64,000 bases of DNA from assembly GCA_050010515.1 (NCBI GenBank), contig JBEKKX010000013.1, forward strand, positions 32,001 through 96,000. The letters are read 5' to 3'. Origin of the DNA: Candidatus Bathyarchaeia archaeon (GTDB lineage Archaea > Thermoproteota > Bathyarchaeia > Bathyarchaeales > Bathycorpusculaceae). Positions within the stretch are counted from its first letter, which is position 1, and every line of letters starts with the position of its first letter. Positions 1-64,000 of the stretch are shown piece after piece. The notes under the pieces were generated by a model. The model had not been told where the DNA came from, ran no database searches, and was given only the letters and a program-made list of their open reading frames with translations. The translations under genes were made by a program, and so were the position numbers.

Positions 1-8
1 TTAATTGT

Positions 9-662
9 TTATATTGAGTCCCATCGTGTGAGAGCTTCTTGCCGTTTCTTTTCTTCTTTAAGTTGCTGTATTTCATTGTATAACGTGATTGCTTGTGTGA
101 ATTGTGCATCGTATTCTCTGATGATGTCTTGCATTTCTTCGCTCCAACTGAGAAGATGGGGATAACAGGGAACTGTTTGCTGACTGCCTATTGGTTGTTC
201 AAACCAGAATTCTTTGTACGCGCCTGTGTTGCTGCTGGTGGTAACATTAAATCCAAATTTTTCCAACACTATGCCCAAGTGTCCCAGTATATGTCTTACT
301 GCATGGTCAAGGGCTTCTGAGTACTTGTCAGCTACTTGCTTGTATTTATCAATAGGATCATGCAAATTCGGTTTTTGGTGCCACCACAATGCAGGATTAT
401 CAAACTCGTCTCGGACTATTTTTTCAGTGTTTTTAACCAATTCGTTGACTTTAGCTTTCATATTAGCTATTTTTTCTTCACTCATCTTTAAAGTGATTTC
501 AGGATACTTCGTGACGTATTCTTTGGCTGTTTTTCTGTACCATTTAAACGCAAAGTCTACTGTTTCTTTAGTAAATTCTATTTTAAGTTCTTCCATGCGT
601 GAGCGAAGAGGCAAAAGCTCAGCTTCTTTCCTCTCAATCAAAATGTCTGTTGCTTCACTCAT
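9..662 (-). CDS. Hypothetical protein with coiled-coil ends
   Basis: 217-aa ORF with charged helical composition; GGAGG-like motif upstream; no family recognised. Confidence 0.7.
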   Translation of the reverse strand: MSEATDILIERKEAELLPLRSRMEELKIEFTKETVDFAFKWYRKTAKEYVTKYPEITLKMSEEKIANMKAKVNELVKNTEKIVRDEFDNPALWWHQKPNLHDPIDKYKQVADKYSEALDHAVRHILGHLGIVLEKFGFNVTTSSNTGAYKEFWFEQPIGSQQTVPCYPHLLSWSEEMQDIIREYDAQFTQAITLYNEIQQLKEEKKRQEALTRWDSI

Positions 663-1163
663 ACCTTGGAAACCTCCACCATCCCATTTACGAATATGTT
701 TGCCTGCATGTTTCTATACTGCTTAACGTCATAAAAGACTTTTCAAGTATCAATTCAATCTTGCCTTTAAACTAGTGCTCTCGATTACATGCATACCCTG
801 AGTCGGTTACTGGATGAATGGAGCCACAAAATGCATCAAGCGGAAAGTTCCTATATAACTAAGCGATTTTTGCTTCATTTTGTTACCAACATCATCTTAT
901 ATTTTATTAGCATGTAATCTGATTTAAGCGAGAAAGGAATGCCAAGAGTTGCCAGCAAAAGTTGGGCGGTCTGGCTGCTAACATAAGATTAGGTGTCTTG
1001 CCCACCATCTTTCTATGCCTTATCCGTATTAGCGCAAGGCTTGACCTGCCTAACATTACTTTTGCCCATTAACCAAAACCTCAAGGCTTGTATTGTCTAT
1101 CCCAAGCGAAAAGAATGTTTTTATTTGGTTGGTGTAATAGCTACCTTTCAAGGTGCTACAGTA

Positions 1164-2105
1164 ATGGGTAAAGGGTCAGGTTACGGAAAAGTAATTTTGT
1201 TCGGCGAACACTTCATTGTCCATGGCGTCCCGGGCATTGTTTCCGCGATTGATTTCACAGCTGATGCGGAAGTAAAAAAAGCGTCAAAAGGAATCAACGT
1301 TAAAGATGAGAGAAAAACCGCTAAAGGTTACAGCGAAGAAAAAAGGCTCCAGCAAATCGAATCAATCGAGAGAATGATAAAAGCCATGGGCATCGACTCC
1401 AAAATTGGACTGGACATTTGGATAGGCGGAACTCTACCGGGGTTTAGTGGGTTGGGCGCTTCTGCAGCAAGCAGCGTTGCCATCGCAAGAGCCATCGCGC
1501 AAGAGCTTGACATGCAAATTTCCGATGAAAAAATTAATCAAATCGCCTATGAGGCGGAGAAAGCGTATGCTGGCAACCCCTCAGGCATCGACAACACCGC
1601 TGCAACTTACGGCGGCTTAATGTGGTTTAAAAAAGACATGGCTGGAGGACCAGACAAGATCGAAAAGTTGCATATGCGCAGACCAATCGAAATGGTCATC
1701 GGCAGCACGGGCAAAGTCGCAAACACCAAAGCGATGGTGGAAGGCGTCGCCGAACGCAAAAAGAAAAACCCAGCAAAATATGACCCAATCTTTAAGCAAG
1801 CTGAAAACGTAGTCTTCGCAGGGCGGAAGGCTCTGGAAAATTATGACCTTAAAAAAGTCGGCGAACTCATGAATGAAAACCACCGTCTGCTCCAAGAAAT
1901 CGTTGTGTCCAGCAAAGAACTCGACATGTTGGTCGATTTAGCCCGCAAGCAAGGGGCTTTTGGCGCAAAACTCACGGGCGGAGGCGGCGGAGGATGCATG
2001 GTAGCGCTGACACCTGGGAAGGATTTGCAGGGAAAAGTTCTAAGCGCCATTAAAAGCTTAGGTTTTGAAGTGCTCAGTACAAAGATAGGCGTTGAAAAAT
2101 ACTAG
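1164..2105 (+). CDS. mvk: Mevalonate kinase (GHMP family)
   Basis: GKVILFGEH, PGFSGLGASAA, GNPSGID and GAKLTGGGGGG motifs; start moved to ATG 1164; first gene of MVA cluster. Confidence 0.93.
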   Translation: MGKGSGYGKVILFGEHFIVHGVPGIVSAIDFTADAEVKKASKGINVKDERKTAKGYSEEKRLQQIESIERMIKAMGIDSKIGLDIWIGGTLPGFSGLGASAASSVAIARAIAQELDMQISDEKINQIAYEAEKAYAGNPSGIDNTAATYGGLMWFKKDMAGGPDKIEKLHMRRPIEMVIGSTGKVANTKAMVEGVAERKKKNPAKYDPIFKQAENVVFAGRKALENYDLKKVGELMNENHRLLQEIVVSSKELDMLVDLARKQGAFGAKLTGGGGGGCMVALTPGKDLQGKVLSAIKSLGFEVLSTKIGVEKY

Positions 2106-2116
2106 GTTGATGCAAG

Positions 2117-3427
2117 TTGGGTTTTAGAAACTTTATAGAAGGGTTGGATAAAAGCGGCGAATTAACAAGAATAAGCAAAGAAGTGTCAACCGAATATGAG
2201 TTGGCTGGCATAATAAGCGCTCTTGGCGAGAAGCCGGTTTATTTTGAGAAAGTTAAAGAGTCAAGTTATCCCGTTGTGGCAGGACTCGTATCTTCCAAAG
2301 AATTGATTGCGCGGTCGTTAGGCATACAAAAAGAACAGTTACTTCCCAAATTATCTAACGCAATAGAACATCCGGTGCCGCCGCAAGTTGTCAAAAAAGG
2401 TGAATGCCAAGAAGTAGTAGAAGGCAACGTTGACTTAACCAAACTCCCAATAATGCGGTACACTGAAAAGGATGGCGGAAAATACATTGCGTCCGCCGTT
2501 TCCATAATAAAAGACCCTGAATTCGGTACTCGGAACATGTGCTTCCATAGACTAATGCTGTTGGACAAGAACAGGTTTGTAGCCAGAATCGTTGAGAACA
2601 GGGGAACAGACACAGCCTTAAAGAAGGCTGGCGGAGAACTAGACGTTGCCATTTGCATAGGGAACTCAACTACTGCCCTTCTATCCGCAGCCACATCCAT
2701 GCCGATGGGTGTTGACGAGTTGGGCATGGCTAATGCACTTGAGGAAACAGCATTAGTGAAGTGTAAGACCATTGATCTTGAAGTGCCCAAAGCCTGCGAA
2801 ATAGTGTTAGAAGGAAGAATAACAAAGGGAAAAACGGCTGAAGGACCATTTCTGGACACAACAGGAACCATCGACCGGGTAAGACAGCAACCAATAATTG
2901 AAATTAAATGCGTCACTCACCGAGAAAAGCCAATTTATCAAACCTTACTTCCAGGAAGAAGGGAACATCAATTCTTAATGGGTATGCCCAAAGAACCTAC
3001 AATCTTCAACGAAGTGAACAAAGTCTGCGAATGCAAAGACGTTTACATAACGCCAGGCGGATGCAGTTGGCTCCATGCAATTGTGCAAATAAAGAAGAAA
3101 AACCAAGATGACGGAAAAAAAGCCATCAGCGCCGCGTTTGAAGGGCACAAATCGCTGAAGCACTGCATCATAGTGGACGACGACATAAACATCTATAATC
3201 CTCACGATGTCGAATGGGCTATCGCAACGAGATTCCAAGCGGACAAAAATGTAGTGATTTTGCCGAACCAGCCTGGGTCGTCTTTGGATCCGTCGGGAGA
3301 TTTGACTGAAGGCAAAAAGGCAACCACTTGCAAGATGGGGTTAGACGCTACAATCCCCTTTGGAAAAACGGATAAAAGCTTCACGAAAGAACAATACCAA
3401 AAAGTTGACCTTAGCAAGTTCATGTGA
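2117..3427 (+). CDS. UbiD-family prFMN decarboxylase, probable anhydromevalonate phosphate decarboxylase
   Basis: EGPF, VDDDINI and VEWAIATR UbiD motifs; lies between mvk and AcnX-like dehydratase genes. Confidence 0.88.
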   Translation: MGFRNFIEGLDKSGELTRISKEVSTEYELAGIISALGEKPVYFEKVKESSYPVVAGLVSSKELIARSLGIQKEQLLPKLSNAIEHPVPPQVVKKGECQEVVEGNVDLTKLPIMRYTEKDGGKYIASAVSIIKDPEFGTRNMCFHRLMLLDKNRFVARIVENRGTDTALKKAGGELDVAICIGNSTTALLSAATSMPMGVDELGMANALEETALVKCKTIDLEVPKACEIVLEGRITKGKTAEGPFLDTTGTIDRVRQQPIIEIKCVTHREKPIYQTLLPGRREHQFLMGMPKEPTIFNEVNKVCECKDVYITPGGCSWLHAIVQIKKKNQDDGKKAISAAFEGHKSLKHCIIVDDDINIYNPHDVEWAIATRFQADKNVVILPNQPGSSLDPSGDLTEGKKATTCKMGLDATIPFGKTDKSFTKEQYQKVDLSKFM

Positions 3428-4632
3428 TTAGCATGTATCTGACAGAAAAAGAACAACGAATGCTGGATGGCGCTGAAGGCTACGCTGTACAAAAAAGCAT
3501 GGAAATACTCGTTGCCCTCGGCGACATTTACGGCGCAAAAAGCCTGATCAAAGTTGGTAGCGTCCAAGTGGCAGGCGTATCCTACAGCAACCTTGGTGAC
3601 GCCGGATTAGAATTTTTAAATGAGCTGGCAAAAGACGGCAAAGTCAAAGTCCTCACCACTCTGAACCCGGCAGGAATGGACCTGGAAAACTGGCGCAACC
3701 TTGGCATAAGCCCAGAGTTCGCTGAGAAACAAAACCTCGTAATAGACGCCTTCAAAAAAATGGGCATACTTGTCAGTTGCACATGCACACCCTACTTGAT
3801 TGGTAATTTGCCGCTTTACGGCGAGCACGTCGCATGGTCAGAAAGCTCAGCCGTTACCTTCGCGAACTCTGTGATTGGAGCAAAAACAAACAAAGAAGGC
3901 GGGCCATCCGCGCTGGCGGCAGCGTTTGTTGGCAAGACGCCATGTTATGGGTTGCATTTGGATGAAAACAGGGTACCCGACGTTCACGTGCAAGTGAAGG
4001 CGGAATTATCGAAGCTCTCGGATTGGGGGGCTCTGGGCTACGCGATTGGCAAAAAAGCCGAAAACAAAACCCCTTACATAACAGGCGTTAAAACGGCTGA
4101 TTTAGATGAACTCAAATCATTCTGCGCTTCCGTGGTAACTTATGGTGCAAAACCGCTTTTCTACATTAAAGGCATAACGCCCGCATCAGAGCAGCAAACT
4201 CAACCAAAAGAAACCGTTAGCATTGAGCAAGCCGACATCAAAAACGCTTACGACAACATCAACGACGAAGTAAGCGAAATTGAACTGGTATGTGTAGGTT
4301 GTCCGCATTGTTCAATTAACGAAATCGCCAAAGTCGCCGAGCTGCTTGCGGGCAAAAAGGTGGCTGAGGGCACGGAGTTTTGGGTTGCCACTTCAAGAAC
4401 AGCCAAACAACTAGCCGACAAACGCGGATATACCGAAGTCATCGAGGCGGCTGGCGCCAAGTTTGCATGCGACACATGCATGGCAGTTGCGCCGTTGAAG
4501 GGCAGGTTTAGGTCGTTGGCGACAACCTCGGCGAAAGGCTGCTTCTATTCAAGGCAGAACGGCATGAAAACGAAAATGGGCGGCGTGGAGGAATGTGTTG
4601 AGGCGGCGGTGACTGGAAAATGGAACAGTTAA
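3424..4632 (+). CDS. Phosphomevalonate dehydratase large subunit (aconitase X catalytic domain)
   Basis: CTCTPY, WSESSA, GCPHCS and DTCM motifs; start may be ATG 3433. Confidence 0.9.
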   Translation: MISMYLTEKEQRMLDGAEGYAVQKSMEILVALGDIYGAKSLIKVGSVQVAGVSYSNLGDAGLEFLNELAKDGKVKVLTTLNPAGMDLENWRNLGISPEFAEKQNLVIDAFKKMGILVSCTCTPYLIGNLPLYGEHVAWSESSAVTFANSVIGAKTNKEGGPSALAAAFVGKTPCYGLHLDENRVPDVHVQVKAELSKLSDWGALGYAIGKKAENKTPYITGVKTADLDELKSFCASVVTYGAKPLFYIKGITPASEQQTQPKETVSIEQADIKNAYDNINDEVSEIELVCVGCPHCSINEIAKVAELLAGKKVAEGTEFWVATSRTAKQLADKRGYTEVIEAAGAKFACDTCMAVAPLKGRFRSLATTSAKGCFYSRQNGMKTKMGGVEECVEAAVTGKWNS

Positions 4633-5006
4633 AGGGCAGGTTAATCTCGAAAGGCAAAGGCGAAGGAGAAGCGCTCGTAACTTCCCAGCCCATTTCTTTC
4701 TATGGTGGGGTAGATCCGAACACTGGTGTTGTCATCGAGAAAGGGCATGAGTTGCAAGGGCAAAGCGTGAAGGGCAAAATTCTTGTGTTCCCAACTGGCA
4801 AAGGCTCAACAGTTGGCTCTTATACGCTGTATCGTATGAAGAAGAACGGCACTGCTCCAGCAGGCATGATTAACAAGGAATGCGAAACCGTAGTTGCTGT
4901 CGGCGCCATAATCAGCGAAATCCCCTGCGTTGACAAAATTGACATCTCTAAAATAAAGGCTGGAGATAAAGTTCGAGTAGAAAATGGCGTTATCTCCATT
5001 TTTTGA
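4620..5006 (+). CDS. Phosphomevalonate dehydratase small subunit (aconitase X swivel domain, DUF126)
   Basis: ISFYGGVDP and GKGSTVGS motifs; overlaps large subunit. Confidence 0.92.
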   Translation: MEQLKGRLISKGKGEGEALVTSQPISFYGGVDPNTGVVIEKGHELQGQSVKGKILVFPTGKGSTVGSYTLYRMKKNGTAPAGMINKECETVVAVGAIISEIPCVDKIDISKIKAGDKVRVENGVISIF

Positions 5007-5217
5007 ATTTTTGTAACAAGTTGTTGGTTCACACTAAGGTATTGGCTCATAGTTATGTAGACGTTATCTTGTCTTCTGTCAAGGTGAGTGCATAAGTAAA
5101 GTTCCAATGAAAACAACAAAACTGCAACAAATAATAAAAACTAAGGTCTAATCTTTAATTAGAATAAACAAATTCTAAATACTTTGTAACACCATTAGAA
5201 AGCAAGGCCTCAGAGTC

Positions 5218-5871
5218 ATGCAACCACTAGACAAAAGCAAAAACGATAAAGTCCATCGATATTGCTGTTCCAATCCCAATTGCAAGAAGGTCTTCTCCAA
5301 ACCTAAAATAATCAAATATTATGTTTGCCCTACCTGTCAAACAATAGTCGACTTGACTTCCGAGAATTCTCAGTTAATTACTCGAGAAAAACCTGTACTG
5401 GAAAAAAAGCAGGTAACACTGAGAAAGCAAAAAGAAAGCAAGCAAGACAAAAACCAAGAGCCGAAAGCAATAACGAGCCAACAGGCAACAACCGATAATG
5501 AATTAACATCAAAGGAAAAACCTGAAGTAAAAGAGATTTTGGAAACAGTAGAGCCGGCTCAAATGGAAGAGCCCAATATAGTAGAAATCACTGTAAACAA
5601 AAAGTCTGGCGTAATGGGCTCCGATTATGACCTGCCTTTCAGCCTGAGTACTAGCGATGAGCACCGAGAAACAGTTAAAGAACAAACGTGTCAGTCCTCG
5701 GACGTTCAATGTCCATACTATTTTGGGTACCTCAGTCAAAGAAACAAAGAAGAAGTAATACCTGAAACATGCTTCGGATGCCAAAAATCTATAGAATGCA
5801 TGATGTCCGAATCCAATAAAACCAAAGGAACCGTGGAAGAAATTAAGAAGTGGTATTCTTTCAAATTATAG
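5218..5871 (+). CDS. Hypothetical protein with N- and C-terminal Cys clusters
   Basis: CSNPNC...CPTC at the N-terminus, CPYYFGYL...CFGC...EC at the C-terminus, charged linker. Confidence 0.75.
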   Translation: MQPLDKSKNDKVHRYCCSNPNCKKVFSKPKIIKYYVCPTCQTIVDLTSENSQLITREKPVLEKKQVTLRKQKESKQDKNQEPKAITSQQATTDNELTSKEKPEVKEILETVEPAQMEEPNIVEITVNKKSGVMGSDYDLPFSLSTSDEHRETVKEQTCQSSDVQCPYYFGYLSQRNKEEVIPETCFGCQKSIECMMSESNKTKGTVEEIKKWYSFKL

Positions 5872-6147
5872 CTTAACAATTACGACCAAAAATTTTCATA
5901 ATTATTCACTCTTCTGTTTGTTAATTTGCATTGATTTTCTTGTTCTCGCCGATTTGATTATGCTTTTTCTGGGTTCCTTAGAATATCGGACCAAAGTCAG
6001 TGAAAAAAAATTTTGCGCATACCGCACTTTCTTTGAAAGAATCAGCTTTTTTAGTTTTACTGATGTTTAATCTGTATTAGCAATTCGTAAGAGTTAAGTT
6101 AATCCAATGAGTATCACAACTAAAGAAAAAACTGGAGGTAAAAAAAT

Positions 6148-6459
6148 ATGCCCGAGTATTTAGTCCTGCTGAAGCTGAACCCAACTAAATTAGTGGAAAC
6201 CTTAGGTGCAATAAGAAATATGGATGCTCAACCTGTTTCAGGAGTGGACCTTCTGTACAGCATGAACATTTTTGGTGCGTGGGACGTAGGGATGTGGATA
6301 AACGCTGAAGAAAGCGGTCAAGCCCTCGAGTTTGTCCAGAAAAAAATGAAGGGACTTAACGGTGTAACCGAAATATATACTTTGCCAACATTCCCACATG
6401 GAAACGGAGTTAAAAATGGAAAAAGCTCTGAAGAGCAAAAGCACCCTTTGGAAACCTAA
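6148..6459 (+). CDS. Small protein, possibly Lrp/AsnC ligand-binding or GYD-like
   Basis: GGAGGT SD upstream; YLVLLKL...FGAWD...GVTEIYTL pattern. Confidence 0.65.
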   Translation: MPEYLVLLKLNPTKLVETLGAIRNMDAQPVSGVDLLYSMNIFGAWDVGMWINAEESGQALEFVQKKMKGLNGVTEIYTLPTFPHGNGVKNGKSSEEQKHPLET

Positions 6460-6682
6460 AGAAGACAAAAATTAGAAAGTAAAAAATGGGTTCTATAGCT
6501 CTCACCAAACTCAAAATTTCCCAGCTTTTTTGGTTTTCATTATCACAGATAAAACTTTGCTAAATTATAACTTCTAAACCTCCATTCAGTGACTAAGCAG
6601 TAACATGAAGTTTAAGAAGCAATTTGGAGTTCCGATTCATAAAAGCTAAATTTAAATTGGCTAAAAATAAGACGAAGAACAA

Positions 6683-7822
6683 GTGAAAGTAATGGAAAAT
6701 ATCGAAACTTTACCTCAGAAGGTAGTTGAAAGAAAGACTGTTATTCTAAAATCTCGCTTGGACCCTGAGAAAGCGAGACTTATTGGTGAGGACCAAAAAA
6801 CCAATCTTTTCCTCAAGTTTGGCTTTCTGAAGCCCCGATCTGATGACATTTCACTTGTAGGTTTCACTAAATACTATGAACCATTCATTGTTATCGGCGG
6901 GAAATACTTAATTGATTATTGCAAGAAACATGTATTTGAGATTAAAGTGGACAATCAAACGCAAAACGTTTTCCTTGGTGGCGAAGAGTTCAAATTCGAA
7001 CCCTTAAGCGCGGGAAAGCCTTCTAGAGTGCTGAGGCTTGTAGGTGAGGAGCATTCTCATTATGAAAATGAAACATATTTCATATTGGATAGACTAATGA
7101 GAGAAGCTAAACCAGAAAAAGTGCCATTAGCGCCTTTTGAAAATGAAATGGAAAATCTTGATAATTTTGATATGGATTTTAGAAAAGCCAGGATCTCTTT
7201 GGAAGAAGAAATAAATTTTCTTAGGTCTAAAATAGTGAAACGACCTTCAGATGCGGAGGCGATTATTAAAGAAATTTTTGAAATTACTGAACGCTTAACA
7301 ATTTACAACCCGATTTATGAGCTTTCTTTCCAAAATGTTAAGAACGCAAAAGAAGTTACTGTTCTAATTGACGGCATCACTGGCAAACTAACAATAGCTA
7401 AATTTACTAAAGTCCCAGAAAAAGTTGAGCCAACCGAAAAGGTGGCCCCAAAAAACTTTTTGAATATAAAAACTCGATTTTTTCGAGAAAATCCAGAAAA
7501 AGAAACTTTAATTGGCTCATCAATTTCAAATGAACATTTAAACAATTCGAGTCAAAATAGAACCTTAGAAAAAGAAATAAGTGCAACTCCTATTTCTGAA
7601 ACAGAACCAAAGTTTGAGGTAGAAAATGCAATCGCTTTAGCGACCGATGCATTGAAGCATTTAGGTCTTAAAGATAAGATACAACCGTTAAAAGTGTCCT
7701 TAGATGGCGAATTGCATGTGGTGGAACTAAGTCTACAAAATAAAACAGCCAAAGTGTTAGTCAACACTAAAACGAAGGAAGTTAAAGAATACGAAATTCA
7801 AGAATTAAATTCTAATTACTAA
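6683..7822 (+). CDS. Hypothetical protein with possible PepSY-like segments
   Basis: 379-aa ORF; IYELSF...VLIDGITG and AKVLVNTKTKEV segments. Confidence 0.7.
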   Translation: MKVMENIETLPQKVVERKTVILKSRLDPEKARLIGEDQKTNLFLKFGFLKPRSDDISLVGFTKYYEPFIVIGGKYLIDYCKKHVFEIKVDNQTQNVFLGGEEFKFEPLSAGKPSRVLRLVGEEHSHYENETYFILDRLMREAKPEKVPLAPFENEMENLDNFDMDFRKARISLEEEINFLRSKIVKRPSDAEAIIKEIFEITERLTIYNPIYELSFQNVKNAKEVTVLIDGITGKLTIAKFTKVPEKVEPTEKVAPKNFLNIKTRFFRENPEKETLIGSSISNEHLNNSSQNRTLEKEISATPISETEPKFEVENAIALATDALKHLGLKDKIQPLKVSLDGELHVVELSLQNKTAKVLVNTKTKEVKEYEIQELNSNY

Positions 7823-8067
7823 TCTTCTTGATTTGGCTATTTGAGAATGGTGAAGTTTAGAATCGCAACACCCTGAAAAAACATGGCTTATTTGTTTTCA
7901 GTCCTCAATTTACGATGCTCAAGTGTTTCCAATTAGCATAAACGCTACACATTTTTCCAGAGAAGCTCAAAAAAAGGTTAAAAAAAATCAAAACACACAC
8001 TTGCTTTGAAATTCATAAACGTTATTAGTTTTGATGAATATTCTCCTTTACAGCCTGAGGAGTTATT

Positions 8068-8478
8068 GTGGGCTATCAAAACGATTGTCCAGAATGTAAA
8101 CGATATGAGCGAAAAGAAGCTCTGAGCATTTTTAGGGAATTATGGTCTATAGGAAATTCCCCTTTACACCGAATGTATTCTTCTTGGGACGAGCTTGAAA
8201 GAAACATTAAGGTGAAATCGGATACGGCAACCGCCATGAAGAAACATAAGATTCGGTCATGCCCCTATTGTGGTGCTAAGCAAGCCATAACCAAGCCATT
8301 AGACGGAATTTTTCCGTACCTGAATTGTGAATCATGTAAACGTCCTTTTTTCATTGAGAATAATTTGTTTGTTAGGAAACTCACAGAAGAAGAGGAAAGA
8401 GAAATTCCTGAAGCATGGATTCGAATAGTTGAAGATTTAGCCAAAAAGAAAGTTGCAGTAGTCTTAAGATTCGAATAG
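8068..8478 (+). CDS. Zinc-ribbon hypothetical protein
   Basis: Three CxxC pairs (CPEC, CPYC, CESC); GAGGAG SD before GTG. Confidence 0.7.
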   Translation: MGYQNDCPECKRYERKEALSIFRELWSIGNSPLHRMYSSWDELERNIKVKSDTATAMKKHKIRSCPYCGAKQAITKPLDGIFPYLNCESCKRPFFIENNLFVRKLTEEEEREIPEAWIRIVEDLAKKKVAVVLRFE

Positions 8479-8653
8479 CGTAGAATAAAGAGTATGGATT
8501 GGAGAAAAAAAGAGGAAAGACTCTGTAGAAGTTGTCGTCGCCGTCATTACGGAGATGCTGACAGGTTTTGCTGAAGTCTGCCAAAATATAGTAAAGATTT
8601 TGAATCCATATCTTTAGCAAATAAACGTTATATATTTAGGAAAAACCTCTGGA

Positions 8654-9142
8654 ATGTATGATGCCAGTGAGAAAATGCGCAACAATCAAAGGCATAACCA
8701 AAGCACTGTACCTAGATTGAACGAAGAATCATTCGGTGTTGAAATGGCGGTTGGCACCGAACATTCCTTTTACAAAGTGCTGTTGGAAGCCGTTGAAGAA
8801 GCGTTTTCTTCTTTAGGTGAACTGGTAGAAGAGAAAATTTTCTGTACTTTAGAAAAGAGTTTTGGGATTAGACGGAGTGAGATTCCATACAGGATTGAGG
8901 GCTTTTCGGATGCGCTTGAGAAAATTTTTGGTCTAGGCGCTATGCACTTGGAGATTTCGGTAATAAAACGCCTCCAGAAAAAGGTTGCGACTGAATACAA
9001 GTGGGATGCCCCCGAATGGATTGTCCGGGAATTAACGTTTAGAGAATACGTCAACATGGTGAAACAAGACTTTGAACAATCAAACAGAAAACTTGGAGAG
9101 TTATCAAAGAGTGGAATCAAAGAACAACCAACCCGAAAATAA
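8654..9142 (+). CDS. DUF3227/NitrOD5-like helical protein (putative signalling output domain)
   Basis: LLEAVEEAFSSLG...EIPYRIEGFSDALEKIFGLGA pattern. Confidence 0.65.
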   Translation: MYDASEKMRNNQRHNQSTVPRLNEESFGVEMAVGTEHSFYKVLLEAVEEAFSSLGELVEEKIFCTLEKSFGIRRSEIPYRIEGFSDALEKIFGLGAMHLEISVIKRLQKKVATEYKWDAPEWIVRELTFREYVNMVKQDFEQSNRKLGELSKSGIKEQPTRK

Positions 9143-9551
9143 GATCGTTATTTCTCCGAGCCTCGCTGATAACTACGACGCGCGCTTTAAACTACCTAAT
9201 AGTGAATAAACTATATGTTAAACTAATTTACTAAACTCAGTTTTTAAGCAAGTTAAGTAGAATTTGACAAAAGAGATAGATGTACGTGGTAAACTTAACA
9301 TTCTAAATATTCATTGATGGCAAGTCTTAGATTTGCATAGCGTAAAAAATAGCCTTAACATGGGTTGGCTTTTTAGTAAAAGTTCATATCTCTAATTTGA
9401 CCGTTGTTGCAGCAAGCAGAAAAAAAAGTGCATCAGCTCTGTGTAGCGTGTTTTATAAGCACACACTGCGAGCGAGCGTCTCAATTAAACCCTGATTTCA
9501 ACAAACCGGAAAAAAAGCTCAGCTCAAAGTAATTATACGCGCACTCAGTAC

Positions 9552-9655
9552 GAGTGTGTTGTGTTGTATGTATGTGTGTGTATGTAGGTAGGTAGTTGTG
9601 GGGTTGTAGTAGTAGTTGTATGTTGGTTGGTGGTGGATTAAATTTTAATTAGTTA
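9552..9655. repeat. 104-nt cytosine-free G/T-rich low-complexity tract
   Basis: No C on the + strand from 9552 to 9655; runs of GTGT, TATG, GTAG, GTA and TGG. Confidence 0.9.
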
Positions 9656-9729
9656 CCAATATCTCCCAAAGAGCGGGGTTTTTGTGCTGTTCTCGGTAAT
9701 GCTTTTCAATAAGTGCCATAATATCAAAG

Positions 9730-10551
9730 GTGAAGGTGCAAAGAAAGTTGAACGAGGCGAAACCAGTGATTCTAAAAATCGGCGGCTCAGCCATAACCGA
9801 CAAAACAGGGGAACTAGCCGCGAAAACAGAAGTGATAAACCGCTTAGCAGAGGAAATCAAGCGGGCGGATCTTGATAACTTGATAATTGTGCATGGCGGC
9901 GGAAGCTTTGGTCACCCGACCGCAGCGAAGTACGGCATTAAAGACGGCTACAAAAATGAGCCAACGCAAAAACTTGGCTTCGCAGAAACCCACCATGTCA
10001 TGACGGTGCTAAACGGGTTAGTTATGGATGCGCTTATTTGGCATGAAATTCCAGCCGTAAGCATCGCCCCATCATCCTGCATCATAACAGAGAACGGCAA
10101 GATCAAATGTTTTGACGAAACCGTACTCAAAGCAATGCAGAAAATGACATTTACACCTGTTATGTACGGCGACGCAGTTTTAGACGACAAATTAGGCTTC
10201 ACAATTCTCTCTGGCGACCAGCTGGTTGCTTACTTAGCAATTAAGTATAAGGCTTCAAAAATCGTGGTAGGCGTTGATACAGACGGCTTGTTTGACTGTG
10301 ACCCGAAAACTAACCCCAACGCTAAACCATACAAACACTTAACATTGGCAGAGTTAAAGCAGATTCAGCCTAAACTTGGCAAGGCTGCAGGCGCAGATGT
10401 TACAGGCGGCATGGCGGGCAAAATAGCTGAACTTATCCCCGCTATAGAGCAGGGAATTCCCGTTACAGTTACAGGCGCCACGAAAGTGTTATCTATTTAC
10501 AGAGCACTAACAGACCAAAGTGTATTAGGCACTGAAATCGAGAAGGCGTAA
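9730..10551 (+). CDS. ipk: Isopentenyl phosphate kinase
   Basis: LKIGGSAITDK, VHGGGSFGH, SGDQL and DVTGGM motifs. Confidence 0.93.
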   Translation: MKVQRKLNEAKPVILKIGGSAITDKTGELAAKTEVINRLAEEIKRADLDNLIIVHGGGSFGHPTAAKYGIKDGYKNEPTQKLGFAETHHVMTVLNGLVMDALIWHEIPAVSIAPSSCIITENGKIKCFDETVLKAMQKMTFTPVMYGDAVLDDKLGFTILSGDQLVAYLAIKYKASKIVVGVDTDGLFDCDPKTNPNAKPYKHLTLAELKQIQPKLGKAAGADVTGGMAGKIAELIPAIEQGIPVTVTGATKVLSIYRALTDQSVLGTEIEKA

Positions 10552-10552
10552 G

Positions 10553-11650
10553 ATGACTGAAACCGAGAAACGAAAAGCAGAACACATAAAAATCTGCTTG
10601 GAACAAAAAGCCCAAGCACGAAAAGCCACCACAGGCTTCGAAGACATCCAACTGGTCCACCGAGCCCTGCCAGAAGTTGACAGACAAAAAATCAGCCTAT
10701 CAGCATCTTTCTTAGGCAAAAAACTCTCCGCACCCTTAATTGTTGGCGCCATGACTGGCGGGACAGAAGAAGCAACAAAAATAAATGCTTCAATTGCCGG
10801 AGCAGTGGAAAAACTTGGTTTAGGCATGGGTGTGGGAAGCCAAAGAGCAGCCATCGAAGACCAAAAACTTGAGAAGACCTATTCGATAGCACGCAAAAAA
10901 GCGCCAACCGCCTTTTTAATCGCCAACATAGGCGGAGTACAACTTGTTCACGGATACACCTTAAAAGAAGTCAAGAAAGCCGTGGAAATGATAGATGCTG
11001 ACGTAGTTGCTGTACATCTTAACGCGGTGCAGGAAGCACTTCAGCCTGAAGGACAAACCAACTTCAAAGGCGTCTTAGCCAAAATCAGCGAGATCGCAGG
11101 TGAACTTGACATGCCTGTGATTGTTAAAGAAACCGGCTGCGGCATTTCAGCGGAAGATGCAAAAGCGCTTGAAGCTGCAGGCGTAAAAGCCATCGACATC
11201 GGCGGTGTCGGCGGAACAAGTTTTGCAGCAGTTGAATATTACCGTTCAACAAGCCCAAACAACATGGGTGAAGCTTTCTGGGACTGGGGCATCCCCACAG
11301 CCGTAAGCCTCATCGAAACAACTCAGACCGTGAAGATTCCAGTGATTGCTTCCGGCGGAGTACGAAGCGGCTTAGACATAGCTAAATCTTTAGCGTTAAA
11401 CGCAAGTTTAGCCAGTGTTTCTCAGCCTGTGCTTGAAGCTGCAGTTAAAGGGGCAAAGAAAACTGAAAAATTGCTTTCTTGTTTAATTGATGAGTTGCGT
11501 AATGTTATGTTTCTTGTGGGCGCTGAGAACCTTGAATCCTTAGCGAAAGTGCCTGTGGTGGTTGCTGGTAAAACTGCGGAGTGGCTGAACATCAGAGGTT
11601 TCGACACGGTGAAGTATGCGCAGAGGAGCACGTTAACATTTGAATATTGA
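10553..11650 (+). CDS. fni: Type 2 (FMN-dependent) isopentenyl-diphosphate delta-isomerase
   Basis: RKAEHI, AMTGG, GVGSQR, QPEG and KETGCG motifs. Confidence 0.95.
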   Translation: MTETEKRKAEHIKICLEQKAQARKATTGFEDIQLVHRALPEVDRQKISLSASFLGKKLSAPLIVGAMTGGTEEATKINASIAGAVEKLGLGMGVGSQRAAIEDQKLEKTYSIARKKAPTAFLIANIGGVQLVHGYTLKEVKKAVEMIDADVVAVHLNAVQEALQPEGQTNFKGVLAKISEIAGELDMPVIVKETGCGISAEDAKALEAAGVKAIDIGGVGGTSFAAVEYYRSTSPNNMGEAFWDWGIPTAVSLIETTQTVKIPVIASGGVRSGLDIAKSLALNASLASVSQPVLEAAVKGAKKTEKLLSCLIDELRNVMFLVGAENLESLAKVPVVVAGKTAEWLNIRGFDTVKYAQRSTLTFEY

Positions 11651-12710
11651 AAAGTTTCTTGAAGAAAAAGCACCCTTAATCGACAAAGCTATTGAAAAGT
11701 ACATTCCGCGAAACTTCAGCAAAGACGCGGTTCTTTTCAAGGTTAATCCGCCAATGTACAGTTACAACTTAGAGCCCTTAAACAAAGCAGTTGCAGAGCC
11801 CATCTGGGACATGCTGGACCGTGGTGGAAAAAGGTGGCGCCCAGCGCTTTTTTTGCTGATTTGCGAAGCGTTAGGTAAAGGCTCCGATTGCTGTTTAGAC
11901 TTCTCCATTATCCCCGAAGTTATCCATAACGGAACGCTGATTATCGACGACATTGAAGATTCCTCAAAACTGCGTCGAGGCAAGCCGTGCACATACAAAA
12001 TCTTCCAAATTGACATCGCTGTTAACGCTGGAAACGCGATGTATTATCTGCCGCTTCTTCCGTTAATGGCGCAAAAAGCAAAGCTTACACCTGAAATGCA
12101 ACGGGACATTTATGAGGTTTACGTGCAGGAAATGATTAACCTCAGCATGGGGCAAGCCATGGACATTGCGTGGCACAGGGGCATCGCAAACGCGGACAAG
12201 TTAGGCGAAGAGGATTACTTGCAGATGTGCGCTTACAAAACAGGCACTCTCGCCCGTATGGCAGCCAAAATAGCGGCTGTGCTAGTAGGCGCCAACAAGC
12301 CACTGGTGGAAAAACTTGGACGTTTCGCTGAAAGTATAGGTGTTGCCTTCCAAATGCAGGATGATATTTTGGATGTAACTGGAGTGGAGTTCGCCAAGAA
12401 GAAAGGCGGCGTTGGGCAAGATATTACTGAGGGCAAAAGAAGCTTAATGGTTATTTATACGCTGAAAAAGGCGAATAGCGCTGACAAGAAGCGGCTTATC
12501 GAAATTCTCAATATGCACACTTCCGACCAAGCCTTAAGAGATGAGGCAATAGCCTTAATGCAGAAATACAATGCCGTAGAACATGTTAAGCATACAGCAG
12601 AGCGGATTGTCGAAGAAAGCTGGAGTGAAGCTGAAAAGCTTTTACCGACACCTGAAGCTAAGGAAAAATTAAAACAGTTCGCCGAATTCTTGATTAAAAG
12701 AAACAAGTAA
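11640..12710 (+). CDS. Trans-polyprenyl diphosphate synthase (GGPP synthase-like)
   Basis: GGKRWRP, FARM DDIED, RRG, GQAMD, KT and SARM DDILD. Confidence 0.92.
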   Translation: MNIEKFLEEKAPLIDKAIEKYIPRNFSKDAVLFKVNPPMYSYNLEPLNKAVAEPIWDMLDRGGKRWRPALFLLICEALGKGSDCCLDFSIIPEVIHNGTLIIDDIEDSSKLRRGKPCTYKIFQIDIAVNAGNAMYYLPLLPLMAQKAKLTPEMQRDIYEVYVQEMINLSMGQAMDIAWHRGIANADKLGEEDYLQMCAYKTGTLARMAAKIAAVLVGANKPLVEKLGRFAESIGVAFQMQDDILDVTGVEFAKKKGGVGQDITEGKRSLMVIYTLKKANSADKKRLIEILNMHTSDQALRDEAIALMQKYNAVEHVKHTAERIVEESWSEAEKLLPTPEAKEKLKQFAEFLIKRNK

Positions 12711-12732
12711 CATTTCAGCGAGCGTAAAAAAT

Positions 12733-14484
12733 TTGGCACTTGAAAATGACACTGAACTTAAAGAGCTTATTCGCAGAGCTGCACTGCTTAATGCGGTTTC
12801 GCATGATGGCAAAGCTCAAGCAGGCGCCATGGTAGGTAAAATTCTCGGCGAAAGACAAGACCTGCGAACCAAGGTAAAAGAGCTTTCAAGCATAATCAGC
12901 ACAATCGTAAATGAAGTAAACAGCCTCTCCATTGCAGAGCAAAAAGTTATTGTGGAGAAAAATTGGCCTGAAACCCAGAAGAAAGAGAAGGCTGAAGAAA
13001 AACGACTTTCACCATTGCCTAACGCGGATAAGTATTCTCAGATAGTGACGCGGTTCTCTCCTAACCCTGACTGTGTTTTGCATTTGGGTTCAGCAAGAGC
13101 CATAATCCTGAGCCACGAGTACGCCCGCATGTACAACGGAAAATTCATTTTGCGCTTCGAAGACACAGACCCAAAAGTGAAAAGGCCGTCGCTGATATTT
13201 TATGATAGCATCCGGCAGGATTTGAAGTGGCTAGGCTGCAAAGTTGACGAGGAATACATCCAAAGCGACCGATTGCCAATTTACTACGATTACACCGAGC
13301 GGCTAATACGGGATGGAAACGCGTATGTTTGCGAGTGCCCGCCTGAAGAGTTCAAGAAAAAAACCTTAGCTAAAGAACTCTGCCCATGCCGAATCCTTTC
13401 AGCAGCTGAGAACTTGGAACGCTGGAACCGCATGCTAAGTGCCGGTTACACGGAAGGGCAAGCAGTAGTTCGCGTTAAAACTGAACTGGGGCATCCGAAC
13501 CCAGCGGTCAGAGACTGGCCAGCCCTAAGGATTATTGATACAAAGAAGTATCCGCATCCACGGGTTGGAAGCAAATACATCGTTTGGCCCCTCTACAATT
13601 TAGCCGCCGGCTTAGACGACCATTTAATGGGCATGACACACATCATCCGCGGCAAAGAACACTATACAAACATGGTTCGCCAAAAGTACATGTATGAACA
13701 TTTAGGCTGGAAGTACCCCGAAGCCATACACTACGGCAGACTAAAAATCACAGGCACTTTCCTAAGCAAATCAAAAATTATTCAAGGAATAAAAGAAGGC
13801 ATCTACGCAGGCTTTGACGACCCACGCCTAGGCACATTTGCTGCACTTAGAAGACGGGGAATCACGCCTGAAGCCATCAAGAAAATGATAATCGATGTAG
13901 GAACAAAATCAAACGATGTAACCTTGAGCTGGGAAAACCTGTACTCGTACAACCGCAAAATCCTTGACGCCACAAGCAACAGGTACTTCTTCGTGCCCGA
14001 GCCTGTGGAACTAAAAGTTTTGAGGGTGCCGAAAACTTTCCATGCCAAACTTCCTTTGCATCCGGACAAGCCTGAGCGGGGGTTTAGGGAATACACGGTG
14101 ACTCCGGAAGATGAAGAGAAAACGGTAATTTTTTTGGTTTCAAGAAAAGATGCTGAAGCGACGGAGCCAGAAAAAGTAGTTAGGCTCATGGAACTCTTCA
14201 ACGTCAAAATCGACAGCAAAACAGGCAACTCGGCGACTGCAACATTCTCAAGCGAATCCTACGAGGACGTTAGAAAAATTAAAGCCCAGCTTATCCAGTG
14301 GATACCGAAAGGCGAGGAGTTTCCATGCCAAGTGGTTATGCCAGATGCCTCAGTGACCGAGGGTTTTGCTGAGAGTGCCTGCAAAAAGTTAAAGCCAGAC
14401 GCTATAATACAGTTTGAACGCTTTGGATTCACACGCATAGATGAAGTAAACCAGAAACTAATAGCTTATTACGCTCACAAATAA
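12733..14484 (+). CDS. gltX: Glutamyl-tRNA synthetase (archaeal type)
   Basis: TRFSPNP..HLGS, LRFEDTDP and LSKS motifs. Confidence 0.96.
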   Translation: MALENDTELKELIRRAALLNAVSHDGKAQAGAMVGKILGERQDLRTKVKELSSIISTIVNEVNSLSIAEQKVIVEKNWPETQKKEKAEEKRLSPLPNADKYSQIVTRFSPNPDCVLHLGSARAIILSHEYARMYNGKFILRFEDTDPKVKRPSLIFYDSIRQDLKWLGCKVDEEYIQSDRLPIYYDYTERLIRDGNAYVCECPPEEFKKKTLAKELCPCRILSAAENLERWNRMLSAGYTEGQAVVRVKTELGHPNPAVRDWPALRIIDTKKYPHPRVGSKYIVWPLYNLAAGLDDHLMGMTHIIRGKEHYTNMVRQKYMYEHLGWKYPEAIHYGRLKITGTFLSKSKIIQGIKEGIYAGFDDPRLGTFAALRRRGITPEAIKKMIIDVGTKSNDVTLSWENLYSYNRKILDATSNRYFFVPEPVELKVLRVPKTFHAKLPLHPDKPERGFREYTVTPEDEEKTVIFLVSRKDAEATEPEKVVRLMELFNVKIDSKTGNSATATFSSESYEDVRKIKAQLIQWIPKGEEFPCQVVMPDASVTEGFAESACKKLKPDAIIQFERFGFTRIDEVNQKLIAYYAHK

Positions 14485-14497
14485 GAGATGAATAAAC

Positions 14498-14800
14498 ATG
14501 AAAAAACTCGATAAAGCAATAATTTGGCCAATCTACTTCGACGCTTCTAAAACTAGAAAAAAAGGACGCCGAGTCCCAAAAAACTTGGCCGTGCAATCCC
14601 CAAAAATCGCCGAACTTAAAGAAGCAGTTGACAAATTAGGCCTGAAAAACGAAGTTAACCTTGAGGCTCATTTTCCCAAAATGCATTGGGCTAAGACTGG
14701 AATGTTGCTTGTTGAAAAGAAAGAAGCAAAAGAAAAGATAATACAGAAAATTGCAAAACAATTAGTGAAGATTAAAAGCGTGCCTGCAAAACCGCAGTAA
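14498..14800 (+). CDS. srp19: Signal recognition particle 19 kDa protein
   Basis: IIWPIYFD..KTRKKGRRVPK motif. Confidence 0.95.
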   Translation: MKKLDKAIIWPIYFDASKTRKKGRRVPKNLAVQSPKIAELKEAVDKLGLKNEVNLEAHFPKMHWAKTGMLLVEKKEAKEKIIQKIAKQLVKIKSVPAKPQ

Positions 14801-14803
14801 AGT

Positions 14804-15199
14804 TTAGCTTTTCTCTTTAGCAGCCATTAAAACAGCGTTAATTATGCCGTCGTTGCCTGGGCGACTGGTAACTTTTGCAAGCCCCAACGTGGTTTCTATT
14901 TCTGCACCTTTAGTTATTACGCCTCTGCGGTTATAATCAACGTTAGCGCCGTTTCTAACGACTCGGGTGATTTCGGTTTTTTGTGTTTTGCCGCTTTTAG
15001 GATCGGTTACTGAAGCGTATTTATCGCTTAAAACTTTGACCTTTGTGTTGCCGCCTAAGCCTCTGGAAATTTTCCTTCTGGGTTCACCGAGAATTGTTTC
15101 TGCAGGATACCCACCTTGCTCATACTTTTTCTTTGATCTGTAAGCTCTTTTTTTGCCGCCTGTGAGTTTTCTTTTGCGTAAACTGCTATGCCAAGACAT
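14804..15199 (-). CDS. rps8e: 30S ribosomal protein S8e
   Basis: KRKLTGG, RRGVITKGA and VTSRPG.DG motifs. Confidence 0.97.
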   Translation of the reverse strand: MSWHSSLRKRKLTGGKKRAYRSKKKYEQGGYPAETILGEPRRKISRGLGGNTKVKVLSDKYASVTDPKSGKTQKTEITRVVRNGANVDYNRRGVITKGAEIETTLGLAKVTSRPGNDGIINAVLMAAKEKS

Positions 15200-15393
15200 A
15201 ATCTACATTTCCCTTTTACGAATATCTAATTCGAGTAGTCAGTAAAACCGTTAATTTCCATATAAACATATCCGTTTTAAGTTTGTTCTCTTTAGCGAAA
15301 ATAATCGCTTCTTACTTCTTTTTGTTAAGAAGTTCTCTAAAGTGTTATTTAAAGAGGCGTTGGCAAGTTTTATTATGCTGATGTGGGATACTT

Positions 15394-15651
15394 ATGTTGA
15401 AAAACATGTCAACATCAAGGGTTGACCAAAGATACAGAATAGTTATTGATAAAAAAACTAGAGCAAAAACTCACATTAAAGCAGGAGACGTAGTTGTCAT
15501 TGAGCCGATTGATGACCACAGCTTCAAAGTAAATGTTTTAGACTTCACATCAGAAAAACTTGAGGACGATCCAGCATGGCAAGTTATTCATAAACCAGCC
15601 AAAATCAGAAAGTACATTCCTCCAGAAAAACTCGAAGAGACAATGGAGTAA
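15394..15651 (+). CDS. AbrB/MazE-family protein (orphan antitoxin-like)
   Basis: SRVDQRYRIVIDKKTR..IKAGD swapped-hairpin pattern; no toxin gene follows. Confidence 0.75.
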   Translation: MLKNMSTSRVDQRYRIVIDKKTRAKTHIKAGDVVVIEPIDDHSFKVNVLDFTSEKLEDDPAWQVIHKPAKIRKYIPPEKLEETME

Positions 15652-15709
15652 ACGATTTAGCCACAACAGAAAAGCGAGCGCCTCGAAAAGTTTTGATTCC
15701 GTGTAACTT

Positions 15710-15948
15710 TCAGCTTATTTTAGAAAGCAGAAGCTTTGCGGTTTCTTTCTTAGATTTTGCGAGCTCCATGAAAGCGTTTAGAAGCCCTTTCTTTGAGGCA
15801 TCAAGAATTTCAAGTGAAACAAGCTTGCCCGATTTGTCGCAGCCTACAATTACGTCATTGTCAAGCAATTCTTCATCAGCTAATGCACTTCTTTGACCTT
15901 AACAGTAAGAACATCAGCTTCAGAATCATACTTTATTATCAAAGCCAT
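15710..15948 (-). pseudogene. DUF2283-family antitoxin-like gene, frameshifted
   Basis: MALIIKYDSEADVLTVKVKE, then a frameshift near 15886, then ALADEELLDNDVIVGCDKSGKLVSLEILDASK...; 239-nt span is one base short of in-frame. Confidence 0.8.
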
Positions 15949-16187
15949 CTTCCTGACCGCTTCCTTTTCAAAATGACACGCTCAAGATTACTGCTATAGA
16001 TCGCCGTTATTATAAATATATCCTCAACCTTTGGCTCGTAGATTACAGCTAAATTACGGTTTAATCTAATTGCAATGTTTCGACCATTCTCAGAATCAAA
16101 TAAGACCTCATCGGGCTTGAAAACTATGTCCTCCAATACTTCTTTTGTTATGCCCAACTGAGAGTTCTTTGTCAAACTTATCTTCAA
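15939..16187 (-). CDS. DUF4258-like (RelE-fold) protein, possibly degenerate
   Basis: GITKEVLEDIVFKPD...LAVIYE...IITA pattern; overlaps DUF2283 start; usual N-terminal HA..R segment appears missing. Confidence 0.65.
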   Translation of the reverse strand: MKISLTKNSQLGITKEVLEDIVFKPDEVLFDSENGRNIAIRLNRNLAVIYEPKVEDIFIITAIYSSNLERVILKRKRSGRWL

Positions 16188-16299
16188 TATGCTTGCTCCA
16201 TCTCACGTTCAACTTTGACAAAACCAATTAGCTCCATGTCTTTTATGTTGTACGTTTTATCTTCTATTTAAAATTTGTAATTTTACGCTGCTTTCGCAT

Positions 16300-16899
16300 T
16301 TATGTTTCTTGATAGTCCTTTAATGCGTCGCCGAAAATACGTTTTAACTCTTTCTTCATAATGCTCGCATCATGCGTTAACCCGAAGTAATCCGCAAAAT
16401 AATCAGTAGTCTTTAAAGACATTGAACGCCCGCTTCTTTCAGCCGCAATCAACCCCATATCCTTCAGCAGTTTCACGTGACCGTAAGCGTGTTGTCCCCT
16501 GACATCAATCACGCGTTTCTGAGAAACAGGCTGTCGGTAAGCGATGTAAGAGAGCGTTTTTAAGGGTCCGGAAGACAGCAGAGGTCTGTTCACAAGTTTC
16601 TTAATCAACGGTGTGAAGTCTGCTTTTACCTGCAGGACGTAACGTTCATCTTTTAACGCCAAAATTTCAAGCGCCGTGTTCCTTGCAGCATATTCTTGTA
16701 TTAGCGTGTCAGCGTATTTTTGGGCTTTCTTTTTTGAGCGGCTGCCTATGACTTGGCATAACTCGTTGAGGTCTAATGGGCGACCAGCCACGTACAGTGC
16801 AGCCTCTAACAGTGCTAAGCAATGAGCTTTCCGTTCGGCATCCTGCGCTTGCTCTGCATCAGGGTTTGAATTATCTGTTTGTTCCTTCGGCTTTTCCAA
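16300..16899 (-). CDS. scpB: Segregation and condensation protein B
   Basis: LEAALY, TLSYIAYRQP, RG and TT..F..YFGL motifs. Confidence 0.95.
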   Translation of the reverse strand: MEKPKEQTDNSNPDAEQAQDAERKAHCLALLEAALYVAGRPLDLNELCQVIGSRSKKKAQKYADTLIQEYAARNTALEILALKDERYVLQVKADFTPLIKKLVNRPLLSSGPLKTLSYIAYRQPVSQKRVIDVRGQHAYGHVKLLKDMGLIAAERSGRSMSLKTTDYFADYFGLTHDASIMKKELKRIFGDALKDYQET

Positions 16900-17575
16900 C
16901 GTTCAGTTCCCCCACGGCAATGTATAGTTCTTCTGTTTCTTCGTTCTGCCATAAACTTACTTTGTCATCCTGTGCTAAAAACAAGAGGTAAATAAACATT
17001 CTTAATGCTTCAATTCTAGTTGCATCTTTCGATAAGGTTGAGAAATCGATTATGCCTACACCCTTTACTTTCTCGCATAAAATTGCGTACAGCGTATCAA
17101 CCTGCAACTCAAGATCAGCGATAAACTTGTCAAACTGCGGCATCAAATCTGAAACCGATGGAAGAACAGGATGCTGCTCAACAACATGGTCAAGATGAAG
17201 CATTTTTTCACCCTTCAACACGTCGTCTAGGACTTCAAGCAAATGCTGAATGGTTGTTGAGGTTAACTCATGCCTCAATGGCAAGAACAAGGGTGGTGGA
17301 ACAAAATCCTGCGGACCTTTAGGCGGCAGGGGCGCCTCTTGCAAGGTAAGCAGCAGTTTAGACTTCATTAAGTAAATTAAAGCGGAAGAATCCAATGCGA
17401 CGCCTGAGGCTCGGAAATCAACCTTGTCTGTCCTCTCCATTTCAGTGAGAAAAGACCGTAGAAGGTAAGCTATGTTAACGTTCCACGGAGTAAGCTTCTC
17501 AAGTTTGTTTAATTCAAACAGTATGTTCCACGGCGGTCGAAGGTAAAAGGGCCTTCTGATTGGCGTTGTGGACAT
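16871..17575 (-). CDS. scpA: Segregation and condensation protein A (kleisin)
   Basis: PWNVNI, DFRASG..L..KS and FIYLLFLA motifs; between smc and scpB. Confidence 0.9.
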   Translation of the reverse strand: MSTTPIRRPFYLRPPWNILFELNKLEKLTPWNVNIAYLLRSFLTEMERTDKVDFRASGVALDSSALIYLMKSKLLLTLQEAPLPPKGPQDFVPPPLFLPLRHELTSTTIQHLLEVLDDVLKGEKMLHLDHVVEQHPVLPSVSDLMPQFDKFIADLELQVDTLYAILCEKVKGVGIIDFSTLSKDATRIEALRMFIYLLFLAQDDKVSLWQNEETEELYIAVGELNVGKAEGTNR

Positions 17576-20500
17576 TTAGCTCGGTGCCTCCGCTGGGAAC
17601 TTGGCGGTCACAACATTGGAGACTCCATTGAGTTCATAGACTCCATAGACTTTCTGTGCTTTGTTAACTATTTCAGGCCGCAGGCTGATTACGATAAACT
17701 GGATTTTTCCAGCTTCCTCAAGCAGCACTTCTGCAAGCTTTGCAGCATGGAAGGCATCTAAGTGCGCATCAACCTCGTCAAGAATGTAGAATGATGCAGG
17801 CGTAAACTCTTTTAGTGAAAATATGAAGCTGACTGCTGAAACTGAACGTTCGCCACCGCTTGCCCCACTCACAATAATCGCGGGCTTATTTGGGAACTGC
17901 ACAACCATGTCTATGCCGCCAGCGAAGGGTTCATCAGGATTTTCAAGTTTTAACGTGGCTTCTCCTCCGCCAGTTAGTTTGGAAAAGTAAACTTTCATGC
18001 TGCTGTTGATTTTTTCGAAAGCGGTCATGAAAACCTTGCGTTTTTTAGCTTCAATATCATCCATGAACTGTACAATGGCTTGTTTTTCTCTTTCCAACTC
18101 ATTTAAGCGAACAGATAATTCTCTGTACCGTGAAATCTGGTCTGAGTAATGGGAAAGGGCAAGCTGGTTTATGGCGCCTATTCTCTCAAGTTCAAACTGC
18201 ATCATGCGAATGGTTGTTTCTGCTTCCTCAACCTGCTTCTGGCTTGTTTCTAAAGATTGTTCATAGCCAAACTGGCGAAGTTGGCTTTGAAGTTGCTGAA
18301 GACGAAGTTGGCTAGTTTCCATGCCCAGTTGCAGCTGGTTCAGAAGCCTTTCGGCCTGTTCATATTCTGAATCAAGCAACCGTACCTCAGCATCAATAAC
18401 ATCTATTTGTGAAGTGAACTTTTTGGATTCTTCACGTGCAGAAAAAACAGCATTTGAAAGTTCCACACGGCTTTTTTCTTGCTCATCTAGTTCTTTCCTG
18501 ATTGATTCGCGTTCCGCTTGCGCTTCAGCAACTTCTTTCTCTATTTTTCTTTGCTGTTGCTCAACCTTAGCTATCTGTATCTTGATATTTTTATAGCCGT
18601 TTCTAAGGACTCTGTCAAATTGTGATTGGTAGGTTGAAATTTCCGTTTGAGTAGAGCCTGAGTTTTGGCGAAGCGTATTTACTTCTTCCCCGAGTTTTTC
18701 CCGTTGAACCTCGAGCTCTTGAATGTGTGTCACATCAGTTTTCAATCTTAAATTGGCTATGTCTGTATGCAGTTTCTGGAGCGCTTTTTGGATAGAATTC
18801 CGCTCATTCATGTACATGCTCATGCGGCCTTTGTAAGCTGCAGCTTCGCGGTCAAGTTTGCCGCCGTATTTTTCCGTATGCCGAATGTTGAATTGTGTTC
18901 TTTTAACGCCTCGTTTAATTCTCACTATTTCCCTGTCTAAAGTGGAGATGAATTCTGAAAGCCGTGTAATTTCAATTTTACTTCGCTCAATTTCTTCTTC
19001 AAGACCAGTAATGTCAGTTCCTCTTTGAGTGAGGTGCGTCTGGAGAGCGTTTACTGCTTCGTCTAAACTTTTTAATGCATTTTCGCTTGGAATAATTGTT
19101 GAAAAATCTATTGGCGCACGGTAATAGCCGCTTTCAAAAGCACCCGGCTCATACAAGTCACCGTTAACTGTAACTGCGCGGTAGCCTTCATTTGAAAGGG
19201 CAAAGGCTGCTTTATCGTTTGAGACAACTACTGTGTCTCCGAAAACATAGTTAACAGCCATCTCAAAGGTGCTTTCATATGTCATGAAGCTTGAAAGGGC
19301 GCCTACTACGCCGTCTCGGCTGGGCGTTTCCTTGTTTTTAAGGTTGATTGCGCCTTGCAGCGGAATAATTTTTATTCTGCCCAGTTTCATGCGCCTAAGC
19401 GTTTCGGTACATGTGAAAGCTGAATCTATGTTTGCTACAACTAAAGCATCAAGCCAACCTGTTGCCGCTGCTTCTATGGCTTTCTTGTAGTTTTTATCGA
19501 TTTTTATTAGGTTGCGTAGTCTGCCGTGGATACCTGTTATTGCGCCGACAATGCCCATTTCCTCTATGCTTCTTAGAGCTCTTTCTTCAGCAGCTATGGT
19601 TGCGGCAAGGTCTCTTTGAGTAGCAAATTCAATTACGGCGTCTTTAGCTGAACTAGCTATTCTTTCTGCTTCCGTGATTTCTTTTTCAACGGTTTCTTTT
19701 TGAATTTTTTTGCGTTCGATGGTGTGTTCAAGATTTTTAAACTGGTTTTTCTGGTCCTTTTGAACCTGCTCCAGCTCAGATAGTGACTTTTCGATTTCGA
19801 GTAGGCTAGTGAGAAATCTTTCTTTTCGCACGTTTAAGTTTTTGATTCTCCCAGTGCAGAGCCTCAGTGCCGATTTGTCTTTTGTGTATTCTGAGCGTAA
19901 ATACGCAAGTCGTTTAACATTATTTGCGATTTCGGCTTCCATCGCTCGTATTTGCTGGTTGTTATCGCCGAGTCCTTCCCAAAGCTGGGCGGTTTCTTTT
20001 GCCAGCGCATCGTGTTCCAACTCTTTTTGTGCCATTTGGTCATTGATTTTTTCATGTTGACTGCGGAAAACTCGGATTTTTAAACGGTTTTCCCGTATCT
20101 CGTTTCTTATACTTTCTTGCTGATCAAGATTGTTTTCTCTTACGCGCTTTAAGCTTTCAAAGCTAGCTTGCCCAGAACTTATTTTTGTTGATAACTCAGT
20201 TAGTTTAGATTTTAGCTCGCCAATAGTTATTTGAACCTTAAGAACTTCTGAACCGCCTTCTTCAAGGTTTTCGCCGCTGAGTTTTCGCCATTCGCTTTCA
20301 ATACCATGCCGTTTTGATCTGCGCAAGTCACGTTGCTCTTTTAATTTGTCAACTCTGGCTTTAACTTTTTCAGTTTGGCTAGTTGCTTCATTAATTTTAC
20401 TGTTTAATTGCGTTATGTCGTTTGAGATTTTAACTGCTTGGAACTTTTTAGTTTCACTCTGGATGAAATTATAGCGTAAAAGTTGATTGCGTTCACGTTC

Positions 20501-21127
20501 CAAATCATCAAGGCGCTTCTGTACTTCATCTATTCTGCCCATGGCTGTGCGGATTGAAATGTCAGCAGTTCGCAGTTTTTCTTCTGCATCGGCCTTCTCC
20601 GAGTCGTACTGGGCTATTCCAACTAGGTCTTCGATGATTTTTCTGCGTTCAAGCGGGGTAATTTCTGTTAACCTAGTTATTGTGCCTTGAGGAACAATGT
20701 TCTGGCTCATACTGCTTATTGAAGCCATAGACAGAGTTTCTATAATATGCCCTCGTGACATTCTTCTGCCGTTTAAGCGGTAAACACTTTGCCCATTTTG
20801 GTAAACTTCACGTGAAATCGTAACAGTGGTTGTGTCAACCGGCATTATGCCATCAGAATTATCAAATTGAATAACAACCTTAGCCATTTTGACTTTCTCT
20901 TGCCCAGGTTTTTCTGAACCGCGAAAAATCAGTTTAGCTGCGCTTTCAGCACGGAGCCTTCTTGTGCTCAGTTCCCCAAGCGAAAAAAGCACTGCATCCA
21001 TAATGTTGGTTTTTCCACTTCCGTTTGGGCCAGTTATGGCTGTGAAGCCCTTATCTAAAGTTACCTTGATGGTCTGTGGCCCAAAAGACTTAAAGCCTTT
21101 TAACTCGATTTTTTTTATGTAGGGCAT
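17576..21127 (-). CDS. smc: Chromosome segregation ATPase SMC
   Basis: GFKSF, GPNGSGKT, hinge, long coiled coils, SGGE and LDEVDAHLD. Confidence 0.97.
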   Translation of the reverse strand: MPYIKKIELKGFKSFGPQTIKVTLDKGFTAITGPNGSGKTNIMDAVLFSLGELSTRRLRAESAAKLIFRGSEKPGQEKVKMAKVVIQFDNSDGIMPVDTTTVTISREVYQNGQSVYRLNGRRMSRGHIIETLSMASISSMSQNIVPQGTITRLTEITPLERRKIIEDLVGIAQYDSEKADAEEKLRTADISIRTAMGRIDEVQKRLDDLERERNQLLRYNFIQSETKKFQAVKISNDITQLNSKINEATSQTEKVKARVDKLKEQRDLRRSKRHGIESEWRKLSGENLEEGGSEVLKVQITIGELKSKLTELSTKISSGQASFESLKRVRENNLDQQESIRNEIRENRLKIRVFRSQHEKINDQMAQKELEHDALAKETAQLWEGLGDNNQQIRAMEAEIANNVKRLAYLRSEYTKDKSALRLCTGRIKNLNVRKERFLTSLLEIEKSLSELEQVQKDQKNQFKNLEHTIERKKIQKETVEKEITEAERIASSAKDAVIEFATQRDLAATIAAEERALRSIEEMGIVGAITGIHGRLRNLIKIDKNYKKAIEAAATGWLDALVVANIDSAFTCTETLRRMKLGRIKIIPLQGAINLKNKETPSRDGVVGALSSFMTYESTFEMAVNYVFGDTVVVSNDKAAFALSNEGYRAVTVNGDLYEPGAFESGYYRAPIDFSTIIPSENALKSLDEAVNALQTHLTQRGTDITGLEEEIERSKIEITRLSEFISTLDREIVRIKRGVKRTQFNIRHTEKYGGKLDREAAAYKGRMSMYMNERNSIQKALQKLHTDIANLRLKTDVTHIQELEVQREKLGEEVNTLRQNSGSTQTEISTYQSQFDRVLRNGYKNIKIQIAKVEQQQRKIEKEVAEAQAERESIRKELDEQEKSRVELSNAVFSAREESKKFTSQIDVIDAEVRLLDSEYEQAERLLNQLQLGMETSQLRLQQLQSQLRQFGYEQSLETSQKQVEEAETTIRMMQFELERIGAINQLALSHYSDQISRYRELSVRLNELEREKQAIVQFMDDIEAKKRKVFMTAFEKINSSMKVYFSKLTGGGEATLKLENPDEPFAGGIDMVVQFPNKPAIIVSGASGGERSVSAVSFIFSLKEFTPASFYILDEVDAHLDAFHAAKLAEVLLEEAGKIQFIVISLRPEIVNKAQKVYGVYELNGVSNVVTAKFPAEAPS

Positions 21128-21298
21128 TTAGTCTTTATCCTCACGGTAAGCAATGTATATTATTTTATTTTAACATCTCATCAACATACGTATAAAAGCT
21201 TATAGCATTTGGTCAGAGTTTACACTTATAGATTGTAAAATCATCCTGTTTTTATCTGGAAAAATGCCAGATTTTGTGGCGCTGACTTGTGTGAGAAT

Positions 21299-22033
21299 TT
21301 ACTTCCATTTTGTCAGTATCTCCTCCCTGCGGAAAGTGGCTACGCTGAAGTAGAATAGAGCCAAATCAACAATCAGAATGGCACCGGAAATGATCAGCAG
21401 GTTACCTGTGTTGAGTGTTATCACGCCTATCTCGCCCGCGAGGTAAATGACCATAAACGGTATGAACATCAGACCCCCGATTGAGTTGGCAGACCGTACA
21501 TCACTCACTCTTGATGAGGCGATTACGCTTAATTCTATGCTCAATATTGCAGCGATGGGAATAAGGAGGAAGATAACCCCGATGCTCCAATCAGGATAGA
21601 TTAGGTAACCCAGCGTGTTAGAGGTTAATCTGTCCATGAGCACCATAAAGATTGAAAGCCCCGCCCAAGATGCCGCGATAGGCGGTATGAACGCCGCGAT
21701 GCTCTTTCCCAGCAGTATCTCTCCGTCAGTAGTAGGAGTTGCCAGAAGTGGTTCCAGGCTCTTCTCAACCTTTTCGCCTACTATGGCATAAGAGGCAATC
21801 GCGCTAGGAAGGACAGCTGCTGCAATCACGAAAAAGAACGAGAATGCGTTTAGCAGCCCTGGAAGATAAGATCCTGGGATTCCCCCATTTTTCCCTTCAG
21901 CGTAAATGATGACCAGCGGAAAAAGAACGTCGAGAAGCAGGGGGAAAAGTATAGTTCCGTAGATGATGCTTTTCTTTCTCCTGAATATCTTGAGTTCTTT
22001 TGATGCAATAATCCATGATGTACTCAGGTTCAT
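21299..22033 (-). CDS. ABC-2-type exporter permease
   Basis: About six TM segments; GEKVEKSLEPLLATP motif. Confidence 0.9.
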   Translation of the reverse strand: MNLSTSWIIASKELKIFRRKKSIIYGTILFPLLLDVLFPLVIIYAEGKNGGIPGSYLPGLLNAFSFFFVIAAAVLPSAIASYAIVGEKVEKSLEPLLATPTTDGEILLGKSIAAFIPPIAASWAGLSIFMVLMDRLTSNTLGYLIYPDWSIGVIFLLIPIAAILSIELSVIASSRVSDVRSANSIGGLMFIPFMVIYLAGEIGVITLNTGNLLIISGAILIVDLALFYFSVATFRREEILTKWK

Positions 22034-22959
22034 TCTTTTTCCCTCACAAGTTTTAGGTACGCTTCTTCCAAACTTGAACGTGACACCGAGACAGTTTGAA
22101 CATTGCCCCCTGCCTCAACAATTGCTCGGACAATGACAGGATTTTCCTTGTATGGATCAGCGAGCTCGAACGTTAGTTTGCTCTCATCACGAGATATTTT
22201 TCCAAGCGATAGTTTCTTCAACGAATTTAGAATAACATCGTTTACTTGTTCTAACTGAATCTCGGTTCTCCTAGCACCAATCGAGTGCTCAAGGTCTTCA
22301 GGAGTTCCGATTGCCATTAACTTAGTGTTCAATATCCCAATTCGATCACAGATTCTTTGTGCCTCGTCTAGGTTGTGCGTGTTTAGAAAAATAGTCTTCT
22401 TCTCGCGTTTCAGCTCAAGAATAAATTCTCTGACTGTTTTTGCTGATTCTGGGTCGAGGTTTACAGTCGGCTCATCCATAAATAGAATTTCTGGATCATG
22501 AATGAGGGCACGCGCTATCGCAAGCTTTTGTTTCATTCCCTTGGAAAATGTTCCGGCCATAACGTCCTTCTTTTCCCATAGCCCCAACATCATGAGAAAG
22601 CGCTTAATGTTTTCCTTCCTCTGACTTTCTGTACATCTGGATAGCTTCCCGTAAAAGTCCAGGTTCTCATAAGCCGTTAAATCATCATAGAGACCCACAT
22701 TATCTGGGACTAATCCAATAATTTTTCTTATTTTTAAGGCGTCCGCCTCGTTCCCGACTTCATAGTCTGCAATTCTTGCCGTGCCGCTGGTCTTTGATAT
22801 TAAGCAACACAGCATCCTCACAGTCGTGGTTTTTCCGGCGCCGTTGGGTCCAAGAAAACCGAAAACCTCGCCCTCTTCAACATGCAAATTAAGATTTTCA
22901 ACAGCAGTTAAATTGCCAAATTTCCTTGTCAGATTTTCAGTATCAATCACTGCGGTCAC
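22030..22959 (-). CDS. ABC exporter ATP-binding protein
   Basis: GPNGAGKT, FSKGMKQ and MDEP motifs. Confidence 0.93.
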   Translation of the reverse strand: MTAVIDTENLTRKFGNLTAVENLNLHVEEGEVFGFLGPNGAGKTTTVRMLCCLISKTSGTARIADYEVGNEADALKIRKIIGLVPDNVGLYDDLTAYENLDFYGKLSRCTESQRKENIKRFLMMLGLWEKKDVMAGTFSKGMKQKLAIARALIHDPEILFMDEPTVNLDPESAKTVREFILELKREKKTIFLNTHNLDEAQRICDRIGILNTKLMAIGTPEDLEHSIGARRTEIQLEQVNDVILNSLKKLSLGKISRDESKLTFELADPYKENPVIVRAIVEAGGNVQTVSVSRSSLEEAYLKLVREKE

Positions 22960-23209
22960 CGAAGGATTAGCGCTATTTCCACGCTGTCTTTAGTGACTCT
23001 GAATCATTTGTTATATAAGCTTTCAAGCGGATATGATAGCTTTTTTTCCAATAAAACTAAACGGCAACATTCCGATACTATATACCACAATTCCTAGTAT
23101 ACTCAAAATGAATTCAACCTACAAGTTTAACAGGGATTACTGAAAGAATATAAACAGAAAATTAATATTAGGCGCATGTGCAAAGGTTTAGGAAACGTTG
23201 GTGGCGTAA

Positions 23210-23416
23210 ATGAGTTTTGGAACAAAAGTCTTTAGTGGTGTTCAAGAAGTGTTTATTTTAGCGTTAATGATTGTGGCTGTTTTTGGGCTTTTCTATGTTG
23301 ACATGAGCATCATGTACAAGGTTGGCATTGCAGTAATAGTGTTCTCAGTAATCTTCCTAATGACATTGGCAACTCAAATTCTAAGGCAACAAAAAGAAAC
23401 TAAGCCTGCTGCCTAA
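23210..23416 (+). CDS. Small two-TM membrane protein
   Basis: 68 aa, two hydrophobic helices, GGTGG upstream. Confidence 0.65.
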   Translation: MSFGTKVFSGVQEVFILALMIVAVFGLFYVDMSIMYKVGIAVIVFSVIFLMTLATQILRQQKETKPAA

Positions 23417-23446
23417 AAATTAACGTTTTTTCACTTTCACTCTACC

Positions 23447-23530
23447 CTCCCCTGTTCCGCAATGTCGTTTCTACGATGCTTTAAAAAGGGTTAGAAGCGT
23501 ACTTGCTGCTTCGTCTATGAACAGGGAGAG
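23447..23530 (+). promoter_or_regulatory. TATA-like box flanked by inverted repeats upstream of the PolB2 cassette
   Basis: CCCTGTTC (23450-23457) and GAACAGGG (23519-23526) bracket TTTAAAAA (23480-23487). Confidence 0.45.
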
Positions 23531-23539
23531 CAAAATAGA

Positions 23540-24259
23540 ATGTCTCAAAATTTAATTGTCAAACCTACAATGGCTCAACCACTATTTTCTTTAAACATGC
23601 CCGGTGTAGACGAGCTTTTTCCAGGATTTGCGCCAGGCGACTTCGCCGTGCTTTATGGGTCGCCATCAGTTATTTCGTTAACTTCTCTACTCTGCATAAG
23701 AGCGCAGTTGCCAGTGCAGCTTGGAGGCTTAGGAAGCAACGTTGTCTTTATTGACGGCGGAAACACGTTTAGACTCTACAAAATCGCCCGTTTAGCCCAA
23801 CTTCACCAGCTTAACCCAAGGCAAGTGCTTGAACGCATCTTTATTTCAAGAGCATTCACAGCTTACCAGTTAACTTCTCTTATACTTGATAAACTAGAAG
23901 AAACCATAAAAAATTACAATGCCAAACTCGTGGTCATTTCAGACATAGCAGGATTCTTTTTAGACAATGACATTCCACATGAAGAAGCCCAAAGAGTCTA
24001 CAGCCAAGTCGTCAGTTACCTTTCAAGCTTTGCGAGAAAACACCAAATCGTCCTAATCGCAACTTACCTTCCCTACTCTGACAACCGAAGAAACAGTTTA
24101 CTTCAAGAAATAACCTGCTCAAAAGCAAACACAGTATTATCCTTCAGCAAAACCACCTACACACGAGAAGTAACATTAGAGAAGCATCCATTTTTCGTTT
24201 TAGGCACCGCTGAACTTCCATCCGAAAACCTGACACTAACCGACTTCATGGGCGCTTGA
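23540..24259 (+). CDS. RadA/Rad51-like protein with degenerate Walker A (PolB2-associated)
   Basis: GGLGSNVVFIDGGNTF and RIFISRAFTAYQL; Walker A reads YGSPSVIS with no GKT. Confidence 0.85.
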   Translation: MSQNLIVKPTMAQPLFSLNMPGVDELFPGFAPGDFAVLYGSPSVISLTSLLCIRAQLPVQLGGLGSNVVFIDGGNTFRLYKIARLAQLHQLNPRQVLERIFISRAFTAYQLTSLILDKLEETIKNYNAKLVVISDIAGFFLDNDIPHEEAQRVYSQVVSYLSSFARKHQIVLIATYLPYSDNRRNSLLQEITCSKANTVLSFSKTTYTREVTLEKHPFFVLGTAELPSENLTLTDFMGA

Positions 24260-24260
24260 C

Positions 24261-24533
24261 GTGGGTAAAACAGTTGAATCATACCGCATGGCAATTGAAG
24301 ACGAAATACGCCGCTGGAACGGTTTTGCAAAAGCACTCCGCAAAGAAGACAGAGAAGCCTTCGACATACTGATAGATGCATGCAGAAGCTACGCGTAAGC
24401 AGGAAGCAACGCCACTCAACCGTTACCTTTTGAACCAATGATAATGTCAATGCTGGTCTCACAGCAAATCCGCTTGCAACGGCTACAGAAGGAATTAGAT
24501 GACATCAAGCAAAAGCAGCACGGCGGCTCCTAA
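24261..24533 (+). pseudogene. arCOG07300-like small PolB2-associated gene with internal TAA
   Basis: MGKTVESYRMAIEDEIRRWNGFAKALRKEDREAFD...RSYA*AGSNATQPLPFEPMIMSML...; in-frame TAA at 24396-24398. Confidence 0.8.
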
Positions 24534-26799
24534 TTGCGTTAAAGGATGGCTACTTGATGTTTACCCTTCTGACCCCGGCAAAATCGCGGTTTGGGTGATA
24601 AGCGAAAAAGGCAAAAGAATCAAGTTCACTGACACGTTTCAACCCTGCATTTACGTCTCGGGCAAACAAGACGACCTTGAACGCTTAATCAGCCGACTAT
24701 TTAGCAATCAAAAAATCGCTTCATTAAAATTCGTGCAAAAATACGCTCAAGCCACAGATACTGAAAAGTCAAGGGTACTGGAAATAACTGTTAAGGATTG
24801 CAGGCAAATTCCTTCTTTAACGCTTGAAATTTTAAGAATCGGCGATTTCTTGCGTTATGAAATTCACAATTGCGACATGCAGAATGACCGTTCATACCTT
24901 TTTAGCCGTGACTTGTTTCCGCTTGCACTTGTGGAGTTAAAAGTGACAAAATCAGGCTTGGATTACACGCTTTTGGATTCGGTTGAAAGCACTGACTACG
25001 TTATTCCTAAATTGCAGGTAATAAAGCTTGAAGTGGAAGTTGCTCAGAGAGGAATTATTGCTAATTTTGATGATGTCATCGATAAAATATGTTTAAAGCA
25101 AGAGGGCAAAGAGGAGATTGCCATTGATTACGGTGACGAAGCCACAAAGCTGCTACAGCTTGTTTACGCAATAAACGAGTTAGACCCTGACATAATCTTA
25201 ACAACCGCTGGCGACTTGTACCTTTTTCCCTACTTAATCTACAGAGCAACCGTAAACAACCTTTTAGACAAGTTCCTCTTAAGCAGAGATAACAAGCCTT
25301 TTAACCGTAAATTTTCAGCGGGCAACACCTACTTTTCCTATGGTCGCACATTTTACAGGGCAGGCACCGTGCGGTTATATGGAAGAATACACATCGATGA
25401 AAACAATACTTTCATCATAAAAGAAGCAGGTTTCGAAGGCTTCATTGAGATAGCACGAACCTGCAGAGTACCCCTACACACGGCTGCACGATTCTCGATA
25501 GGCTCAAGCATGTCTTCTATGCAGCTCTACCAAGCCATAAAAGATGACATCCTAGTGCCCCGAAACAAAAGGATTCCCGAAGCCTTCAAATCAGCCCTTG
25601 ACTTGCTCGTTGGCGACCGTGGAGACTTAATTTTTGAGCCCCGCCTAGGAGTACACAATTCGATAGGCGAATTAGACTTCTCTTCCATGTACCCAAGCCT
25701 AATGGCTAAAAACAATATTTCAGCTGAAACAGTGCTTTGCAAATGCTGCCCTGATTCGTCACTGCGGATTCCAGATTTGAATTATCATATCTGTACAAAA
25801 CGGGTTGGAATAGTGCCTAAAACTATCAATTTAGCCTTAACCAAGCGACTGCATTACAAACGCCTAAGAGACGAAACAGGCGACAAACAGCTAAAACAAG
25901 CTTACGATAGACGTCAGACAGCGTTAAAATGGATTTTAGTCACATGCTTCGGCTATTTAGGCTTTAAAAACTCAAAATTCGGCACTGTTGACGGCCACAT
26001 TGGCGTTTGCGCTTTTGGCAGAGAAGCTTTTCTTAAGGCAGCGCACATTGCTGAAGATCAAGGTTTTGAGGTTGTTCACGGTATTGTCGATTCGTTGTGG
26101 CTCAAAAAGAAAGACGCAACCATAGAAGAATACCATGACTTATGCCGACTAATTACTAAGGAAATAGGCGTTCCCATAAACTTTGAGGGCCGCTACAAAT
26201 GGGTGGCTTTTCTGCCTTCCAAACTGCACCCGCGTATTAGTGTTTTAAACCGTTATTTCGGAGTCATGGAGAACGGTAAGGTTAAAATTAGGGGCTTAGA
26301 AGTGCGGCGTAGGGATACTCCAGGGTTTATTTTTGACGCCCAAACCGAAATGATCAACGTATTAGCCTCGGCGAATAATTCAGTGGAACTTCACCGGAAA
26401 ATTCCTGAAGCATTAAAAGTTTTAAAAGCTTATAGGCAACGGTTACTTAATGGCGAAGTTCCCGTATGTGACTTAATAGTTACTAAGCATCTGTCTAAAC
26501 AGCCGAAAAACTATAAACAGCATGTTAGCCAAGTCATCGCAGCTCAGCAATTAATTAAACAAGGCGTGGAAGTTCATGCTGGCAACAACGTGAAATTCCT
26601 TTTCACTAACTCTGAAGATAAGCGGTATGACCGTAGAGTAAAAGCTTTGCAGCTTATCGAGAAAGGCGTAAACCCAGACGCGAAAAAATACTTGGTACTG
26701 CTTTATGCTTCAACCGCTAATCTGTTAAGTTTCTCAGGCTACACAACCAAAAAAGTATACGACGCAGTCAAGGGGCAGCACCAAAAAACCCTCCAATAA
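24499..26799 (+). CDS. polB2: Family B DNA polymerase, PolB2 group
   Basis: DFSSMYPS, KWILVTCFGYLG and altered motif C HGIVDSLW (vs YGDTDS). Confidence 0.9.
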   Translation: MTSSKSSTAAPNCVKGWLLDVYPSDPGKIAVWVISEKGKRIKFTDTFQPCIYVSGKQDDLERLISRLFSNQKIASLKFVQKYAQATDTEKSRVLEITVKDCRQIPSLTLEILRIGDFLRYEIHNCDMQNDRSYLFSRDLFPLALVELKVTKSGLDYTLLDSVESTDYVIPKLQVIKLEVEVAQRGIIANFDDVIDKICLKQEGKEEIAIDYGDEATKLLQLVYAINELDPDIILTTAGDLYLFPYLIYRATVNNLLDKFLLSRDNKPFNRKFSAGNTYFSYGRTFYRAGTVRLYGRIHIDENNTFIIKEAGFEGFIEIARTCRVPLHTAARFSIGSSMSSMQLYQAIKDDILVPRNKRIPEAFKSALDLLVGDRGDLIFEPRLGVHNSIGELDFSSMYPSLMAKNNISAETVLCKCCPDSSLRIPDLNYHICTKRVGIVPKTINLALTKRLHYKRLRDETGDKQLKQAYDRRQTALKWILVTCFGYLGFKNSKFGTVDGHIGVCAFGREAFLKAAHIAEDQGFEVVHGIVDSLWLKKKDATIEEYHDLCRLITKEIGVPINFEGRYKWVAFLPSKLHPRISVLNRYFGVMENGKVKIRGLEVRRRDTPGFIFDAQTEMINVLASANNSVELHRKIPEALKVLKAYRQRLLNGEVPVCDLIVTKHLSKQPKNYKQHVSQVIAAQQLIKQGVEVHAGNNVKFLFTNSEDKRYDRRVKALQLIEKGVNPDAKKYLVLLYASTANLLSFSGYTTKKVYDAVKGQHQKTLQ

Positions 26800-26954
26800 A
26801 AATTTTTTCTTTCTGCTCCATTTAGGCTACTATCTCGGTTAGGACTATAAGCTTGGGCTCTAGACTCCAGTTCAACTTGGCAGCCATCAACAATTCATGC
26901 TCAGCGCTCACCCATTCATGAAACTGTGAAAATGAAGTAAGCGTTTTTTCTTTT

Positions 26955-27317
26955 TCAATGGGCCACGTAATTGGTATTATTAGTCGGTACTGCGTTGAAG
27001 TGATTGTTGTGTATAGTGCATTTTTTATTTTTGCTGAGGACAGGGACTTCTTGGGGATAAAGCATTGTTTTAAGCATTATCCATGCGTCAATAAATTTTT
27101 GTCCTTCCTTGGTTGTGATGTACTTTTTTGTTTTAGGTTGCAGTTCCAGAAAATCTGATGTTTGAAGTTGCAGCAGGTAGTTCTCAAGCAACTTGAAACT
27201 TGTGTTTGTGTTGCGTAAAATGTAGGTTTTTGCCTGAGGCATTTTACATAGTTCAAGAATGTCGTACAAGACTTGCAGATGGTTTCTTCTACTCTCAAAA
27301 ATCAAAACTCTTTTCAT
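26955..27317 (-). CDS. Winged-helix transcriptional regulator (COG3432-like)
   Basis: RRNHLQVLYDILE...KTYI...YL..L...YITT.EG pattern; start placed at ATG with GGAG upstream. Confidence 0.8.
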   Translation of the reverse strand: MKRVLIFESRRNHLQVLYDILELCKMPQAKTYILRNTNTSFKLLENYLLQLQTSDFLELQPKTKKYITTKEGQKFIDAWIMLKTMLYPQEVPVLSKNKKCTIHNNHFNAVPTNNTNYVAH

Positions 27318-27782
27318 GCACTCCACCGCTTGGAGGATCATTTAGCTTCATTGGCTGTTACCTCGGGTTTTGCTTGGTAATATTGCGACCAACAGTCACC
27401 GTTTGTCTGCCAGTGAGATCCATACGGTAATATGTTTGAAGTTGTTTTTAAACATTCTGCATTGGGTTATTTGCGTTTAAATAATTTCCAGACAAAGAAT
27501 ATAACTGCGGAGATGAGGAATGCTGAGTCAAGATGTTTGGGAATGATGGGAAACAAACTCATTGATTGAAAAATGTTATGAATTTTAGTGCTATACCGAT
27601 TGTTCCGCATACAAACATTATCAGCATGCAATCCTGAAAGAGTTCGATCCAGTTGCTATGAATTGTCTTCATTGTATTGCCATCCGCCGAGGGGGGATGT
27701 GCTGTTTTTCTTAATAAGAACATTATGAATCTATGCTGATGATTGTAAGTATCTTGAATTTTGCGTTTGAAGGCCAGGTTTG

Positions 27783-28433
27783 TTATGTTATTCTAGTTGC
27801 TGTTTCGATAAGAAACCCTTTTTTGCCGATTGTGTACGGCAGGCTTCTTGAAGGAACGAAGGTGCCTTTCATCTTCTTTACCATGATATCTCTATGTGTA
27901 GAATCTGATGTCCATGTTGTATTGAATAATATTACGCCGTCAGCGAAGTGCTGCATTGCAGTTTCAGCTTTTTGGTCTTGCATCCCTTCAGTTAAGAGAA
28001 GCAAGTGGTATTCTTCACTGCCTTTGTTTTGACGTGACATTGCGGGGAGCAGGTTGATGGCTTCTTCGATTTTCCGGGTTAAGAGCACTTCGGAAAGTGA
28101 ATCTATAATAATTGTTCGGTGTCCTTTCATTTCTTCAATTACGGTTTCTACCAGATTGTCGGCTTTTGCTAAGGTTTTGAACTTCCAGTTTCCAGCAGCT
28201 TCTAGCGGTGCGATATCCCAGTTGTAGGCGGCCATATCTTCTTTCACGTTGTCGGCGGTTACATTTACAGTAAAATATGTTACCCCAATCTGCTTTGCTC
28301 GCGCATAGGCGATTTGTCTGGCAAAGACTTCATTTCCCGAGCCTGGTAAGCCTGTCAGAAGTAATATTTTAGGCGGTAGACCTCCAGTTAAGAATTCGTC
28401 GAGACCTGCGATTCCTGTTTTAACAAGTTTCAT
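27783..28433 (-). CDS. KaiC/RAD55-like single-domain ATPase with substituted Walker A
   Basis: KTGIAGLDE, GLPGSGNE (K to N), IIIDSLS, ADGVI and KMKG. Confidence 0.88.
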   Translation of the reverse strand: MKLVKTGIAGLDEFLTGGLPPKILLLTGLPGSGNEVFARQIAYARAKQIGVTYFTVNVTADNVKEDMAAYNWDIAPLEAAGNWKFKTLAKADNLVETVIEEMKGHRTIIIDSLSEVLLTRKIEEAINLLPAMSRQNKGSEEYHLLLLTEGMQDQKAETAMQHFADGVILFNTTWTSDSTHRDIMVKKMKGTFVPSRSLPYTIGKKGFLIETATRIT

Positions 28434-28666
28434 GCTTGTCTTCCTTCTCTATATTTTAAACGATTTCAGTTATAACCTTTTTCAACCGCGTCAAAGGCAC
28501 AATAATCTATGGTTTTCTCCAAACTTTTATTACAGTTACTGTCAGTGCCGGCTCTTGTAAGCAATATTTCTTTGTTAGTCTTATAAGAATTCAGGTGGAA
28601 GATTGTTTCATACCGCTTTTTAAGCAAGCGCCCGAAAGTTTCCTTAAGAAAGGAGAGCTTTCTAAA

Positions 28667-28795
28667 ATGATTTTTCGTAAAATCCGTAAAAATGTGAAAG
28701 CGATTTCGCCAATAATTTCGGTGCTATTAATGATTGCCATTGCAGTCGTAGCCTCACTTGTAGTCTACGCTTGGGTAATGGGCTATGTAGGCTAA
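28667..28795 (+). CDS. 42-aa archaeal type IV pilin/archaellin N-terminal-like peptide
   Basis: MIFRKIRKNVKA/ISPIISVLLMIAIAVVASLVVYAWVMGYVG; class III signal peptide; AGGAG SD. Confidence 0.7.
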   Translation: MIFRKIRKNVKAISPIISVLLMIAIAVVASLVVYAWVMGYVG

Positions 28796-28806
28796 TTTGA
28801 AAAAAG

Positions 28807-28917
28807 CGCCGGGAGGGGGATTTGAACCCCCGCGGCCCCGAGAGGCCACAAGCTGCTTGGTGCTTGCCTGCGCAAACATCTCCAGGCTTGCTCCCTGCCT
28901 GGCTAGGAGACCCCGGC
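28807..28917 (-). tRNA. tRNA-Ser(GGA) with 25-nt intron at 37/38 (28855-28879)
   Basis: Acceptor GCCGGGG/TCCCGGC, anticodon stem CAAGC/GCTTG, long variable arm, GGGGG-TTCAAAT-CCCCC, bulge-helix-bulge splice motif. Confidence 0.95.
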
Positions 28918-29647
28918 ACAAATGAAATCAACGGGAATTGAAGCTGGTTCGTAACCTTTCTCTGACTTAAGCATAATTTAAAGCTTTATCGGAATAGTGT
29001 TTGATTAAGATTATTTTTGGCTTTAGCGCTTCGTTCGAATTATGATGAATCTACATAGTTTAGTTTGCATCTACACTTGACTTGCTAGACTTTTCTAATT
29101 ATTCTTTAAAGCAAAAACTCAATTTTCTTGTTTCTAACAGCAGTCCCTTTTTCCTATTAGGATTAGGCATAAGCTTATGATTTTTTTAGTTAGCCCGTAT
29201 TTGGGCCAGCCCAAAATAGCGTTGCATCGCCGACAATTTTTTTGTAACCTTTCTTCTGGTTAGTCATATTTAAATCACCATGAAAATTTTAGGTCTGAAC
29301 TGCACAATAAAACCTAAAACACCTATTATTGTGCATATTATCATCTTAACGCCACTCGAGGCGGCGACAAAGAATCAAGCTCTGACCTTGAAGCGTTACT
29401 TGAGTTTTGGCTTTCAAGAGCTCAATCTGGGCGTTCCACGAGGTTTTTCAGAACCTTGATTGTTGTTCTTCCCTGTTAACGGTAGGGTGCTGAACGGTTT
29501 TACTGCTGTTAACTTTCGGGTGATACGAGCATGCCAATTTAACATTTTTCTATGTATTTTTCTGTTTCGAGATTTTGTCTAAAACTGCTATTTTGCAAGT
29601 AGACTCGTCCAAAATAAAATTCAATAAATTTAATAATTAAGCAAACG

Positions 29648-30006
29648 TTAGGTCGCGTGAAGCCAACCGCGCCCGCCTTTCTTAGGCTGTTGAACTTCCC
29701 GCTTCTTAGGAACATACGCCAAAGTACGCTTGTTTCTCTGAGGCTCGCGACTGGTGATTTTGGTTTTTACGAATTTTTTAACGCCTTAAAATCCCTAGTC
29801 GCATGGATAATGGTGCCACGCTCCACGTACAAAGATGCATAGTCACTAACCGAAATGCCCTCAGCTCTCTCCTTATCGTTGAAGCGCTCACTCCACAAAA
29901 GTTTCCATTCAACTTTAAGTTTCTCAACTAATTCCTTTTGCGCTTTAATTCTGCTCTCAAGAGACGCATCAACAGAAGCTTGAGGCGAATCGTTAGTAAC
30001 CTGCAA
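29648..30006 (-). pseudogene. Probable frameshifted or internally deleted hypothetical gene
   Basis: 79-aa ORF stops at 29767; a protein-like reading FVKTKITSREPQ...KKGGRGWLHAT* continues in another frame to 29648. Confidence 0.45.
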
Positions 30007-30182
30007 TTGCCTCTCTCATTCCCTACTCACTTCTTTGTCCTCGAACTATTTAACAATTATTCTAGAACAAACATAAGCTTTTCCAAGTATTTTGGGAAAA
30101 GATAAACGGTTTTTTGTTAGACAAAGTTTTTATTCGCGTTTGAAACTTATTTTCGACCGTTAAGACAAAGGATGATTCAAAG

Positions 30183-30932
30183 ATGGCCCTACAAAAAGGA
30201 GATTTCATACTAATCAGTTATACAGCAAAAGTTAAGGAAACAAACGGAGTTTTCGACACAACATACGAAGATGTAGCCAAGAAAGAGCACCTCTATAAAG
30301 AAGGGAAAATGTATGAGCCTAAACTGGTAGTTGTAGGCGAAAGCTGGGTTCTCAAAGCCCTAGATGACAGTTTAACAACAATGGAGATAAACAAACCTGC
30401 AGCCGTTGAAATTCCACCTGACAAAGGCTTCGGGCAAAGAGACCCGGAAAAAATGAGGCGTGTGTCACTCAAACAATTGCTGGCAAAAGACATTAACCCA
30501 GTTGTTGGAGCACAGATAGAATTTCAAGGGAAAGGTGCGGTTGTGCGTTCAATGGGCGCGGGAAGAGTACTTTTAGACTTCAACCCTCCATTAGCTGGAA
30601 AAACCTTAATTTACGATGTCACAGTCAGCAGGAAACTTGAAAGCAACGAGGAAAAAATCGGCGCTCTTATCCACCGTAGAGTACCTGTGGTGGAAGAAAA
30701 CAAGTTCACACTAACCATACAAGACAAAAGCTTAACTATTGACATGCCGGAGGTAGCCTTCTATATTGAAGGCATCCAAATTGCCAAACGCGGCATTGCC
30801 CTTGACATCCAGAAATTCATCCCTGACTTGGCTGAGACAAAATTCGTTGAAGCCTTCAAAGCTGAACCCAAACCAGCACCAGCAGCAGCGACACCTGCAC
30901 CAGCACCAGAAGCACCAGCTAGCGCGCCCTAA
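30183..30932 (+). CDS. slyD: FKBP-type peptidyl-prolyl isomerase (long archaeal SlyD type)
   Basis: VFDTT, IPPDKGFGQRD and DFNPPLAGKTL; Pro/Ala-rich tail. Confidence 0.93.
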   Translation: MALQKGDFILISYTAKVKETNGVFDTTYEDVAKKEHLYKEGKMYEPKLVVVGESWVLKALDDSLTTMEINKPAAVEIPPDKGFGQRDPEKMRRVSLKQLLAKDINPVVGAQIEFQGKGAVVRSMGAGRVLLDFNPPLAGKTLIYDVTVSRKLESNEEKIGALIHRRVPVVEENKFTLTIQDKSLTIDMPEVAFYIEGIQIAKRGIALDIQKFIPDLAETKFVEAFKAEPKPAPAAATPAPAPEAPASAP

Positions 30933-31095
30933 AAAAGCGTTAGCAACCATTCTATCTTTTATAAACAAATTTCTACTGTGTTCAGAGCTAAGAATAAAGA
31001 TAAATCAGTCATGCTGCTATAATTATAATGTACAAGCACTCACGTTCACTATTATTCTCGCATACATGCTTCGTAGGGAGGTGAAAAAAGCAGAG

Positions 31096-31479
31096 ATGGA
31101 TCATACAATAGTTCACTTTGAAATCCCAGCCCAAGATGTAGAAAAACTGAAGCAGTTCTATGAAGAGGTTTTTGGCTGGAAAATAATCCAGTACCCTGCA
31201 CCAGAAGACTACTGGATTATACAAACTGTTCCTGTCGACTCAAACGGTATGCTGCTGAGGCCAGGAGTAAACGGTGGCATGTTTAGAAAGCAACAGCCTG
31301 AAATTAAACCTATCAACTATTTTGCTGTTGAGTCTATTAACGATTACTTAGTTAAAATTCAAAAGCTTGGTGGCAAAGTGATCTCGCCCAAACAGGAAGT
31401 TCCTAATGTTGGTTGGATAGCTGCGGCAGAAGATCCTGAAGGAAACAAGTTTGCGCTTATTCAGCCGTTACGCGTTTAG
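31096..31479 (+). CDS. VOC/glyoxalase family protein
   Basis: IVHFEIPA, FYEEVFGW, NGG and DPEGN motifs; start moved to ATG 31096. Confidence 0.9.
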   Translation: MDHTIVHFEIPAQDVEKLKQFYEEVFGWKIIQYPAPEDYWIIQTVPVDSNGMLLRPGVNGGMFRKQQPEIKPINYFAVESINDYLVKIQKLGGKVISPKQEVPNVGWIAAAEDPEGNKFALIQPLRV

Positions 31480-31490
31480 AATTCAAGTGT

Positions 31491-32549
31491 TTAATTTATT
31501 ATTCCTGTTGCCTTTGCTGTTTTCTCGCATGCTTCGAAATTAAGATTTAACTTTTGAAGGATTGTGTAGCGTTCAGGCCTTATTTTCGCTGCTGCCTCCA
31601 ACGCTTTAACCACATCAACATCTTTAACGCCTAATTCGCTAGCAGTTGTTGGTGCACCCATCTGCTTGAGCGTATTTCTTATTCTTTGCCAGTTTGCCCT
31701 GTAAAGATAAGCGGTCAATATTGAGCCTACGCCGCATTGTTCGCCGTGCATGGCATGGTGCGAATTAAACATGTCTAGGGCGTGGCTAAACAAGTGTTCT
31801 GAACCGCTGCATGGGCGGCTGCTTCCAGCGATGCTCATGGCAACGCCGCAGCTTATCAAAGCCTCAAGAAGTACGTGTAGTCCTTCATCTTTGCGGGAGA
31901 CGATTAAGTCGGCGTTTTCAATAACCAGTTTTGCACTCATTAAGGCTAAACTGGCTGCGTATTCGCCGTAATACTCGTTTTGTTCCAGATGTGCCAGTTT
32001 CCAGTCTTTAACGGCTGTAATTTTGGCGATTACGTCTCCGCAGCCGCTTATTACAAAGCGCCAGGGTGCTTGGGCAATAACTTCTGTGTCAGCAATTATC
32101 GCCAGTGGCGCTTGTGCCAGTATTGAGTAAGGCTTGTCTGAACCTTTAATTGAAGCCAAGGGGCTTGCGATGCCGTCATGAGAAACGGTTGTGGGCACGC
32201 TGATGAAAGGAATGTTTTGGCTTCCTGAACTTATTTTGGCAGCGTCAATTATTGTTCCGCCGCCAACGCCGAGAAGTACTTGCGGCTTTGAAGCTTCTAT
32301 CTGCTCTTCAATAGTTATCATATCTTTGATCGTCATTGCTTTTATCTGTAAAACATCAACCTGTAATCCTGCCTGTTCAAGCAGTCCGCAAATGGTTCTT
32401 CCAGCGATATCGTAGCTTTTTGATCCTGCGATTACCAGTGCTTTCCCTCTGAGGCCTAGCCGTTTTGCGACTTCAGGAACGCATTGCAAGGTTCCTTTTC
32501 CAACAATAACTTCACGAGGAAGCTGCATGTAATGGTAATTCAGTGTCAA
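31491..32549 (-). CDS. egsA: sn-glycerol-1-phosphate dehydrogenase
   Basis: GVGGG..ID, VPT..SHDGIAS, SSRPCSGSEH.FSH and HGEQCG; start approximate. Confidence 0.95.
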   Translation of the reverse strand: MTLNYHYMQLPREVIVGKGTLQCVPEVAKRLGLRGKALVIAGSKSYDIAGRTICGLLEQAGLQVDVLQIKAMTIKDMITIEEQIEASKPQVLLGVGGGTIIDAAKISSGSQNIPFISVPTTVSHDGIASPLASIKGSDKPYSILAQAPLAIIADTEVIAQAPWRFVISGCGDVIAKITAVKDWKLAHLEQNEYYGEYAASLALMSAKLVIENADLIVSRKDEGLHVLLEALISCGVAMSIAGSSRPCSGSEHLFSHALDMFNSHHAMHGEQCGVGSILTAYLYRANWQRIRNTLKQMGAPTTASELGVKDVDVVKALEAAAKIRPERYTILQKLNLNFEACEKTAKATGIIN

Positions 32550-32772
32550 ACTAACCACTGTTGACTTGCAAACATTAATTTGGCTCCAATGGTTTAAAAC
32601 TTTGGGAACTTGCCCAGAAAACAAGCCAGTTTAACCAGGTAAAGGCTACTTTTTAAAGAAATTTTGAGTAAAACTGGGGGTTTGTCAAGTAACTACTTTG
32701 ATTTTTTCAAAGTAAACTGATACCCGATAAGCAGTAGGAAACAATAAGAATCCGCAAAACAAAATTCTATTT

Positions 32773-33153
32773 ATGATAAAACAACAAAGAACGATTGATG
32801 AAATTTTAGGCAGCCTTGAACCCGCTCAGAAGGAAACCATACAAAACCTCCGTGCATTAATCAAAAGTGCTGTTCCAGAAACTGTTGAAATAGTTAGACA
32901 GGGAAAAATCGCTTACAGGTTAAATGATAAAGACTTTGTTTGGATAAGCCACTACCAAGACCACGTGGACTTGGAGTTTTTTATGGGCGCAAGCCTTGAC
33001 TCAGACCTGCTGAAAAGCAGAGGAGAAACGGAAAAATCAGATAACGTCAGACATATAACAGTAAGCCATTTTGATAAGTTGAAACCTGAAATAGTGCGGC
33101 TTCTGAAGGATGCAGCAGCAGTGGGATTTGAGCATTGCCCAACTTCCGCATAA
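32773..33153 (+). CDS. DUF1801/YdhG-like protein
   Basis: LRALIKSAVPE..E, HVDLEFFMGA and VRHI pattern. Confidence 0.75.
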   Translation: MIKQQRTIDEILGSLEPAQKETIQNLRALIKSAVPETVEIVRQGKIAYRLNDKDFVWISHYQDHVDLEFFMGASLDSDLLKSRGETEKSDNVRHITVSHFDKLKPEIVRLLKDAAAVGFEHCPTSA

Positions 33154-33167
33154 AACGAAAACTTGCA

Positions 33168-33404
33168 TTAATCTTCCTTAGGCTTAATTGCTATTTTCGT
33201 GTTGAAGCTTAGATTAAGTTCTCCGTTCATTTTGCCGACTGAAAAATTAAAGCTATCTGCGCTAACATCCATGGATTTGCCAGGCATCTCTCTAATGTTA
33301 TCTACAAAACCTCTTACCTTGTTTATTATCTCGGTTGCGTCAATATTTTTGGTAGATGCTTTCTCTGTTTCTGGCTCAGACTGGCGTATTTGCGTTTCAA
33401 CCAC
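33168..33404 (-). CDS. Small hypothetical protein
   Basis: 78 aa; GGAGG SD upstream. Confidence 0.6.
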   Translation of the reverse strand: MVETQIRQSEPETEKASTKNIDATEIINKVRGFVDNIREMPGKSMDVSADSFNFSVGKMNGELNLSFNTKIAIKPKED

Positions 33405-33622
33405 TCATTTCGCCTCCAAAAAACCCAAAGTATTCATGCCAACTTACTTTTTTAAACATATGTGGTTACTCTGCCACAAACACAATTTAGAGTAAAAAAA
33501 CGAGCGCCTATAACCTAAGAAGTCAATCAACAAAACTTATCAAGTGGTAAAGTTTCTTATCCACGACAAGAAGCACCGAAGCAACTAGTAAAGGCAAATC
33601 AAGCACATTTTAAATGAAGCTT

Positions 33623-33697
33623 GGGCGAGTAGCTCAGTACGGATAGAGCACCAGCCTCCTAAGTTGGGGGTCGAGGGTTCAAATCCCTCCCCGCCCG
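33623..33697 (+). tRNA. tRNA-Arg(CCT), intronless
   Basis: GGGCGAG/CCCGCCC acceptor (A6:C67 mismatch), GCTC/GAGC D arm, CCAGC-CTCCTAA-GTTGG, GAGGG-TTCAAAT-CCCTC. Confidence 0.93.
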
Positions 33698-33852
33698 CAT
33701 TTTGCTCAACTTTTGCCAAATTTAGCCTTATTTTTTGCAATTCATCCCTTGTTGTTGACATATTTATTTCTTTGTTCAAACATTTAGGCAAACTCGGTTA
33801 TTATCAAAAGAACCTAACCGTTGAAAAAAGTTCAAATTACGGAACCAAGCCA

Positions 33853-34599
33853 CTACTTCCATTTTGTCAATATTTCCTCCCTTTGGAAAGTAGCCTTGGC
33901 GACGTAAAGCAGAAGCAAATCAACCAACAAAAGAATGCCAGCAATGATGAGGAGGGTGATGGTGCTGCTGAGCTGTATTAAATTGAGTTCACCGGCGACA
34001 TAGATCGCTCCGAAGGGGAGAATCAAGAGTATTCCGATCTGTTGCGCAATCCGTACATCGCTCACCCTCGCCGAGACAATGACGTTCCATTCGACACTCA
34101 TTACGACCGCGAGAGGGACCATTAGAAAAAGGATAATGGCTGCATTCCAGTTAGGGAAAAAGTAGTAGCCCAATGTGCCATGTGTAACCAGATCCATGAG
34201 AACCATGAAGATTGTAGCTCCTCCCAAAATAGCGCCTATGGGCGGTAGGAAAGCTGCGATTCCCTTTCCGAGCAAGATTTCACTATCGGTCGTGGGAGTG
34301 ACCAAGAGCGGCTCGAGGCTCTTTTCGACTTTCTCGCCGATCAGGCTGTAGGAGGCAATAGCTGTTGGAATCATACCTGCAAGGATGAGATAGAAGAAAG
34401 AAAATGCAGGCAGAAGTATCGGGAGTTCCGACGCTGGGATTCCGCTTCCACCATTACTATGCCCTTCAAGCACGATTACAACAGGAAAAAGAAATGAGAC
34501 AATGAATGGAACGACAAGGATTGAATAGATTATGTTCTTCTTCTTTAGGAATATCTTGAAGTCCTTCAACGCGATGATCCATGACCTTGAGAGTCTCAT
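33853..34599 (-). CDS. ABC-2-type exporter permease, paralog of 21299-22033
   Basis: Same GEKVEKSLEPLL.TP motif and REEILTKWK C-terminus. Confidence 0.9.
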   Translation of the reverse strand: MRLSRSWIIALKDFKIFLKKKNIIYSILVVPFIVSFLFPVVIVLEGHSNGGSGIPASELPILLPAFSFFYLILAGMIPTAIASYSLIGEKVEKSLEPLLVTPTTDSEILLGKGIAAFLPPIGAILGGATIFMVLMDLVTHGTLGYYFFPNWNAAIILFLMVPLAVVMSVEWNVIVSARVSDVRIAQQIGILLILPFGAIYVAGELNLIQLSSTITLLIIAGILLLVDLLLLYVAKATFQREEILTKWK

Positions 34600-35516
34600 T
34601 TGGTTTGCCTCACGAGTTTAAGATAGGCATCCTCCAAGGTTGAGCCTACGACGGTGACGGATTGAACGTGGCCGCCGGCTCGGAATATCGTGTCCAAGAT
34701 AGTGACATTCTCTTTTTCGGGATTTGTTACATCGATAGTCAGTTTGTTGCCATCGATAATCAAGTTTCGAAGTGGTAGCTTTCTTAAAGCAGCTATTATC
34801 GCATCGCCTGCCTGCTCTATCTGAATTACTGTTTTCCTTCCTTGAACAGATTTCTCAAGTTCCTCGGGTGTGCCAATCGCCATCAGCTTGGTATTCAGTA
34901 TCCCAATCCTGTCGCAGATCCTCTGTGCCTCGTCAAGGTTGTGCGTGTTCAGGAAGATGGTCTTCTTCTCTTTCTTGAGCTCGATGATGAAATCCCGAAC
35001 AGTCTTTGAAGATTCTGGGTCGAGGTTCGCCGTCGGCTCGTCCATGAACAATATCTGAGGGTCGTGGATGAGGGCGCGTGCTATCGAGAGTTTTTGCTTC
35101 ATCCCTTTGGAGAAAGTTCCCGCTGCGACGTCCTTCTTCTCCCAGAGTTCGAGCATCTTGAGGAGGCGCTCGATATTCTCCTTCCTTTGCGCTGCTGTGC
35201 AATCGTATAACTTCCCATAAAAGTCCAGATTGTCGTAGGCGCTCAGGTCATCGTAGAGCCCCACGTTGTCGGGAACCAATCCAATGAGCTCTCTTATCTT
35301 CAGAGAATCCGCCTCGATGCCGACATCGTAATCCCCTATCCTGGCGTTCCCGCTCGTCTTTGAGATCAGGCAGCATAGCATCCTCACAGTAGTAGTCTTG
35401 CCCGCCCCGTTGGGACCAAGAAAACCGAAAACCTCGCCGTCGTCAACATGTAATGTTAGGCTATCTACAGCTGTTAGGTTCCCGAATTTTCTGGTTAAGT
35501 TTTCGGTGTCGATCAT
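34596..35516 (-). CDS. ABC exporter ATP-binding protein, paralog of 22030-22959
   Basis: Walker A/B, FSKGMKQ; long identical peptide stretches with the paralog. Confidence 0.93.
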   Translation of the reverse strand: MIDTENLTRKFGNLTAVDSLTLHVDDGEVFGFLGPNGAGKTTTVRMLCCLISKTSGNARIGDYDVGIEADSLKIRELIGLVPDNVGLYDDLSAYDNLDFYGKLYDCTAAQRKENIERLLKMLELWEKKDVAAGTFSKGMKQKLSIARALIHDPQILFMDEPTANLDPESSKTVRDFIIELKKEKKTIFLNTHNLDEAQRICDRIGILNTKLMAIGTPEELEKSVQGRKTVIQIEQAGDAIIAALRKLPLRNLIIDGNKLTIDVTNPEKENVTILDTIFRAGGHVQSVTVVGSTLEDAYLKLVRQTK

Positions 35517-35664
35517 TTTTAAATCTCTGATTTAATGGTTATCTTGATGATTTCTTATTTTACCTTTGAATAAACGGGATATATAAGTCTAAATTTTTAA
35601 GAGATACTCTCATTTGAGGTAGATGTTGAACCGCCTCATTTTATGAGACTGGTTCGGTTGACGC

Positions 35665-35745
35665 TTTGTTGGTAAAGACCCTATGTTCCTCAACTGGGTT
35701 AAAGAACTATTTCTCTACTACTGGGACAAAGGAAAGCGAGCTTAA
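35665..35745 (+). pseudogene. Orphan C-terminal fragment resembling DUF1724-type archaeal HTH regulators
   Basis: FVGKDPMFLNWVKELFLYYWDKGKRA*; in-frame TGA at 35659-35661 just upstream. Confidence 0.5.
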
Positions 35746-35773
35746 CACAAAACCTAATACCTCTTTAGACCAC

Positions 35774-35819
35774 ACCCGAGGGTTCAAACGAGGGCTCAAA
35801 CCTATCCCCGCCCGCCACA
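35774..35819 (+). repeat. tRNA-Arg 3'-end-derived repeat, copy A
   Basis: ACCCGAGGGTTCAAACGAGGGCTCAAACCTATCCCCGCCCGCCACA. Confidence 0.9.
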
Positions 35820-35956
35820 CATAATTCATGTTTAAAGCAAAAATCTTGCTTATTTTCTGCAAATAAGCTGTTCAAACCTTGCTGTGTTTTTGCGCCTGCA
35901 GTGTTATTGGTCATACAGGTACAAAAAGGGAAAAAAGAGGTTTTGCGCGCGCTGAA

Positions 35957-36664
35957 TTATGCGATTTTGAAGTAGACGCGTTTGTTGTTTTTTCCTTTGC
36001 TTTCAGCTTTAATCAGTTCTATTCTACCCACTTCCCGCAGACTGTGCACATGCGTACCTCCATCGGCTTGTCTATCTACGCCTTCTATTTCTACGATGCG
36101 AAGTACAGGTATGTCGGGCGGCAGGGCTCCCGCCATCTTAACTATACCTGGGATTTTCATCGTTTCCTCTTTCGGCAACTCATACCATTTTACAGGAATA
36201 TCCTTACTGAAGAGCTCATTCGCCTTAGCGACGTATTGATCTAAAATTTCCTTGTCGAAGTTTTCGAAGTTGAAATCAAAACGGATATAGTCTTCCTCAA
36301 GCTGATTGCCAGTAACGAGAGCTCCAGTTCCCACACATAAAAGTGAAGCAAACAAGTGTGCTGCCGTATGGCTCCGCATAAGTTTGTACCTTCGCGCCCA
36401 GTCTAGGACGCAGTGAACTCTATCTCCTTCTTTAAGACCTGCTCGATCCACCTCATGAGAAATTTCTCCTGAAAATTTTCCCACATAAACCACATTGTAA
36501 GTTTCATTGTCTTTGACGATTTTTCCAGTATCCCACGGTTGACCTCCTCCTTTAGGATAAAAAATGGTCTGATCAAGCACTACGTATTTTTGGTCCTTAA
36601 CGGAAACTACAACAGCGTTGCACTCTTTGAGATAACTGTCGTCTAAGAACAACATTTTTGTCAA
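35957..36664 (-). CDS. alaX: AlaX alanyl-tRNA editing protein
   Basis: FYPKGGGQP.D.G, HTAAH and DGGTH motifs; start TTG 36664 after GAGGT. Confidence 0.92.
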   Translation of the reverse strand: MTKMLFLDDSYLKECNAVVVSVKDQKYVVLDQTIFYPKGGGQPWDTGKIVKDNETYNVVYVGKFSGEISHEVDRAGLKEGDRVHCVLDWARRYKLMRSHTAAHLFASLLCVGTGALVTGNQLEEDYIRFDFNFENFDKEILDQYVAKANELFSKDIPVKWYELPKEETMKIPGIVKMAGALPPDIPVLRIVEIEGVDRQADGGTHVHSLREVGRIELIKAESKGKNNKRVYFKIA

Positions 36665-37236
36665 CAAGATGGTTACCTCACTTCTACAGATATCTAATCT
36701 GTTTAGGTTTAGAAGGATATATTTGTTCATTTTGCCTAAAAACTTATTGCGGAATAGACCTCTAAGCAGCAAAAAAGGAGGGAATCTCGGTCGAAATTAC
36801 AGTCTGGGAACGGTAACTCCTAGGTTACTATTTTTAGAGTATTATAGCGCACGCGGGTTTTTACTACGATCATTCTATCCTCTTGCATGGTCTTGGTCTT
36901 GATAAAATGGCATAATTTAACACATTAATGTCCTGCGTGGCTCACTATGATGCGATTACCACACTTAGGGCACTCATAATAAAGGAACTTTTTTTCACTG
37001 TTATATTTAGCTATCATTTCTTCGTAGCATGAAGGGCAAAGAGGAGCCCTCTTCATAGTTTTCATGGTTGAGTTTATGGCTGTTTTTGTTTTAAAATTTT
37101 GCTACTGCCTACATTATAGGCCCTTAAATGGTCTCGGTAAAAAAAAGAAAAGGGAATTGAAACTTCAAAGCAACAGTTATCATCACAACCCTTAAGAAAA
37201 AAAGCTCGCATAAAATCCTGAGAAGGAGAAAAATTC

Positions 37237-38127
37237 ATGCGGGCGTCAAGTTGGAGAGGAAAGCAGGCAAAAGCCGTTTTTCTCACTGTTTTAGCCGGTG
37301 TCTTGTGGGGGACCTCTTTTCCTGCCATAAAAATCGGTTTGAACTACGTTAACCCGTACTTATTTGTTTTCTTAAGATTTCTTTTAGCATCAGTGCTGAT
37401 GTTCTTGATACTGCTTATCACTAAGAAGCTCACTTATCCAATAAAACAGAAGAAACTAATCCTCTTCCTAGGTGTTACCAATGGAGTTGCGTACCTATCG
37501 CAGTACATCGGAATGAACTCTACTACAGCAGCAAAAGCAGCGCTCTTCGTAAACTTAAGCGTCGTCTGGGTGGCATTACTAAGCCCAAAGCTTCAAGGGG
37601 AAACATTGGGAAGAAGAAAAATATTTGGTGTTTTAGCTGCTCTAACCGGTATTATATTTGTGACGACTAACCTAGATTTCTCGATGTTAAGCGGAGGGCA
37701 ATTGATCGGGGATTTGTTACTAATTACTTCAGGAGTCATTTGGGCATTTTTCACAATATACAATAAAACCCTCGTAATGACAAGCAATGGTTTACTTCAA
37801 TCTTTAACATGGATCTTGCCCTTAACTCTGCTCCCGATGCTGCCCTTCGTCTTCTCCTCAGCATATCAGATCCCTGCGCTTCCCGCTCAAGCTTGGCTTG
37901 CCATAATTTATACAGCCGTTGTTTGCTGGATCGTTCCTTACTACTTATGGCTTGAAGGCTTAAAACACATCACAGCCTCAACATCCACAATCCTGCTTCT
38001 AACAGAAATATTAGTAGCCGCAGCAATTTCCTTCATTCTACTAAACGAGATATTCACTATTATCATGGTCTTCGGAGCTCTCCTCATAGTAATAGCCATA
38101 GTACTAGTATCCTATCGCGCCGACTAA
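37237..38127 (+). CDS. EamA/DMT family transporter
   Basis: LWGTSF..K, FLRF; about ten TM segments. Confidence 0.9.
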   Translation: MRASSWRGKQAKAVFLTVLAGVLWGTSFPAIKIGLNYVNPYLFVFLRFLLASVLMFLILLITKKLTYPIKQKKLILFLGVTNGVAYLSQYIGMNSTTAAKAALFVNLSVVWVALLSPKLQGETLGRRKIFGVLAALTGIIFVTTNLDFSMLSGGQLIGDLLLITSGVIWAFFTIYNKTLVMTSNGLLQSLTWILPLTLLPMLPFVFSSAYQIPALPAQAWLAIIYTAVVCWIVPYYLWLEGLKHITASTSTILLLTEILVAAAISFILLNEIFTIIMVFGALLIVIAIVLVSYRAD

Positions 38128-38359
38128 ATCTTAGCACACATTACAACGATTAATAGTCTGAATGAGCCAATCAACTATTGGTCAATTTAAGAAAATAACA
38201 AAAAAGGGCGCTAGTTTGTCCCGAAAATGGGCAAAAAAAGAAGAAGGATATCTACTTAATGGTGATGCTTTTCGCGCGTCGCGCTAACCCAAACCCAAAT
38301 CTCGATACCTAAAATTATAATTGTCAAGTTTTAAATAGTAATTAGGATAACGCAGTTCT

Positions 38360-38851
38360 ATGCAAATTACCGATTTAATCCGTTACAACCACTTCGTTCG
38401 CGAGCTTTATTTTGACGCTATGTCTAAATTGCCTTGGGCGCAGGTTGTCGAAGCTCGAGGTTTGAGTTTTGATTCTATGCGCAACGTGTTCTTGCATTTG
38501 ACACGTGTTGAGGACAGGGTAGTTAACTACGTAATTCCTGAACGGGACAAGGATTGGGTTGGCGTGGATTTTGATGCTTTCAAGAGCATGGATTCCTTGA
38601 AGGATTACATGTTACATGTGAAGGAAAAAACTGAAAACTACTTAGCGAATCTTTCAGCTGAAGAGCTAAACAGACAACTCGTTATCCCGTGGAGCGCCAC
38701 CTCAGAAACAAAAATAAGCATTGAAACAGTCTTAAACCACATTGTTTTGGAGGACATGATCCATTATGGCGAGTTATCGGCTGCTTTCTGGCAAATGGGT
38801 TTGCAAGCACCTTACATGAGCTTTTGGCAGTATAAACATCAGCACCCTTAA
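38360..38851 (+). CDS. DinB family protein
   Basis: YNH..R, S.RN..LH...E and H....D..HYGEL. Confidence 0.85.
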   Translation: MQITDLIRYNHFVRELYFDAMSKLPWAQVVEARGLSFDSMRNVFLHLTRVEDRVVNYVIPERDKDWVGVDFDAFKSMDSLKDYMLHVKEKTENYLANLSAEELNRQLVIPWSATSETKISIETVLNHIVLEDMIHYGELSAAFWQMGLQAPYMSFWQYKHQHP

Positions 38852-39081
38852 ACTAATCCGAAGCTCACGCCCCCTCAAAGGTCTAAAAGCTGAAAAGCGA
38901 AGTTTCTAAGAGACCAGCTAGAATTAACCATAAATTTATCATTTGATACAGTTTCCACATATCAACTACATTAAAGAAAGTATAATATCAGTTCCATATC
39001 ACATAATTTCGGGACAAGACAGCGCGCCAAGAAATTAAAAAACCAATCGACGCAAAGCCGATAGGCATATGCAACAAATTC

Positions 39082-40287
39082 TCAATTAACTTTTTCTTCA
39101 GGCATTTTCGTGTGTCGGAAGTAGTACCAAAACAGGCTAATAGAAACTATGTAAAATAAGGCAGCCAAAAAGAATGGTGCACCCAAAAGTCCCATGCCAA
39201 TCAGCCAGGCACCGACGAACGAACTCAATGCGCTGGGCAATCTCCAAAGAGCAGAGCTTACGCCTGAAGCCGCACCGCGCTCATCTTCCGCGACCAGCCC
39301 CATTATCATCGACTGCGCCAGCGGACTTGACATGTTCATAAGAAAGGCCCTTGACGTGTAAACAATGCTTGCCACTATGTAATTTGGAGACAGCGGCGTT
39401 GTAAACATGAATATGGTTGAAACAGCCTCCGTTACAACTATAGCGTTAACTACTCCAAATCTTTTCGCAAGCCAAGGAGCAGCAAGCGTAGCTACACCTA
39501 TTACAATGCTTGAAAAGCCCAAAATTGGACCACTTAACGAGTCGGGTATACCGTACTGCGCCTTCATCCAAGCAGTCATCAAAGGAACAACCATACCTGC
39601 GCCGAAAGCAATTATCGCGCCCGTGAGGGCATATTTCACCAAAACATTTTTAGACTTTCTTGGGAGCAGCTCACTCAAGGTTGCATTAGCTTTCGCGGAC
39701 CTTTTTGATTCGTTAACTTTGAACATTATAAGTGTAGAAGACAAACTCAGAACGGCAAGTATTACGTAGAGAAGAACGTGGCTTTCCTTATGCGTGAATC
39801 CACTCATCGTTGATGTCGCCAAGATTGCAATAGCGCCGAGGCCGAAGGCTGTGCTTTGAGCAAAGCCAAACATGGAGAAGACGCTGTTCCTCTTTGCATC
39901 TTCAGCCTTTTCTGCAAGCAACGCACTGCTAGATGAATAAGAAGCGGCTTCTGAAATTCCTTCGAAAATAGCAGCAATTATTAACAGTACTGGGTTTGTG
40001 GTTAAAGCGAAAACCGCGATGATGACACTTGCTATTATGTTGCCTACTATGAGCACCCGCTTTCTGCCGTATTTATCTGCTGCAATCCCCATGGGAACGC
40101 AGGTTGCAAAAGTGGATACGCCCATGACCGTTACGATGAGTCCCATGAGGTTGAAGGATAACCCTTGAACTGTGGTGAGAAAATAGGCTATGTCAGTGTA
40201 GAACATGCCGTAAGCTACGGAAGGCAGCACTGACGAGTAGATTAGGTATTTTGCCTCTTTCGTCATTCCTCTGTAGGTGTTGAACAC
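39082..40287 (-). CDS. MFS transporter
   Basis: GIAADKYGRKR motif A; about twelve TM segments. Confidence 0.92.
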   Translation of the reverse strand: MFNTYRGMTKEAKYLIYSSVLPSVAYGMFYTDIAYFLTTVQGLSFNLMGLIVTVMGVSTFATCVPMGIAADKYGRKRVLIVGNIIASVIIAVFALTTNPVLLIIAAIFEGISEAASYSSSSALLAEKAEDAKRNSVFSMFGFAQSTAFGLGAIAILATSTMSGFTHKESHVLLYVILAVLSLSSTLIMFKVNESKRSAKANATLSELLPRKSKNVLVKYALTGAIIAFGAGMVVPLMTAWMKAQYGIPDSLSGPILGFSSIVIGVATLAAPWLAKRFGVVNAIVVTEAVSTIFMFTTPLSPNYIVASIVYTSRAFLMNMSSPLAQSMIMGLVAEDERGAASGVSSALWRLPSALSSFVGAWLIGMGLLGAPFFLAALFYIVSISLFWYYFRHTKMPEEKVN

Positions 40288-40740
40288 TTAAACCAGCCCG
40301 ATTTTCGACTCAATTTGCTTCTTTATGCCAGAGCAAAGGTCAATTGGCTAGAAATGGTTTCGGCAACTGCAGCTTTAAGTTTTTCTCAGTCATTGTCACC
40401 AACACTCAAAAAGCATGTTTTTTGAATGGTAGATTCAATTATCTGGGGCTGTCGTTGCCAGTTCAAACAAAGAGCGACTCATTACCGAAGGTGCAAGATT
40501 TTCTCCAGAGTTAAGAGAATGCAAAGCAGTTTTCATTAGTTCATGACCTCCGATATATTACCATGGGTCTATAAGCTTCAATGCTGCAAGAGAAATCTTG
40601 CCAGTAACTACTGTTTGCTTCTTCAGCAGATTTTGCTCTCTTAAGCTGTTCTCTGATATCTGCAACCGAAGTCACAAGCGCGGCGCGCTGTGACCTTTAG
40701 CCAAGTGAACGTTTTCGGCTTTTCTTTGAGCTTCTTTACG

Positions 40741-41811
40741 TCAGGCTTGTTTCTTGGATTGCAGTTCTTTTGCTACGCTGTCGATTGCATTGATTGCTTT
40801 TTCGATATGAACTTTTTCTATCCCGCGATGCGTCACCATTCTTATGCTGTTCTTGGCCATGGTTGAGACTAAAACGTCCTTTTCCTTGAGCTTTAGAACG
40901 AACAGTTCATCTGAGGCTTCTAAATCGCTCATATCGAAACGAACCATGTTTGTCTGCACCGCATCTAAATCAACTTTGATCCCGTTTATCTTTGCTATTC
41001 CTTCTGCTAAGCGCCTGGCATTTTTGTGGTCTTCTTCCAATCTGTCAATCATCTTTTCAAGGGCAACAATGCCTGCCGCAGCTATTATGCCCGCTTGGCG
41101 CATTCCACCGCCCAAAACTTTCCGGGTTTTTCTGGCTTTCTCGATGAATTCTTGAGTGCCGACGACCACTGAGCCGACTGGGCAGCTTAGACTTTTAGAT
41201 AGGCAGAACATCAGGCTGTCTACATGCTTTGTGAACTCTTTTACGTTAACCTTTGAGGCTACGGCAGCGTTGAATATTCTTGCTCCGTCCATGTAGAATT
41301 TCAAGTCATATCTTTTGGCCACTTCGCTTATCGCTCGCATTTGATCAGGAGTGACTATTGTTCCCCCATATCTGTTGTGAGTATTTTCAATGCATATCAG
41401 AGAGGGCACTGGAAAATGGATGTTCTTCGGTCTTATCGCTGCTTCAATGTCTTCTGGATCGATCGCTCCCAAGTGACTCTTTATTATCCACGGTAGTAGT
41501 CCAGCAATTGCAGATACCCCTCCTCCTTCATACCAGTAAATATGAGATTCCGCTTCCAAGAATACTAGTTCTCCGCGTTTTGCATTGTTCATCAAAGACA
41601 ATAGGTTTGCTTGCGTGCCGCTTGTGACTAAAAGAGCCGCTTCTTTTCCCATCTTCTCGGCTGCCATTTCTTCAAGCTTTTTAACCGTTGGGTCTTCCCC
41701 GTAAACATCGTCTCCTAGTTCTGCATGTCGAATTGCCTCCAGCATCTCCTCTGTGGGCAATGTCACTGTGTCGCTTCGCAAATCAATTATTTCTTTGCTT
41801 GCCATTCCCAT
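40741..41811 (-). CDS. ltaE: Low-specificity L-threonine aldolase
   Basis: DLRSDTVT, GDDVYGEDP, SGTQAN, DGARIFNA, CLSK and GGGMRQ. Confidence 0.94.
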   Translation of the reverse strand: MGMASKEIIDLRSDTVTLPTEEMLEAIRHAELGDDVYGEDPTVKKLEEMAAEKMGKEAALLVTSGTQANLLSLMNNAKRGELVFLEAESHIYWYEGGGVSAIAGLLPWIIKSHLGAIDPEDIEAAIRPKNIHFPVPSLICIENTHNRYGGTIVTPDQMRAISEVAKRYDLKFYMDGARIFNAAVASKVNVKEFTKHVDSLMFCLSKSLSCPVGSVVVGTQEFIEKARKTRKVLGGGMRQAGIIAAAGIVALEKMIDRLEEDHKNARRLAEGIAKINGIKVDLDAVQTNMVRFDMSDLEASDELFVLKLKEKDVLVSTMAKNSIRMVTHRGIEKVHIEKAINAIDSVAKELQSKKQA

Positions 41812-41975
41812 CTTATCTTCTCCTAAAGTGAACAGTCTACCTTTTGAGAAAGCAATAGGTTCTTGCTTTAAAGTTTTCTCTCGAACCTTAAGAAAGCAAA
41901 AAAATATTAGAGGCATTTTGCGTTGACTTTAAAGTTGAATCGTGCAAGTCGCCTGTTTGATAGGCTGAATGCTTG

Positions 41976-42887
41976 TTATTTCCTTGTGATGAGAAGAACG
42001 CCCGTGAAGATTAAGAGCCCTCCGACCAAGATTAGCGGAGTGACGTTTTCTCCGATGAAAGTTGTTGCAAACAAAACTGTCACTAATGGTTCTGCGAAGA
42101 GAAAAGAGCTGGCGACTGCGGCTTTTACCCTGCTCATAACGTAGAACCAGATAAAATACCCCACGAACGAACACGTGACAGCTAGGTACAGAATTGCCCC
42201 CCATGCTTGGAGATTCAAGGTTAGTATTCCGTTGAGAGAGTTTTCGGCCAAAGAGAACGGAACTAAGAAAAGTCCGCCTATAATGCTTACATACGCTACA
42301 ACGAGGAAAGGACTGTACTTCTCGATCAATCTTTTTCCTCCAAGGGTGTATGAAGCCCAAAGAATAGGTGTAAGCAGAAGGATTAAGCTTCCCAAGAGAA
42401 ATGTTGGATCGCTGCTTCTCAAATCCATTGTGCCGCCTGTGATGACGACCAAAGTGCCAATTCCCGCAACAGCAAGTCCCAAGAACTGCTTTCTCTTTAG
42501 GGCTTCATTAAAAATCCGCATAGAAAGTAAGGCGATGAGTATAGGTGAAAGGAAGCAAACTAAAATAGCAGCAACAGAGGCGCCTGCCAACTCGATGCCT
42601 ACGTATTGGACAATAAAGAAGAAAGTAACCCCTGCGAGAGATAAACCTACGAACACCAGAATGTCTTTACGTTCAAAAAGCACTACACTAAGTGGCCTCC
42701 TAACCTTCATTACCACAAGAGCGACTAGAAATAACGCTCCTGCTACCAGAAACCTGAATGTTGCAATAGCAATTGGAGTCAATCCTTGCAAAAGCAATGC
42801 TTTCACCACAACAAATGAGCTACCCCAAAAAATAATCAGGCATAACATCAAGAAAAAGTCAAATGAACCGATTTTCTTGCTTGCCAT
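41976..42887 (-). CDS. EamA/DMT family transporter
   Basis: FWGSSFVVVK, TFRF; about ten TM segments. Confidence 0.9.
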   Translation of the reverse strand: MASKKIGSFDFFLMLCLIIFWGSSFVVVKALLLQGLTPIAIATFRFLVAGALFLVALVVMKVRRPLSVVLFERKDILVFVGLSLAGVTFFFIVQYVGIELAGASVAAILVCFLSPILIALLSMRIFNEALKRKQFLGLAVAGIGTLVVITGGTMDLRSSDPTFLLGSLILLLTPILWASYTLGGKRLIEKYSPFLVVAYVSIIGGLFLVPFSLAENSLNGILTLNLQAWGAILYLAVTCSFVGYFIWFYVMSRVKAAVASSFLFAEPLVTVLFATTFIGENVTPLILVGGLLIFTGVLLITRK

Positions 42888-42964
42888 TTTTCGACCTGCC
42901 GCGGGGGTGCATATTGGGCACTTTGCTTATGAAACTTTCGGCGTTGTTTGCAATATAAATTTTT

Positions 42965-44239
42965 TTAATTGTCTGGTGCATAGAGGAAACAGGAGACTAG
43001 TCTATTAGCCCATTGGTACATTTTAGGCACTTCGTAATGCTGGAGCTCGACCACGACGCCGTCTTCAGATTCGCTTAGCTTATCTATCGCAGCAAGACTC
43101 CTTTCCTTTTCCTTTTCCAAGCTAAGCAGGGCATCCATTTCACTCATTTTGACGTTTCTAATTGCTATGTTGCATGTTCCGTTAGTTGAAATAACGGGTT
43201 CTCCCTTGAACATGTCTGGATGCTTATCCTCAATTAAGTATTTCAGATCAGATGCTACTTCTTCAGCACTCCAGCCGCATATATTGAAGGCTTGTGGACA
43301 CCTGGGGTGGAAAGAGCAACCTGGCGGCGGCGCCACTAAGTTTGGAGTGTCCCCCTTCAGTATTATCTTCTTTCCCTTTTTCGCCTTTCCCGGAACGGCC
43401 GATATAAGAGCCACGTTGTATGGATGGATTGGGTTCAATATTACGTCTTTCTTTAGTCCGTTTTCCACTATCTTGCCGGCGTACATGACATTCACTTGAT
43501 CAGCCATGTAGGAGATCACGGCGATGTTGTGGGTTATAAGAATCATGCCTATGTTATACTTCTCTCTTATCCTACGCAAAAGGGCTAACACTTGAGCTTG
43601 GACCGAAACGTCCAGAGCACTTGTCGGCTCATCCAACACCAAAAATTTAGGCAGTGTGGCTATTCCCCTAGCCAAGGCAACCCTCTGTTTTTGACCTCCG
43701 GAAAGTTCATGAGGATACCTGTAAGCGAAATCTCTCGGAAGCCCGACTTCGTTCATGAGCTCCATGCATCTGTTGGTCGCTTCCTTCGACGGCAAGTAAC
43801 CTGTCGCAATTATTGGCTCCGTAACGATGTCCAAGACGTTCAATCGGGGATCTAATGAAGAATATGGGTCCTGAAAGACAATATTCGTCTTCTTCCTGAT
43901 CTCTTTTTGCCTGCCTCGCTTCTTGCTGAAGACAGAGTATACTCTTTCGATTTCAGCTGCCTTCTTCAAATCGTTACTTGCAACATAATCGTCGTATTCT
44001 TGTAAGACATCGTCTGGTATGTCAAAGAAGACTTGACCAGAGGTTGGCTTTAGGAGACCTAGGAGCATCCTCCCTAGTGTGCTCTTTCCTGAACCGCTTT
44101 CACCCACTACGCCCACAATCTCTGCTTCTTTCACTTGTATGTTAACGCCGTCAACGGCTTTGAGCGTGAGTGGTTTCCCTATTAAGCTACCGCCTTTGAT
44201 AGGAAAGTGTTTAGTCAGTTGTCTTGTCGCAATTAACAC
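42965..44239 (-). CDS. Oligopeptide ABC ATPase (OppF/DppF-like) with insertions
   Basis: GESGSGKS, FQDPYSSL, ELSGGQKQR, HPY and GCSFHPRCP. Confidence 0.92.
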   Translation of the reverse strand: MLIATRQLTKHFPIKGGSLIGKPLTLKAVDGVNIQVKEAEIVGVVGESGSGKSTLGRMLLGLLKPTSGQVFFDIPDDVLQEYDDYVASNDLKKAAEIERVYSVFSKKRGRQKEIRKKTNIVFQDPYSSLDPRLNVLDIVTEPIIATGYLPSKEATNRCMELMNEVGLPRDFAYRYPHELSGGQKQRVALARGIATLPKFLVLDEPTSALDVSVQAQVLALLRRIREKYNIGMILITHNIAVISYMADQVNVMYAGKIVENGLKKDVILNPIHPYNVALISAVPGKAKKGKKIILKGDTPNLVAPPPGCSFHPRCPQAFNICGWSAEEVASDLKYLIEDKHPDMFKGEPVISTNGTCNIAIRNVKMSEMDALLSLEKEKERSLAAIDKLSESEDGVVVELQHYEVPKMYQWANRLVSCFLYAPDN

Positions 44240-44245
44240 TCATTA

Positions 44246-45625
44246 TCACCTTGCTTGGAAGCAGGAGACAAAATGTCCTTCTTCTATCTCCACCATTTCC
44301 GGCTTCATATCTTTACACTTGTCCCCATCTGGACACCGAGGGCGAAAAGAACAACCTGGCGGCACGTTCCTCATGTCTGGTACAGTGCCACCTATGCCCT
44401 GGATTTCACCCCCATCAATCGTGGGTATGGCTCTTGTTAGCATCCTCGTATACGGATGAAGAGGCTTTTTGAAAACAACTTCTGTTGGTGCCACCTCGAC
44501 TATTCTGCCCGCGTACATTATACCGATTCTGTCGCAAACTTCGGCAAGGACAGAAAGGTCATGAGATATGAATATGAACGAGGTGTTGAACCTTGCCTTG
44601 AGGTGCCTTGTAAGCTCGAGTATCTGGGCCTGCACAGTCACGTCCAGGGCACTGGTCGGCTCGTCCAAAATGACCAGCTCAGGGTTGTTCGCAAGCGCGA
44701 TAGCTATCACTATTCTCTGCCTCATACCGCCTGATAGTTCATGTGGATACATTCTCACCACCTTGTCTGGGTTGGGGACCTCAAGCATTGAAAGAAGTTC
44801 AGTCGCTTTTGCATACCCTTCCCTCAAAAGAACATTTTTGGCTGCCCTGCTTAGACCTGGGATCCGCATCCAGACGGGTATATTCCCTTTCTTTTCAACA
44901 TTCTCCAGTACTATCTTATCAAAGGACCCCAACTTCTCCGAATGAAGCGAAATGATAATCTTTTCTTTTTTGGACTCGCCGAGATCGTTCCTCCTCCATA
45001 CGTTAAGGACTTGGCTCTCAATCCCTATGAGCCCCTTTGATTCCGCGTATTTGCTGATTGTTTGTTCGTCTGCACCTGTTTTCAATAGCTTCAGTATCTG
45101 CTCTAAATCTTCCCGTGTTGCCCTTGTTCTGGCAAGCTTCCTTTGTGCGAGCGATTTTGGCTGATGAGTAATAACAGTCTCAGCTACTTGGAAACCGACC
45201 TGAAGAACAGGGTTAAGGCTCGTCATCGGGTCTTGGAAGACCATGGAAATCCTTCTGCCTCGGATGTCGGCTAATTGTTTGTTCAGCTTCTTCGTGACAC
45301 TCTCGCTCTGTTTTAAGTTGAACTTGTCCTGTCCTTTTGAAAAACTCTCCCTTAAGGAGGCTGTCAAGTCTCCCTCACCCTGAAGGATGACTTGCCCCGA
45401 AGTTACTGACGCGTTATACGGCAGAAGGCCCATTATCGTAAGCCCTAGTGTTGTCTTGCCGCATCCGCTCTCCCCGGCTACGCCGAATATTTCACCCTGC
45501 TGGAGTTGGAGATCCACGCCGTTAAGGGCTTTATAGATACCCCGCCGAGTGTAGAACTGTACCTTCAAATCTGAAACCTTTAACGTGTTCTCCAAATCAG
45601 CTTCTCCTCCTTGGGTCAATAACAT
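44246..45625 (-). CDS. Oligopeptide ABC ATPase (OppD/DppD-like) with large insertion
   Basis: GESGCGKT, FQDPMTSLNP, ELSGGMRQR and GCSFRPRC; true start probably ~45595. Confidence 0.92.
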   Translation of the reverse strand: MLLTQGGEADLENTLKVSDLKVQFYTRRGIYKALNGVDLQLQQGEIFGVAGESGCGKTTLGLTIMGLLPYNASVTSGQVILQGEGDLTASLRESFSKGQDKFNLKQSESVTKKLNKQLADIRGRRISMVFQDPMTSLNPVLQVGFQVAETVITHQPKSLAQRKLARTRATREDLEQILKLLKTGADEQTISKYAESKGLIGIESQVLNVWRRNDLGESKKEKIIISLHSEKLGSFDKIVLENVEKKGNIPVWMRIPGLSRAAKNVLLREGYAKATELLSMLEVPNPDKVVRMYPHELSGGMRQRIVIAIALANNPELVILDEPTSALDVTVQAQILELTRHLKARFNTSFIFISHDLSVLAEVCDRIGIMYAGRIVEVAPTEVVFKKPLHPYTRMLTRAIPTIDGGEIQGIGGTVPDMRNVPPGCSFRPRCPDGDKCKDMKPEMVEIEEGHFVSCFQAR

Positions 45626-46487
45626 CCCTTAGCCCATCGCCGACAAGGTTTACCGCCAGAGCAAACAAGGTGATAGCCACACCTGGAACGATGACCGCCC
45701 AAGGAGCAGTCTGAACATAGCCGAGCCCCAAGCTTGTGAGATAACCAAGCTCCGGAACGCTTGCGTTCGCTATGAAACCTATGAAAGCAAGAGTGGAGAA
45801 GATAACCATTATTGAGCCTAAGTCCAAGGATATCTGAATAAACACTGGTGGCAGCGAATTTGGAAGAATATGTTTAAACATTATCTTTACCTTGCTGACC
45901 CCGGAGGCTTTGGCCGCTTCAACAAACGTAAACTCCTTAGTGCTTAGCGTCTGACTCCTCGTGTACCTCGCATACAGAGGCCACCACACTATTGCAAGGG
46001 CGAGGGACATGTTTAGCAGACTTCTGCCGAGGATAAAGCCGACGGCCAATGCAAGTATAAGATACGGTATGCTAAAGAATACGTCGGTTATCCTCATCAC
46101 GATTTCATCCATTAGGCCACCGACATAGGCCGAGATAACACCTATTAGGGAACCGAATGTCGCGCCTATTGCCACAACAAGCACTGAATAGAATAGGTCT
46201 ATTCTTATTGCCTTAATCATACTGGTGAATAGATCTATCCCTGGATACGTCGTGCCAAACAGGTGTGTCATTGAAGGCGGCGAGGGCGCTGGGTTGGTAA
46301 AGTTTGGAACAAGCGTACCTACGTTAGTGATGCCGAGGAGCTGTGGGAAGAACTGCACAATCAACGCGTCTACTACAAATATCATTGTTATGACAAGACC
46401 GACGACTGCAGTCTTATTTGAAAAAAAAACTGAAAGTGAAAGCTTAGTATTGTCCCATTTTCTCTTTTTTAACTCTGTTTCAGACAC
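45597..46487 (-). CDS. Oligopeptide ABC permease (OppC/DppC-like)
   Basis: HLFGT, MRITD.F and FVEAAKASG EAA loop. Confidence 0.93.
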   Translation of the reverse strand: MSETELKKRKWDNTKLSLSVFFSNKTAVVGLVITMIFVVDALIVQFFPQLLGITNVGTLVPNFTNPAPSPPSMTHLFGTTYPGIDLFTSMIKAIRIDLFYSVLVVAIGATFGSLIGVISAYVGGLMDEIVMRITDVFFSIPYLILALAVGFILGRSLLNMSLALAIVWWPLYARYTRSQTLSTKEFTFVEAAKASGVSKVKIMFKHILPNSLPPVFIQISLDLGSIMVIFSTLAFIGFIANASVPELGYLTSLGLGYVQTAPWAVIVPGVAITLFALAVNLVGDGLRDVIDPRRRS

Positions 46488-46498
46488 CTTTTTGCTTC

Positions 46499-47554
46499 CT
46501 AATATTTTATCCTCGGATCTATAAACGCATATACTAGGTCTACTATCAGGTTAGCAAACACAAGAATTAAACCGAAAAGCAATGTAGAGGCCATGATACC
46601 TCCGACATCGCTGACTAGAAGGGCCTGAGTAGTCCAGTATCCTATTCCTGGGTAATTAAATATGGTCTCCACCACTACAGCTCCGCCTAGAAGACCGGCC
46701 ACGGTATAGCCGAAAAGCGTAATCACAGGGAGCAATGCGTTCTTGCGCGCATGAAGATTAATCACTGTTCGTTCAGCTGTACCTTTTGACCTTGCCAACC
46801 TGATGTAATCCTGATCCAACACTTCAAGCATCGAAGACCTCAGTATCCTGATCATGCTGGCAACTATTGCAAGTGCAAGCGTAACCGAGGGCAAGATAAG
46901 GTGTAGGAATGCACTACCAGCTATGCCCCATGCGCCATGGATTATCGCGTCTATAAGAATTATGTGCGTGGGGTATGAGATTCCGTTAATGTACCACGAG
47001 ACTGCTGAAACTGAGACTGGGTTCACGACACCCGAGAATGGAAGAACTTTTAGGTAGACCCCAAGCAGGATGATCAGAACTACGCCTATAAGGTAAATGG
47101 GCATGGAGTACAGAGTGAAGGATCCGATGCGCAGTGTGTGGTCAGCGGCAGAGTCCCTGTTAACAGCTGAGTAAACGCCAAGGGGGACGCCTATCACCCA
47201 TATCAGGATTGACGCTACAACTGATATCATGATTGTGTTAGGAAGGAAGAGGGCTATGGCCGTGTTTACCTGACCGTTGAATATGGGCGTACTGGTGAAG
47301 CCCCAGTTGCCTTGCAGTATTTGGTATAACCAGTAAAAGTATTGAATATAAATTGGTTGGTTAAGGTGGAATTCGCTTGTCAGCTTTTGAATTACGATTT
47401 GCCTTGCAATCCCAGTCAGTTTGGGGCTGATATATTCAGATAATATTATGTTTGTTCCGCTTATATGGGAAAGGATGAACACTATGAAAGTAAGCCCGAT
47501 CAGTGTCGGAATTATTAATAATAACCGCCTAACGATGTATACCCAGAGGCGCAT
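46499..47554 (-). CDS. Oligopeptide ABC permease (OppB/DppB-like)
   Basis: YIVRRL, RSSMLEVL.QDY..ARSKG and VETIF.YPG.G. Confidence 0.93.
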   Translation of the reverse strand: MRLWVYIVRRLLLIIPTLIGLTFIVFILSHISGTNIILSEYISPKLTGIARQIVIQKLTSEFHLNQPIYIQYFYWLYQILQGNWGFTSTPIFNGQVNTAIALFLPNTIMISVVASILIWVIGVPLGVYSAVNRDSAADHTLRIGSFTLYSMPIYLIGVVLIILLGVYLKVLPFSGVVNPVSVSAVSWYINGISYPTHIILIDAIIHGAWGIAGSAFLHLILPSVTLALAIVASMIRILRSSMLEVLDQDYIRLARSKGTAERTVINLHARKNALLPVITLFGYTVAGLLGGAVVVETIFNYPGIGYWTTQALLVSDVGGIMASTLLFGLILVFANLIVDLVYAFIDPRIKY

Positions 47555-47615
47555 AGTTACATCAACTCAGAATAACGATGTATACCCAGAGGCGCATAGT
47601 TACATCAACTCAGAA
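47530..47615. repeat. Perfect 43-bp tandem duplication over the permease start
   Basis: TAACGATGTATACCCAGAGGCGCATAGTTACATCAACTCAGAA at 47530-47572 and 47573-47615. Confidence 0.95.
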
Positions 47616-47639
47616 AAAAGGGGGGAGCGCACAAGCCGC

Positions 47640-50234
47640 TTATCCTTTGATCCACCAATAGTAGATTGAGTCGGCTGCTCCACCGATCATCGGGTTCTCC
47701 TGAGACGATATTCCGTTATAACTTGTAATGTATGGCTTTACTATCCAGAAGGAATTGGCTTGTTGCGTATAGACGAACATGTACAGGTTTATAGCGTCCT
47801 GTTCTGATTGCTTGTAGAGTTGAGCTGCAGTTGTCGGGTTGGTTGCGGCGTTTGCCTGCTGAATCACCGTGCAAAGCTGCTGATATTGAGCCGCCTCTGC
47901 CGAATATCCAGCCGCTTTCAAGCCAGCGCTTGAGAAGCCCATTGCTGAGGGATAGATGGAGCTTTGAAGGTAAAAGGCGTTAACAAAGTCGCTGGGATAC
48001 GGATAGTCAGCTATCCAGCCTAGGAAGTAAACTGGCAGAGGATTCCCGCCAGGAACTTGATCAGCTATAATTGTTGGCCACTCTTGATATTCAACTGTCG
48101 CGCTTATGTTTGAGTCCATCTGGTGCAGAGCTGCTGCCCACATTTCCATGCCTGCGTAGTTGGTTATGTCGCCTGACACGACTACCATAGGTATGTTGAC
48201 TGATATGCCAGCTTCTCCTGACTGCTCCATAAGCTGCGTAGCGGTAGCTAGGTTATATGTAGGAACGTTCTGGAGCTGGTCCTCTGGCACATAGTATGGC
48301 AAGCCATTGATTATGGCGCCTGCATAGGGACTTCCGAAGGTTTCACCGTAAATATTGTTGCCTAATATTTCATCTAGGTAATTGGTGTAGTTGAAAGCGT
48401 AGGCGAACGCCTCTCTCACTTGAGTGTTAGCGAAGTAGTTAGCAGGTACGTTAAAGTTGCTACCGAACGTTGACTTCATTAATGATGTGTCAATGTTTAT
48501 ATTGAACGCATAGAAGAAAGCGGACAGGGATGCCACCTTATAGAGGCTGCTCTGCCCGGCTGCTACCTGATCTTTAATCTGCGGATAATCGCTTGTTGGC
48601 AATCCAGTGACGATATCAGCTGATCCGCTTGTGTACAATAGATAGGCTGTTTCAGGATCCTTGATCCACTGTATCGATATTTTATTGGTCACGGCTGGTA
48701 TGCTTGGTAATCCTGGAAAACCGGTGTTGGGAGCTAAGACTACTGATTGACCTGGGACGTAGCTCTGTATTTCGTATGGACCGGATGCGACCGGGTCGAA
48801 CTGTACCTTTGTGTTGAAATCGTTCTCGTTGGCCTGGCTCTGGTAGCTGTAGAATCCTGCTGGCGAAAAGGTTATCCCAGCACCAGCACTTTGAAGCCAA
48901 GATGCATCTAATATTCCACACCCAAGGTCAAAGGCTACTGCGGTGAAGAACAGCGTGGGACTCGTAGGCGAGACGAGGTTAAATGTAACTGTGTTGGCGC
49001 TGTTGGAATATGTGACTGCGTTCAGTATTGCGTTGTAATCAGTGGTATCGGTGGCATTCGCGACTATGGGTATTCCTGCACTTGCCCCAGGAACCACGTA
49101 TTGGGCTAGTATCCAGTCAGGTGTGCCTTGTACTCCACCAACGAATAAAAGATTCCTTATCATTGAATAATATACATCGTATGCGGTAATCGGATCGCCG
49201 TTGGAGAACTTCAAGTTATTTCTTATTGTAAATGTGTACTGCGTGTCGGCCGTGTTTATTCCGTTCCCAACCGTAGGAACCGATGCGGCTATCATTGGTA
49301 GGAACGTGGTTGTCGATGATCCGTCGTATATAAGAAGTGTCCCAATAGTGTTTAAGATTACCTCGTAGCCAACAGTTTCGTAATCTATCTGCGGATCAAA
49401 TCCGGCGGGACCTCCACCGACTACTTCAGCGACATTTATAACTCCAGGGCTTGCTATCTTGCCAGCATAAACGTAGAGCGTATATGGCTGAGAAGAAGAA
49501 CTTACTGCCACGGTACGCTCAATGGTAGTGCTGTAAGTCTGCGCGGTAGCGGTATTCTCCGTTACTAGGGTTAGGCTCACAGGATACAGCCCTGTCTGTG
49601 TGTAAGTTGCGTTAACAGGGTTTATGTTTGGATCCATCGTATTGCTGTTCGCAGTTACCGTATCATTAACTCCGTTGGCAAAGTTCCATATGTACTCGGA
49701 TATGACGATGTTTTGACCGGTTGGCGCTTCAAGGAAACCTCCACTGAAATAAACGGCTGTATTAGAAGAAACCACTGGCTCGTTTGGATTAAGGGTTGAA
49801 TTTAGCGAGATAACCGGGACTGATATCAACGGAGCATTAGCAGCGCTCACCGACGGCGCTATCTGAATAGTCTTCATGGCGTTGTTCGTTGACGAGACAA
49901 CACTACCGCCTACCGTTTCCTGCGCTGTCACTATGTACGTACCTGCGTTTTCGTATGTATACGACACTGAAGACGAGCTAGAAGTAATATCTGTGGCTGA
50001 CTGTCCATCTCCGAAGTAAATAGTGGCTTTTCCGTCTGATGCCAAATGAAGAATGGAGAAGGTAATAGCTGTTCCCTGCGTTGCCGCCAGCGTAGTGGCG
50101 GTGAGAGAAATCTGTGTGGTTGGTCTTGTTGCTATATAAGAAATCACTCCCACTCCCATTGCTACTACTAAGATAACTATTATAATAATTGCCCATATTA
50201 CTCTACTCAATGCTCTATTTGGCATATGTCTCAA
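47640..50234 (-). CDS. Family 5 ABC substrate-binding protein with N-terminal anchor and two PKD-like domains
   Basis: N-terminal TM; IYFGDG and YIWNFANG PKD-like motifs; FDP..DYE, YTFTIR..LKFSNG, SGPY and VREAFAYAF. Confidence 0.9.
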   Translation of the reverse strand: MRHMPNRALSRVIWAIIIIVILVVAMGVGVISYIATRPTTQISLTATTLAATQGTAITFSILHLASDGKATIYFGDGQSATDITSSSSSVSYTYENAGTYIVTAQETVGGSVVSSTNNAMKTIQIAPSVSAANAPLISVPVISLNSTLNPNEPVVSSNTAVYFSGGFLEAPTGQNIVISEYIWNFANGVNDTVTANSNTMDPNINPVNATYTQTGLYPVSLTLVTENTATAQTYSTTIERTVAVSSSSQPYTLYVYAGKIASPGVINVAEVVGGGPAGFDPQIDYETVGYEVILNTIGTLLIYDGSSTTTFLPMIAASVPTVGNGINTADTQYTFTIRNNLKFSNGDPITAYDVYYSMIRNLLFVGGVQGTPDWILAQYVVPGASAGIPIVANATDTTDYNAILNAVTYSNSANTVTFNLVSPTSPTLFFTAVAFDLGCGILDASWLQSAGAGITFSPAGFYSYQSQANENDFNTKVQFDPVASGPYEIQSYVPGQSVVLAPNTGFPGLPSIPAVTNKISIQWIKDPETAYLLYTSGSADIVTGLPTSDYPQIKDQVAAGQSSLYKVASLSAFFYAFNINIDTSLMKSTFGSNFNVPANYFANTQVREAFAYAFNYTNYLDEILGNNIYGETFGSPYAGAIINGLPYYVPEDQLQNVPTYNLATATQLMEQSGEAGISVNIPMVVVSGDITNYAGMEMWAAALHQMDSNISATVEYQEWPTIIADQVPGGNPLPVYFLGWIADYPYPSDFVNAFYLQSSIYPSAMGFSSAGLKAAGYSAEAAQYQQLCTVIQQANAATNPTTAAQLYKQSEQDAINLYMFVYTQQANSFWIVKPYITSYNGISSQENPMIGGAADSIYYWWIKG

Positions 50235-50445
50235 TATCTCCCCACCCCATTTCCTATTGAAAGTAATTTTAATTTAGCTCTCCATATTTGAGCTTTCAAT
50301 ATTTAACGTTTGCGATAAAATAGGCTGTCTACCTAATTTTTAACCCGTTTTTATACGATATGTCGTTCCTGTTTTACCGTTATTTTCAATGCAGTGCGTT
50401 TCTTCAGCCGAAAGTTTCGCAGGTATAGTGTAAATATTATGCACC

Positions 50446-50900
50446 ATGCCCTTCGTCAGGAAAATAAAGAAACGTTCAGGCACTATCTGGCACTGTCGAA
50501 TCAAAATGGGAAAACGGAAAACCCAGACAACGCGTAATAAAATACCTCAGAAAAGAAGGAAGGCAAAGCAGTAAGAAAAGTATCCACATCAGACCTTACG
50601 GTAACACAAGTGAGGAGACACCTCGACGTTGAAATCATAGACCCTAGCAAACGAACTCAACCTAATACAACTCCTCCCGCATCAGCCCTCATATCTTCCC
50701 AACTCCTCGAAAGACCCTCCATAAACAAAATGGAAGAATGGCTCAACCAAACCGGCATACTTCAAACCCTCGGCATAGAAGGAATAACCAACCGCCCAAC
50801 TCTACGCCGCCGTAGATCAACTGCAAGAGAGCGACTTCTCAGCCACAGAAAAAAGCATCGCGCAATTTTTCGCAGAATAGAAGCCCGACAGGGTTTTTGA
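50446..50900 (+). mobile_element. Degraded transposase N-terminal fragment, IS1634-like
   Basis: Across frameshifts reads MPFVRKIKKRSG../VESKWENGKPRQRVIKYL../QLLERPSINKMEEWL; no DDE domain remains. Confidence 0.6.
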
Positions 50901-50998
50901 ATTATTATCCTGCTCTCTTAACGTGCTCTCATCAAAAGGGTTGCAAGCAAAGCATTCACGAGCGAGAATCGTAGGGTAAACAAAATAAGCACCGGCTA

Positions 50999-51886
50999 TC
51001 AAAAAAGTTTATGCATGAACTTCCAGCTATGTCCAATTTCAAAACCGATCTTTCGCATCAATTTTACAGATGGAACGTTTGTTTCAAGAGTGAATAAACA
51101 CACAGAATCCATTCCTTTCTCAAATAGTGAATTCATTGCATGCACTGTGAGTGCGGACGCCAGATTCCTCCCCCGATACTCATGGAGCGTCGCTGCTGGA
51201 CCCAAATAACCTCTCTTTGCATTGAAGAATCTGTTATAGCCTACATCAGGTTTTGCGACAACAACTGAAACAAGTTTTCCATTACTCTCAGCAATATGAA
51301 TCCATTCTTCATCGAAAGGCGGGTTCTCTGTCTTCCACTTTTGAATGTCACCCGGCCTGATTCTTTCGTACTCAAATCCAGTGTTAACAAGTTGAACAAA
51401 CTCGTTCTCTTCCTCTGGCTTTAGGCTTCGCAGAAGTACGCCCTCAGGGATTTTAGGGATGGTTTTCAACCCTGCAAGTCTCATGTGCATATAATATAGT
51501 CCTCCATTCGGACAATACCCTCGTTGCATCCATTCTTCGATCTTTGGGCTTCCAGCGTTTACCGAGGTAAAAACCGCGCCTTTCTTTACATACTTCTCAG
51601 CTTCTTTGACAAGCATGTCCTCAACAAGTTTTGCATCTGCATTTTTGCAAACAACGAGCCATTCGATTTCTTCCCCCCAATGCCCATCATTGTACGCCGC
51701 TGACCCGATAATTCTGCCGTTGTCCTCAGCTATCAGAACCTCAAGCCTACGTTCTTGAATCCAAGAAAGAAGGTTGCCGTCACCATAGTGCATGTAGAGA
51801 AGTCTTTGTTCGTCATTTGGCTCTTTAAGCAGTTCAAAAAGGAATGGAAGATCGGATTCTTTAAAACTTCGAATCTTAGCGATCAT
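50999..51886 (-). CDS. Tandem GNAT acetyltransferase
   Basis: Two GNAT-like halves; EYRGRNLA and N..SVKLMRKIGF. Confidence 0.88.
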   Translation of the reverse strand: MIAKIRSFKESDLPFLFELLKEPNDEQRLLYMHYGDGNLLSWIQERRLEVLIAEDNGRIIGSAAYNDGHWGEEIEWLVVCKNADAKLVEDMLVKEAEKYVKKGAVFTSVNAGSPKIEEWMQRGYCPNGGLYYMHMRLAGLKTIPKIPEGVLLRSLKPEEENEFVQLVNTGFEYERIRPGDIQKWKTENPPFDEEWIHIAESNGKLVSVVVAKPDVGYNRFFNAKRGYLGPAATLHEYRGRNLASALTVHAMNSLFEKGMDSVCLFTLETNVPSVKLMRKIGFEIGHSWKFMHKLF

Positions 51887-52003
51887 GTTCTCTGATTAAA
51901 CAGCTTGAAACTAATTATTAGCTTTTATGACAGCGACACTCCGTTTATCAAAATTCAAAACTAATTTGGGTTTAAATCTCGGCGCACCAAGCTACCTATT
52001 TTT

Positions 52004-52072
52004 ATCAATCTATAACTTCAATTCATACCCGAGGGTTCAAACGCGGGCTCAAACCTATCCCCGCCCGACACA
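52004..52072 (+). repeat. tRNA-Arg 3'-end-derived repeat, copy B, with upstream extension
   Basis: ATCAATCTATAACTTCAATTCAT-ACCCGAGGGTTCAAACGCGGGCTCAAACCTATCCCCGCCCGACACA. Confidence 0.9.
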
Positions 52073-52099
52073 ACGTACTAACTTATGAGGAAATCGACC

Positions 52100-53083
52100 C
52101 TAAGGCGACGTGTCCCCTTTCACAATCGGACGACCATCCCTGTATGAACACTGAAGCCCATACTTCTTCACGCACTCTAAACAGAGAATGGGATCGCATA
52201 GGGTCGTGCTCAAGTATTTTTCGCCACCATCAGGAGCAATGGCAACTATCACGCCTTTTTCGATTTCCCTTGCTTTGGCTGCCGCAATGTGGAAAATGGC
52301 TCCTGAACTGGGGCCTACAAAAATTCCTTCCTGCAAGGTGAGAAGCCGAGAAGCTTCCTCAGCGTCCTTAGGGTTCACGTAACAGATTTCGTCGACCAAC
52401 GTTGGGTTCCAGATCGCTGGCACGTACTGGGTCTTCAGGTCCTTCAAGCCTTGAATCGCTGTGCCAGGCTCAGGCTGAATCCCAATAACCTTCACGGCGG
52501 GGTTGTGTTCCTTGAGCCGTTTCGAGACACCCATTAACGTGCCTGTGGTTCCGATGCCAGCCACGAAGTGAGTGACCTGCCCGTCGGTGTCTCGCCATAT
52601 CTCCTCACCCGTCGTTTGGTAATGTGCCATGATATTTGCTTTGTTTGCAAACTGGTTGGGCATGAAGTACTTGTCTGGGTTACGTTTGACTATTTCATGC
52701 GCTAAGTCTTCAGCTCCATCCATTCCCTTGGACCCTTCGCTGAGCAGAATCTTAGCCCCCAACGAAATTAGGATCTGGCGCCTCTCTAACGTCATGGTCT
52801 CAGGCATAACCAGCACCAAATCGTACCCCTTGGCACGGCAGACCAAAGCCAACCCGATGCCCGTGTTTCCACTTGTGGGTTCAATCACCGTTTTGCCGCC
52901 TGTCAACTGCCCCGATTTTTCAGCTTCCTCAATCATGTATTTGGCGATTCGATCCTTAACCGACCCGCCTGGGTTGCATTTCTCCAACTTGATGTACATC
53001 TGAACGTTAGGGTTAGGATTCAAGCGTCTTATCTCAACCATAGGAGTGTTGCCGATAAGTTCGAGCACATTTTTCGCATTCAT
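52100..53083 (-). CDS. PLP-dependent cysteine synthase family protein (CysK/CysM)
   Basis: IGNTP, NPGGSVKDR, EPTSGNTG, NQF and GIGTTGT; Cys-rich C-tail; start moved to ATG 53083. Confidence 0.92.
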   Translation of the reverse strand: MNAKNVLELIGNTPMVEIRRLNPNPNVQMYIKLEKCNPGGSVKDRIAKYMIEEAEKSGQLTGGKTVIEPTSGNTGIGLALVCRAKGYDLVLVMPETMTLERRQILISLGAKILLSEGSKGMDGAEDLAHEIVKRNPDKYFMPNQFANKANIMAHYQTTGEEIWRDTDGQVTHFVAGIGTTGTLMGVSKRLKEHNPAVKVIGIQPEPGTAIQGLKDLKTQYVPAIWNPTLVDEICYVNPKDAEEASRLLTLQEGIFVGPSSGAIFHIAAAKAREIEKGVIVAIAPDGGEKYLSTTLCDPILCLECVKKYGLQCSYRDGRPIVKGDTSP

Positions 53084-53198
53084 CTTTAAGCACCTAAAAG
53101 ACTGATAATAATAGTTTGCTACAGTACTATAAATTATGTGCGGACAAACTCTTCTTTCAACGGAGTACGTGAGCATCGACCTTGCTAAACTAAGGGCA

Positions 53199-53223
53199 AG
53201 GGTTCAAATCCCTCCCCGCCCGC
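53199..53223 (+). repeat. Exact 25-nt direct repeat of the tRNA-Arg 3' end (att-like)
   Basis: AGGGTTCAAATCCCTCCCCGCCCGC is identical to 33674-33698; downstream flank also similar. Confidence 0.92.
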
Positions 53224-53351
53224 TTTGCCCCTTTTGCCAATTGGAACTTGATTTTTGAATATTTAGGAAAATAAGGCTTAGAAATCGCGCGCGCTGCGCA
53301 CACAATCAAAACCAACGTTAGACTCTACATAGTCAATACACGCGTTAAAAA

Positions 53352-53699
53352 TCAGAAGAGTATTAGCAAGCCTTCTCTGCTTCCGTTGGGTTGAATCATG
53401 GCTTTCCGTTTGTTCAGAGGCTCGTCTGTTTCTATTTTTGTTCCCATTAGGGCTGGGATTGAGAATTCACGTGACACAATAGCCAGATGCGAGCCTACCC
53501 CACCAGTTTTGCAGACAATCCCTGCAAGCTTGGAAAGAATCGGTCCAAGAGTGGTCGTTCCTGCGTCTTCGACTATAACGATTTTCCCGTCAGCTCCTTC
53601 CTTCCAGAGATTAATCACATCCTGAATCGACGTGACCACCCGAAGCTCACCCTCGGCCGAAACATTCAGCGTAATCATTCCACTACCTATAACCTTCAT
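53352..53699 (-). CDS. Stand-alone PEP-utilising phospho-His swivel domain protein
   Basis: GIVCKTGGVGSHLAIVSREFSIPAL motif; 115 aa. Confidence 0.88.
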   Translation of the reverse strand: MKVIGSGMITLNVSAEGELRVVTSIQDVINLWKEGADGKIVIVEDAGTTTLGPILSKLAGIVCKTGGVGSHLAIVSREFSIPALMGTKIETDEPLNKRKAMIQPNGSREGLLILF

Positions 53700-53832
53700 G
53701 ACCTAGCCTTCAATTCAACATGGGTAGGCTACTTATAGCCAAAGTTGGATATTAGATTTACTTGAACAGCGCTGATGCCAAATCTTATTTACATCAAACC
53801 CGAATATCAGGTTCAGCGCAGAGGCAAAAGAT

Positions 53833-55011
53833 ATGAAGATTGCAGAAATCAACGAACTTATCACTCACCTGAGCAAGGTCTTCTCCAACATCGTTCTCGA
53901 AAGGAGCCTACTCGAGTCCAAATTGTTTCCCGTTAACGCTTACATAAGTCTCGGATTCTACCAGACCTACCACGAACTTTACGCTGTCATGAAACAAGTA
54001 TGGGACACGATCACCCCCGAAGAATTGGCTAAAAAAAGCAGAAGCCTACTCTCGCCCATACAAGCTCTCTCAATTTCCTACCTTTGGCTTTACTATTCGC
54101 TCGCTAGAATGGGCACAATCTACAACAAATGCGGAGGCGACCCCAGCAAAGAACATCTGGAAAAAAGAGAACAATGGAAATGGATGCTTGAAAAATGGTA
54201 CAGCCTGGCGACACACTACTTTGCCTCTGGCAAACCTACCGTGGCAGCTTCTAACAGGAAAATCATCGGTCTAAACGACGACTCAATCGCTTGGGTCAAA
54301 GACCACATACAACCAGTGACTCCTGAACAAACGAAGAAGGTAAGACGAATCATAGGCTCGGTTGACCTTTACTCTTTCATAGACGAATGCGAAGCAAGAG
54401 CCAAAATCGTGAACCACGGTCCCTATCCGCTTGGAAACGGAGAAAACCTCGTGCTCACGGAATACACAAACCTCTATGATGGACACGACAGATTGTGGCT
54501 TCCGTGGTCAGCAACCGAAGCTAAATTCCCTTCTTCAACCTTAGGTGTCGCCATGACACTCAAAGATGCAAAAACCACCTTCAACGACATCGGCACCATG
54601 ACGGTGGACCCCGGCGACTACTCCAAACTTGTAAAGGGCATCGCAGCATACAAAAAAGGCGGAGACCAAATAGTCTCAGTCGGACTGGATGAGCTATCCT
54701 CATACGCCGAAGCTGCAGACAACGCCCAAGCCGAACTCTACATGAAATTCGCCCAAATGGGCAGGTCGCAACTGCTCATCTCGGGCGCCACCGCTTACTG
54801 GAAGGGCTTCGCAAGGTACACAGACTCTATAGGAATCACAGAAAAAGTCTCATGGAACCTCTCTAAAACAGTTCTTGACGAATACCTGCCCATATTCATG
54901 AAAGCCAACGAGGACCCAGCCTTCTCAAGAATCAAAAGAAAAATCATAAAAATGAAAACCCTTCCATTTCTAAAAGAAAAAGACCCAATAATGTACCTCA
55001 TGCCCGAGTAA
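53833..55011 (+). CDS. Uncharacterised 392-aa soluble protein
   Basis: Long ORF divergent from the His-domain gene; no family recognised. Confidence 0.8.
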   Translation: MKIAEINELITHLSKVFSNIVLERSLLESKLFPVNAYISLGFYQTYHELYAVMKQVWDTITPEELAKKSRSLLSPIQALSISYLWLYYSLARMGTIYNKCGGDPSKEHLEKREQWKWMLEKWYSLATHYFASGKPTVAASNRKIIGLNDDSIAWVKDHIQPVTPEQTKKVRRIIGSVDLYSFIDECEARAKIVNHGPYPLGNGENLVLTEYTNLYDGHDRLWLPWSATEAKFPSSTLGVAMTLKDAKTTFNDIGTMTVDPGDYSKLVKGIAAYKKGGDQIVSVGLDELSSYAEAADNAQAELYMKFAQMGRSQLLISGATAYWKGFARYTDSIGITEKVSWNLSKTVLDEYLPIFMKANEDPAFSRIKRKIIKMKTLPFLKEKDPIMYLMPE

Positions 55012-55028
55012 CAAAAGCATCAGATAGG

Positions 55029-55934
55029 ATGATGAAAATGTCTAATTCGATCAAAGAAACCGACGACTACTTTCACACCGCAGAAAAGGAACTAGACTGG
55101 CGAGAAAGCTACTACTTCAACTTTGCAGATCCCGAAAACAAAACAGCTGGATTCACCACCATAGGGATTCTGCCCAACCAGAAGAAAGGAGAATTCATCC
55201 TAGCTCTATTTCACGAAGACAAACAAATGGTCTACTACAAGGAACAAACACCCATAAATGATCAATCATTGGGCCTTCTCTCAGATAGAACCCTGACCTA
55301 CAAGCTTGTCGAACCCATGAAGAAATGGGAAATCAATCTCGCCAGCGAAAACCTCAACGTGCACTTCCAGTGGAAAGCCCGATTTCCGCCGTTTGATTTT
55401 GGAAAGGGAAGCGGAACCTCTTGGAAAGCGCACTTTGAACAGTCAGGCACGGTCGAGGGAGAAGCAACACTCCCCGACGGAAGAAAAATCCGAATCAGAG
55501 GCTACGGTCAGCGCGACAAGAGCTGGGGGACTCGAGACTGGCACATAGAAAATTGGTTCGCATTCCACGCGCAGTTTCAAACATATGCCATCGGCTTACG
55601 AAAAGACACCGTAAACGGCTCTCCTCACATCTCAGGAGGGTTGTCCTCCGCGAAAAAACAGACGGCAGCCTCTCAAATAGACCTGCAAATAAACTACGAG
55701 AAAGACGACACGAAAACCCCAACCGGAGCCTCGACGACAATACACTACGCAGACGGAAAAGTCGACACGCTCGTTTCCAAACTGATTTCACCCAAGAGCT
55801 TCGTCAAGTTCTCAAGAAGCTTCCCAAAAGGAACCACAGAACTCTTCGAAGGAATGGCAATACACGAGTGTACCACTACGGGAGAAAAAGGAACCGGACT
55901 CATCGAATTCCTCTTCACGCACCCAAAGCCTTAG
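55029..55934 (+). CDS. AttH/CrtC/tocopherol-cyclase-like beta-rich protein (DUF7064/7065-like)
   Basis: WRESYYFNF, HFEQSG.V.G and GQRDKSWGTRDW motifs. Confidence 0.7.
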   Translation: MMKMSNSIKETDDYFHTAEKELDWRESYYFNFADPENKTAGFTTIGILPNQKKGEFILALFHEDKQMVYYKEQTPINDQSLGLLSDRTLTYKLVEPMKKWEINLASENLNVHFQWKARFPPFDFGKGSGTSWKAHFEQSGTVEGEATLPDGRKIRIRGYGQRDKSWGTRDWHIENWFAFHAQFQTYAIGLRKDTVNGSPHISGGLSSAKKQTAASQIDLQINYEKDDTKTPTGASTTIHYADGKVDTLVSKLISPKSFVKFSRSFPKGTTELFEGMAIHECTTTGEKGTGLIEFLFTHPKP

Positions 55935-56027
55935 TCCAGCAAGTAAACGTTGAACTTGTGCAAAGACATCGGCAAAACTAAAGCAATTTCAAATCGAAGA
56001 AGCCGAAATGTTCTGTTATATGTGCCC

Positions 56028-56291
56028 TCATGATACGGTTATGGCTTTCTGGGGACATGCTGTCACGCATTTTCCGCAGTGGGTGCACAGATCCAGCCAG
56101 ACCGCCGTTATTTGCCAGAATTGCGGATCATTGCGGTTTGCCTCTTTGGCTCCGAGGGTTTCGTGGCGAAGGAAAATCGCCGGATCACAAACCTTGAGGC
56201 AAACACTGCATTCTCGAGGGTCAATGCCACCAGTCGCATTTCCACATTTCGAATAATCAATTCGAATTCTCGTTTTCTTCATCATCAACAA
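56028..56291 (-). CDS. Small 4Fe-4S ferredoxin-like protein
   Basis: C...CSVCLKVC and CTHCGKCVTACP. Confidence 0.85.
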   Translation of the reverse strand: MLMMKKTRIRIDYSKCGNATGGIDPRECSVCLKVCDPAIFLRHETLGAKEANRNDPQFWQITAVWLDLCTHCGKCVTACPQKAITVS

Positions 56292-56300
56292 CTTGTCTCG

Positions 56301-57170
56301 CTAGTACATGTTGGCAATTCCCGGAACGCTTTCCCTGGGAATCAGCGTAATCGCGCCGAACTTACAACGATCTCTGCAAAGTCCGCAGCCGAAACATTTG
56401 TTTTGGTCAATTACTGTTCTACTCAACGTAGGCGAATACCTTAGTGCCCCAAATTGGCAATAGGAAACGCACGCCCTGCAACCTTGACAAAGGTCGGGGT
56501 TGACGTCGGCAACGTACTCTGCCTTATAGACGGCACCCAAGCCAAAGTCGGTTCGAAGCCTAAGACCTCCACACTGAGGGACCTCGCAAGAACAAATCGC
56601 GTTAACATAAGGGACAGGCTGGAACCAGACCGTTGCGATTCTTCCTTTCTTGTTCTGCTCCTCCAAAGCCGCAACAGCCTCTTCCCTACCCAACCTGAAC
56701 TTGGTTTTTTCAGGAATAAACCGGGGCAACTTCTCGATCACACCCGACAGGCAACCGAAGTTGATGCAGCACACATCCTTAACTCCCCTCTGCATCATCC
56801 TGCACATACAGTAGTTCTGAATTATAGGTTCAGCCGCCAAGTTCATCATGATAAGCTTGGCTTCTTCAATAGGAATTACCTGCCCAAAATGCCCGTCCGC
56901 TCTAACCGGATTCCGATTCTTGCTCTCAGAATGAATCATGCTTTCAGCCTTCCAACGCACTACGCGTCCGATAATTGGCATTTTAAGCTTGTAGCCCATC
57001 CCTATAGAAGAGAGACCCATGATCTTACGGATGTAGACTGTCTCAAAGTTTCTCCACTGCTCCTCAAGATAAGCTTCAAGATTCTGACTATCCGCAAGTT
57101 CATTGGAGTAGTTCTTAGCGTTAAGATACCACTTTCCACCTGCACCGTGTTTCATGCACCACTTACACAT
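56301..57170 (-). CDS. Fe-S protein with C-terminal 2x[4Fe-4S] ferredoxin domain
   Basis: MCKWC..HG, CMCR, ICSC....C, CQGCRACVSYC and CFGCGLCRDRC. Confidence 0.88.
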   Translation of the reverse strand: MCKWCMKHGAGGKWYLNAKNYSNELADSQNLEAYLEEQWRNFETVYIRKIMGLSSIGMGYKLKMPIIGRVVRWKAESMIHSESKNRNPVRADGHFGQVIPIEEAKLIMMNLAAEPIIQNYCMCRMMQRGVKDVCCINFGCLSGVIEKLPRFIPEKTKFRLGREEAVAALEEQNKKGRIATVWFQPVPYVNAICSCEVPQCGGLRLRTDFGLGAVYKAEYVADVNPDLCQGCRACVSYCQFGALRYSPTLSRTVIDQNKCFGCGLCRDRCKFGAITLIPRESVPGIANMY

Positions 57171-57300
57171 TGGAAAATCACTTAAGCCGCAAAGTCAATA
57201 GCTTAAGTTACACTCGTCTAGGTATTTAAAAATTAGGTAACGCCAAGACAGAGCGAAAACGAACGGAGGAAAAAGAACGAGAACAAAACTTAAGCCCAAC

Positions 57301-58275
57301 TTGAATTCTGAACCACTAAGTCACCAGCCCGGAGCCGACCGAGAATGGAACGAATCATACTACTTCGTTTTCTACTCAAAAGAACAAGAATTCGGCGGCA
57401 TTACAAGACTGGGTTTCAAACCGAACAAACAAGAGGGTATGACCTTTTTTCTTCTCTTCCTGCCCGACGGAACAGTTGCCATGCACCAGACCACAGAAAA
57501 AATAGGAAACTCCAGCTACCCCAAAGTACCAAGCGTTAACGGCATGCTACACCAAAGGAACGACAACGGCACATGGAACTACAATTTCAGCGGCAACATG
57601 ATGCTCCTTAAAAACCCACAAGACCTCCTTAAGATACGAGAAAAACCATCCTTGATATCTGGAATTCAGAAGGCCACAATGGACCTCACTTTCACACCCA
57701 TAAACAAAGTCTACGAATACAGCAGCCACATGACAACGGAGAGTCGCGAACTCGGAAAAAAAGCTGGCGACGCTCACTGGGAACAGATCGCCAAAGTGAA
57801 AGGTAAAGTTGTCCTGGGCAACCGATCATTCAACGTAATTAACGTTCTTGGACAGAGGGACCACACTCACGGCGTACGCGACTGGACTGGAATCGGAAGC
57901 TGGCTCTACTACGTTATCTGGTTTTCCGAACGACTGGCCGTAAACCCTGCAGCCCTAATTTCTGACGAAGGAAAAGTATCCACAGGAGGGTTCATTTTCA
58001 AAAACGGAAGGAACATTCCAATTACGAAAATTCGTGTCCTGGACCAGCAGTTCAGCGACGACATCTTCCCCGTCAACTCAAAACTGGAGCTTGTCGATGA
58101 AGACGGCCACACTCATGTACTGAAAGGAAAAGCAGGACCAGCAGTTCCGATCCCCTTCAGCGACGAAAAAGGACGAACTTCCATTCTTACACAGTCTTTC
58201 GGAACTTTCGAAATGGACGGTCTGTCTGGTGGTTACGGAACATTTGAAACATTACGGGCAAACCGCGCATCCTAG
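57301..58275 (+). CDS. Second AttH/CrtC-like protein, paralogous to 55029-55934
   Basis: WNESYYFVF, HWEQ..KV.G and GQRDHTHGVRDW motifs. Confidence 0.7.
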   Translation: MNSEPLSHQPGADREWNESYYFVFYSKEQEFGGITRLGFKPNKQEGMTFFLLFLPDGTVAMHQTTEKIGNSSYPKVPSVNGMLHQRNDNGTWNYNFSGNMMLLKNPQDLLKIREKPSLISGIQKATMDLTFTPINKVYEYSSHMTTESRELGKKAGDAHWEQIAKVKGKVVLGNRSFNVINVLGQRDHTHGVRDWTGIGSWLYYVIWFSERLAVNPAALISDEGKVSTGGFIFKNGRNIPITKIRVLDQQFSDDIFPVNSKLELVDEDGHTHVLKGKAGPAVPIPFSDEKGRTSILTQSFGTFEMDGLSGGYGTFETLRANRAS

Positions 58276-58370
58276 ACCGTGTATTTGCGCGATTTTCACT
58301 TAGGCTTAAATACGAAGCGCCTCAAACGTAATACCCTACCCGTGTTGCCAAGCAAAGAGGAGAAACAACA

Positions 58371-60101
58371 ATGGACAGCTCTAACAGCTCTGAGAAAGAA
58401 GTTATATGGACAAGAGGCTATTCAGACGACTACTGGAATGACCCTGTTTCCCCCCTGTTTTTCGAGCTGCTCGGGGACCAACTAACCCAAATTGTTAACA
58501 CTGAACTCAATGGAATTATGGGATATTCCCGCCTGGGCTCGGGAGAAACTGATAAGCTCCTGAGGCTGTATCATGGTCACGCATACTTCAACCTTGAAGT
58601 TCTCAAACGGAAGGTTGAGTACGAGATCCCTCCATTCGTTCGCAACGACGACATCCTAAACTACTTCATGGAAGGCAGTGGACCATACGGCAAAAAAACC
58701 ATGAAAAATCAGCCTTTCAAACTGAACAAGAGAGTTTTGGCGGAAATCCGAGTGATGCTCTATGACGGTCAAGGCTCGATAACAAAAACAAACTCGGCAT
58801 ATGAAAAATGGACCAAAGAGAAATTTGACCCATTCTGGCAAAATTTCGATTCACGAATAGCAAAAATCAACTTGGAAGGCGACCAATCGGACCTCTTAGA
58901 ACTGGCTGGAGAGCTGGATCGGTTAATGATCGGGCACTTCCGTCTCGTACGGTACGGGATCCCGGTCCACAACATCGGGATGAATCTGATAGCGCAATAC
59001 CTTCTGGGACGCTTCATAGGCCAAGAAGCAACTGAGATCTACCCGCTTTTAATATCTGGTCTCGAGCACAAAACAAGCGAAATGAACGAGCGTCTCGTCA
59101 AGCTCGCCGGTATGATACGAACTTCAACCCCTACAAAATCGCTAATCCTAGAAACACCTTCAAATCGCCTTTTCACAGTTCTAATGGCAGATAATACTCC
59201 GCAGTCAGAAGAATTTAAGCAAGAATTGAAGTCGTTCTTACGCGATTTCGGAGTCAGAGGCTTCACCAGAGAACCATATTACCCGCGCTGGCACGAAGCT
59301 CCCGAATACGTTTTCGACATCTTGAAATCATTAATCCAGGATCAAATTCCAGTAAAAAAAGAACAGAAAATTGCACGAAAGCTACAAACAAGCAGGATTG
59401 AACACAGAATAAAGAAGCGGCCGCTAGGCTGGTTCAAATGGCAACTACTCTCAGTAATTCTTGGGTTCGCAAGAAAATACATAGTATTTCGCGAGAACCA
59501 GCGATACAACCTGGACCGATGGATCACCATGAACCGCAGAATCTACATGGATATCGGAAGGAACCTGCAAAAACACGGATTCTTGGAGGACCCTTCAGAC
59601 ATATTCTTTCTCCGAAAAAACGAAATACGAACCCTGATCTCCAGAAAAGGAATCGATGAAGACCAAACCAGAATCCGCCAGGCAGTTTCAAGCAGGAAAG
59701 CCGAGTTTCTTAAGTATGAACACGTGACTCCAGCCAAGTTCCTACAGGGATCTACGGAATTCAATGATCCAGAGAGAAACACCGGCTTCATCCTGCATGG
59801 GCTTCCCGCCAGCCAAGGCAGACTAACCGGAACCGTCCGAGTCCTAAACCGCGTTGAAGAAATTGGAGACGTGCATGCTGGCGAAATACTCGTCGTTCCT
59901 CGAACTGACCCCGGATGGACTCCTGTGTTCAGCAAAATAGGAGGCTTGATCACCGAAACCGGCGGAATCTTATCGCATGGCGCCGTAGTATCCAGAGAAT
60001 ACGGAATTCCCGCCGTTACAAACATCCAAAACGCTTGCCAACTGCTCCACAACGGCCAAACCGTAACGATTGACGGTTCAAAAGGTATCATCTCCATATA
60101 G
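58371..60101 (+). CDS. PEP-synthase/rifampicin-phosphotransferase-like protein (substrate-binding plus phospho-His domains, no ATP-grasp)
   Basis: WTRGY..DYW.DPVSPL, FL.DFG.RG, P.W.E.P, TDPGWTP.F and ETGGILSHGAVVSREYGIPAV. Confidence 0.88.
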   Translation: MDSSNSSEKEVIWTRGYSDDYWNDPVSPLFFELLGDQLTQIVNTELNGIMGYSRLGSGETDKLLRLYHGHAYFNLEVLKRKVEYEIPPFVRNDDILNYFMEGSGPYGKKTMKNQPFKLNKRVLAEIRVMLYDGQGSITKTNSAYEKWTKEKFDPFWQNFDSRIAKINLEGDQSDLLELAGELDRLMIGHFRLVRYGIPVHNIGMNLIAQYLLGRFIGQEATEIYPLLISGLEHKTSEMNERLVKLAGMIRTSTPTKSLILETPSNRLFTVLMADNTPQSEEFKQELKSFLRDFGVRGFTREPYYPRWHEAPEYVFDILKSLIQDQIPVKKEQKIARKLQTSRIEHRIKKRPLGWFKWQLLSVILGFARKYIVFRENQRYNLDRWITMNRRIYMDIGRNLQKHGFLEDPSDIFFLRKNEIRTLISRKGIDEDQTRIRQAVSSRKAEFLKYEHVTPAKFLQGSTEFNDPERNTGFILHGLPASQGRLTGTVRVLNRVEEIGDVHAGEILVVPRTDPGWTPVFSKIGGLITETGGILSHGAVVSREYGIPAVTNIQNACQLLHNGQTVTIDGSKGIISI

Positions 60102-60279
60102 CAACATCCGCAAATTCTGCAACGACCGATGATTTTTTCTTTCCAATCAAATACAGCACGTTGCGCGCGCTCTACAATGTTGACTGTAAATATGGATATT
60201 TAGTCTGTTTTTGTTCTCAAGCATTTGCTAAATATACAAAAAGTCCTTCACCTTGGCTATAAGCTAGCGCATTAGGTAA

Positions 60280-60843
60280 TCAACTAATTATTTTCTTTAT
60301 AGCCGCTGCTACTTCTATTGCAGGTTTGTTTGAATTTACGATAATCCATTTGCCCAAAAAAGCTAGCGAAAGCGCTTTGGTTCTAACCTCACTCAACGCG
60401 TCAAAGTCCTCAAACATTTCCCTCTCGCCACGAGACTTTGCAATCCGAGAAAGTGCCTCCTCTGGATTAACGTCTAAAAAAATCATTATTTCCGACTGGG
60501 GTACAACAAAGGCAAAAAAATGGTAAGCGATTTTATGTAGAGGCGCAGGCAAATAAGCCGTACCCATCAGGTACCTCACGAAAATTATATAATCGACCTT
60601 TCGCCACGAATAAAGCAGAATTGAACGTATTACATCAATCATGTAGAATAACGCAGCGGCGAAATGTGCACTCTTGCCGCTTGAATACAGAAACTGGCGC
60701 GCTTTAACTCCGAAGAAATTGTCCTTTTCAGGGTGAACACGCAAACACACGGTTTTTCCTCCTTTTTCCAGAAACTTCAAGATAAACTGTGCTTGGGTGC
60801 TTTTCCCAGAACCGTCTAATCCATCAATTATGATTAAAGTCAA
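60280..60843 (-). CDS. Thymidylate kinase-like P-loop kinase
   Basis: IDGLDGSGKSTQ and FLDV.PEEA..RI. Confidence 0.8.
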   Translation of the reverse strand: MTLIIIDGLDGSGKSTQAQFILKFLEKGGKTVCLRVHPEKDNFFGVKARQFLYSSGKSAHFAAALFYMIDVIRSILLYSWRKVDYIIFVRYLMGTAYLPAPLHKIAYHFFAFVVPQSEIMIFLDVNPEEALSRIAKSRGEREMFEDFDALSEVRTKALSLAFLGKWIIVNSNKPAIEVAAAIKKIIS

Positions 60844-60844
60844 A

Positions 60845-61561
60845 TTAAGCCCATCCCTTCAGAAGAAGAAGCAGCAAAGCGCCGAGGAAAGGAACAGTTA
60901 TGTTATCAAAGCCTCGCGGTGTAAGTGCTTCAGCAACCGTAGCCACAGCAGCCACCGCCAAAGCAATTAAAACTGAACTGAAAAGGGGAAGAGAATAAAA
61001 AGCGGAAAAAAATAATAGACTAACCTCAAAACTTACAAAACTAAACGCAAACATTGCAACTGAACCCTCAAGGCTTTTTTTGGCAAGAATCCGGAAATGC
61101 CGCTTCCCAAACTTTTCACCAACCAAAGAAGCCGCAGCATCACCATAAGCCATAGGCAAAATCCCCGCAGCAATAACGTAAGGCTTCGCCGAAAAAAACC
61201 AAGCCAAAACGGTGTAAGAGATAGCGTAAAACACCAAACCCAACTGATGACCACCTTTAGTCACCTCAGTCAACTCCGACATTTTCCTGCTAAGACTCTT
61301 TACCGGAGAGTAAGGCGAAACCAGAAAAGTTACAAAAACAAACGGCACTGCAACGAAGAAAGGAAAGTTCAGCGGAAATGTGTTGTATGAGAAAAACGGA
61401 ATAAGAAAAGGCAAATTCCCGATCATTATGTGCAGGAACTTGCGAGAAGAATTCCGAGATAAACCACGCCCGATTTTTCCCGTGACCAAAATCACAATTA
61501 GAATATACCCGTAGCAGGAGCCAAGCAGTGCCAAATTTGCCCAAGCTTCAGTGTCAAGCAT
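60845..61561 (-). CDS. CTP-dependent polyprenol/diacylglycerol kinase family (phytol/dolichol kinase-like)
   Basis: SRKFLHI, GDAAASLVG..FG, KSLEGS and DNITVP. Confidence 0.88.
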   Translation of the reverse strand: MLDTEAWANLALLGSCYGYILIVILVTGKIGRGLSRNSSRKFLHIMIGNLPFLIPFFSYNTFPLNFPFFVAVPFVFVTFLVSPYSPVKSLSRKMSELTEVTKGGHQLGLVFYAISYTVLAWFFSAKPYVIAAGILPMAYGDAAASLVGEKFGKRHFRILAKKSLEGSVAMFAFSFVSFEVSLLFFSAFYSLPLFSSVLIALAVAAVATVAEALTPRGFDNITVPFLGALLLLLLKGWA

Positions 61562-61567
61562 GGATGC

Positions 61568-62428
61568 TCACCTAAACATGCCGAAAATGAACGCGAGCAA
61601 ACCCACGATGAAAAGAATTAGAACAAGTTTCTTGATTCGGCGAGCGTTCTCACGTGAAGGATTCTTGACCAATAACACTGAACACTCGACCAAACCAAAA
61701 TCAGTAACTAACACAAAAGGAACAAACCAAAAAGAAACCAAACCCAAAACCACCGGAAGCGGAGAAAGACAAATTGCAAAACCGTAAAACGACGCTGCCG
61801 CCGCCGCAGCCTTCAACTCGCCGAAACGCACGGCAAGAGTCTTAACATTCTTGGCGCTATCCCCTTTAACGTCCACGATGCCCTTCGTGATTTCTCTACC
61901 CGTGTTCGAAAGGAACGCCATAGAAGCAAAAAGCAGGACGTTAAGCCGAACCGCATTAACTGCCACCAAATTTCCATACAGAAAAGGCGTAGCCACACAT
62001 GCACTAACTAAGAAGTTGCCTGGCAGTCCACTTCGCTTTCCCACAGTCGTATAAGTTAGCATAAGCGCCCAGGCAACCACAGCGACCACAAGACAAACAA
62101 TACTTGTGAGGAAAGCGAAAACAAAACCCACCACAGAAAGGACACCAGCGAAAATCAACGCACCTTTAACAGTTACTACGCCGCTGGGAATCGGACGCGT
62201 AGGCTCATTTATCGCGTCAATGTGGCGATCGTAGTAGTCATTCACAGCCATGGCAGCCGCTGTTAAAGTGAAACCAGTCAACGCCCCAAACAAAATGTTT
62301 AGCCCAAAAAAGTTTGAGAAACTCGGATTCCCCAAAACCGCACCCACTAGAACAGCGAAACTCATCATCACACAATTTATCGGCCTCATCAACTTAACAA
62401 AACCGCTAACTTCGTGTGCACCCCTCAA
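61568..62428 (-). CDS. Digeranylgeranylglyceryl phosphate synthase (UbiA family)
   Basis: RPIN, NDYYD..ID.IN.P.RPIPSG, GN and REI.K.I.D..GD. Confidence 0.9.
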   Translation of the reverse strand: MRGAHEVSGFVKLMRPINCVMMSFAVLVGAVLGNPSFSNFFGLNILFGALTGFTLTAAAMAVNDYYDRHIDAINEPTRPIPSGVVTVKGALIFAGVLSVVGFVFAFLTSIVCLVVAVVAWALMLTYTTVGKRSGLPGNFLVSACVATPFLYGNLVAVNAVRLNVLLFASMAFLSNTGREITKGIVDVKGDSAKNVKTLAVRFGELKAAAAAASFYGFAICLSPLPVVLGLVSFWFVPFVLVTDFGLVECSVLLVKNPSRENARRIKKLVLILFIVGLLAFIFGMFR

Positions 62429-62639
62429 CCTCTCCCCTCCGATGCTCTAAAATGCGACGCTTACATTTATAAATTCAACCTTAACGCCGCGTTCAAGTCT
62501 TTCCTAATTACGTCACAGCCGTTATTGATAGTAGCATTTTTCTCGGTGAGAGCGCGCTTAATTCCGGTCCGTTTCAGCTACAATTGATTTGCCATCTTCA
62601 GATATGATTTAGTGCAAAATTGCTTACTGAACCTCCTGA

Positions 62640-62710
62640 ATCAAATCTATCACTTCAATCCATAACCCGAGGGTTCAAACGCGGGCTCAAACCTATCCCC
62701 ACCCGCCACA
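62640..62710 (+). repeat. tRNA-Arg 3'-end-derived repeat, copy C, with upstream extension
   Basis: ATCAAATCTATCACTTCAATCCATA-ACCCGAGGGTTCAAACGCGGGCTCAAACCTATCCCCACCCGCCACA. Confidence 0.9.
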
Positions 62711-62737
62711 GATGTCCCCGCACATTTCGAGTGGGTG

Positions 62738-62887
62738 TTACTTGTGTTTTCTGAAAACCTTGTTGCTTCCGAAATCGCAGACAAACTCAAAACCGACTTC
62801 TAAAAGTTGACAGGGTTTCCTCTTCTGGCTGTTCCGCACTGGCAACGAGTCATCCTGGTACTCATCGTTTTCTCTGCTTATTGTCAT
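62738..62887 (-). pseudogene. Probable C-terminal remnant of a tyrosine integrase
   Basis: 49-codon frame ...ENDEY...CQLLEVGFEFVCDFGSNKVFRKHK*, resembling (from memory) the C-tail of bathyarchaeal integrases; ends 27 nt from repeat C. Confidence 0.55.
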
Positions 62888-63047
62888 CCCTGCTTTTGAA
62901 CATAGTAACTTTAATAATCAAAGCTGTACTAAAAAAAATAATTGGAGAGTAGACCCCCTTCGTCTCTATCTCTGTGTATCTCTAGGGCATAAGTTAAAAA
63001 ACAAAAAAAGGAACCAAAGAGGTTAAGAGCTTGGTTTCTTAGGTTTC

Positions 63048-64000
63048 TTAAAAGAAACTTTTTATGGGTGAATCATCGTCAACGGCTGCAGATTTTATCT
63101 CTTGAATTTTCGTTTTTGTTAAAGCTTTAATATTGTTGAAGTCTGACATTTCACCGTAGCTTACCAGCGTTATGGCTGTCCCGTCTTCTCCTTTGCGGGC
63201 GGTTCTTCCTATGCGATGGAAATATATCAGCGAATCCATGGGCACATCATAGTTGATAATATGCGTTATGCCCTCGATGTCTAAGCCTCTTGCCGCAACA
63301 TCCGTTGCCACGAGTAAGCTGAGTCTGTCTGAGCGAAAGTCGTTGATTGCGCGGTCTCTTTGAGCTTGGGTAAAACCAGCGTGCAATGCCTGCACTCGGA
63401 ACCCTTTCCTGTATAGTTGCTCTGAGAGTCTGCTTGTTTCCCTGCGTGTTCTACAGAAAATTATAGCTTTATCCACCCGTTCGTTGCGGATTATATCGCA
63501 GAGAGCATCAAATTTGCCATGCTGATTAACGATTGTGTAGAACTGCTTCATCTGAGTTAATGCAATCTCGTCTTTGCTGACAAGGATTTTCTGCGGGTTC
63601 TTCATGTACTTGTTGCAGACTTTCATTACTGACGGGTCAATTGTCGCTGAAAAAAGGCTTGTTTGCCTATCATGCGGTGTTTTTGAGAGAATAAATTCGA
63701 TGTCTTCTATAAAGCCCATGTCAAGCATTCTGTCGGCTTCATCAAGAACCACAATTTTAACAGACCCAAGGTTTAACACTCGCCTTTCCATAAGGTCGAT
63801 CAATCTGCCAGGCGTGCCGACAACAATGTGGACACCGCTTGCTAAAGCATGTATTTGCTTGTTGATTGATTCTCCACCATAAACAGCTAAAACTTTCAGC
63901 CTATCATATTTCGCAAAACAAGCCATGTGTTCGGCTACTTGCACAGCTAACTCGCGTGTTGGCACTAAAATCAAGCCTTGAACACCGCGAATTTCACGGT
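63048..64000 (-). CDS. DEAD-box RNA helicase, 5'-truncated by window edge
   Basis: PTRELA, TPGR, DEAD, SAT, ARGLD and HRIGRTAR; frame open to 64000. Confidence 0.95.
   Translation of the reverse strand, partial: REIRGVQGLILVPTRELAVQVAEHMACFAKYDRLKVLAVYGGESINKQIHALASGVHIVVGTPGRLIDLMERRVLNLGSVKIVVLDEADRMLDMGFIEDIEFILSKTPHDRQTSLFSATIDPSVMKVCNKYMKNPQKILVSKDEIALTQMKQFYTIVNQHGKFDALCDIIRNERVDKAIIFCRTRRETSRLSEQLYRKGFRVQALHAGFTQAQRDRAINDFRSDRLSLLVATDVAARGLDIEGITHIINYDVPMDSLIYFHRIGRTARKGEDGTAITLVSYGEMSDFNNIKALTKTKIQEIKSAAVDDDSPIKSFF

Follow-up and report, generated by a model that had tools for sequence, protein, structure and literature searches.

The tRNA-Arg(CCT) gene of an archaeon of the Bathyarchaeia anchors an array of four gene blocks that extends over ~29 kb on its 3' side, each block terminating in a repeat that resembles the tail of the tRNA. 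Among related genomes these blocks, each composed of cargo and its own 3' repeat, behave as units. The locus is probably an additive island on tRNA-Arg(CCT), built and reshuffled by site-specific recombination with an integrase supplied in trans. Bathyarchaeia are abundant and uncultured, and the movement of accessory genes among them is poorly known. The available portions of the literature on integrases and tRNA integration in Bathyarchaeia, including PMC10848311, describe no tRNA-anchored cassette arrays for the class.

The sequence analysed (the window) comprises 64,000 nt of contig JBEKKX010000013.1 (contig C13 of genome G000; assembly GCA_050010515.1), and the source genome is a MAG of 2.38 Mb in 66 contigs. 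The host is a mesophilic member of the Bathyarchaeia from peat or wetland. As is usual for a tRNA-anchored additive island, an intact tRNA gene is present at one edge, and its sequence is 100% identical in 10 congeners. The acceptor/T-arm 3' part of this tRNA contains an 11-nt core, TCCCCGCCCGC. The features of the locus are collected in Table 1.

Table 1. Features of the tRNA-Arg(CCT) island; positions refer to the window.
Feature	Position	Strand	Content and basis
tRNA-Arg(CCT)	33623-33698	+	anchors array; ARAGORN; Rfam RF00005, 62.3 bits
Cassette A	33699-35819	.	ABC-2 permease, ABC ATPase and terminal m49 R1 (Pfam)
ABC-2 permease, cassette A	33853-34599	-	Pfam
ABC ATPase, cassette A	34596-35516	-	Pfam
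R1, m49 class	35771-35819	+	repeat-family search; alignment
Cassette B	35820-52072	.	~16 kb; 128-nt leader, cargo and terminal m49 R2 (Pfam)
R2, m49 class	52024-52072	+	94% identity in 49-nt family
Cassette C	52073-53224	.	single PALP enzyme and terminal pseudo-tRNA R3
PALP enzyme, cysteine-synthase-like, cassette C	52100-53176	-	Pfam
R3, pseudo-tRNA-Arg fragment	53171-53224	+	approximately tRNA positions 23-76
Cassette D, composite	53227-62710	.	two parts and terminal m49 R4 (Pfam)
Cassette D, part 1	53352-60101		PEP-utiliser / DUF7065-7064 / ferredoxin cluster
Cassette D, part 2 (trio)	60275-62490		Tmk-like gene, 238-aa unknown gene, UbiA
R4, m49 class, last repeat of array	62662-62710	+	90% identity in 49-nt family
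Ancestral downstream flank of tRNA	62711-64000	.	contains first conserved gene
First conserved gene after array	63048-64199	-	extends beyond window end; 85-96% identical in 6 of 8 congeners

Pfam analysis returned the block contents that a preliminary description of this DNA had given. Cassette A, with two genes in 2.1 kb, has non-coding ends of just 154 and 254 nt. The genes of cassette B are, in order, AlaX-like, EamA, DinB, MFS, beta-eliminating lyase, EamA, an Opp-type ABC operon of five genes, and GNAT. With 44.4-49.2% GC, the cassettes are mildly above the genome (42.6%, sd 2.3% in 5-kb windows), and so slight an increase does not demonstrate a foreign-element origin of the cargo. Within the genus, each of two cargo marker proteins was found in 4 of 61 genomes, which identifies the cargo as accessory. 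Gene stumps had been noted at two boundaries; tblastn with integrase proteins and tblastx of seven intergenic pieces around the repeats recovered no pseudogene remnants, and G050 contains a full-length counterpart (85% identical) of the 115-aa PEP-utiliser gene that adjoins the third repeat.

Four repeats follow the tRNA, all of them intergenic, on the plus strand and co-oriented with it, as first described; however, they are not equal copies of the tRNA 3' half but fall into two sequence classes. R1, R2 and R4 represent a 46-49-nt variant, termed m49, which is just 64-70% identical to the tRNA 3' end, with exact identity limited to an 11-13-nt core, and whose T-arm carries a 12-nt internal duplication. 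R2 and R4 have up to 36 identical bases in common, and ~25 nt on the left side of R2 are common to R4 and to a pseudo-tRNA in locus L127. In R3, the match to the tRNA 3' fragment (53194-53226) is 91% identical, and the last 25 nt (53200-53224) show one mismatch to the tRNA, with 0.00 matches expected from 100 shuffles; the R3 variant also occurs in G046, G077 and locus L075. Within the 64-kb window, no copies were found upstream of the tRNA or on the minus strand, as originally noted. A search of the whole assembly placed the strict copies, all co-oriented, at the array locus only; a scattered pattern without linkage to the tRNA was not found. Looser m49-like copies are located at C39:19316-19350, C19:924-956 and C20:29704-29725.

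The 18 copies of the m49 motif that were recovered, distributed over 17 stretches, all come from Bathyarchaeia/Bathyarchaeota MAG records, and none of them lies in an ORF >143 aa. Of 21 aligned m49 copies, 9 from other MAGs possess a conserved left arm of ~170 nt that includes both a tRNA-like 5' end and a TATA-like box. Such an arm, together with the intergenic position of the repeats, would suit a function at the RNA level or in regulation, with the repeats as tRNA-like terminators, processing signals or integron attC-like hairpins rather than recombination scars, a reading that we regard as extremely improbable. The three m49 copies of G000 lack the long left arm, Rfam matches the tRNA itself but none of the repeats, R1-R4 fold on either strand no better than shuffled sequences (z-scores -0.80 to +0.97), and the positions of the repeats coincide with synteny breaks.

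Arrays of this kind are also present in relatives. In seven such arrays, every one of the 18 fragments has the same orientation as the tRNA. G012 contains the tRNA and three m49 copies, and G077 carries B-R2-C-R3-A-R1 on one 141-kb contig. With the search patterns used, no tRNA fragments were found in G001, G005 and G072 (three of the eight congeners). In six of the eight congeners compared, the first conserved gene is the one that directly follows R4 in G000. The interval between the tRNA and this gene measures 3.1-20 kb in those six congeners, compared to 29 kb in G000, and the corresponding interval of the eight congeners lacks counterparts of 22 of the 26 island ORFs. The right flank of R4 is 77% identical to the sequence directly 3' of the tRNA in G077, and it also matches sequence beside the tRNA or beside m49 in loci L078, L127 and L129.

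The cassettes have different predecessors in different genomes. Cassette A occurs in G077 (C10, 71177-73320) with 96.2% identity over 2145 nt; it is preceded by the tRNA in G000, as opposed to the pseudo-tRNA repeat R3, at the end of the cysteine-synthase block, in G077, and the homology between the two genomes extends from the core to the end of the core of R1. Cassette C, which is 95.6% identical over 1184 nt in G000 and G046, follows m49 R2 in the former and the tRNA itself in the latter, the homology beginning inside the core and stopping at the end of the core of R3. Cassette B is preceded by R1 in G000 versus a type-A fragment in G077, and these two repeats have just ~13-15 nt in common, too short for ordinary homologous recombination. 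The preliminary description had taken the repeats as the limits of the blocks, and gene-content breaks between relatives do coincide with them, in three cases with the homology breaking within the shared 11-nt core.

These joints bear on whether dispersed tRNA-like repeats could have yielded the array through general recombination, homologous or illegitimate and independent of any site-specific recombinase; we consider this very unlikely. The identity of up to 36 bases between R2 and R4 is sufficient to permit homologous exchange on occasion, three other contigs carry looser m49-like copies, and the island contains no integrase; but the joints link different classes (tRNA/m49, tRNA/R3 and m49/type-A) that have ~11-15 bases in common, the break always falls in the shared core, co-orientation is complete in the seven arrays, and integrases using exactly this site occur in the genus. 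The joints were presumably made by an integrase rather than by general recombination.

It is scarcely credible that the array is an assembly artefact, i.e., a MAG contig mis-joined at short shared repeats. The source is indeed a MAG, and contigs assembled independently at k=31 are interrupted at R2 and R4, two repeats with 31-mers in common; the join from cassette D via R4 to the conserved gene has no independent bridge. A single contig from an unrelated 2024 run nevertheless covers 33644-47559 (tRNA, A, R1 and B), other independent contigs span R2 to R4, and R4 is bordered on its right by the flank that is conserved downstream of the tRNA. Moreover, the single-contig arrangement of G077 is independent of G000, and G046 has tRNA-C-R3.

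Blocks B and D are plain chromosomal segments in relatives: positions 35948-51966 of the window (cassette B) are collinear with G046:C8, where att repeats are absent, and the cluster of cassette D has a collinear counterpart in G050:C1 that is likewise not flanked by any att-like repeat. Capture therefore includes the relocation of host operons, and the gene-capture hotspot originally proposed is supported in this broader sense, not for foreign DNA alone. The DinB gene is absent within cassette B in G077, G046 and one metagenome run, and content variation is thus not confined to the repeats. The trio of cassette D is 92-94% identical to G077:C10 7095-9308 and G046:C13 3104-5483. Both of these copies lie in other tRNA-linked contexts.

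The cassettes had been described as lacking intact integrases, and indeed a profile search gave no match to PF00589 or PF16795 on contig C13. Neither Int(N), Int(C) nor an integrase remnant was detected on C13 by tblastn (no hit beyond the att-encoded peptide) or tblastx, and Pfam annotation of 30 ORFs revealed no recombinase, replication or packaging hallmark genes of the array's own. While an integrase gene is absent within or beside the island in G000, one is present in congeners G054, G049, G017 and G016. The integrase of G054 and of G049 is split, with tRNA-Arg overlapped by an Int(N) ORF and the distal fragment by an Int(C) ORF (PF16795, 41 bits), each encoding the att peptide; the element at this tRNA in G054 is complete, with many small ORFs in ~8 kb. 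G017 shows a PF16795 match (35 bits), and G016 has a PF00589 integrase (56 bits) just 3' of the tRNA, with a fragment 5.4 kb further downstream. In G000 itself, a split integrase of the SSV type belongs to a 5.6-kb element located at tRNA-Arg(GCG) on contig C7. In locus L124, the single locus on which a link between m49 and an integrase gene rests, an Int(N)-like ORF continues across an m49.

The blocks could be viewed as decayed integrase-bearing elements, integrated serially, whose integrase and backbone were deleted in place and which are now inert. Differences between genomes would then reflect independent insertions and deletions rather than movement of integrase-less cassettes. Split ("suicidal") integrases trap serially integrated elements, as stated in the available part of PMC8371274, and complete examples are found at the same tRNA in G054 and at tRNA-Arg(GCG) in G000. 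The proximal-to-distal order also fits accretion, with R4 abutting the ancestral flank. We nevertheless find this explanation unlikely. Cassette A has identical ends in G000 and G077 at different att sites, and so moved after loss of the integrase, unless identical deletions occurred twice. Among 23 cassette proteins of relatives (10 + 6 from relatives and 7 of the G012 ORFs), 22 belong to ordinary cellular families, one has no family, and none matches an integrase or mobile-element family. In addition, G046 carries block B as a plain part of its chromosome.

Under site-specific recombination with an integrase in trans, the island would have been built by repeated events at the 11-nt core. Each cassette would consist of cargo and a distal attR-type remnant, in which an element-derived tRNA-like left arm (m49 or pseudo-tRNA) would be joined to the core, and the last remnant would abut the ancestral flank downstream of the tRNA. 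Lacking an integrase, the cassettes may have depended on tyrosine integrases acting in trans to insert, excise or permute them as units. The need for an integrase in trans, proposed in the preliminary description and still inferred here, is strengthened by the integrase-less 2.1-kb ABC block, which keeps identical ends in two genomes while occupying a different att site in each. The likeliest source would be the tRNA-Arg-targeting mobile elements of the genus (split SSV-type "suicidal" ones and one classical), and the integrase family that acted is presumably among theirs. The direction of each cassette move is likewise presumptive. The cassettes may pass through circular intermediates; the assembled contigs of four runs contained no clean empty-site or circle junction.

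The parallel with Prochlorococcus tycheposons that had been drawn for this locus holds for partial tRNAs separating tandem elements, but among archaea gene capture by SSV-type integrases is the closest precedent. Such "gene capture" in archaeal chromosomes was reportedly described by She et al. in 2001. According to the portion of PMC8371274 at hand, SSV-type "suicidal" (class I) integrases have the same tRNA gene target, direct repeats of the tRNA 3' part bound the insert, and inserted DNA without a working integrase is likewise mobile only with a complete integrase from another element. Congeners carry such split integrases (PF16795) at tRNA-Arg. The island differs in that the defining feature, a split PF16795 ORF containing att, was not found in the window, nor were any Int(N) or Int(C) pieces; its cassettes, down to one gene in size, have cellular-type cargo alone, and three att classes occur together in one array. 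Whereas the hosts tabulated in the available part of PMC8371274 are hyperthermophile-centred (Sulfolobales, Thermococcales, Archaeoglobales and Methanosarcinales), the present host is a mesophilic peat bathyarchaeon.

Like the array, tycheposons comprise cargo elements at tRNA genes next to islands, with tandem elements parted by partial tRNAs. Partial tRNAs and degraded remnants also lie scattered in the islands, and newer insertions displace older ones inward, a further likeness (bioRxiv 10.1101/2020.12.28.424599, in the part available). As defined there, however, they have their own integrase and replication/packaging hallmark genes, all absent in the array, and they are bacterial, with other recombinase families. 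In the additive flexible genomic islands of bacteria, exemplified by Alteromonas fGI1 in the accessible text of PMC4119200, a conserved tRNA is the target of cassette insertion, as here, and island length likewise varies between strains by the presence or absence of cassettes with lifestyle or metabolic cargo. The present island, by comparison, is archaeal, the ends of its cassettes are defined to the base by their own tRNA-like remnant, and their order is permuted.

Integrons combine an IntI integrase, an attI site and arrays of attC cassettes, the attC sites folding as imperfect hairpins in single-stranded DNA. Similarly, the array is a row of promoter-less or short cassettes that are shuffled as units; each has its own recombination site at one end, and the recombinase would lie outside the cassette. 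Unlike integrons, the array has no adjacent integrase, its sites are tRNA-derived rather than folded attC hairpins, its genes are not uniformly oriented, and its cassettes reach 16 kb. A broader reading, possible though doubtful, is that Bathyarchaeia practise integron-like gene shuffling without a resident integrase, in several arrays anchored by tRNA-Arg(CCT), Ser(GCT), Ser(GGA) and Ala(TGC). Cassettes would be tagged by short pseudo-tRNA recombination sites of at least three classes, one of them m49 with its 12-nt T-arm duplication in frame. The enzyme would come in trans from visiting elements that encode suicidal integrases, and host operons, for instance the Opp operon or the Tmk-like/UbiA trio, might leave the chromosome as circles and pass from one array or strain to another.

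The locus and its relatives provide a base-resolution case of metabolic genes and whole operons stored as discrete units behind one tRNA, in an order that differs between close genomes and with no recombinase of their own. They also extend split SSV-type integrases to a mesophilic peat lineage, beyond the hyperthermophile-centred orders covered in the available part of PMC8371274. If mobilisation in trans does occur, it would give natural populations of archaea a simple means of exchanging operons, and the tRNA core, m49 and pseudo-tRNA would be defined substrates for the study of archaeal integrase specificity. A tRNA-Arg-like fragment of 24 nt is also present elsewhere in G000, at C15:44389-44412.

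Downstream of tRNA-Arg(CCT), the window (contig C13 of the source assembly G000, positions 32001-96000; 2.38 Mb in 66 contigs) carries four tRNA-tail-like repeats, R1 to R4, all in the orientation of the tRNA. In agreement with the preliminary description, no copy was found in the window on the minus strand or upstream of the tRNA. Its further statement that the repeats are copies of the tRNA 3' half holds closely for R3 only, and the repeats fall into two sequence classes. R3 is a true tRNA-Arg 3' fragment; its 25-nt core shows one mismatch against the tRNA (0.00 matches expected by chance), and R3 extends leftward as a diverged pseudo-tRNA starting at ~53171. R1, R2 and R4 form a separate class, here called m49, of 46-49 nt, with a mutual identity of 90-95% and an identity of just 64-70% to the tRNA; m49 looks like a T-arm and acceptor 3' half that carries a 12-nt internal duplication. 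The exact part common to the tRNA and the repeats is the 11-nt core TCCCCGCCCGC, with one change each in R2 and R4. A search of the whole 2.38-Mb assembly placed strict copies of the repeats at the tRNA-Arg locus only, with looser m49-like pieces on C39, C19 and C20 and a 24-nt tRNA-Arg-like piece on C15. The repeats matched no Rfam family, and a fold test did not support attC-like hairpin folding. The repeats delimit four cassettes, each composed of cargo and its own 3' repeat, as listed in the table below.

Features of the tRNA-Arg(CCT) array and its surroundings, in window coordinates
Feature	Position	Strand	Content	Basis
ABC-2 pair upstream of the tRNA	21299-22959	-	second ABC-2 permease/ATPase pair	
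tRNA-Ser(GGA)	28806-28917	-	25-nt intron	ARAGORN with intron search
tRNA-Arg(CCT)	33623-33698	+		ARAGORN, Rfam
Cassette A	33699-35819		ABC-2 permease, ATPase	Pfam
R1 (m49)	35771-35819	+		repeat search
Cassette B	35820-52072		AlaX-like, EamA, DinB, MFS, beta-eliminating lyase, EamA, five-gene Opp-type ABC operon, GNAT	Pfam
DinB-family gene of cassette B (region 38176-39037)	38360-38851			
Tandem duplication in cassette B	47530-47615		perfect 43-nt duplication between Opp permease and binding-protein genes	
R2 (m49)	52024-52072	+		repeat search
Cassette C	52073-53224		one PALP enzyme, cysteine-synthase-like	Pfam
R3 (true tRNA-Arg 3' fragment), 25-nt core	53200-53224	+		pattern and repeat search
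Cassette D	53227-62710		first part: PEP-utiliser mobile-domain proteins, DUF7065/7064 proteins, ferredoxin; second part: Tmk-like kinase, unknown 238-aa protein, UbiA	Pfam
Tmk-like/unknown/UbiA trio of cassette D	60275-62490			
R4 (m49)	62662-62710	+		repeat search
Gene right after R4	63048-64199			

The case for cassettes that move as units is based mainly on three base-level comparisons with congener genomes (denoted by G numbers), involving cassettes C, A and B. Cassette C is shared between G000 and G046 over 1184 nt at 95.6% identity; it follows the genuine tRNA in G046 and R2 in G000, and the homology runs from within the core to the end of the R3 core. Cassette A (33674-35817) matches G077:C10 71177-73320 over 2145 nt at 96.2% identity, from the core to the end of the core of R1, and in G077 it comes after the cysteine synthase and R3 instead of after the tRNA. 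Likewise, the 128-nt leader of cassette B follows R1 in G000 and, in G077, a type-A fragment (a further class of tRNA-Arg 3' fragment found in relatives). The resulting orders are tRNA / A.R1 / B.R2 / C.R3 / D.R4 / conserved gene in G000; tRNA / X.typeA / B.R2 / C.R3 / A.R1 / ... in G077; and tRNA / C.R3 / small.long-fragment / kinase-exchanger.typeA / conserved gene in G046. Since the exchanged repeats share just ~11-15 nt with one another and the break falls in the core every time, the pattern favours site-specific over homologous recombination at the repeats. The right flank of R4 is 77% identical to the sequence directly after the tRNA in G077 and recurs in other loci beside the tRNA or beside m49, as would be expected if the last remnant adjoins the original flank of the tRNA. 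The array was probably assembled and rearranged by site-specific recombination, the integrase being provided in trans.

The tRNA-Arg regions of eight congeners were compared with the window ORF against ORF; the ORFs of the relatives were taken from our own greedy longest-ORF script rather than a gene finder, so that errors are possible for short or overlapping genes. For 22 of the 26 island ORFs there was no homologue in these regions, the exceptions being paralogue-level ABC matches and the cysteine synthase (96% identity in G046). The breakpoints of synteny coincide with the repeats, as anticipated in the preliminary description, and the gene right after R4 restarts synteny in six of the eight relatives (85-96% amino-acid identity); in G005 and G072 the downstream region is different. 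The distance from the tRNA to this gene is 3.1 to 20 kb in the six relatives vs 29 kb in G000. Co-oriented tRNA-Arg 3' fragments also occur in the corresponding intervals of relatives (three each in G012 and G046, two in G075, one each in G056 and G070, and four in G077), and none was detected in G001, G005 and G072 with the patterns used. Across seven arrays, the four fragments of G000 included, all 18 fragments share the orientation of the tRNA. The intervals of the relatives hold cargo genes only, among them an LPG-synthase TM protein, a glycosyltransferase, GH130, PAS histidine kinases, an Na/Ca exchanger, a luciferase-like monooxygenase, glutamyl-tRNA reductase and hemerythrin. By eye, and among the matches listed, a second co-oriented partial tRNA-Arg copy within 20 kb is present in at least 14 of the 61 genomes of the genus.

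Many congeners (G016, G002, G054, G062, G064, G067 and others), again among the matches listed, match the tRNA-Arg(CCT) sequence only from position ~10-23 to 76, with an unrelated 5' end, and ARAGORN calls no tRNA-Arg at these matches. Non-canonical introns, split genes or replacement of the 5' end through upstream insertions are possible explanations. In some genomes (G070 and L121, a locus of another MAG) Int(N)-like ORFs, i.e., resembling the N-terminal half of a split integrase, lie immediately upstream of the tRNA.

Recurrence of the window stretch was observed in peat and wetland metagenomes from 16 studies. All 21 of the runs listed are available as assembled contigs, in which circles, rare variants and starts cannot show; no excision product was seen in the contigs of the four runs that were compared. 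The tRNA-A-R1-B arrangement recurs in contigs of independent runs, as does the span from R2 to R4. In the contig set X6, a joint 33698->35776 has a shorter side of only 24 nt, and a joint "going back" (35947->33672, depth 3.9) has no clear reading. In the set X2, a loose end after 52072 corresponds to the right flank of R4; because R2 and R4 share 36 nt and R4 lies outside the compared stretch, the simplest explanation is that this is the R4 contig. None of these three contig features counts toward the case for excision.

Pfam scans of the 30 ORFs revealed no integrase or other mobile-element gene, in agreement with the earlier proposal that the cargo lacks an intact integrase. In genome-wide scans for PF00589 and PF16795, seven other contigs gave matches and C13 gave none, and tblastn with the integrases of relatives matched the island only at the tRNA and R3, through the att-encoded peptide (att being the integrase recombination site). 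Gene stumps, previously reported at two of the boundaries, were not found by this tblastn and a search of the boundaries.

Candidate integrases are at hand in congeners, where two kinds, SSV-type and classical, occur at the same tRNA family. SSV-type elements are located at tRNA-Arg CCT in G054 and tRNA-Arg TCT in G049. In both, a short ORF overlaps the tRNA, an ORF of 294-334 aa with a PF16795 match overlaps the distal fragment, and the att site, read on the minus strand, yields the same peptide in both ORFs; such an arrangement is the hallmark of integrases of the SSV type, whose own gene is split upon integration (PMC8371274). In G017, a PF16795 ORF begins inside the tRNA. G016 carries a PF00589 integrase (56 bits) 7 nt past the tRNA-like sequence and a 31-nt fragment 5.4 kb downstream; homology of the flank of this fragment to the left end of cassette A was rejected, with only ~8 nt in common. 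The genome of the window itself contains a 5.6-kb integrated element at tRNA-Arg(GCG) (G000:C7:17248-22903), with a 96-aa ORF over the tRNA and a 312-aa PF16795 ORF over a 46-nt distal tRNA fragment; this Int(N)/Int(C) layout is that of a split SSV-type integrase.

The m49 motif was found in 17 stretches (18 copies), in Bathyarchaeia-titled MAG records only. It may be a coding remnant of an integrase: in our own translation, the reverse complement of m49 gives a variant of the att peptide, and the 12-nt duplication stays in frame. However, all 18 copies lie outside ORFs of more than 143 aa, and their reading frames vary; an Int(N)-like ORF runs through m49 at one locus, L124 (38% identity to the Int(N) of G049, E = 4e-7). 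The putative tie of m49 to an integrase is thin. For the left arm of type-A, a candidate Int(C) remnant, the frame is kept in four copies and no long ORF was found. Among the 21 m49 copies aligned from other MAGs, nine (L120, L122-L124, L126, L128, L129, L133 and L135) retain a conserved ~170-nt left arm with a TATA-like run and a stretch like the tRNA-Arg 5' end, which may represent either an RNA gene or an attP arm. The m49 copy of L127 is a pseudo-tRNA-Arg of nearly full length.

Two marker proteins of the cargo have a restricted distribution: the binding protein of the Opp operon and the PEP-utiliser protein of 576 aa were each found in 4 of the 61 genus genomes, counting G000. The entire block B (35948-51966) lies on another contig of G046 (C8), collinear and with 75-95% amino-acid identity, with neither an att-like repeat beside it nor tRNA-Asn fragments around it. 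The main cluster of block D is collinear with G050:C1, where it has no repeats. The Tmk-like/unknown/UbiA trio occurs at two other sites (92-94% nucleotide identity), between two 17-nt tRNA-Ser(GGA) 3'-end fragments in G077:C10:5131-11308 and ~300 nt from tRNA-Ala(TGC) in G046:C13:3104-5730. The GC content of the cassettes is 44.4-49.2%, vs a genome mean of 42.6% (sd 2.3%, 5-kb windows), only a weak signal as a mark of foreign origin. Taken together, the cargo has the look of accessory operons of host type that may have been relocated into the array.

Within cassette B, the DinB-family gene is missing in G046:C8 and G077, and one metagenome run has 47 other letters in its place; this is a difference in content away from any repeat. 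Independent contigs break at the tandem duplication, where 44 nt are skipped in a form present in one run. The ABC-2 pair upstream of the tRNA is 58% and 75% identical to the pair of cassette A, and further copies occur on C58 and C18.

In design, the G000 array matches bacterial tRNA-anchored additive islands (PMC4119200), tycheposon-bearing islands (bioRxiv 10.1101/2020.12.28.424599) and archaeal "gene capture" via suicidal integrases (PMC8371274). Having no resident integrase or hallmark genes, it falls outside definitions of membership that require them. The novelty lies in how its features combine: a mesophilic archaeal lineage, cassettes that can be as short as a single gene and hold no integrase remnants, three att classes within one array, and a cassette order that is permuted between genomes with base precision.

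Other tRNAs of G000 show related features. At G000:C5:12343-16309, two 3' fragments of tRNA-Ser(GCT) lie 2.7 and 3.9 kb after the gene in its own orientation, and the interval contains an ABC ATPase and two further cargo-like ORFs (134 and 288 aa) with no integrase match; judging from this arrangement, the locus is a second integrase-less array, designed as at tRNA-Arg(CCT). The genes for tRNA-Leu(GAG), Val(GAC) and Asn each have a single co-oriented fragment nearby. The intron-bearing tRNA-Ser(GGA) of the window, missed by default ARAGORN and by Rfam at the gathering threshold, accounts for an inverted-repeat match in the window (I1/I5). Finally, contigs C9 and C51 of G000 have a common terminal repeat of ~130 nt with a hairpin-like motif, which is probably a repetitive element at which the assembly breaks.

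What the first reader, a model, noticed from the sequence alone, without database searches (positions are those of the whole stretch)
52004..52072. Conserved 46-70 nt tRNA-derived element with doubled T-loop half
Seen: copies A, B and C share ACCCGAGGGTTCAAA-CG(A/C)GGGCTCAAA-CCTATCCCC(G/A)CCCG(C/A)CACA and differ pairwise at only two positions. The layout is an intact CGAGGGTTCAAA followed by a degenerate second copy and the acceptor 3' strand. B and C share ~25 more nt upstream. All three carry the same departures from the tRNA (GCTCAAA, CCTAT), so they descend from one derived sequence, not from independent duplications of the tRNA. A and C include CCA, which the tRNA gene does not encode. 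Inference: a propagating recombination site (attP/attC-like) or a small tRNA-derived repeat or RNA.
Basis: partly seen in the sequence, partly recalled or inferred. Interest (0 to 1): 0.7.

Follow-up and report, generated by a model that had tools for sequence, protein, structure and literature searches.

The report
Degenerate tRNA-Arg attachment-site repeat
The repeat is a mutated copy of the end of a tRNA-Arg gene that marks the right-hand border of DNA blocks inserted one after another next to that tRNA in a group of soil archaea, an ordinary kind of feature in an unusual variant form.

Summary
Copies A (35774-35817), B (52007-52070) and C (62644-62708) are real, differ pairwise at 2 of 46 positions, and a fourth, weaker copy lies on another contig.

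The 44-nt block ACC-CGAGGGTTCAAA-CGAGGGCTCA-NNN-CTATCCCCGCCCG-CCA occurs in 23 of 120 genomes of one Bathyarchaeia genus and, by an exact 21-nt core, in no other species of the genome collection searched. It nearly always lies downstream of tRNA-Arg(CCT), on the same strand.

A close relative (G138) carries the same gene blocks in a different order. The breakpoints fall exactly after ...CCCCGCCCG, so the block behaves as a recombination (att) site at the right end of inserted units.

Most units lack an integrase. Only the last 49 codons of a tyrosine integrase gene remain just after copy C.

The CCA is not a sign of RNA origin: in this genus the tRNA-Arg gene normally encodes CCA, and in this genome the first inserted unit pushed it to behind copy A.

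The doubled T-loop is a 12-nt tandem duplication in an older ACC + T-arm-to-CCA att type that still exists.

No fold or covariation supports an RNA.

Verdict: a new variant of a known kind, of moderate interest.

The parts
33623..33698 (+). tRNA-Arg(CCT), the primary integration target. The gene ends ...CCCCGCCCG (G at 33697) and runs straight into CATTTTGCTCAA, the left end of unit a. No CCA follows.
   Evidence: ARAGORN, Rfam 62.3 bits, sequence
33698..35773 (.). Unit a, 2.1 kb. It carries an ABC-2 permease (33853-34599, -) and an ABC ATPase (34596-35516, -) and no integrase. In relative G138 the same unit sits after the ordinary fragment instead of after the tRNA.
   Evidence: Pfam; BLAST and junction reading
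35774..35817 (+). Copy A of the derived att, at the right end of unit a. The CCA at 35815-35817 and what follows (CCACACATAATTC...) form the left end of unit b.
   Evidence: In G138 the same CCACACATAATTC follows an ordinary att
35815..52006 (.). Unit b, 16.2 kb. It carries an AlaX-like gene, two EamA genes, DinB, MFS, a beta-eliminating lyase, a five-gene Opp-type ABC system and a GNAT. No integrase domain was found.
   Evidence: Pfam; PF00589 six-frame search of the genome finds nothing in the window
52007..52070 (+). Copy B, the finding. The core runs 52027-52067 and is followed by ACA, not CCA. Positions 52007-52026 are upstream bases shared with copy C.
52068..53192 (.). Unit p, 1.1 kb, holding one PLP-dependent enzyme gene (52100-53176, -). 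It occupies the same place in G138. In G105 it lies at the far end of the array, next to the DEAD-helicase flank.
   Evidence: Pfam
53193..53222 (+). Ordinary, undoubled tRNA-Arg 3' fragment (att). Positions 53199-53223 are identical to 33674-33698.
53223..62643 (.). Unit d, 9.4 kb. It carries PEP-utilizer domain proteins, DUF7065/DUF7064 proteins, a ferredoxin-domain protein, thymidylate kinase and a UbiA prenyltransferase. No integrase was found.
   Evidence: Pfam
62644..62708 (+). Copy C. The core runs 62665-62705 and CCA is at 62706-62708.
62741..62887 (-). Remnant of the last 49 codons of a tyrosine integrase gene, convergent with the att. It is the fossil left arm of an older element.
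   Evidence: tblastn with the 403-aa integrase of L056: 51% identity over residues 355-403, E 1e-8. That integrase scores 70.8 bits on PF00589

Best explanation
The element is the element-borne attachment site (att) of integrative DNA units that insert at the 3' end of the tRNA-Arg(CCT) gene in one Bathyarchaeia genus.

A tyrosine integrase is the likely enzyme: a 403-415-aa family with an N-terminal zinc ribbon, whose gene sits convergent just past the att in other genomes. It would exchange strands inside the shared ...TCCCCGCCCG, just before the CCA.

The tRNA-like bases to the left of that point travel with the inserted unit as its right end. These are ACC, CGAGGGTTCAAA, CGAGGGCTCA, three variable bases and CTA. 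They do not need to rebuild a working tRNA, so this lineage could carry a 12-nt tandem duplication and a broken T-stem.

Repeated insertion at the tRNA or at older att copies pushes earlier units outward. This gives tRNA | a | A | b | B | p | fragment | d | C | integrase fossil.

Shown:
- the family exists;
- it is placed behind tRNA-Arg and on the same strand;
- unit a sits in two different array positions, with breakpoints at the att edge;
- the CCA was displaced;
- the integrase fossil is present;
- an unduplicated precursor att type exists.

Inferred:
- which integrase acts on the site;
- the exact cleavage sites;
- that integrase-free units are moved by an integrase supplied from elsewhere, rather than by homologous recombination.
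For: Family and range:
- The pattern hits 23 of 120 genus genomes with about 37 copies, and the reversed-pattern control gives 0.
- All 18 hits in the 185,579-species collection are records titled Candidatus Bathyarchaeota or Bathyarchaeia.
- Of 26 metagenome matches on 25 stretches, 21 passed my test for the att and 2 more look like it with a decayed tail.

Conservation across 35 copies:
- 25 consecutive positions are at 80% identity or more.
- Three variable positions follow.
- Then 11 positions are at 80% or more.
- The flanks are at 20-49%.

Placement:
- 24 of 37 copies lie on the same contig and strand as an ordinary tRNA-Arg 3' end, within 20 kb. One more is fused to a tRNA 5' half.
- In 28 array stretches all att copies face one way; none is on the opposite strand.

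Breakpoints:
- G138 (82-96% identical over the matched pieces) has the order tRNA | x | att | b | B | p | fragment | a | A.
- G000 has the order tRNA | a | A | b | B | p | fragment | d | C.
- The G000 tRNA and the G138 fragment are both followed by CATTTTGCTCAA.
- G000 copy A and an ordinary G138 att are both followed by CCACACATAATTC.
- Copies L022 and L026 join the derived att to the same CATTTTGCT.AA arm.

Integrase:
- The fossil lies after copy C.
- An intact, convergent integrase lies right after tRNA-Arg in G065, G136, G069, G007 and G103.
- An intact 23.9-kb element in G136 is bounded by a 42-nt repeat running from the T-loop to 20 nt past CCA.
- Metagenome contig L149 has the derived att directly followed by a gene for this integrase, 71% identical over 179 aa up to the contig end.

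Origin:
- The single-unit form ACC + CGAGGGTTCAAATCCCT...CCGCCCGCCA is present in 7 of 120 genomes.

Literature:
- Tandem integration and integrase loss in archaea are described in passages of PMC8371274.
- Arrays formed by re-use of one site are described in passages of PMC6563490.
Against: No intact cognate integrase is in this genome. The best relatives, on contigs C9 and C22, are about 30% identical, and the C9 gene lies about 2 kb from a tRNA-Asn gene.

Most units lack an integrase. Of 53 inter-att segments, 45 had none, 6 had fragments and 2 had a full gene. I chose these arrays because they had at least 2 att copies, and I used only six integrase queries. Autonomous movement is therefore excluded for most units, and movement in trans is unproven.

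Homologous recombination between repeats could give the same junctions.

The sharp left border at ACC, shared by at least five unrelated upstream flank classes, is not explained by a crossover at the right edge alone.

In G105 unit p has no att at its left junction.

In G004 a tRNA 5' half is joined to the B/C-type copy at the anticodon loop. That points to a second crossover position or a second enzyme.

No circular form or empty site was observed directly.
Confidence: 0.8

Rival explanations
1. The copies are inert scars. On this reading the derived block is a decayed tRNA fragment that was copied passively by segmental duplication and homologous recombination inside a variable region, and no recombinase recognises it any longer.
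For: There is no intact cognate integrase in G000. Of the 53 segments, 45 have no integrase. Several copies are visibly decaying: D, L009, L038 and L048.
Against: Across 35 copies, 36 of 44 positions stay at 80% identity or more, although the flanks are unrelated on both sides. The breakpoints of unit a fall on one and the same base at four junctions. The identity between the derived and ordinary forms is only 12-13 nt, which is short for homologous exchange.
Confidence: 0.12
2. The element is part of a transcribed tRNA-like RNA. In the 'class 1' copies a TATA-like TTTTTTAAGG and, about 25 nt later, GGGCGAG (the acceptor 5' strand of tRNA-Arg) lie about 75 nt upstream. Together they could make a roughly 125-nt RNA with a tRNA-like acceptor stem and a CCA end.
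For: The class 1 alignment shows the conserved upstream part. One D-arm-like hairpin changes on both sides: TAGCT/AGCTA becomes TAGCC/GGCTA in L033. RNAalifold pairs the 5' GGGCG with the 3' CGCCC.
Against: Only 2 of 23 predicted pairs covary in the class 1 alignment, and 0 of 6 in the 35-copy alignment. The folds are no better than shuffles. Rfam finds no family at these copies. ARAGORN calls no tRNA after any single deletion of 8-74 nt. Copies A and C lack the 5' part, and copy B has at most a decayed trace of it. The orientation relative to neighbouring genes is inconsistent.
Confidence: 0.05
3. The element is a piece of a split or multi-intron tRNA gene whose other exons lie elsewhere.
For: The genome has many intron-bearing tRNAs. 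In G004 a tRNA 5' half ends at position 37/38 and runs into the element.
Against: The T-stem 3' strand CCCTC is missing from the element. No tRNA body is joined to the doubled unit in any of 120 genomes. An intact tRNA-Arg(CCT) lies at the head of the array. The deletion scan was negative.
Confidence: 0.02

Closest known systems
Tandem arrays of tRNA-targeting integrated elements in archaea ('gene capture'). Sources seen: review PMC8371274 (passages) and Thaumarchaeota survey PMC6563490 (passages). She et al. 2001 was seen only as an entry in that review's reference list.
   Same: A tyrosine integrase is involved. The target is the 3' part of a tRNA gene. Direct repeats of the tRNA fragment bound the inserts. 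One site is re-used, so older inserts are pushed outward. The integrase is lost after integration.
   Different: Here the repeat is not a copy of the tRNA. It is a separate lineage with a 12-nt duplication and a broken T-stem, kept in 23 species. Most units are small (median 2.7 kb in my chosen sample) and have no integrase. One 2.1-kb unit sits in two different array positions in two relatives.
Tycheposon islands of Prochlorococcus (bioRxiv 10.1101/2020.12.28.424599, passages read)
   Same: Successive integrations occur at one tRNA, with newcomers pushing older elements into the island. Partial tRNAs and fragmented integrases are scattered through the island. The cargo consists of transport and metabolic genes.
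   Different: Those elements are bacterial, and their partial tRNAs are plain copies. No derived, duplicated att lineage is described in the passages I read.
Integron attC sites and gene cassettes, including archaeal integrons (bioRxiv 10.1101/2022.02.06.479319, search listing and abstract start only)
   Same: Arrays of integrase-free units each carry one recombination site at one end. Unit order differs between relatives.
   Different: The site has no attC-type single-strand hairpin. No integron integrase lies next to the primary site. Genes lie on both strands and units reach 16 kb. The primary site is a tRNA gene.
SNJ2-type and other 3'-end att sites of archaeal integrases (PMC8371274, passage)
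   Same: Exchange occurs at the asymmetric 3' end of the tRNA gene (the acceptor 3' strand), not in a stem-loop.
   Different: Membership of the integrase in the SNJ2 family was not tested. The att here carries a long tRNA-like left part that the short SNJ2 site lacks.
Cis-mobilizable elements and accretion-mobilization in streptococci (recalled; PMC5704250 seen in a search listing only)
   Same: Integrase-free units flanked by att sites could be moved by a related element's integrase.
   Different: Those are bacterial and linked to conjugation. Nothing of that kind is shown here.

Membership tests
att repeats of tRNA-targeting tyrosine-integrase elements | Sequence identity with the 3' part of the target tRNA gene | tested here: met
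   A 12-nt stretch (CGAGGGTTCAAA) and an 11-nt stretch (TCCCCGCCCGC) are identical to tRNA-Arg(CCT). The remainder is colinear with the tRNA.
att repeats of tRNA-targeting tyrosine-integrase elements | Direct orientation, downstream of the intact tRNA | tested here: met
   24 of 37 copies lie on the same contig and strand within 20 kb of an ordinary tRNA-Arg 3' end. No att copy is on the opposite strand in 28 arrays.
att repeats of tRNA-targeting tyrosine-integrase elements | The repeats bound DNA that is present, absent or moved between relatives, with the breakpoint at the repeat | tested here: met
   Unit a differs in position between G000 and G138, and the left end of unit b is the same behind two different att copies.
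att repeats of tRNA-targeting tyrosine-integrase elements | A cognate integrase gene next to an att | tested here: inconclusive
   Only a 49-codon fossil remains in the window. Intact genes lie next to tRNA-Arg in five other genomes and next to a derived att on metagenome contig L149.
att repeats of tRNA-targeting tyrosine-integrase elements | Recombination by that integrase | not testable with these tools
   This needs an in vitro or in vivo assay.
Integron attC | An imperfect palindrome that folds as a single-strand hairpin | tested here: not met
   DNA folds of both strands of A and B give z from -0.19 to +1.37.
Integron attC | An integron integrase beside the primary site, with promoterless cassettes all in one direction | tested here: not met
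   No PF00589 match lies in the window. Genes lie on both strands.
tRNA (Rfam RF00005) or intron-bearing tRNA | Cloverleaf recognised by the covariance model or by ARAGORN | tested here: not met
   Only 33623-33697 scores in the window. Nothing scores at the class 1 copies. ARAGORN with introns finds none at the four copies. The deletion scan gave 0 hits.
SSV-type integrase system (att inside the integrase gene) | The att lies within the integrase reading frame, so the gene is split on integration | tested here: not met
   In L056 and L062 the frame stops about 50 nt before the att.

The most novel reading that the evidence does not exclude
The tRNA-Arg(CCT) locus of this Bathyarchaeia genus may be a working gene-cassette platform. 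Small integrase-free units of 0.5-16 kb, each ending in a tRNA-derived att, would be excised, re-inserted and reshuffled by an integrase supplied in trans. The doubled 12-mer would be an extra protein-binding site that marks such non-autonomous cassettes. This would be an archaeal, tRNA-based analogue of the integron.
Probability: 0.2. Interest if true: 0.7.

Novelty: new variant of a known kind. Interest (0 to 1): 0.4.

Why it matters
Bathyarchaeia are abundant and uncultured, and their mobile DNA is little described. My literature searches listed papers on their viruses and proviruses, and none on tRNA-linked arrays.

The locus shows how transport and metabolic genes (ABC, Opp, EamA, MFS and PLP enzymes) are gathered next to one tRNA gene and reordered between close relatives.

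The derived att is a convenient marker for such units in metagenomes.

If integrase-free units really move in trans, this would be a simple cassette system in archaea that could be rebuilt in vitro from two short DNA sites and one enzyme.

Tried and rejected
RNA expression: the look-up of sequencing runs listed no RNA holder.

Viral origin: the one IMG/VR hit (L100) is a chance match inside a coding sequence, and that contig holds no tRNA. Three of the 26 metagenome matches are likewise unrelated.

'Native flank' idea: I first took the bases after copy C, shared with G004 and G105, to be the original chromosomal flank. They are in fact the end of an integrase gene.

SSV-type split integrase: rejected, because the att lies outside the frame.

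Intron or split-tRNA reading: rejected.

attC-like hairpin: rejected.

Structured RNA: not supported.

Script faults: one search had a faulty pattern for ordinary copies and was redone. In one search the ORD/DER labels overlap and are not used; only positions and segment counts are.

Unit p as a free cassette: in G105 its left junction shows no att, so I make the moved-unit claim only for unit a.

The region after copy A in G138 maps to other G000 contigs (C14, C6). I saw no tRNA-like att sequence in the stretch of C14 that I read. This is unexplained.

The search of earlier findings returned nothing for this genome.

Supplementary tables of the papers were not open. The att lists of PMC6563490 and PMC9897764 may hold comparable degenerate repeats.

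Full report
**What is there.** The window holds one tRNA by default ARAGORN and by Rfam: tRNA-Arg(CCT) at 33623-33698. Three copies of a 44-46-nt tRNA-like block lie downstream of it on the same strand.
- Copy A is at 35774-35817.
- Copy B has its core at 52027-52067, with shared upstream bases from 52007.
- Copy C has its core at 62665-62708, with shared upstream bases from 62644.

Self-BLAST gives A~B and A~C at 46 nt and 95.65% identity, and B~C at 67 nt and 92.5%. The 12-mer CGAGGGTTCAAA with up to one mismatch occurs 7 times against 0.36 expected. One of those seven is an ordinary tRNA-Arg 3' fragment at 53193-53222, of which 25 nt are identical to the tRNA. Another is the T-arm of an intron-bearing tRNA-Ser(GGA) at 28806-28917 on the minus strand, seen only when ARAGORN allows introns. 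A fourth, weaker copy of the block lies on contig C39.

**Organism and range.**
- The genome is archaeal. It has intron-bearing tRNAs, an Fe-ADH_2 family dehydrogenase that I take from memory to be the archaeal glycerol-1-phosphate dehydrogenase type, and an FKBP26-type protein.
- An exact 21-nt core of the block occurs in 18 stretches of the 185,579-species collection. All are in records titled Candidatus Bathyarchaeota or Bathyarchaeia.
- Within the genus a looser pattern hits 23 of 120 genomes with about 37 copies. The reversed-pattern control gives none.
- In 24 genomes of 11 other families of the order, a stricter 30-nt pattern found nothing.
- Metagenome contigs gave 26 matches on 25 stretches. 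Of these, 21 passed my extension test, 2 more look like the att with decayed tails, and 3 are unrelated.
- The single IMG/VR hit is a chance match inside a coding sequence.

**Anatomy of the family.** Thirty-five distinct copies align without gaps.
- The flanks are 20-49% identical.
- From ACC onward, 25 consecutive positions are at 80% identity or more: ACC CGAGGGTTCAAA CGAGGGCTCA.
- Three positions then vary (50-69%).
- Eleven positions follow at 80% or more: CTATCCCCGCC.
- The last five (CGCCA) are at 60-79%, and beyond them the flanks are unrelated again.
- About 21 of the 35 copies end in CCA.

The second unit plus tail has the same length as the tRNA's CGAGGGTTCAAATCCCTCCCCGCCCG. The block is therefore a T-arm-to-3'-end copy with 12 extra nucleotides and substitutions in the T-stem 3' strand.

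A single-unit form, ACC + CGAGGGTTCAAATCCCT...CCGCCCGCCA, exists in 7 of 120 genomes. One of those copies (L140) already reads TCCCTATCC. The doubled form is thus best read as a 12-nt tandem duplication in that older att type, followed by a few substitutions.

**The CCA.** In this genus the tRNA-Arg gene normally encodes CCA: 34 of 36 distinct ordinary 3' ends printed have it. In the window the tRNA ends ...CCCGCCCG and continues CATTTTGCTCAA. Copy A ends ...CCCGCCCG and continues CCACACATAATTC.

In relative G138 the tRNA carries CCA. There an ordinary att 3.4 kb downstream is followed by the same CCACACATAATTC, which is the left end of unit b. So in the window's genome unit a, with copy A at its right end, was inserted between ...CCCGCCCG and CCA. 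The CCA now stands behind copy A. This removes the argument for an RNA-level origin.

**Evidence that it is a recombination site.** G138 matches the window at 82-96% identity but orders the same pieces differently.
- G138: tRNA | x | att | b | B | p | fragment | a | A | other DNA.
- G000: tRNA | a | A | b | B | p | fragment | d | C.

Unit a is 2.1 kb, holds two ABC-2 transporter genes and has no integrase. Its two borders are the same in both genomes. On the left it begins CATTTTGCTCAA directly after ...CCCGC(C/T)CG of the tRNA (G000) or of the fragment (G138). On the right it ends with copy A, after which the two genomes differ.

Two copies in other genomes (L022, L026) join the derived att to the same CATTTTGCT.AA arm. 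All breakpoints fall right after the discriminator G. For a tyrosine recombinase the exchanged region must be identical in both partners, so it should lie within TCCCCGCCCG. That last step is inference.

**Position and orientation.**
- Twenty-four of 37 copies lie on the same contig and strand as an ordinary tRNA-Arg 3' end, within 20 kb. One more (G004) is fused to a tRNA 5' half. Of the other 12, 9 lie on contigs with no listed ordinary tRNA-Arg 3' end, many of them short contigs or positions near a contig end.
- Ordinary tRNA-Arg 3' ends are also multiplied. They are found in 100 of 120 genomes, with up to 7 copies per genome.
- I picked 28 stretches from 26 genomes because they held at least two att copies. 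In them every att faces the same way.
- The 53 inter-att segments have a median length of 2.7 kb (range 0.48-23.9 kb). Forty are under 5 kb.
- Two segments hold a full integrase, 6 hold fragments and 45 hold none. This was judged by tblastn with six integrase queries at E of 1e-5 or lower.
- The selection of arrays and the narrow query set limit this count.

**The enzyme.**
- Immediately after copy C, on the opposite strand, lie the last 49 codons of an integrase gene (62741-62887; 51% identity, E 1e-8).
- The full protein is 403-415 aa, scores 70.8 bits on PF00589, and has weak zinc-ribbon matches at the N-terminus.
- Its gene sits convergent just past the CCA of tRNA-Arg, or of an att copy of it, in G065, G136, G069, G007 and G103.
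- The family is in 101 of 120 genus genomes.
- G136 holds an intact 23.9-kb element bounded by a 42-nt repeat that runs from the T-loop to 20 nt past CCA. That repeat contains TCCCC(G/A)CCCG twice, 20 nt apart.
- A 1.9-kb metagenome contig (L149) shows a derived att directly followed by a gene for this integrase, 71% identical over 179 aa up to the contig end. The bases between the two TCCCCGCCCG repeats are missing there.
- In the window's genome the nearest intact relatives are about 30% identical and lie on other contigs; the C9 gene is about 2 kb from a tRNA-Asn gene. The array here may be frozen.

**Against an RNA.**
- The consensus fold of 35 copies is -2.2 kcal/mol with no covarying pair.
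- A, B and C fold no better than shuffles (z +0.36, -0.67 and -0.61), while the tRNA gives -2.0.
- DNA folds of both strands show no hairpin.
- Rfam finds nothing at the copies.
- The block lies in either orientation relative to neighbouring genes.

One flank class (class 1) deserves a note. It has at least 8 full copies in 8 genomes, with a decayed relative at copy D on C39. It carries a TATA-like run and GGGCGAG, the acceptor 5' strand of tRNA-Arg, about 75 nt upstream. One small hairpin in it changes on both sides. RNAalifold pairs the two acceptor strands, but only 2 of 23 pairs covary. No single deletion turns it into a tRNA for ARAGORN. I read it as a whole degenerate tRNA-Arg copy carried by one unit type, and I keep a transcribed tRNA-like RNA as a minor rival.

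**What does not fit neatly.**
- The left border at ACC is equally sharp in at least five unrelated flank classes. A right-edge crossover alone does not explain this. A second enzyme with a different cut site, or selection on a protein-binding site, is needed.
- In G004 a tRNA 5' half runs into the B/C-type copy at the anticodon loop, and no ordinary tRNA-Arg end was found in that 71%-complete genome.
- In G105 unit p has no att on its left.
- Other att types beginning in the D-arm, with a different integrase on the other side, share the locus. Several systems therefore overlap here.

**Comparison with what is known.**
- Tandem integration at one tRNA, loss of the integrase after integration, and use of the asymmetric 3' end of tRNA genes are described for archaea (passages of PMC8371274; PMC6563490).
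- tRNA fragments left by integration are common (passages of PMC9897764).
- The same accretion logic, with partial tRNAs and integrase fragments scattered in islands, is described for Prochlorococcus tycheposons (passages of 10.1101/2020.12.28.424599).
- What is particular here is a separate, duplicated att lineage kept across 23 species, and a small integrase-free unit found at two array positions in two relatives.
- Two literature searches listed no paper on tRNA-linked arrays in Bathyarchaeia. I read only the listings, and supplements were closed.

**Verdict.** The recombination-site reading is supported, and the RNA reading and the CCA argument are not. This is a new variant of a known kind, of moderate interest. 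The boldest reading the data allow is a tRNA-based cassette platform served in trans, to which I give about 0.2.

Noticed in passing
window 28806-28917 (-): A tRNA-Ser(GGA) with a 25-nt intron. Default ARAGORN and Rfam at gathering score both missed it. It was found only when ARAGORN allowed introns.
   Followed up: partly
window 21298-22960 and 33848-35490: The ABC-2 transporter pair of unit a has a paralogous pair about 12 kb upstream of the tRNA. Both pairs match the same transporter genes of other genomes at 64-74% identity.
   Followed up: no
L009, L010, L025, L033, L034, L042, L047, L092 (L011 lacks the GGGCGAG part; a decayed relative is G000 C39:19.3-19.9 kb): The 'class 1' flank is a conserved module of about 150 nt upstream of the att. 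It carries TTTTTTAAGG and, about 25 nt later, GGGCGAG. The copies in L011, L047 and on C39 also have a small two-helix membrane protein gene further upstream. One hairpin shows a change on both sides.
   Followed up: partly
L006 = G004:C16:11.75-11.87 kb: A tRNA-Arg 5' half, reaching the anticodon loop, is fused to the B/C-type derived copy. No ordinary tRNA-Arg 3' end was found in that 71%-complete genome.
   Followed up: partly
L063 (G033:C74): In this species the tRNA-Arg(CCT) carries an insert of about 23 nt after the anticodon loop, at the canonical intron position. The window's gene has no such insert.
   Followed up: no
window 62695-62735; L109 (G136); L149: The arm just past the att repeats TCCCCGCCCG a second time, 20 nt downstream. 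In metagenome contig L149 the bases between the two repeats are missing.
   Followed up: no
window 33700-33750, 35830-35875, 53224-53250, and many loci: The left arms of the units share a motif close to ATTT(T/C)(T/G)GCAA(A)T, 10-45 nt past the att. It may be a protein-binding site or a promoter element. I saw it by eye only.
   Followed up: no
G000 C15:44390-44412 (-): A third ordinary tRNA-Arg 3' end with CCA lies on another contig. It is followed by a left-arm-like flank, and ARAGORN does not call it a tRNA.
   Followed up: partly
G109:C6:507.9-509.8 kb (L140, L048): A second small array, with a single-unit att and a decayed derived copy, lies about 395 kb from that genome's tRNA-Arg(CCT) locus.
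   Followed up: no
L102 start (G138:C10, about 73.4 kb onward) and G000 C14:47.4-49.4 kb, C6: The DNA after copy A in G138 matches other contigs of the window's genome. I saw no tRNA-like att sequence in the stretch of C14 that I read. This could be a larger rearrangement or an assembly difference.
   Followed up: partly
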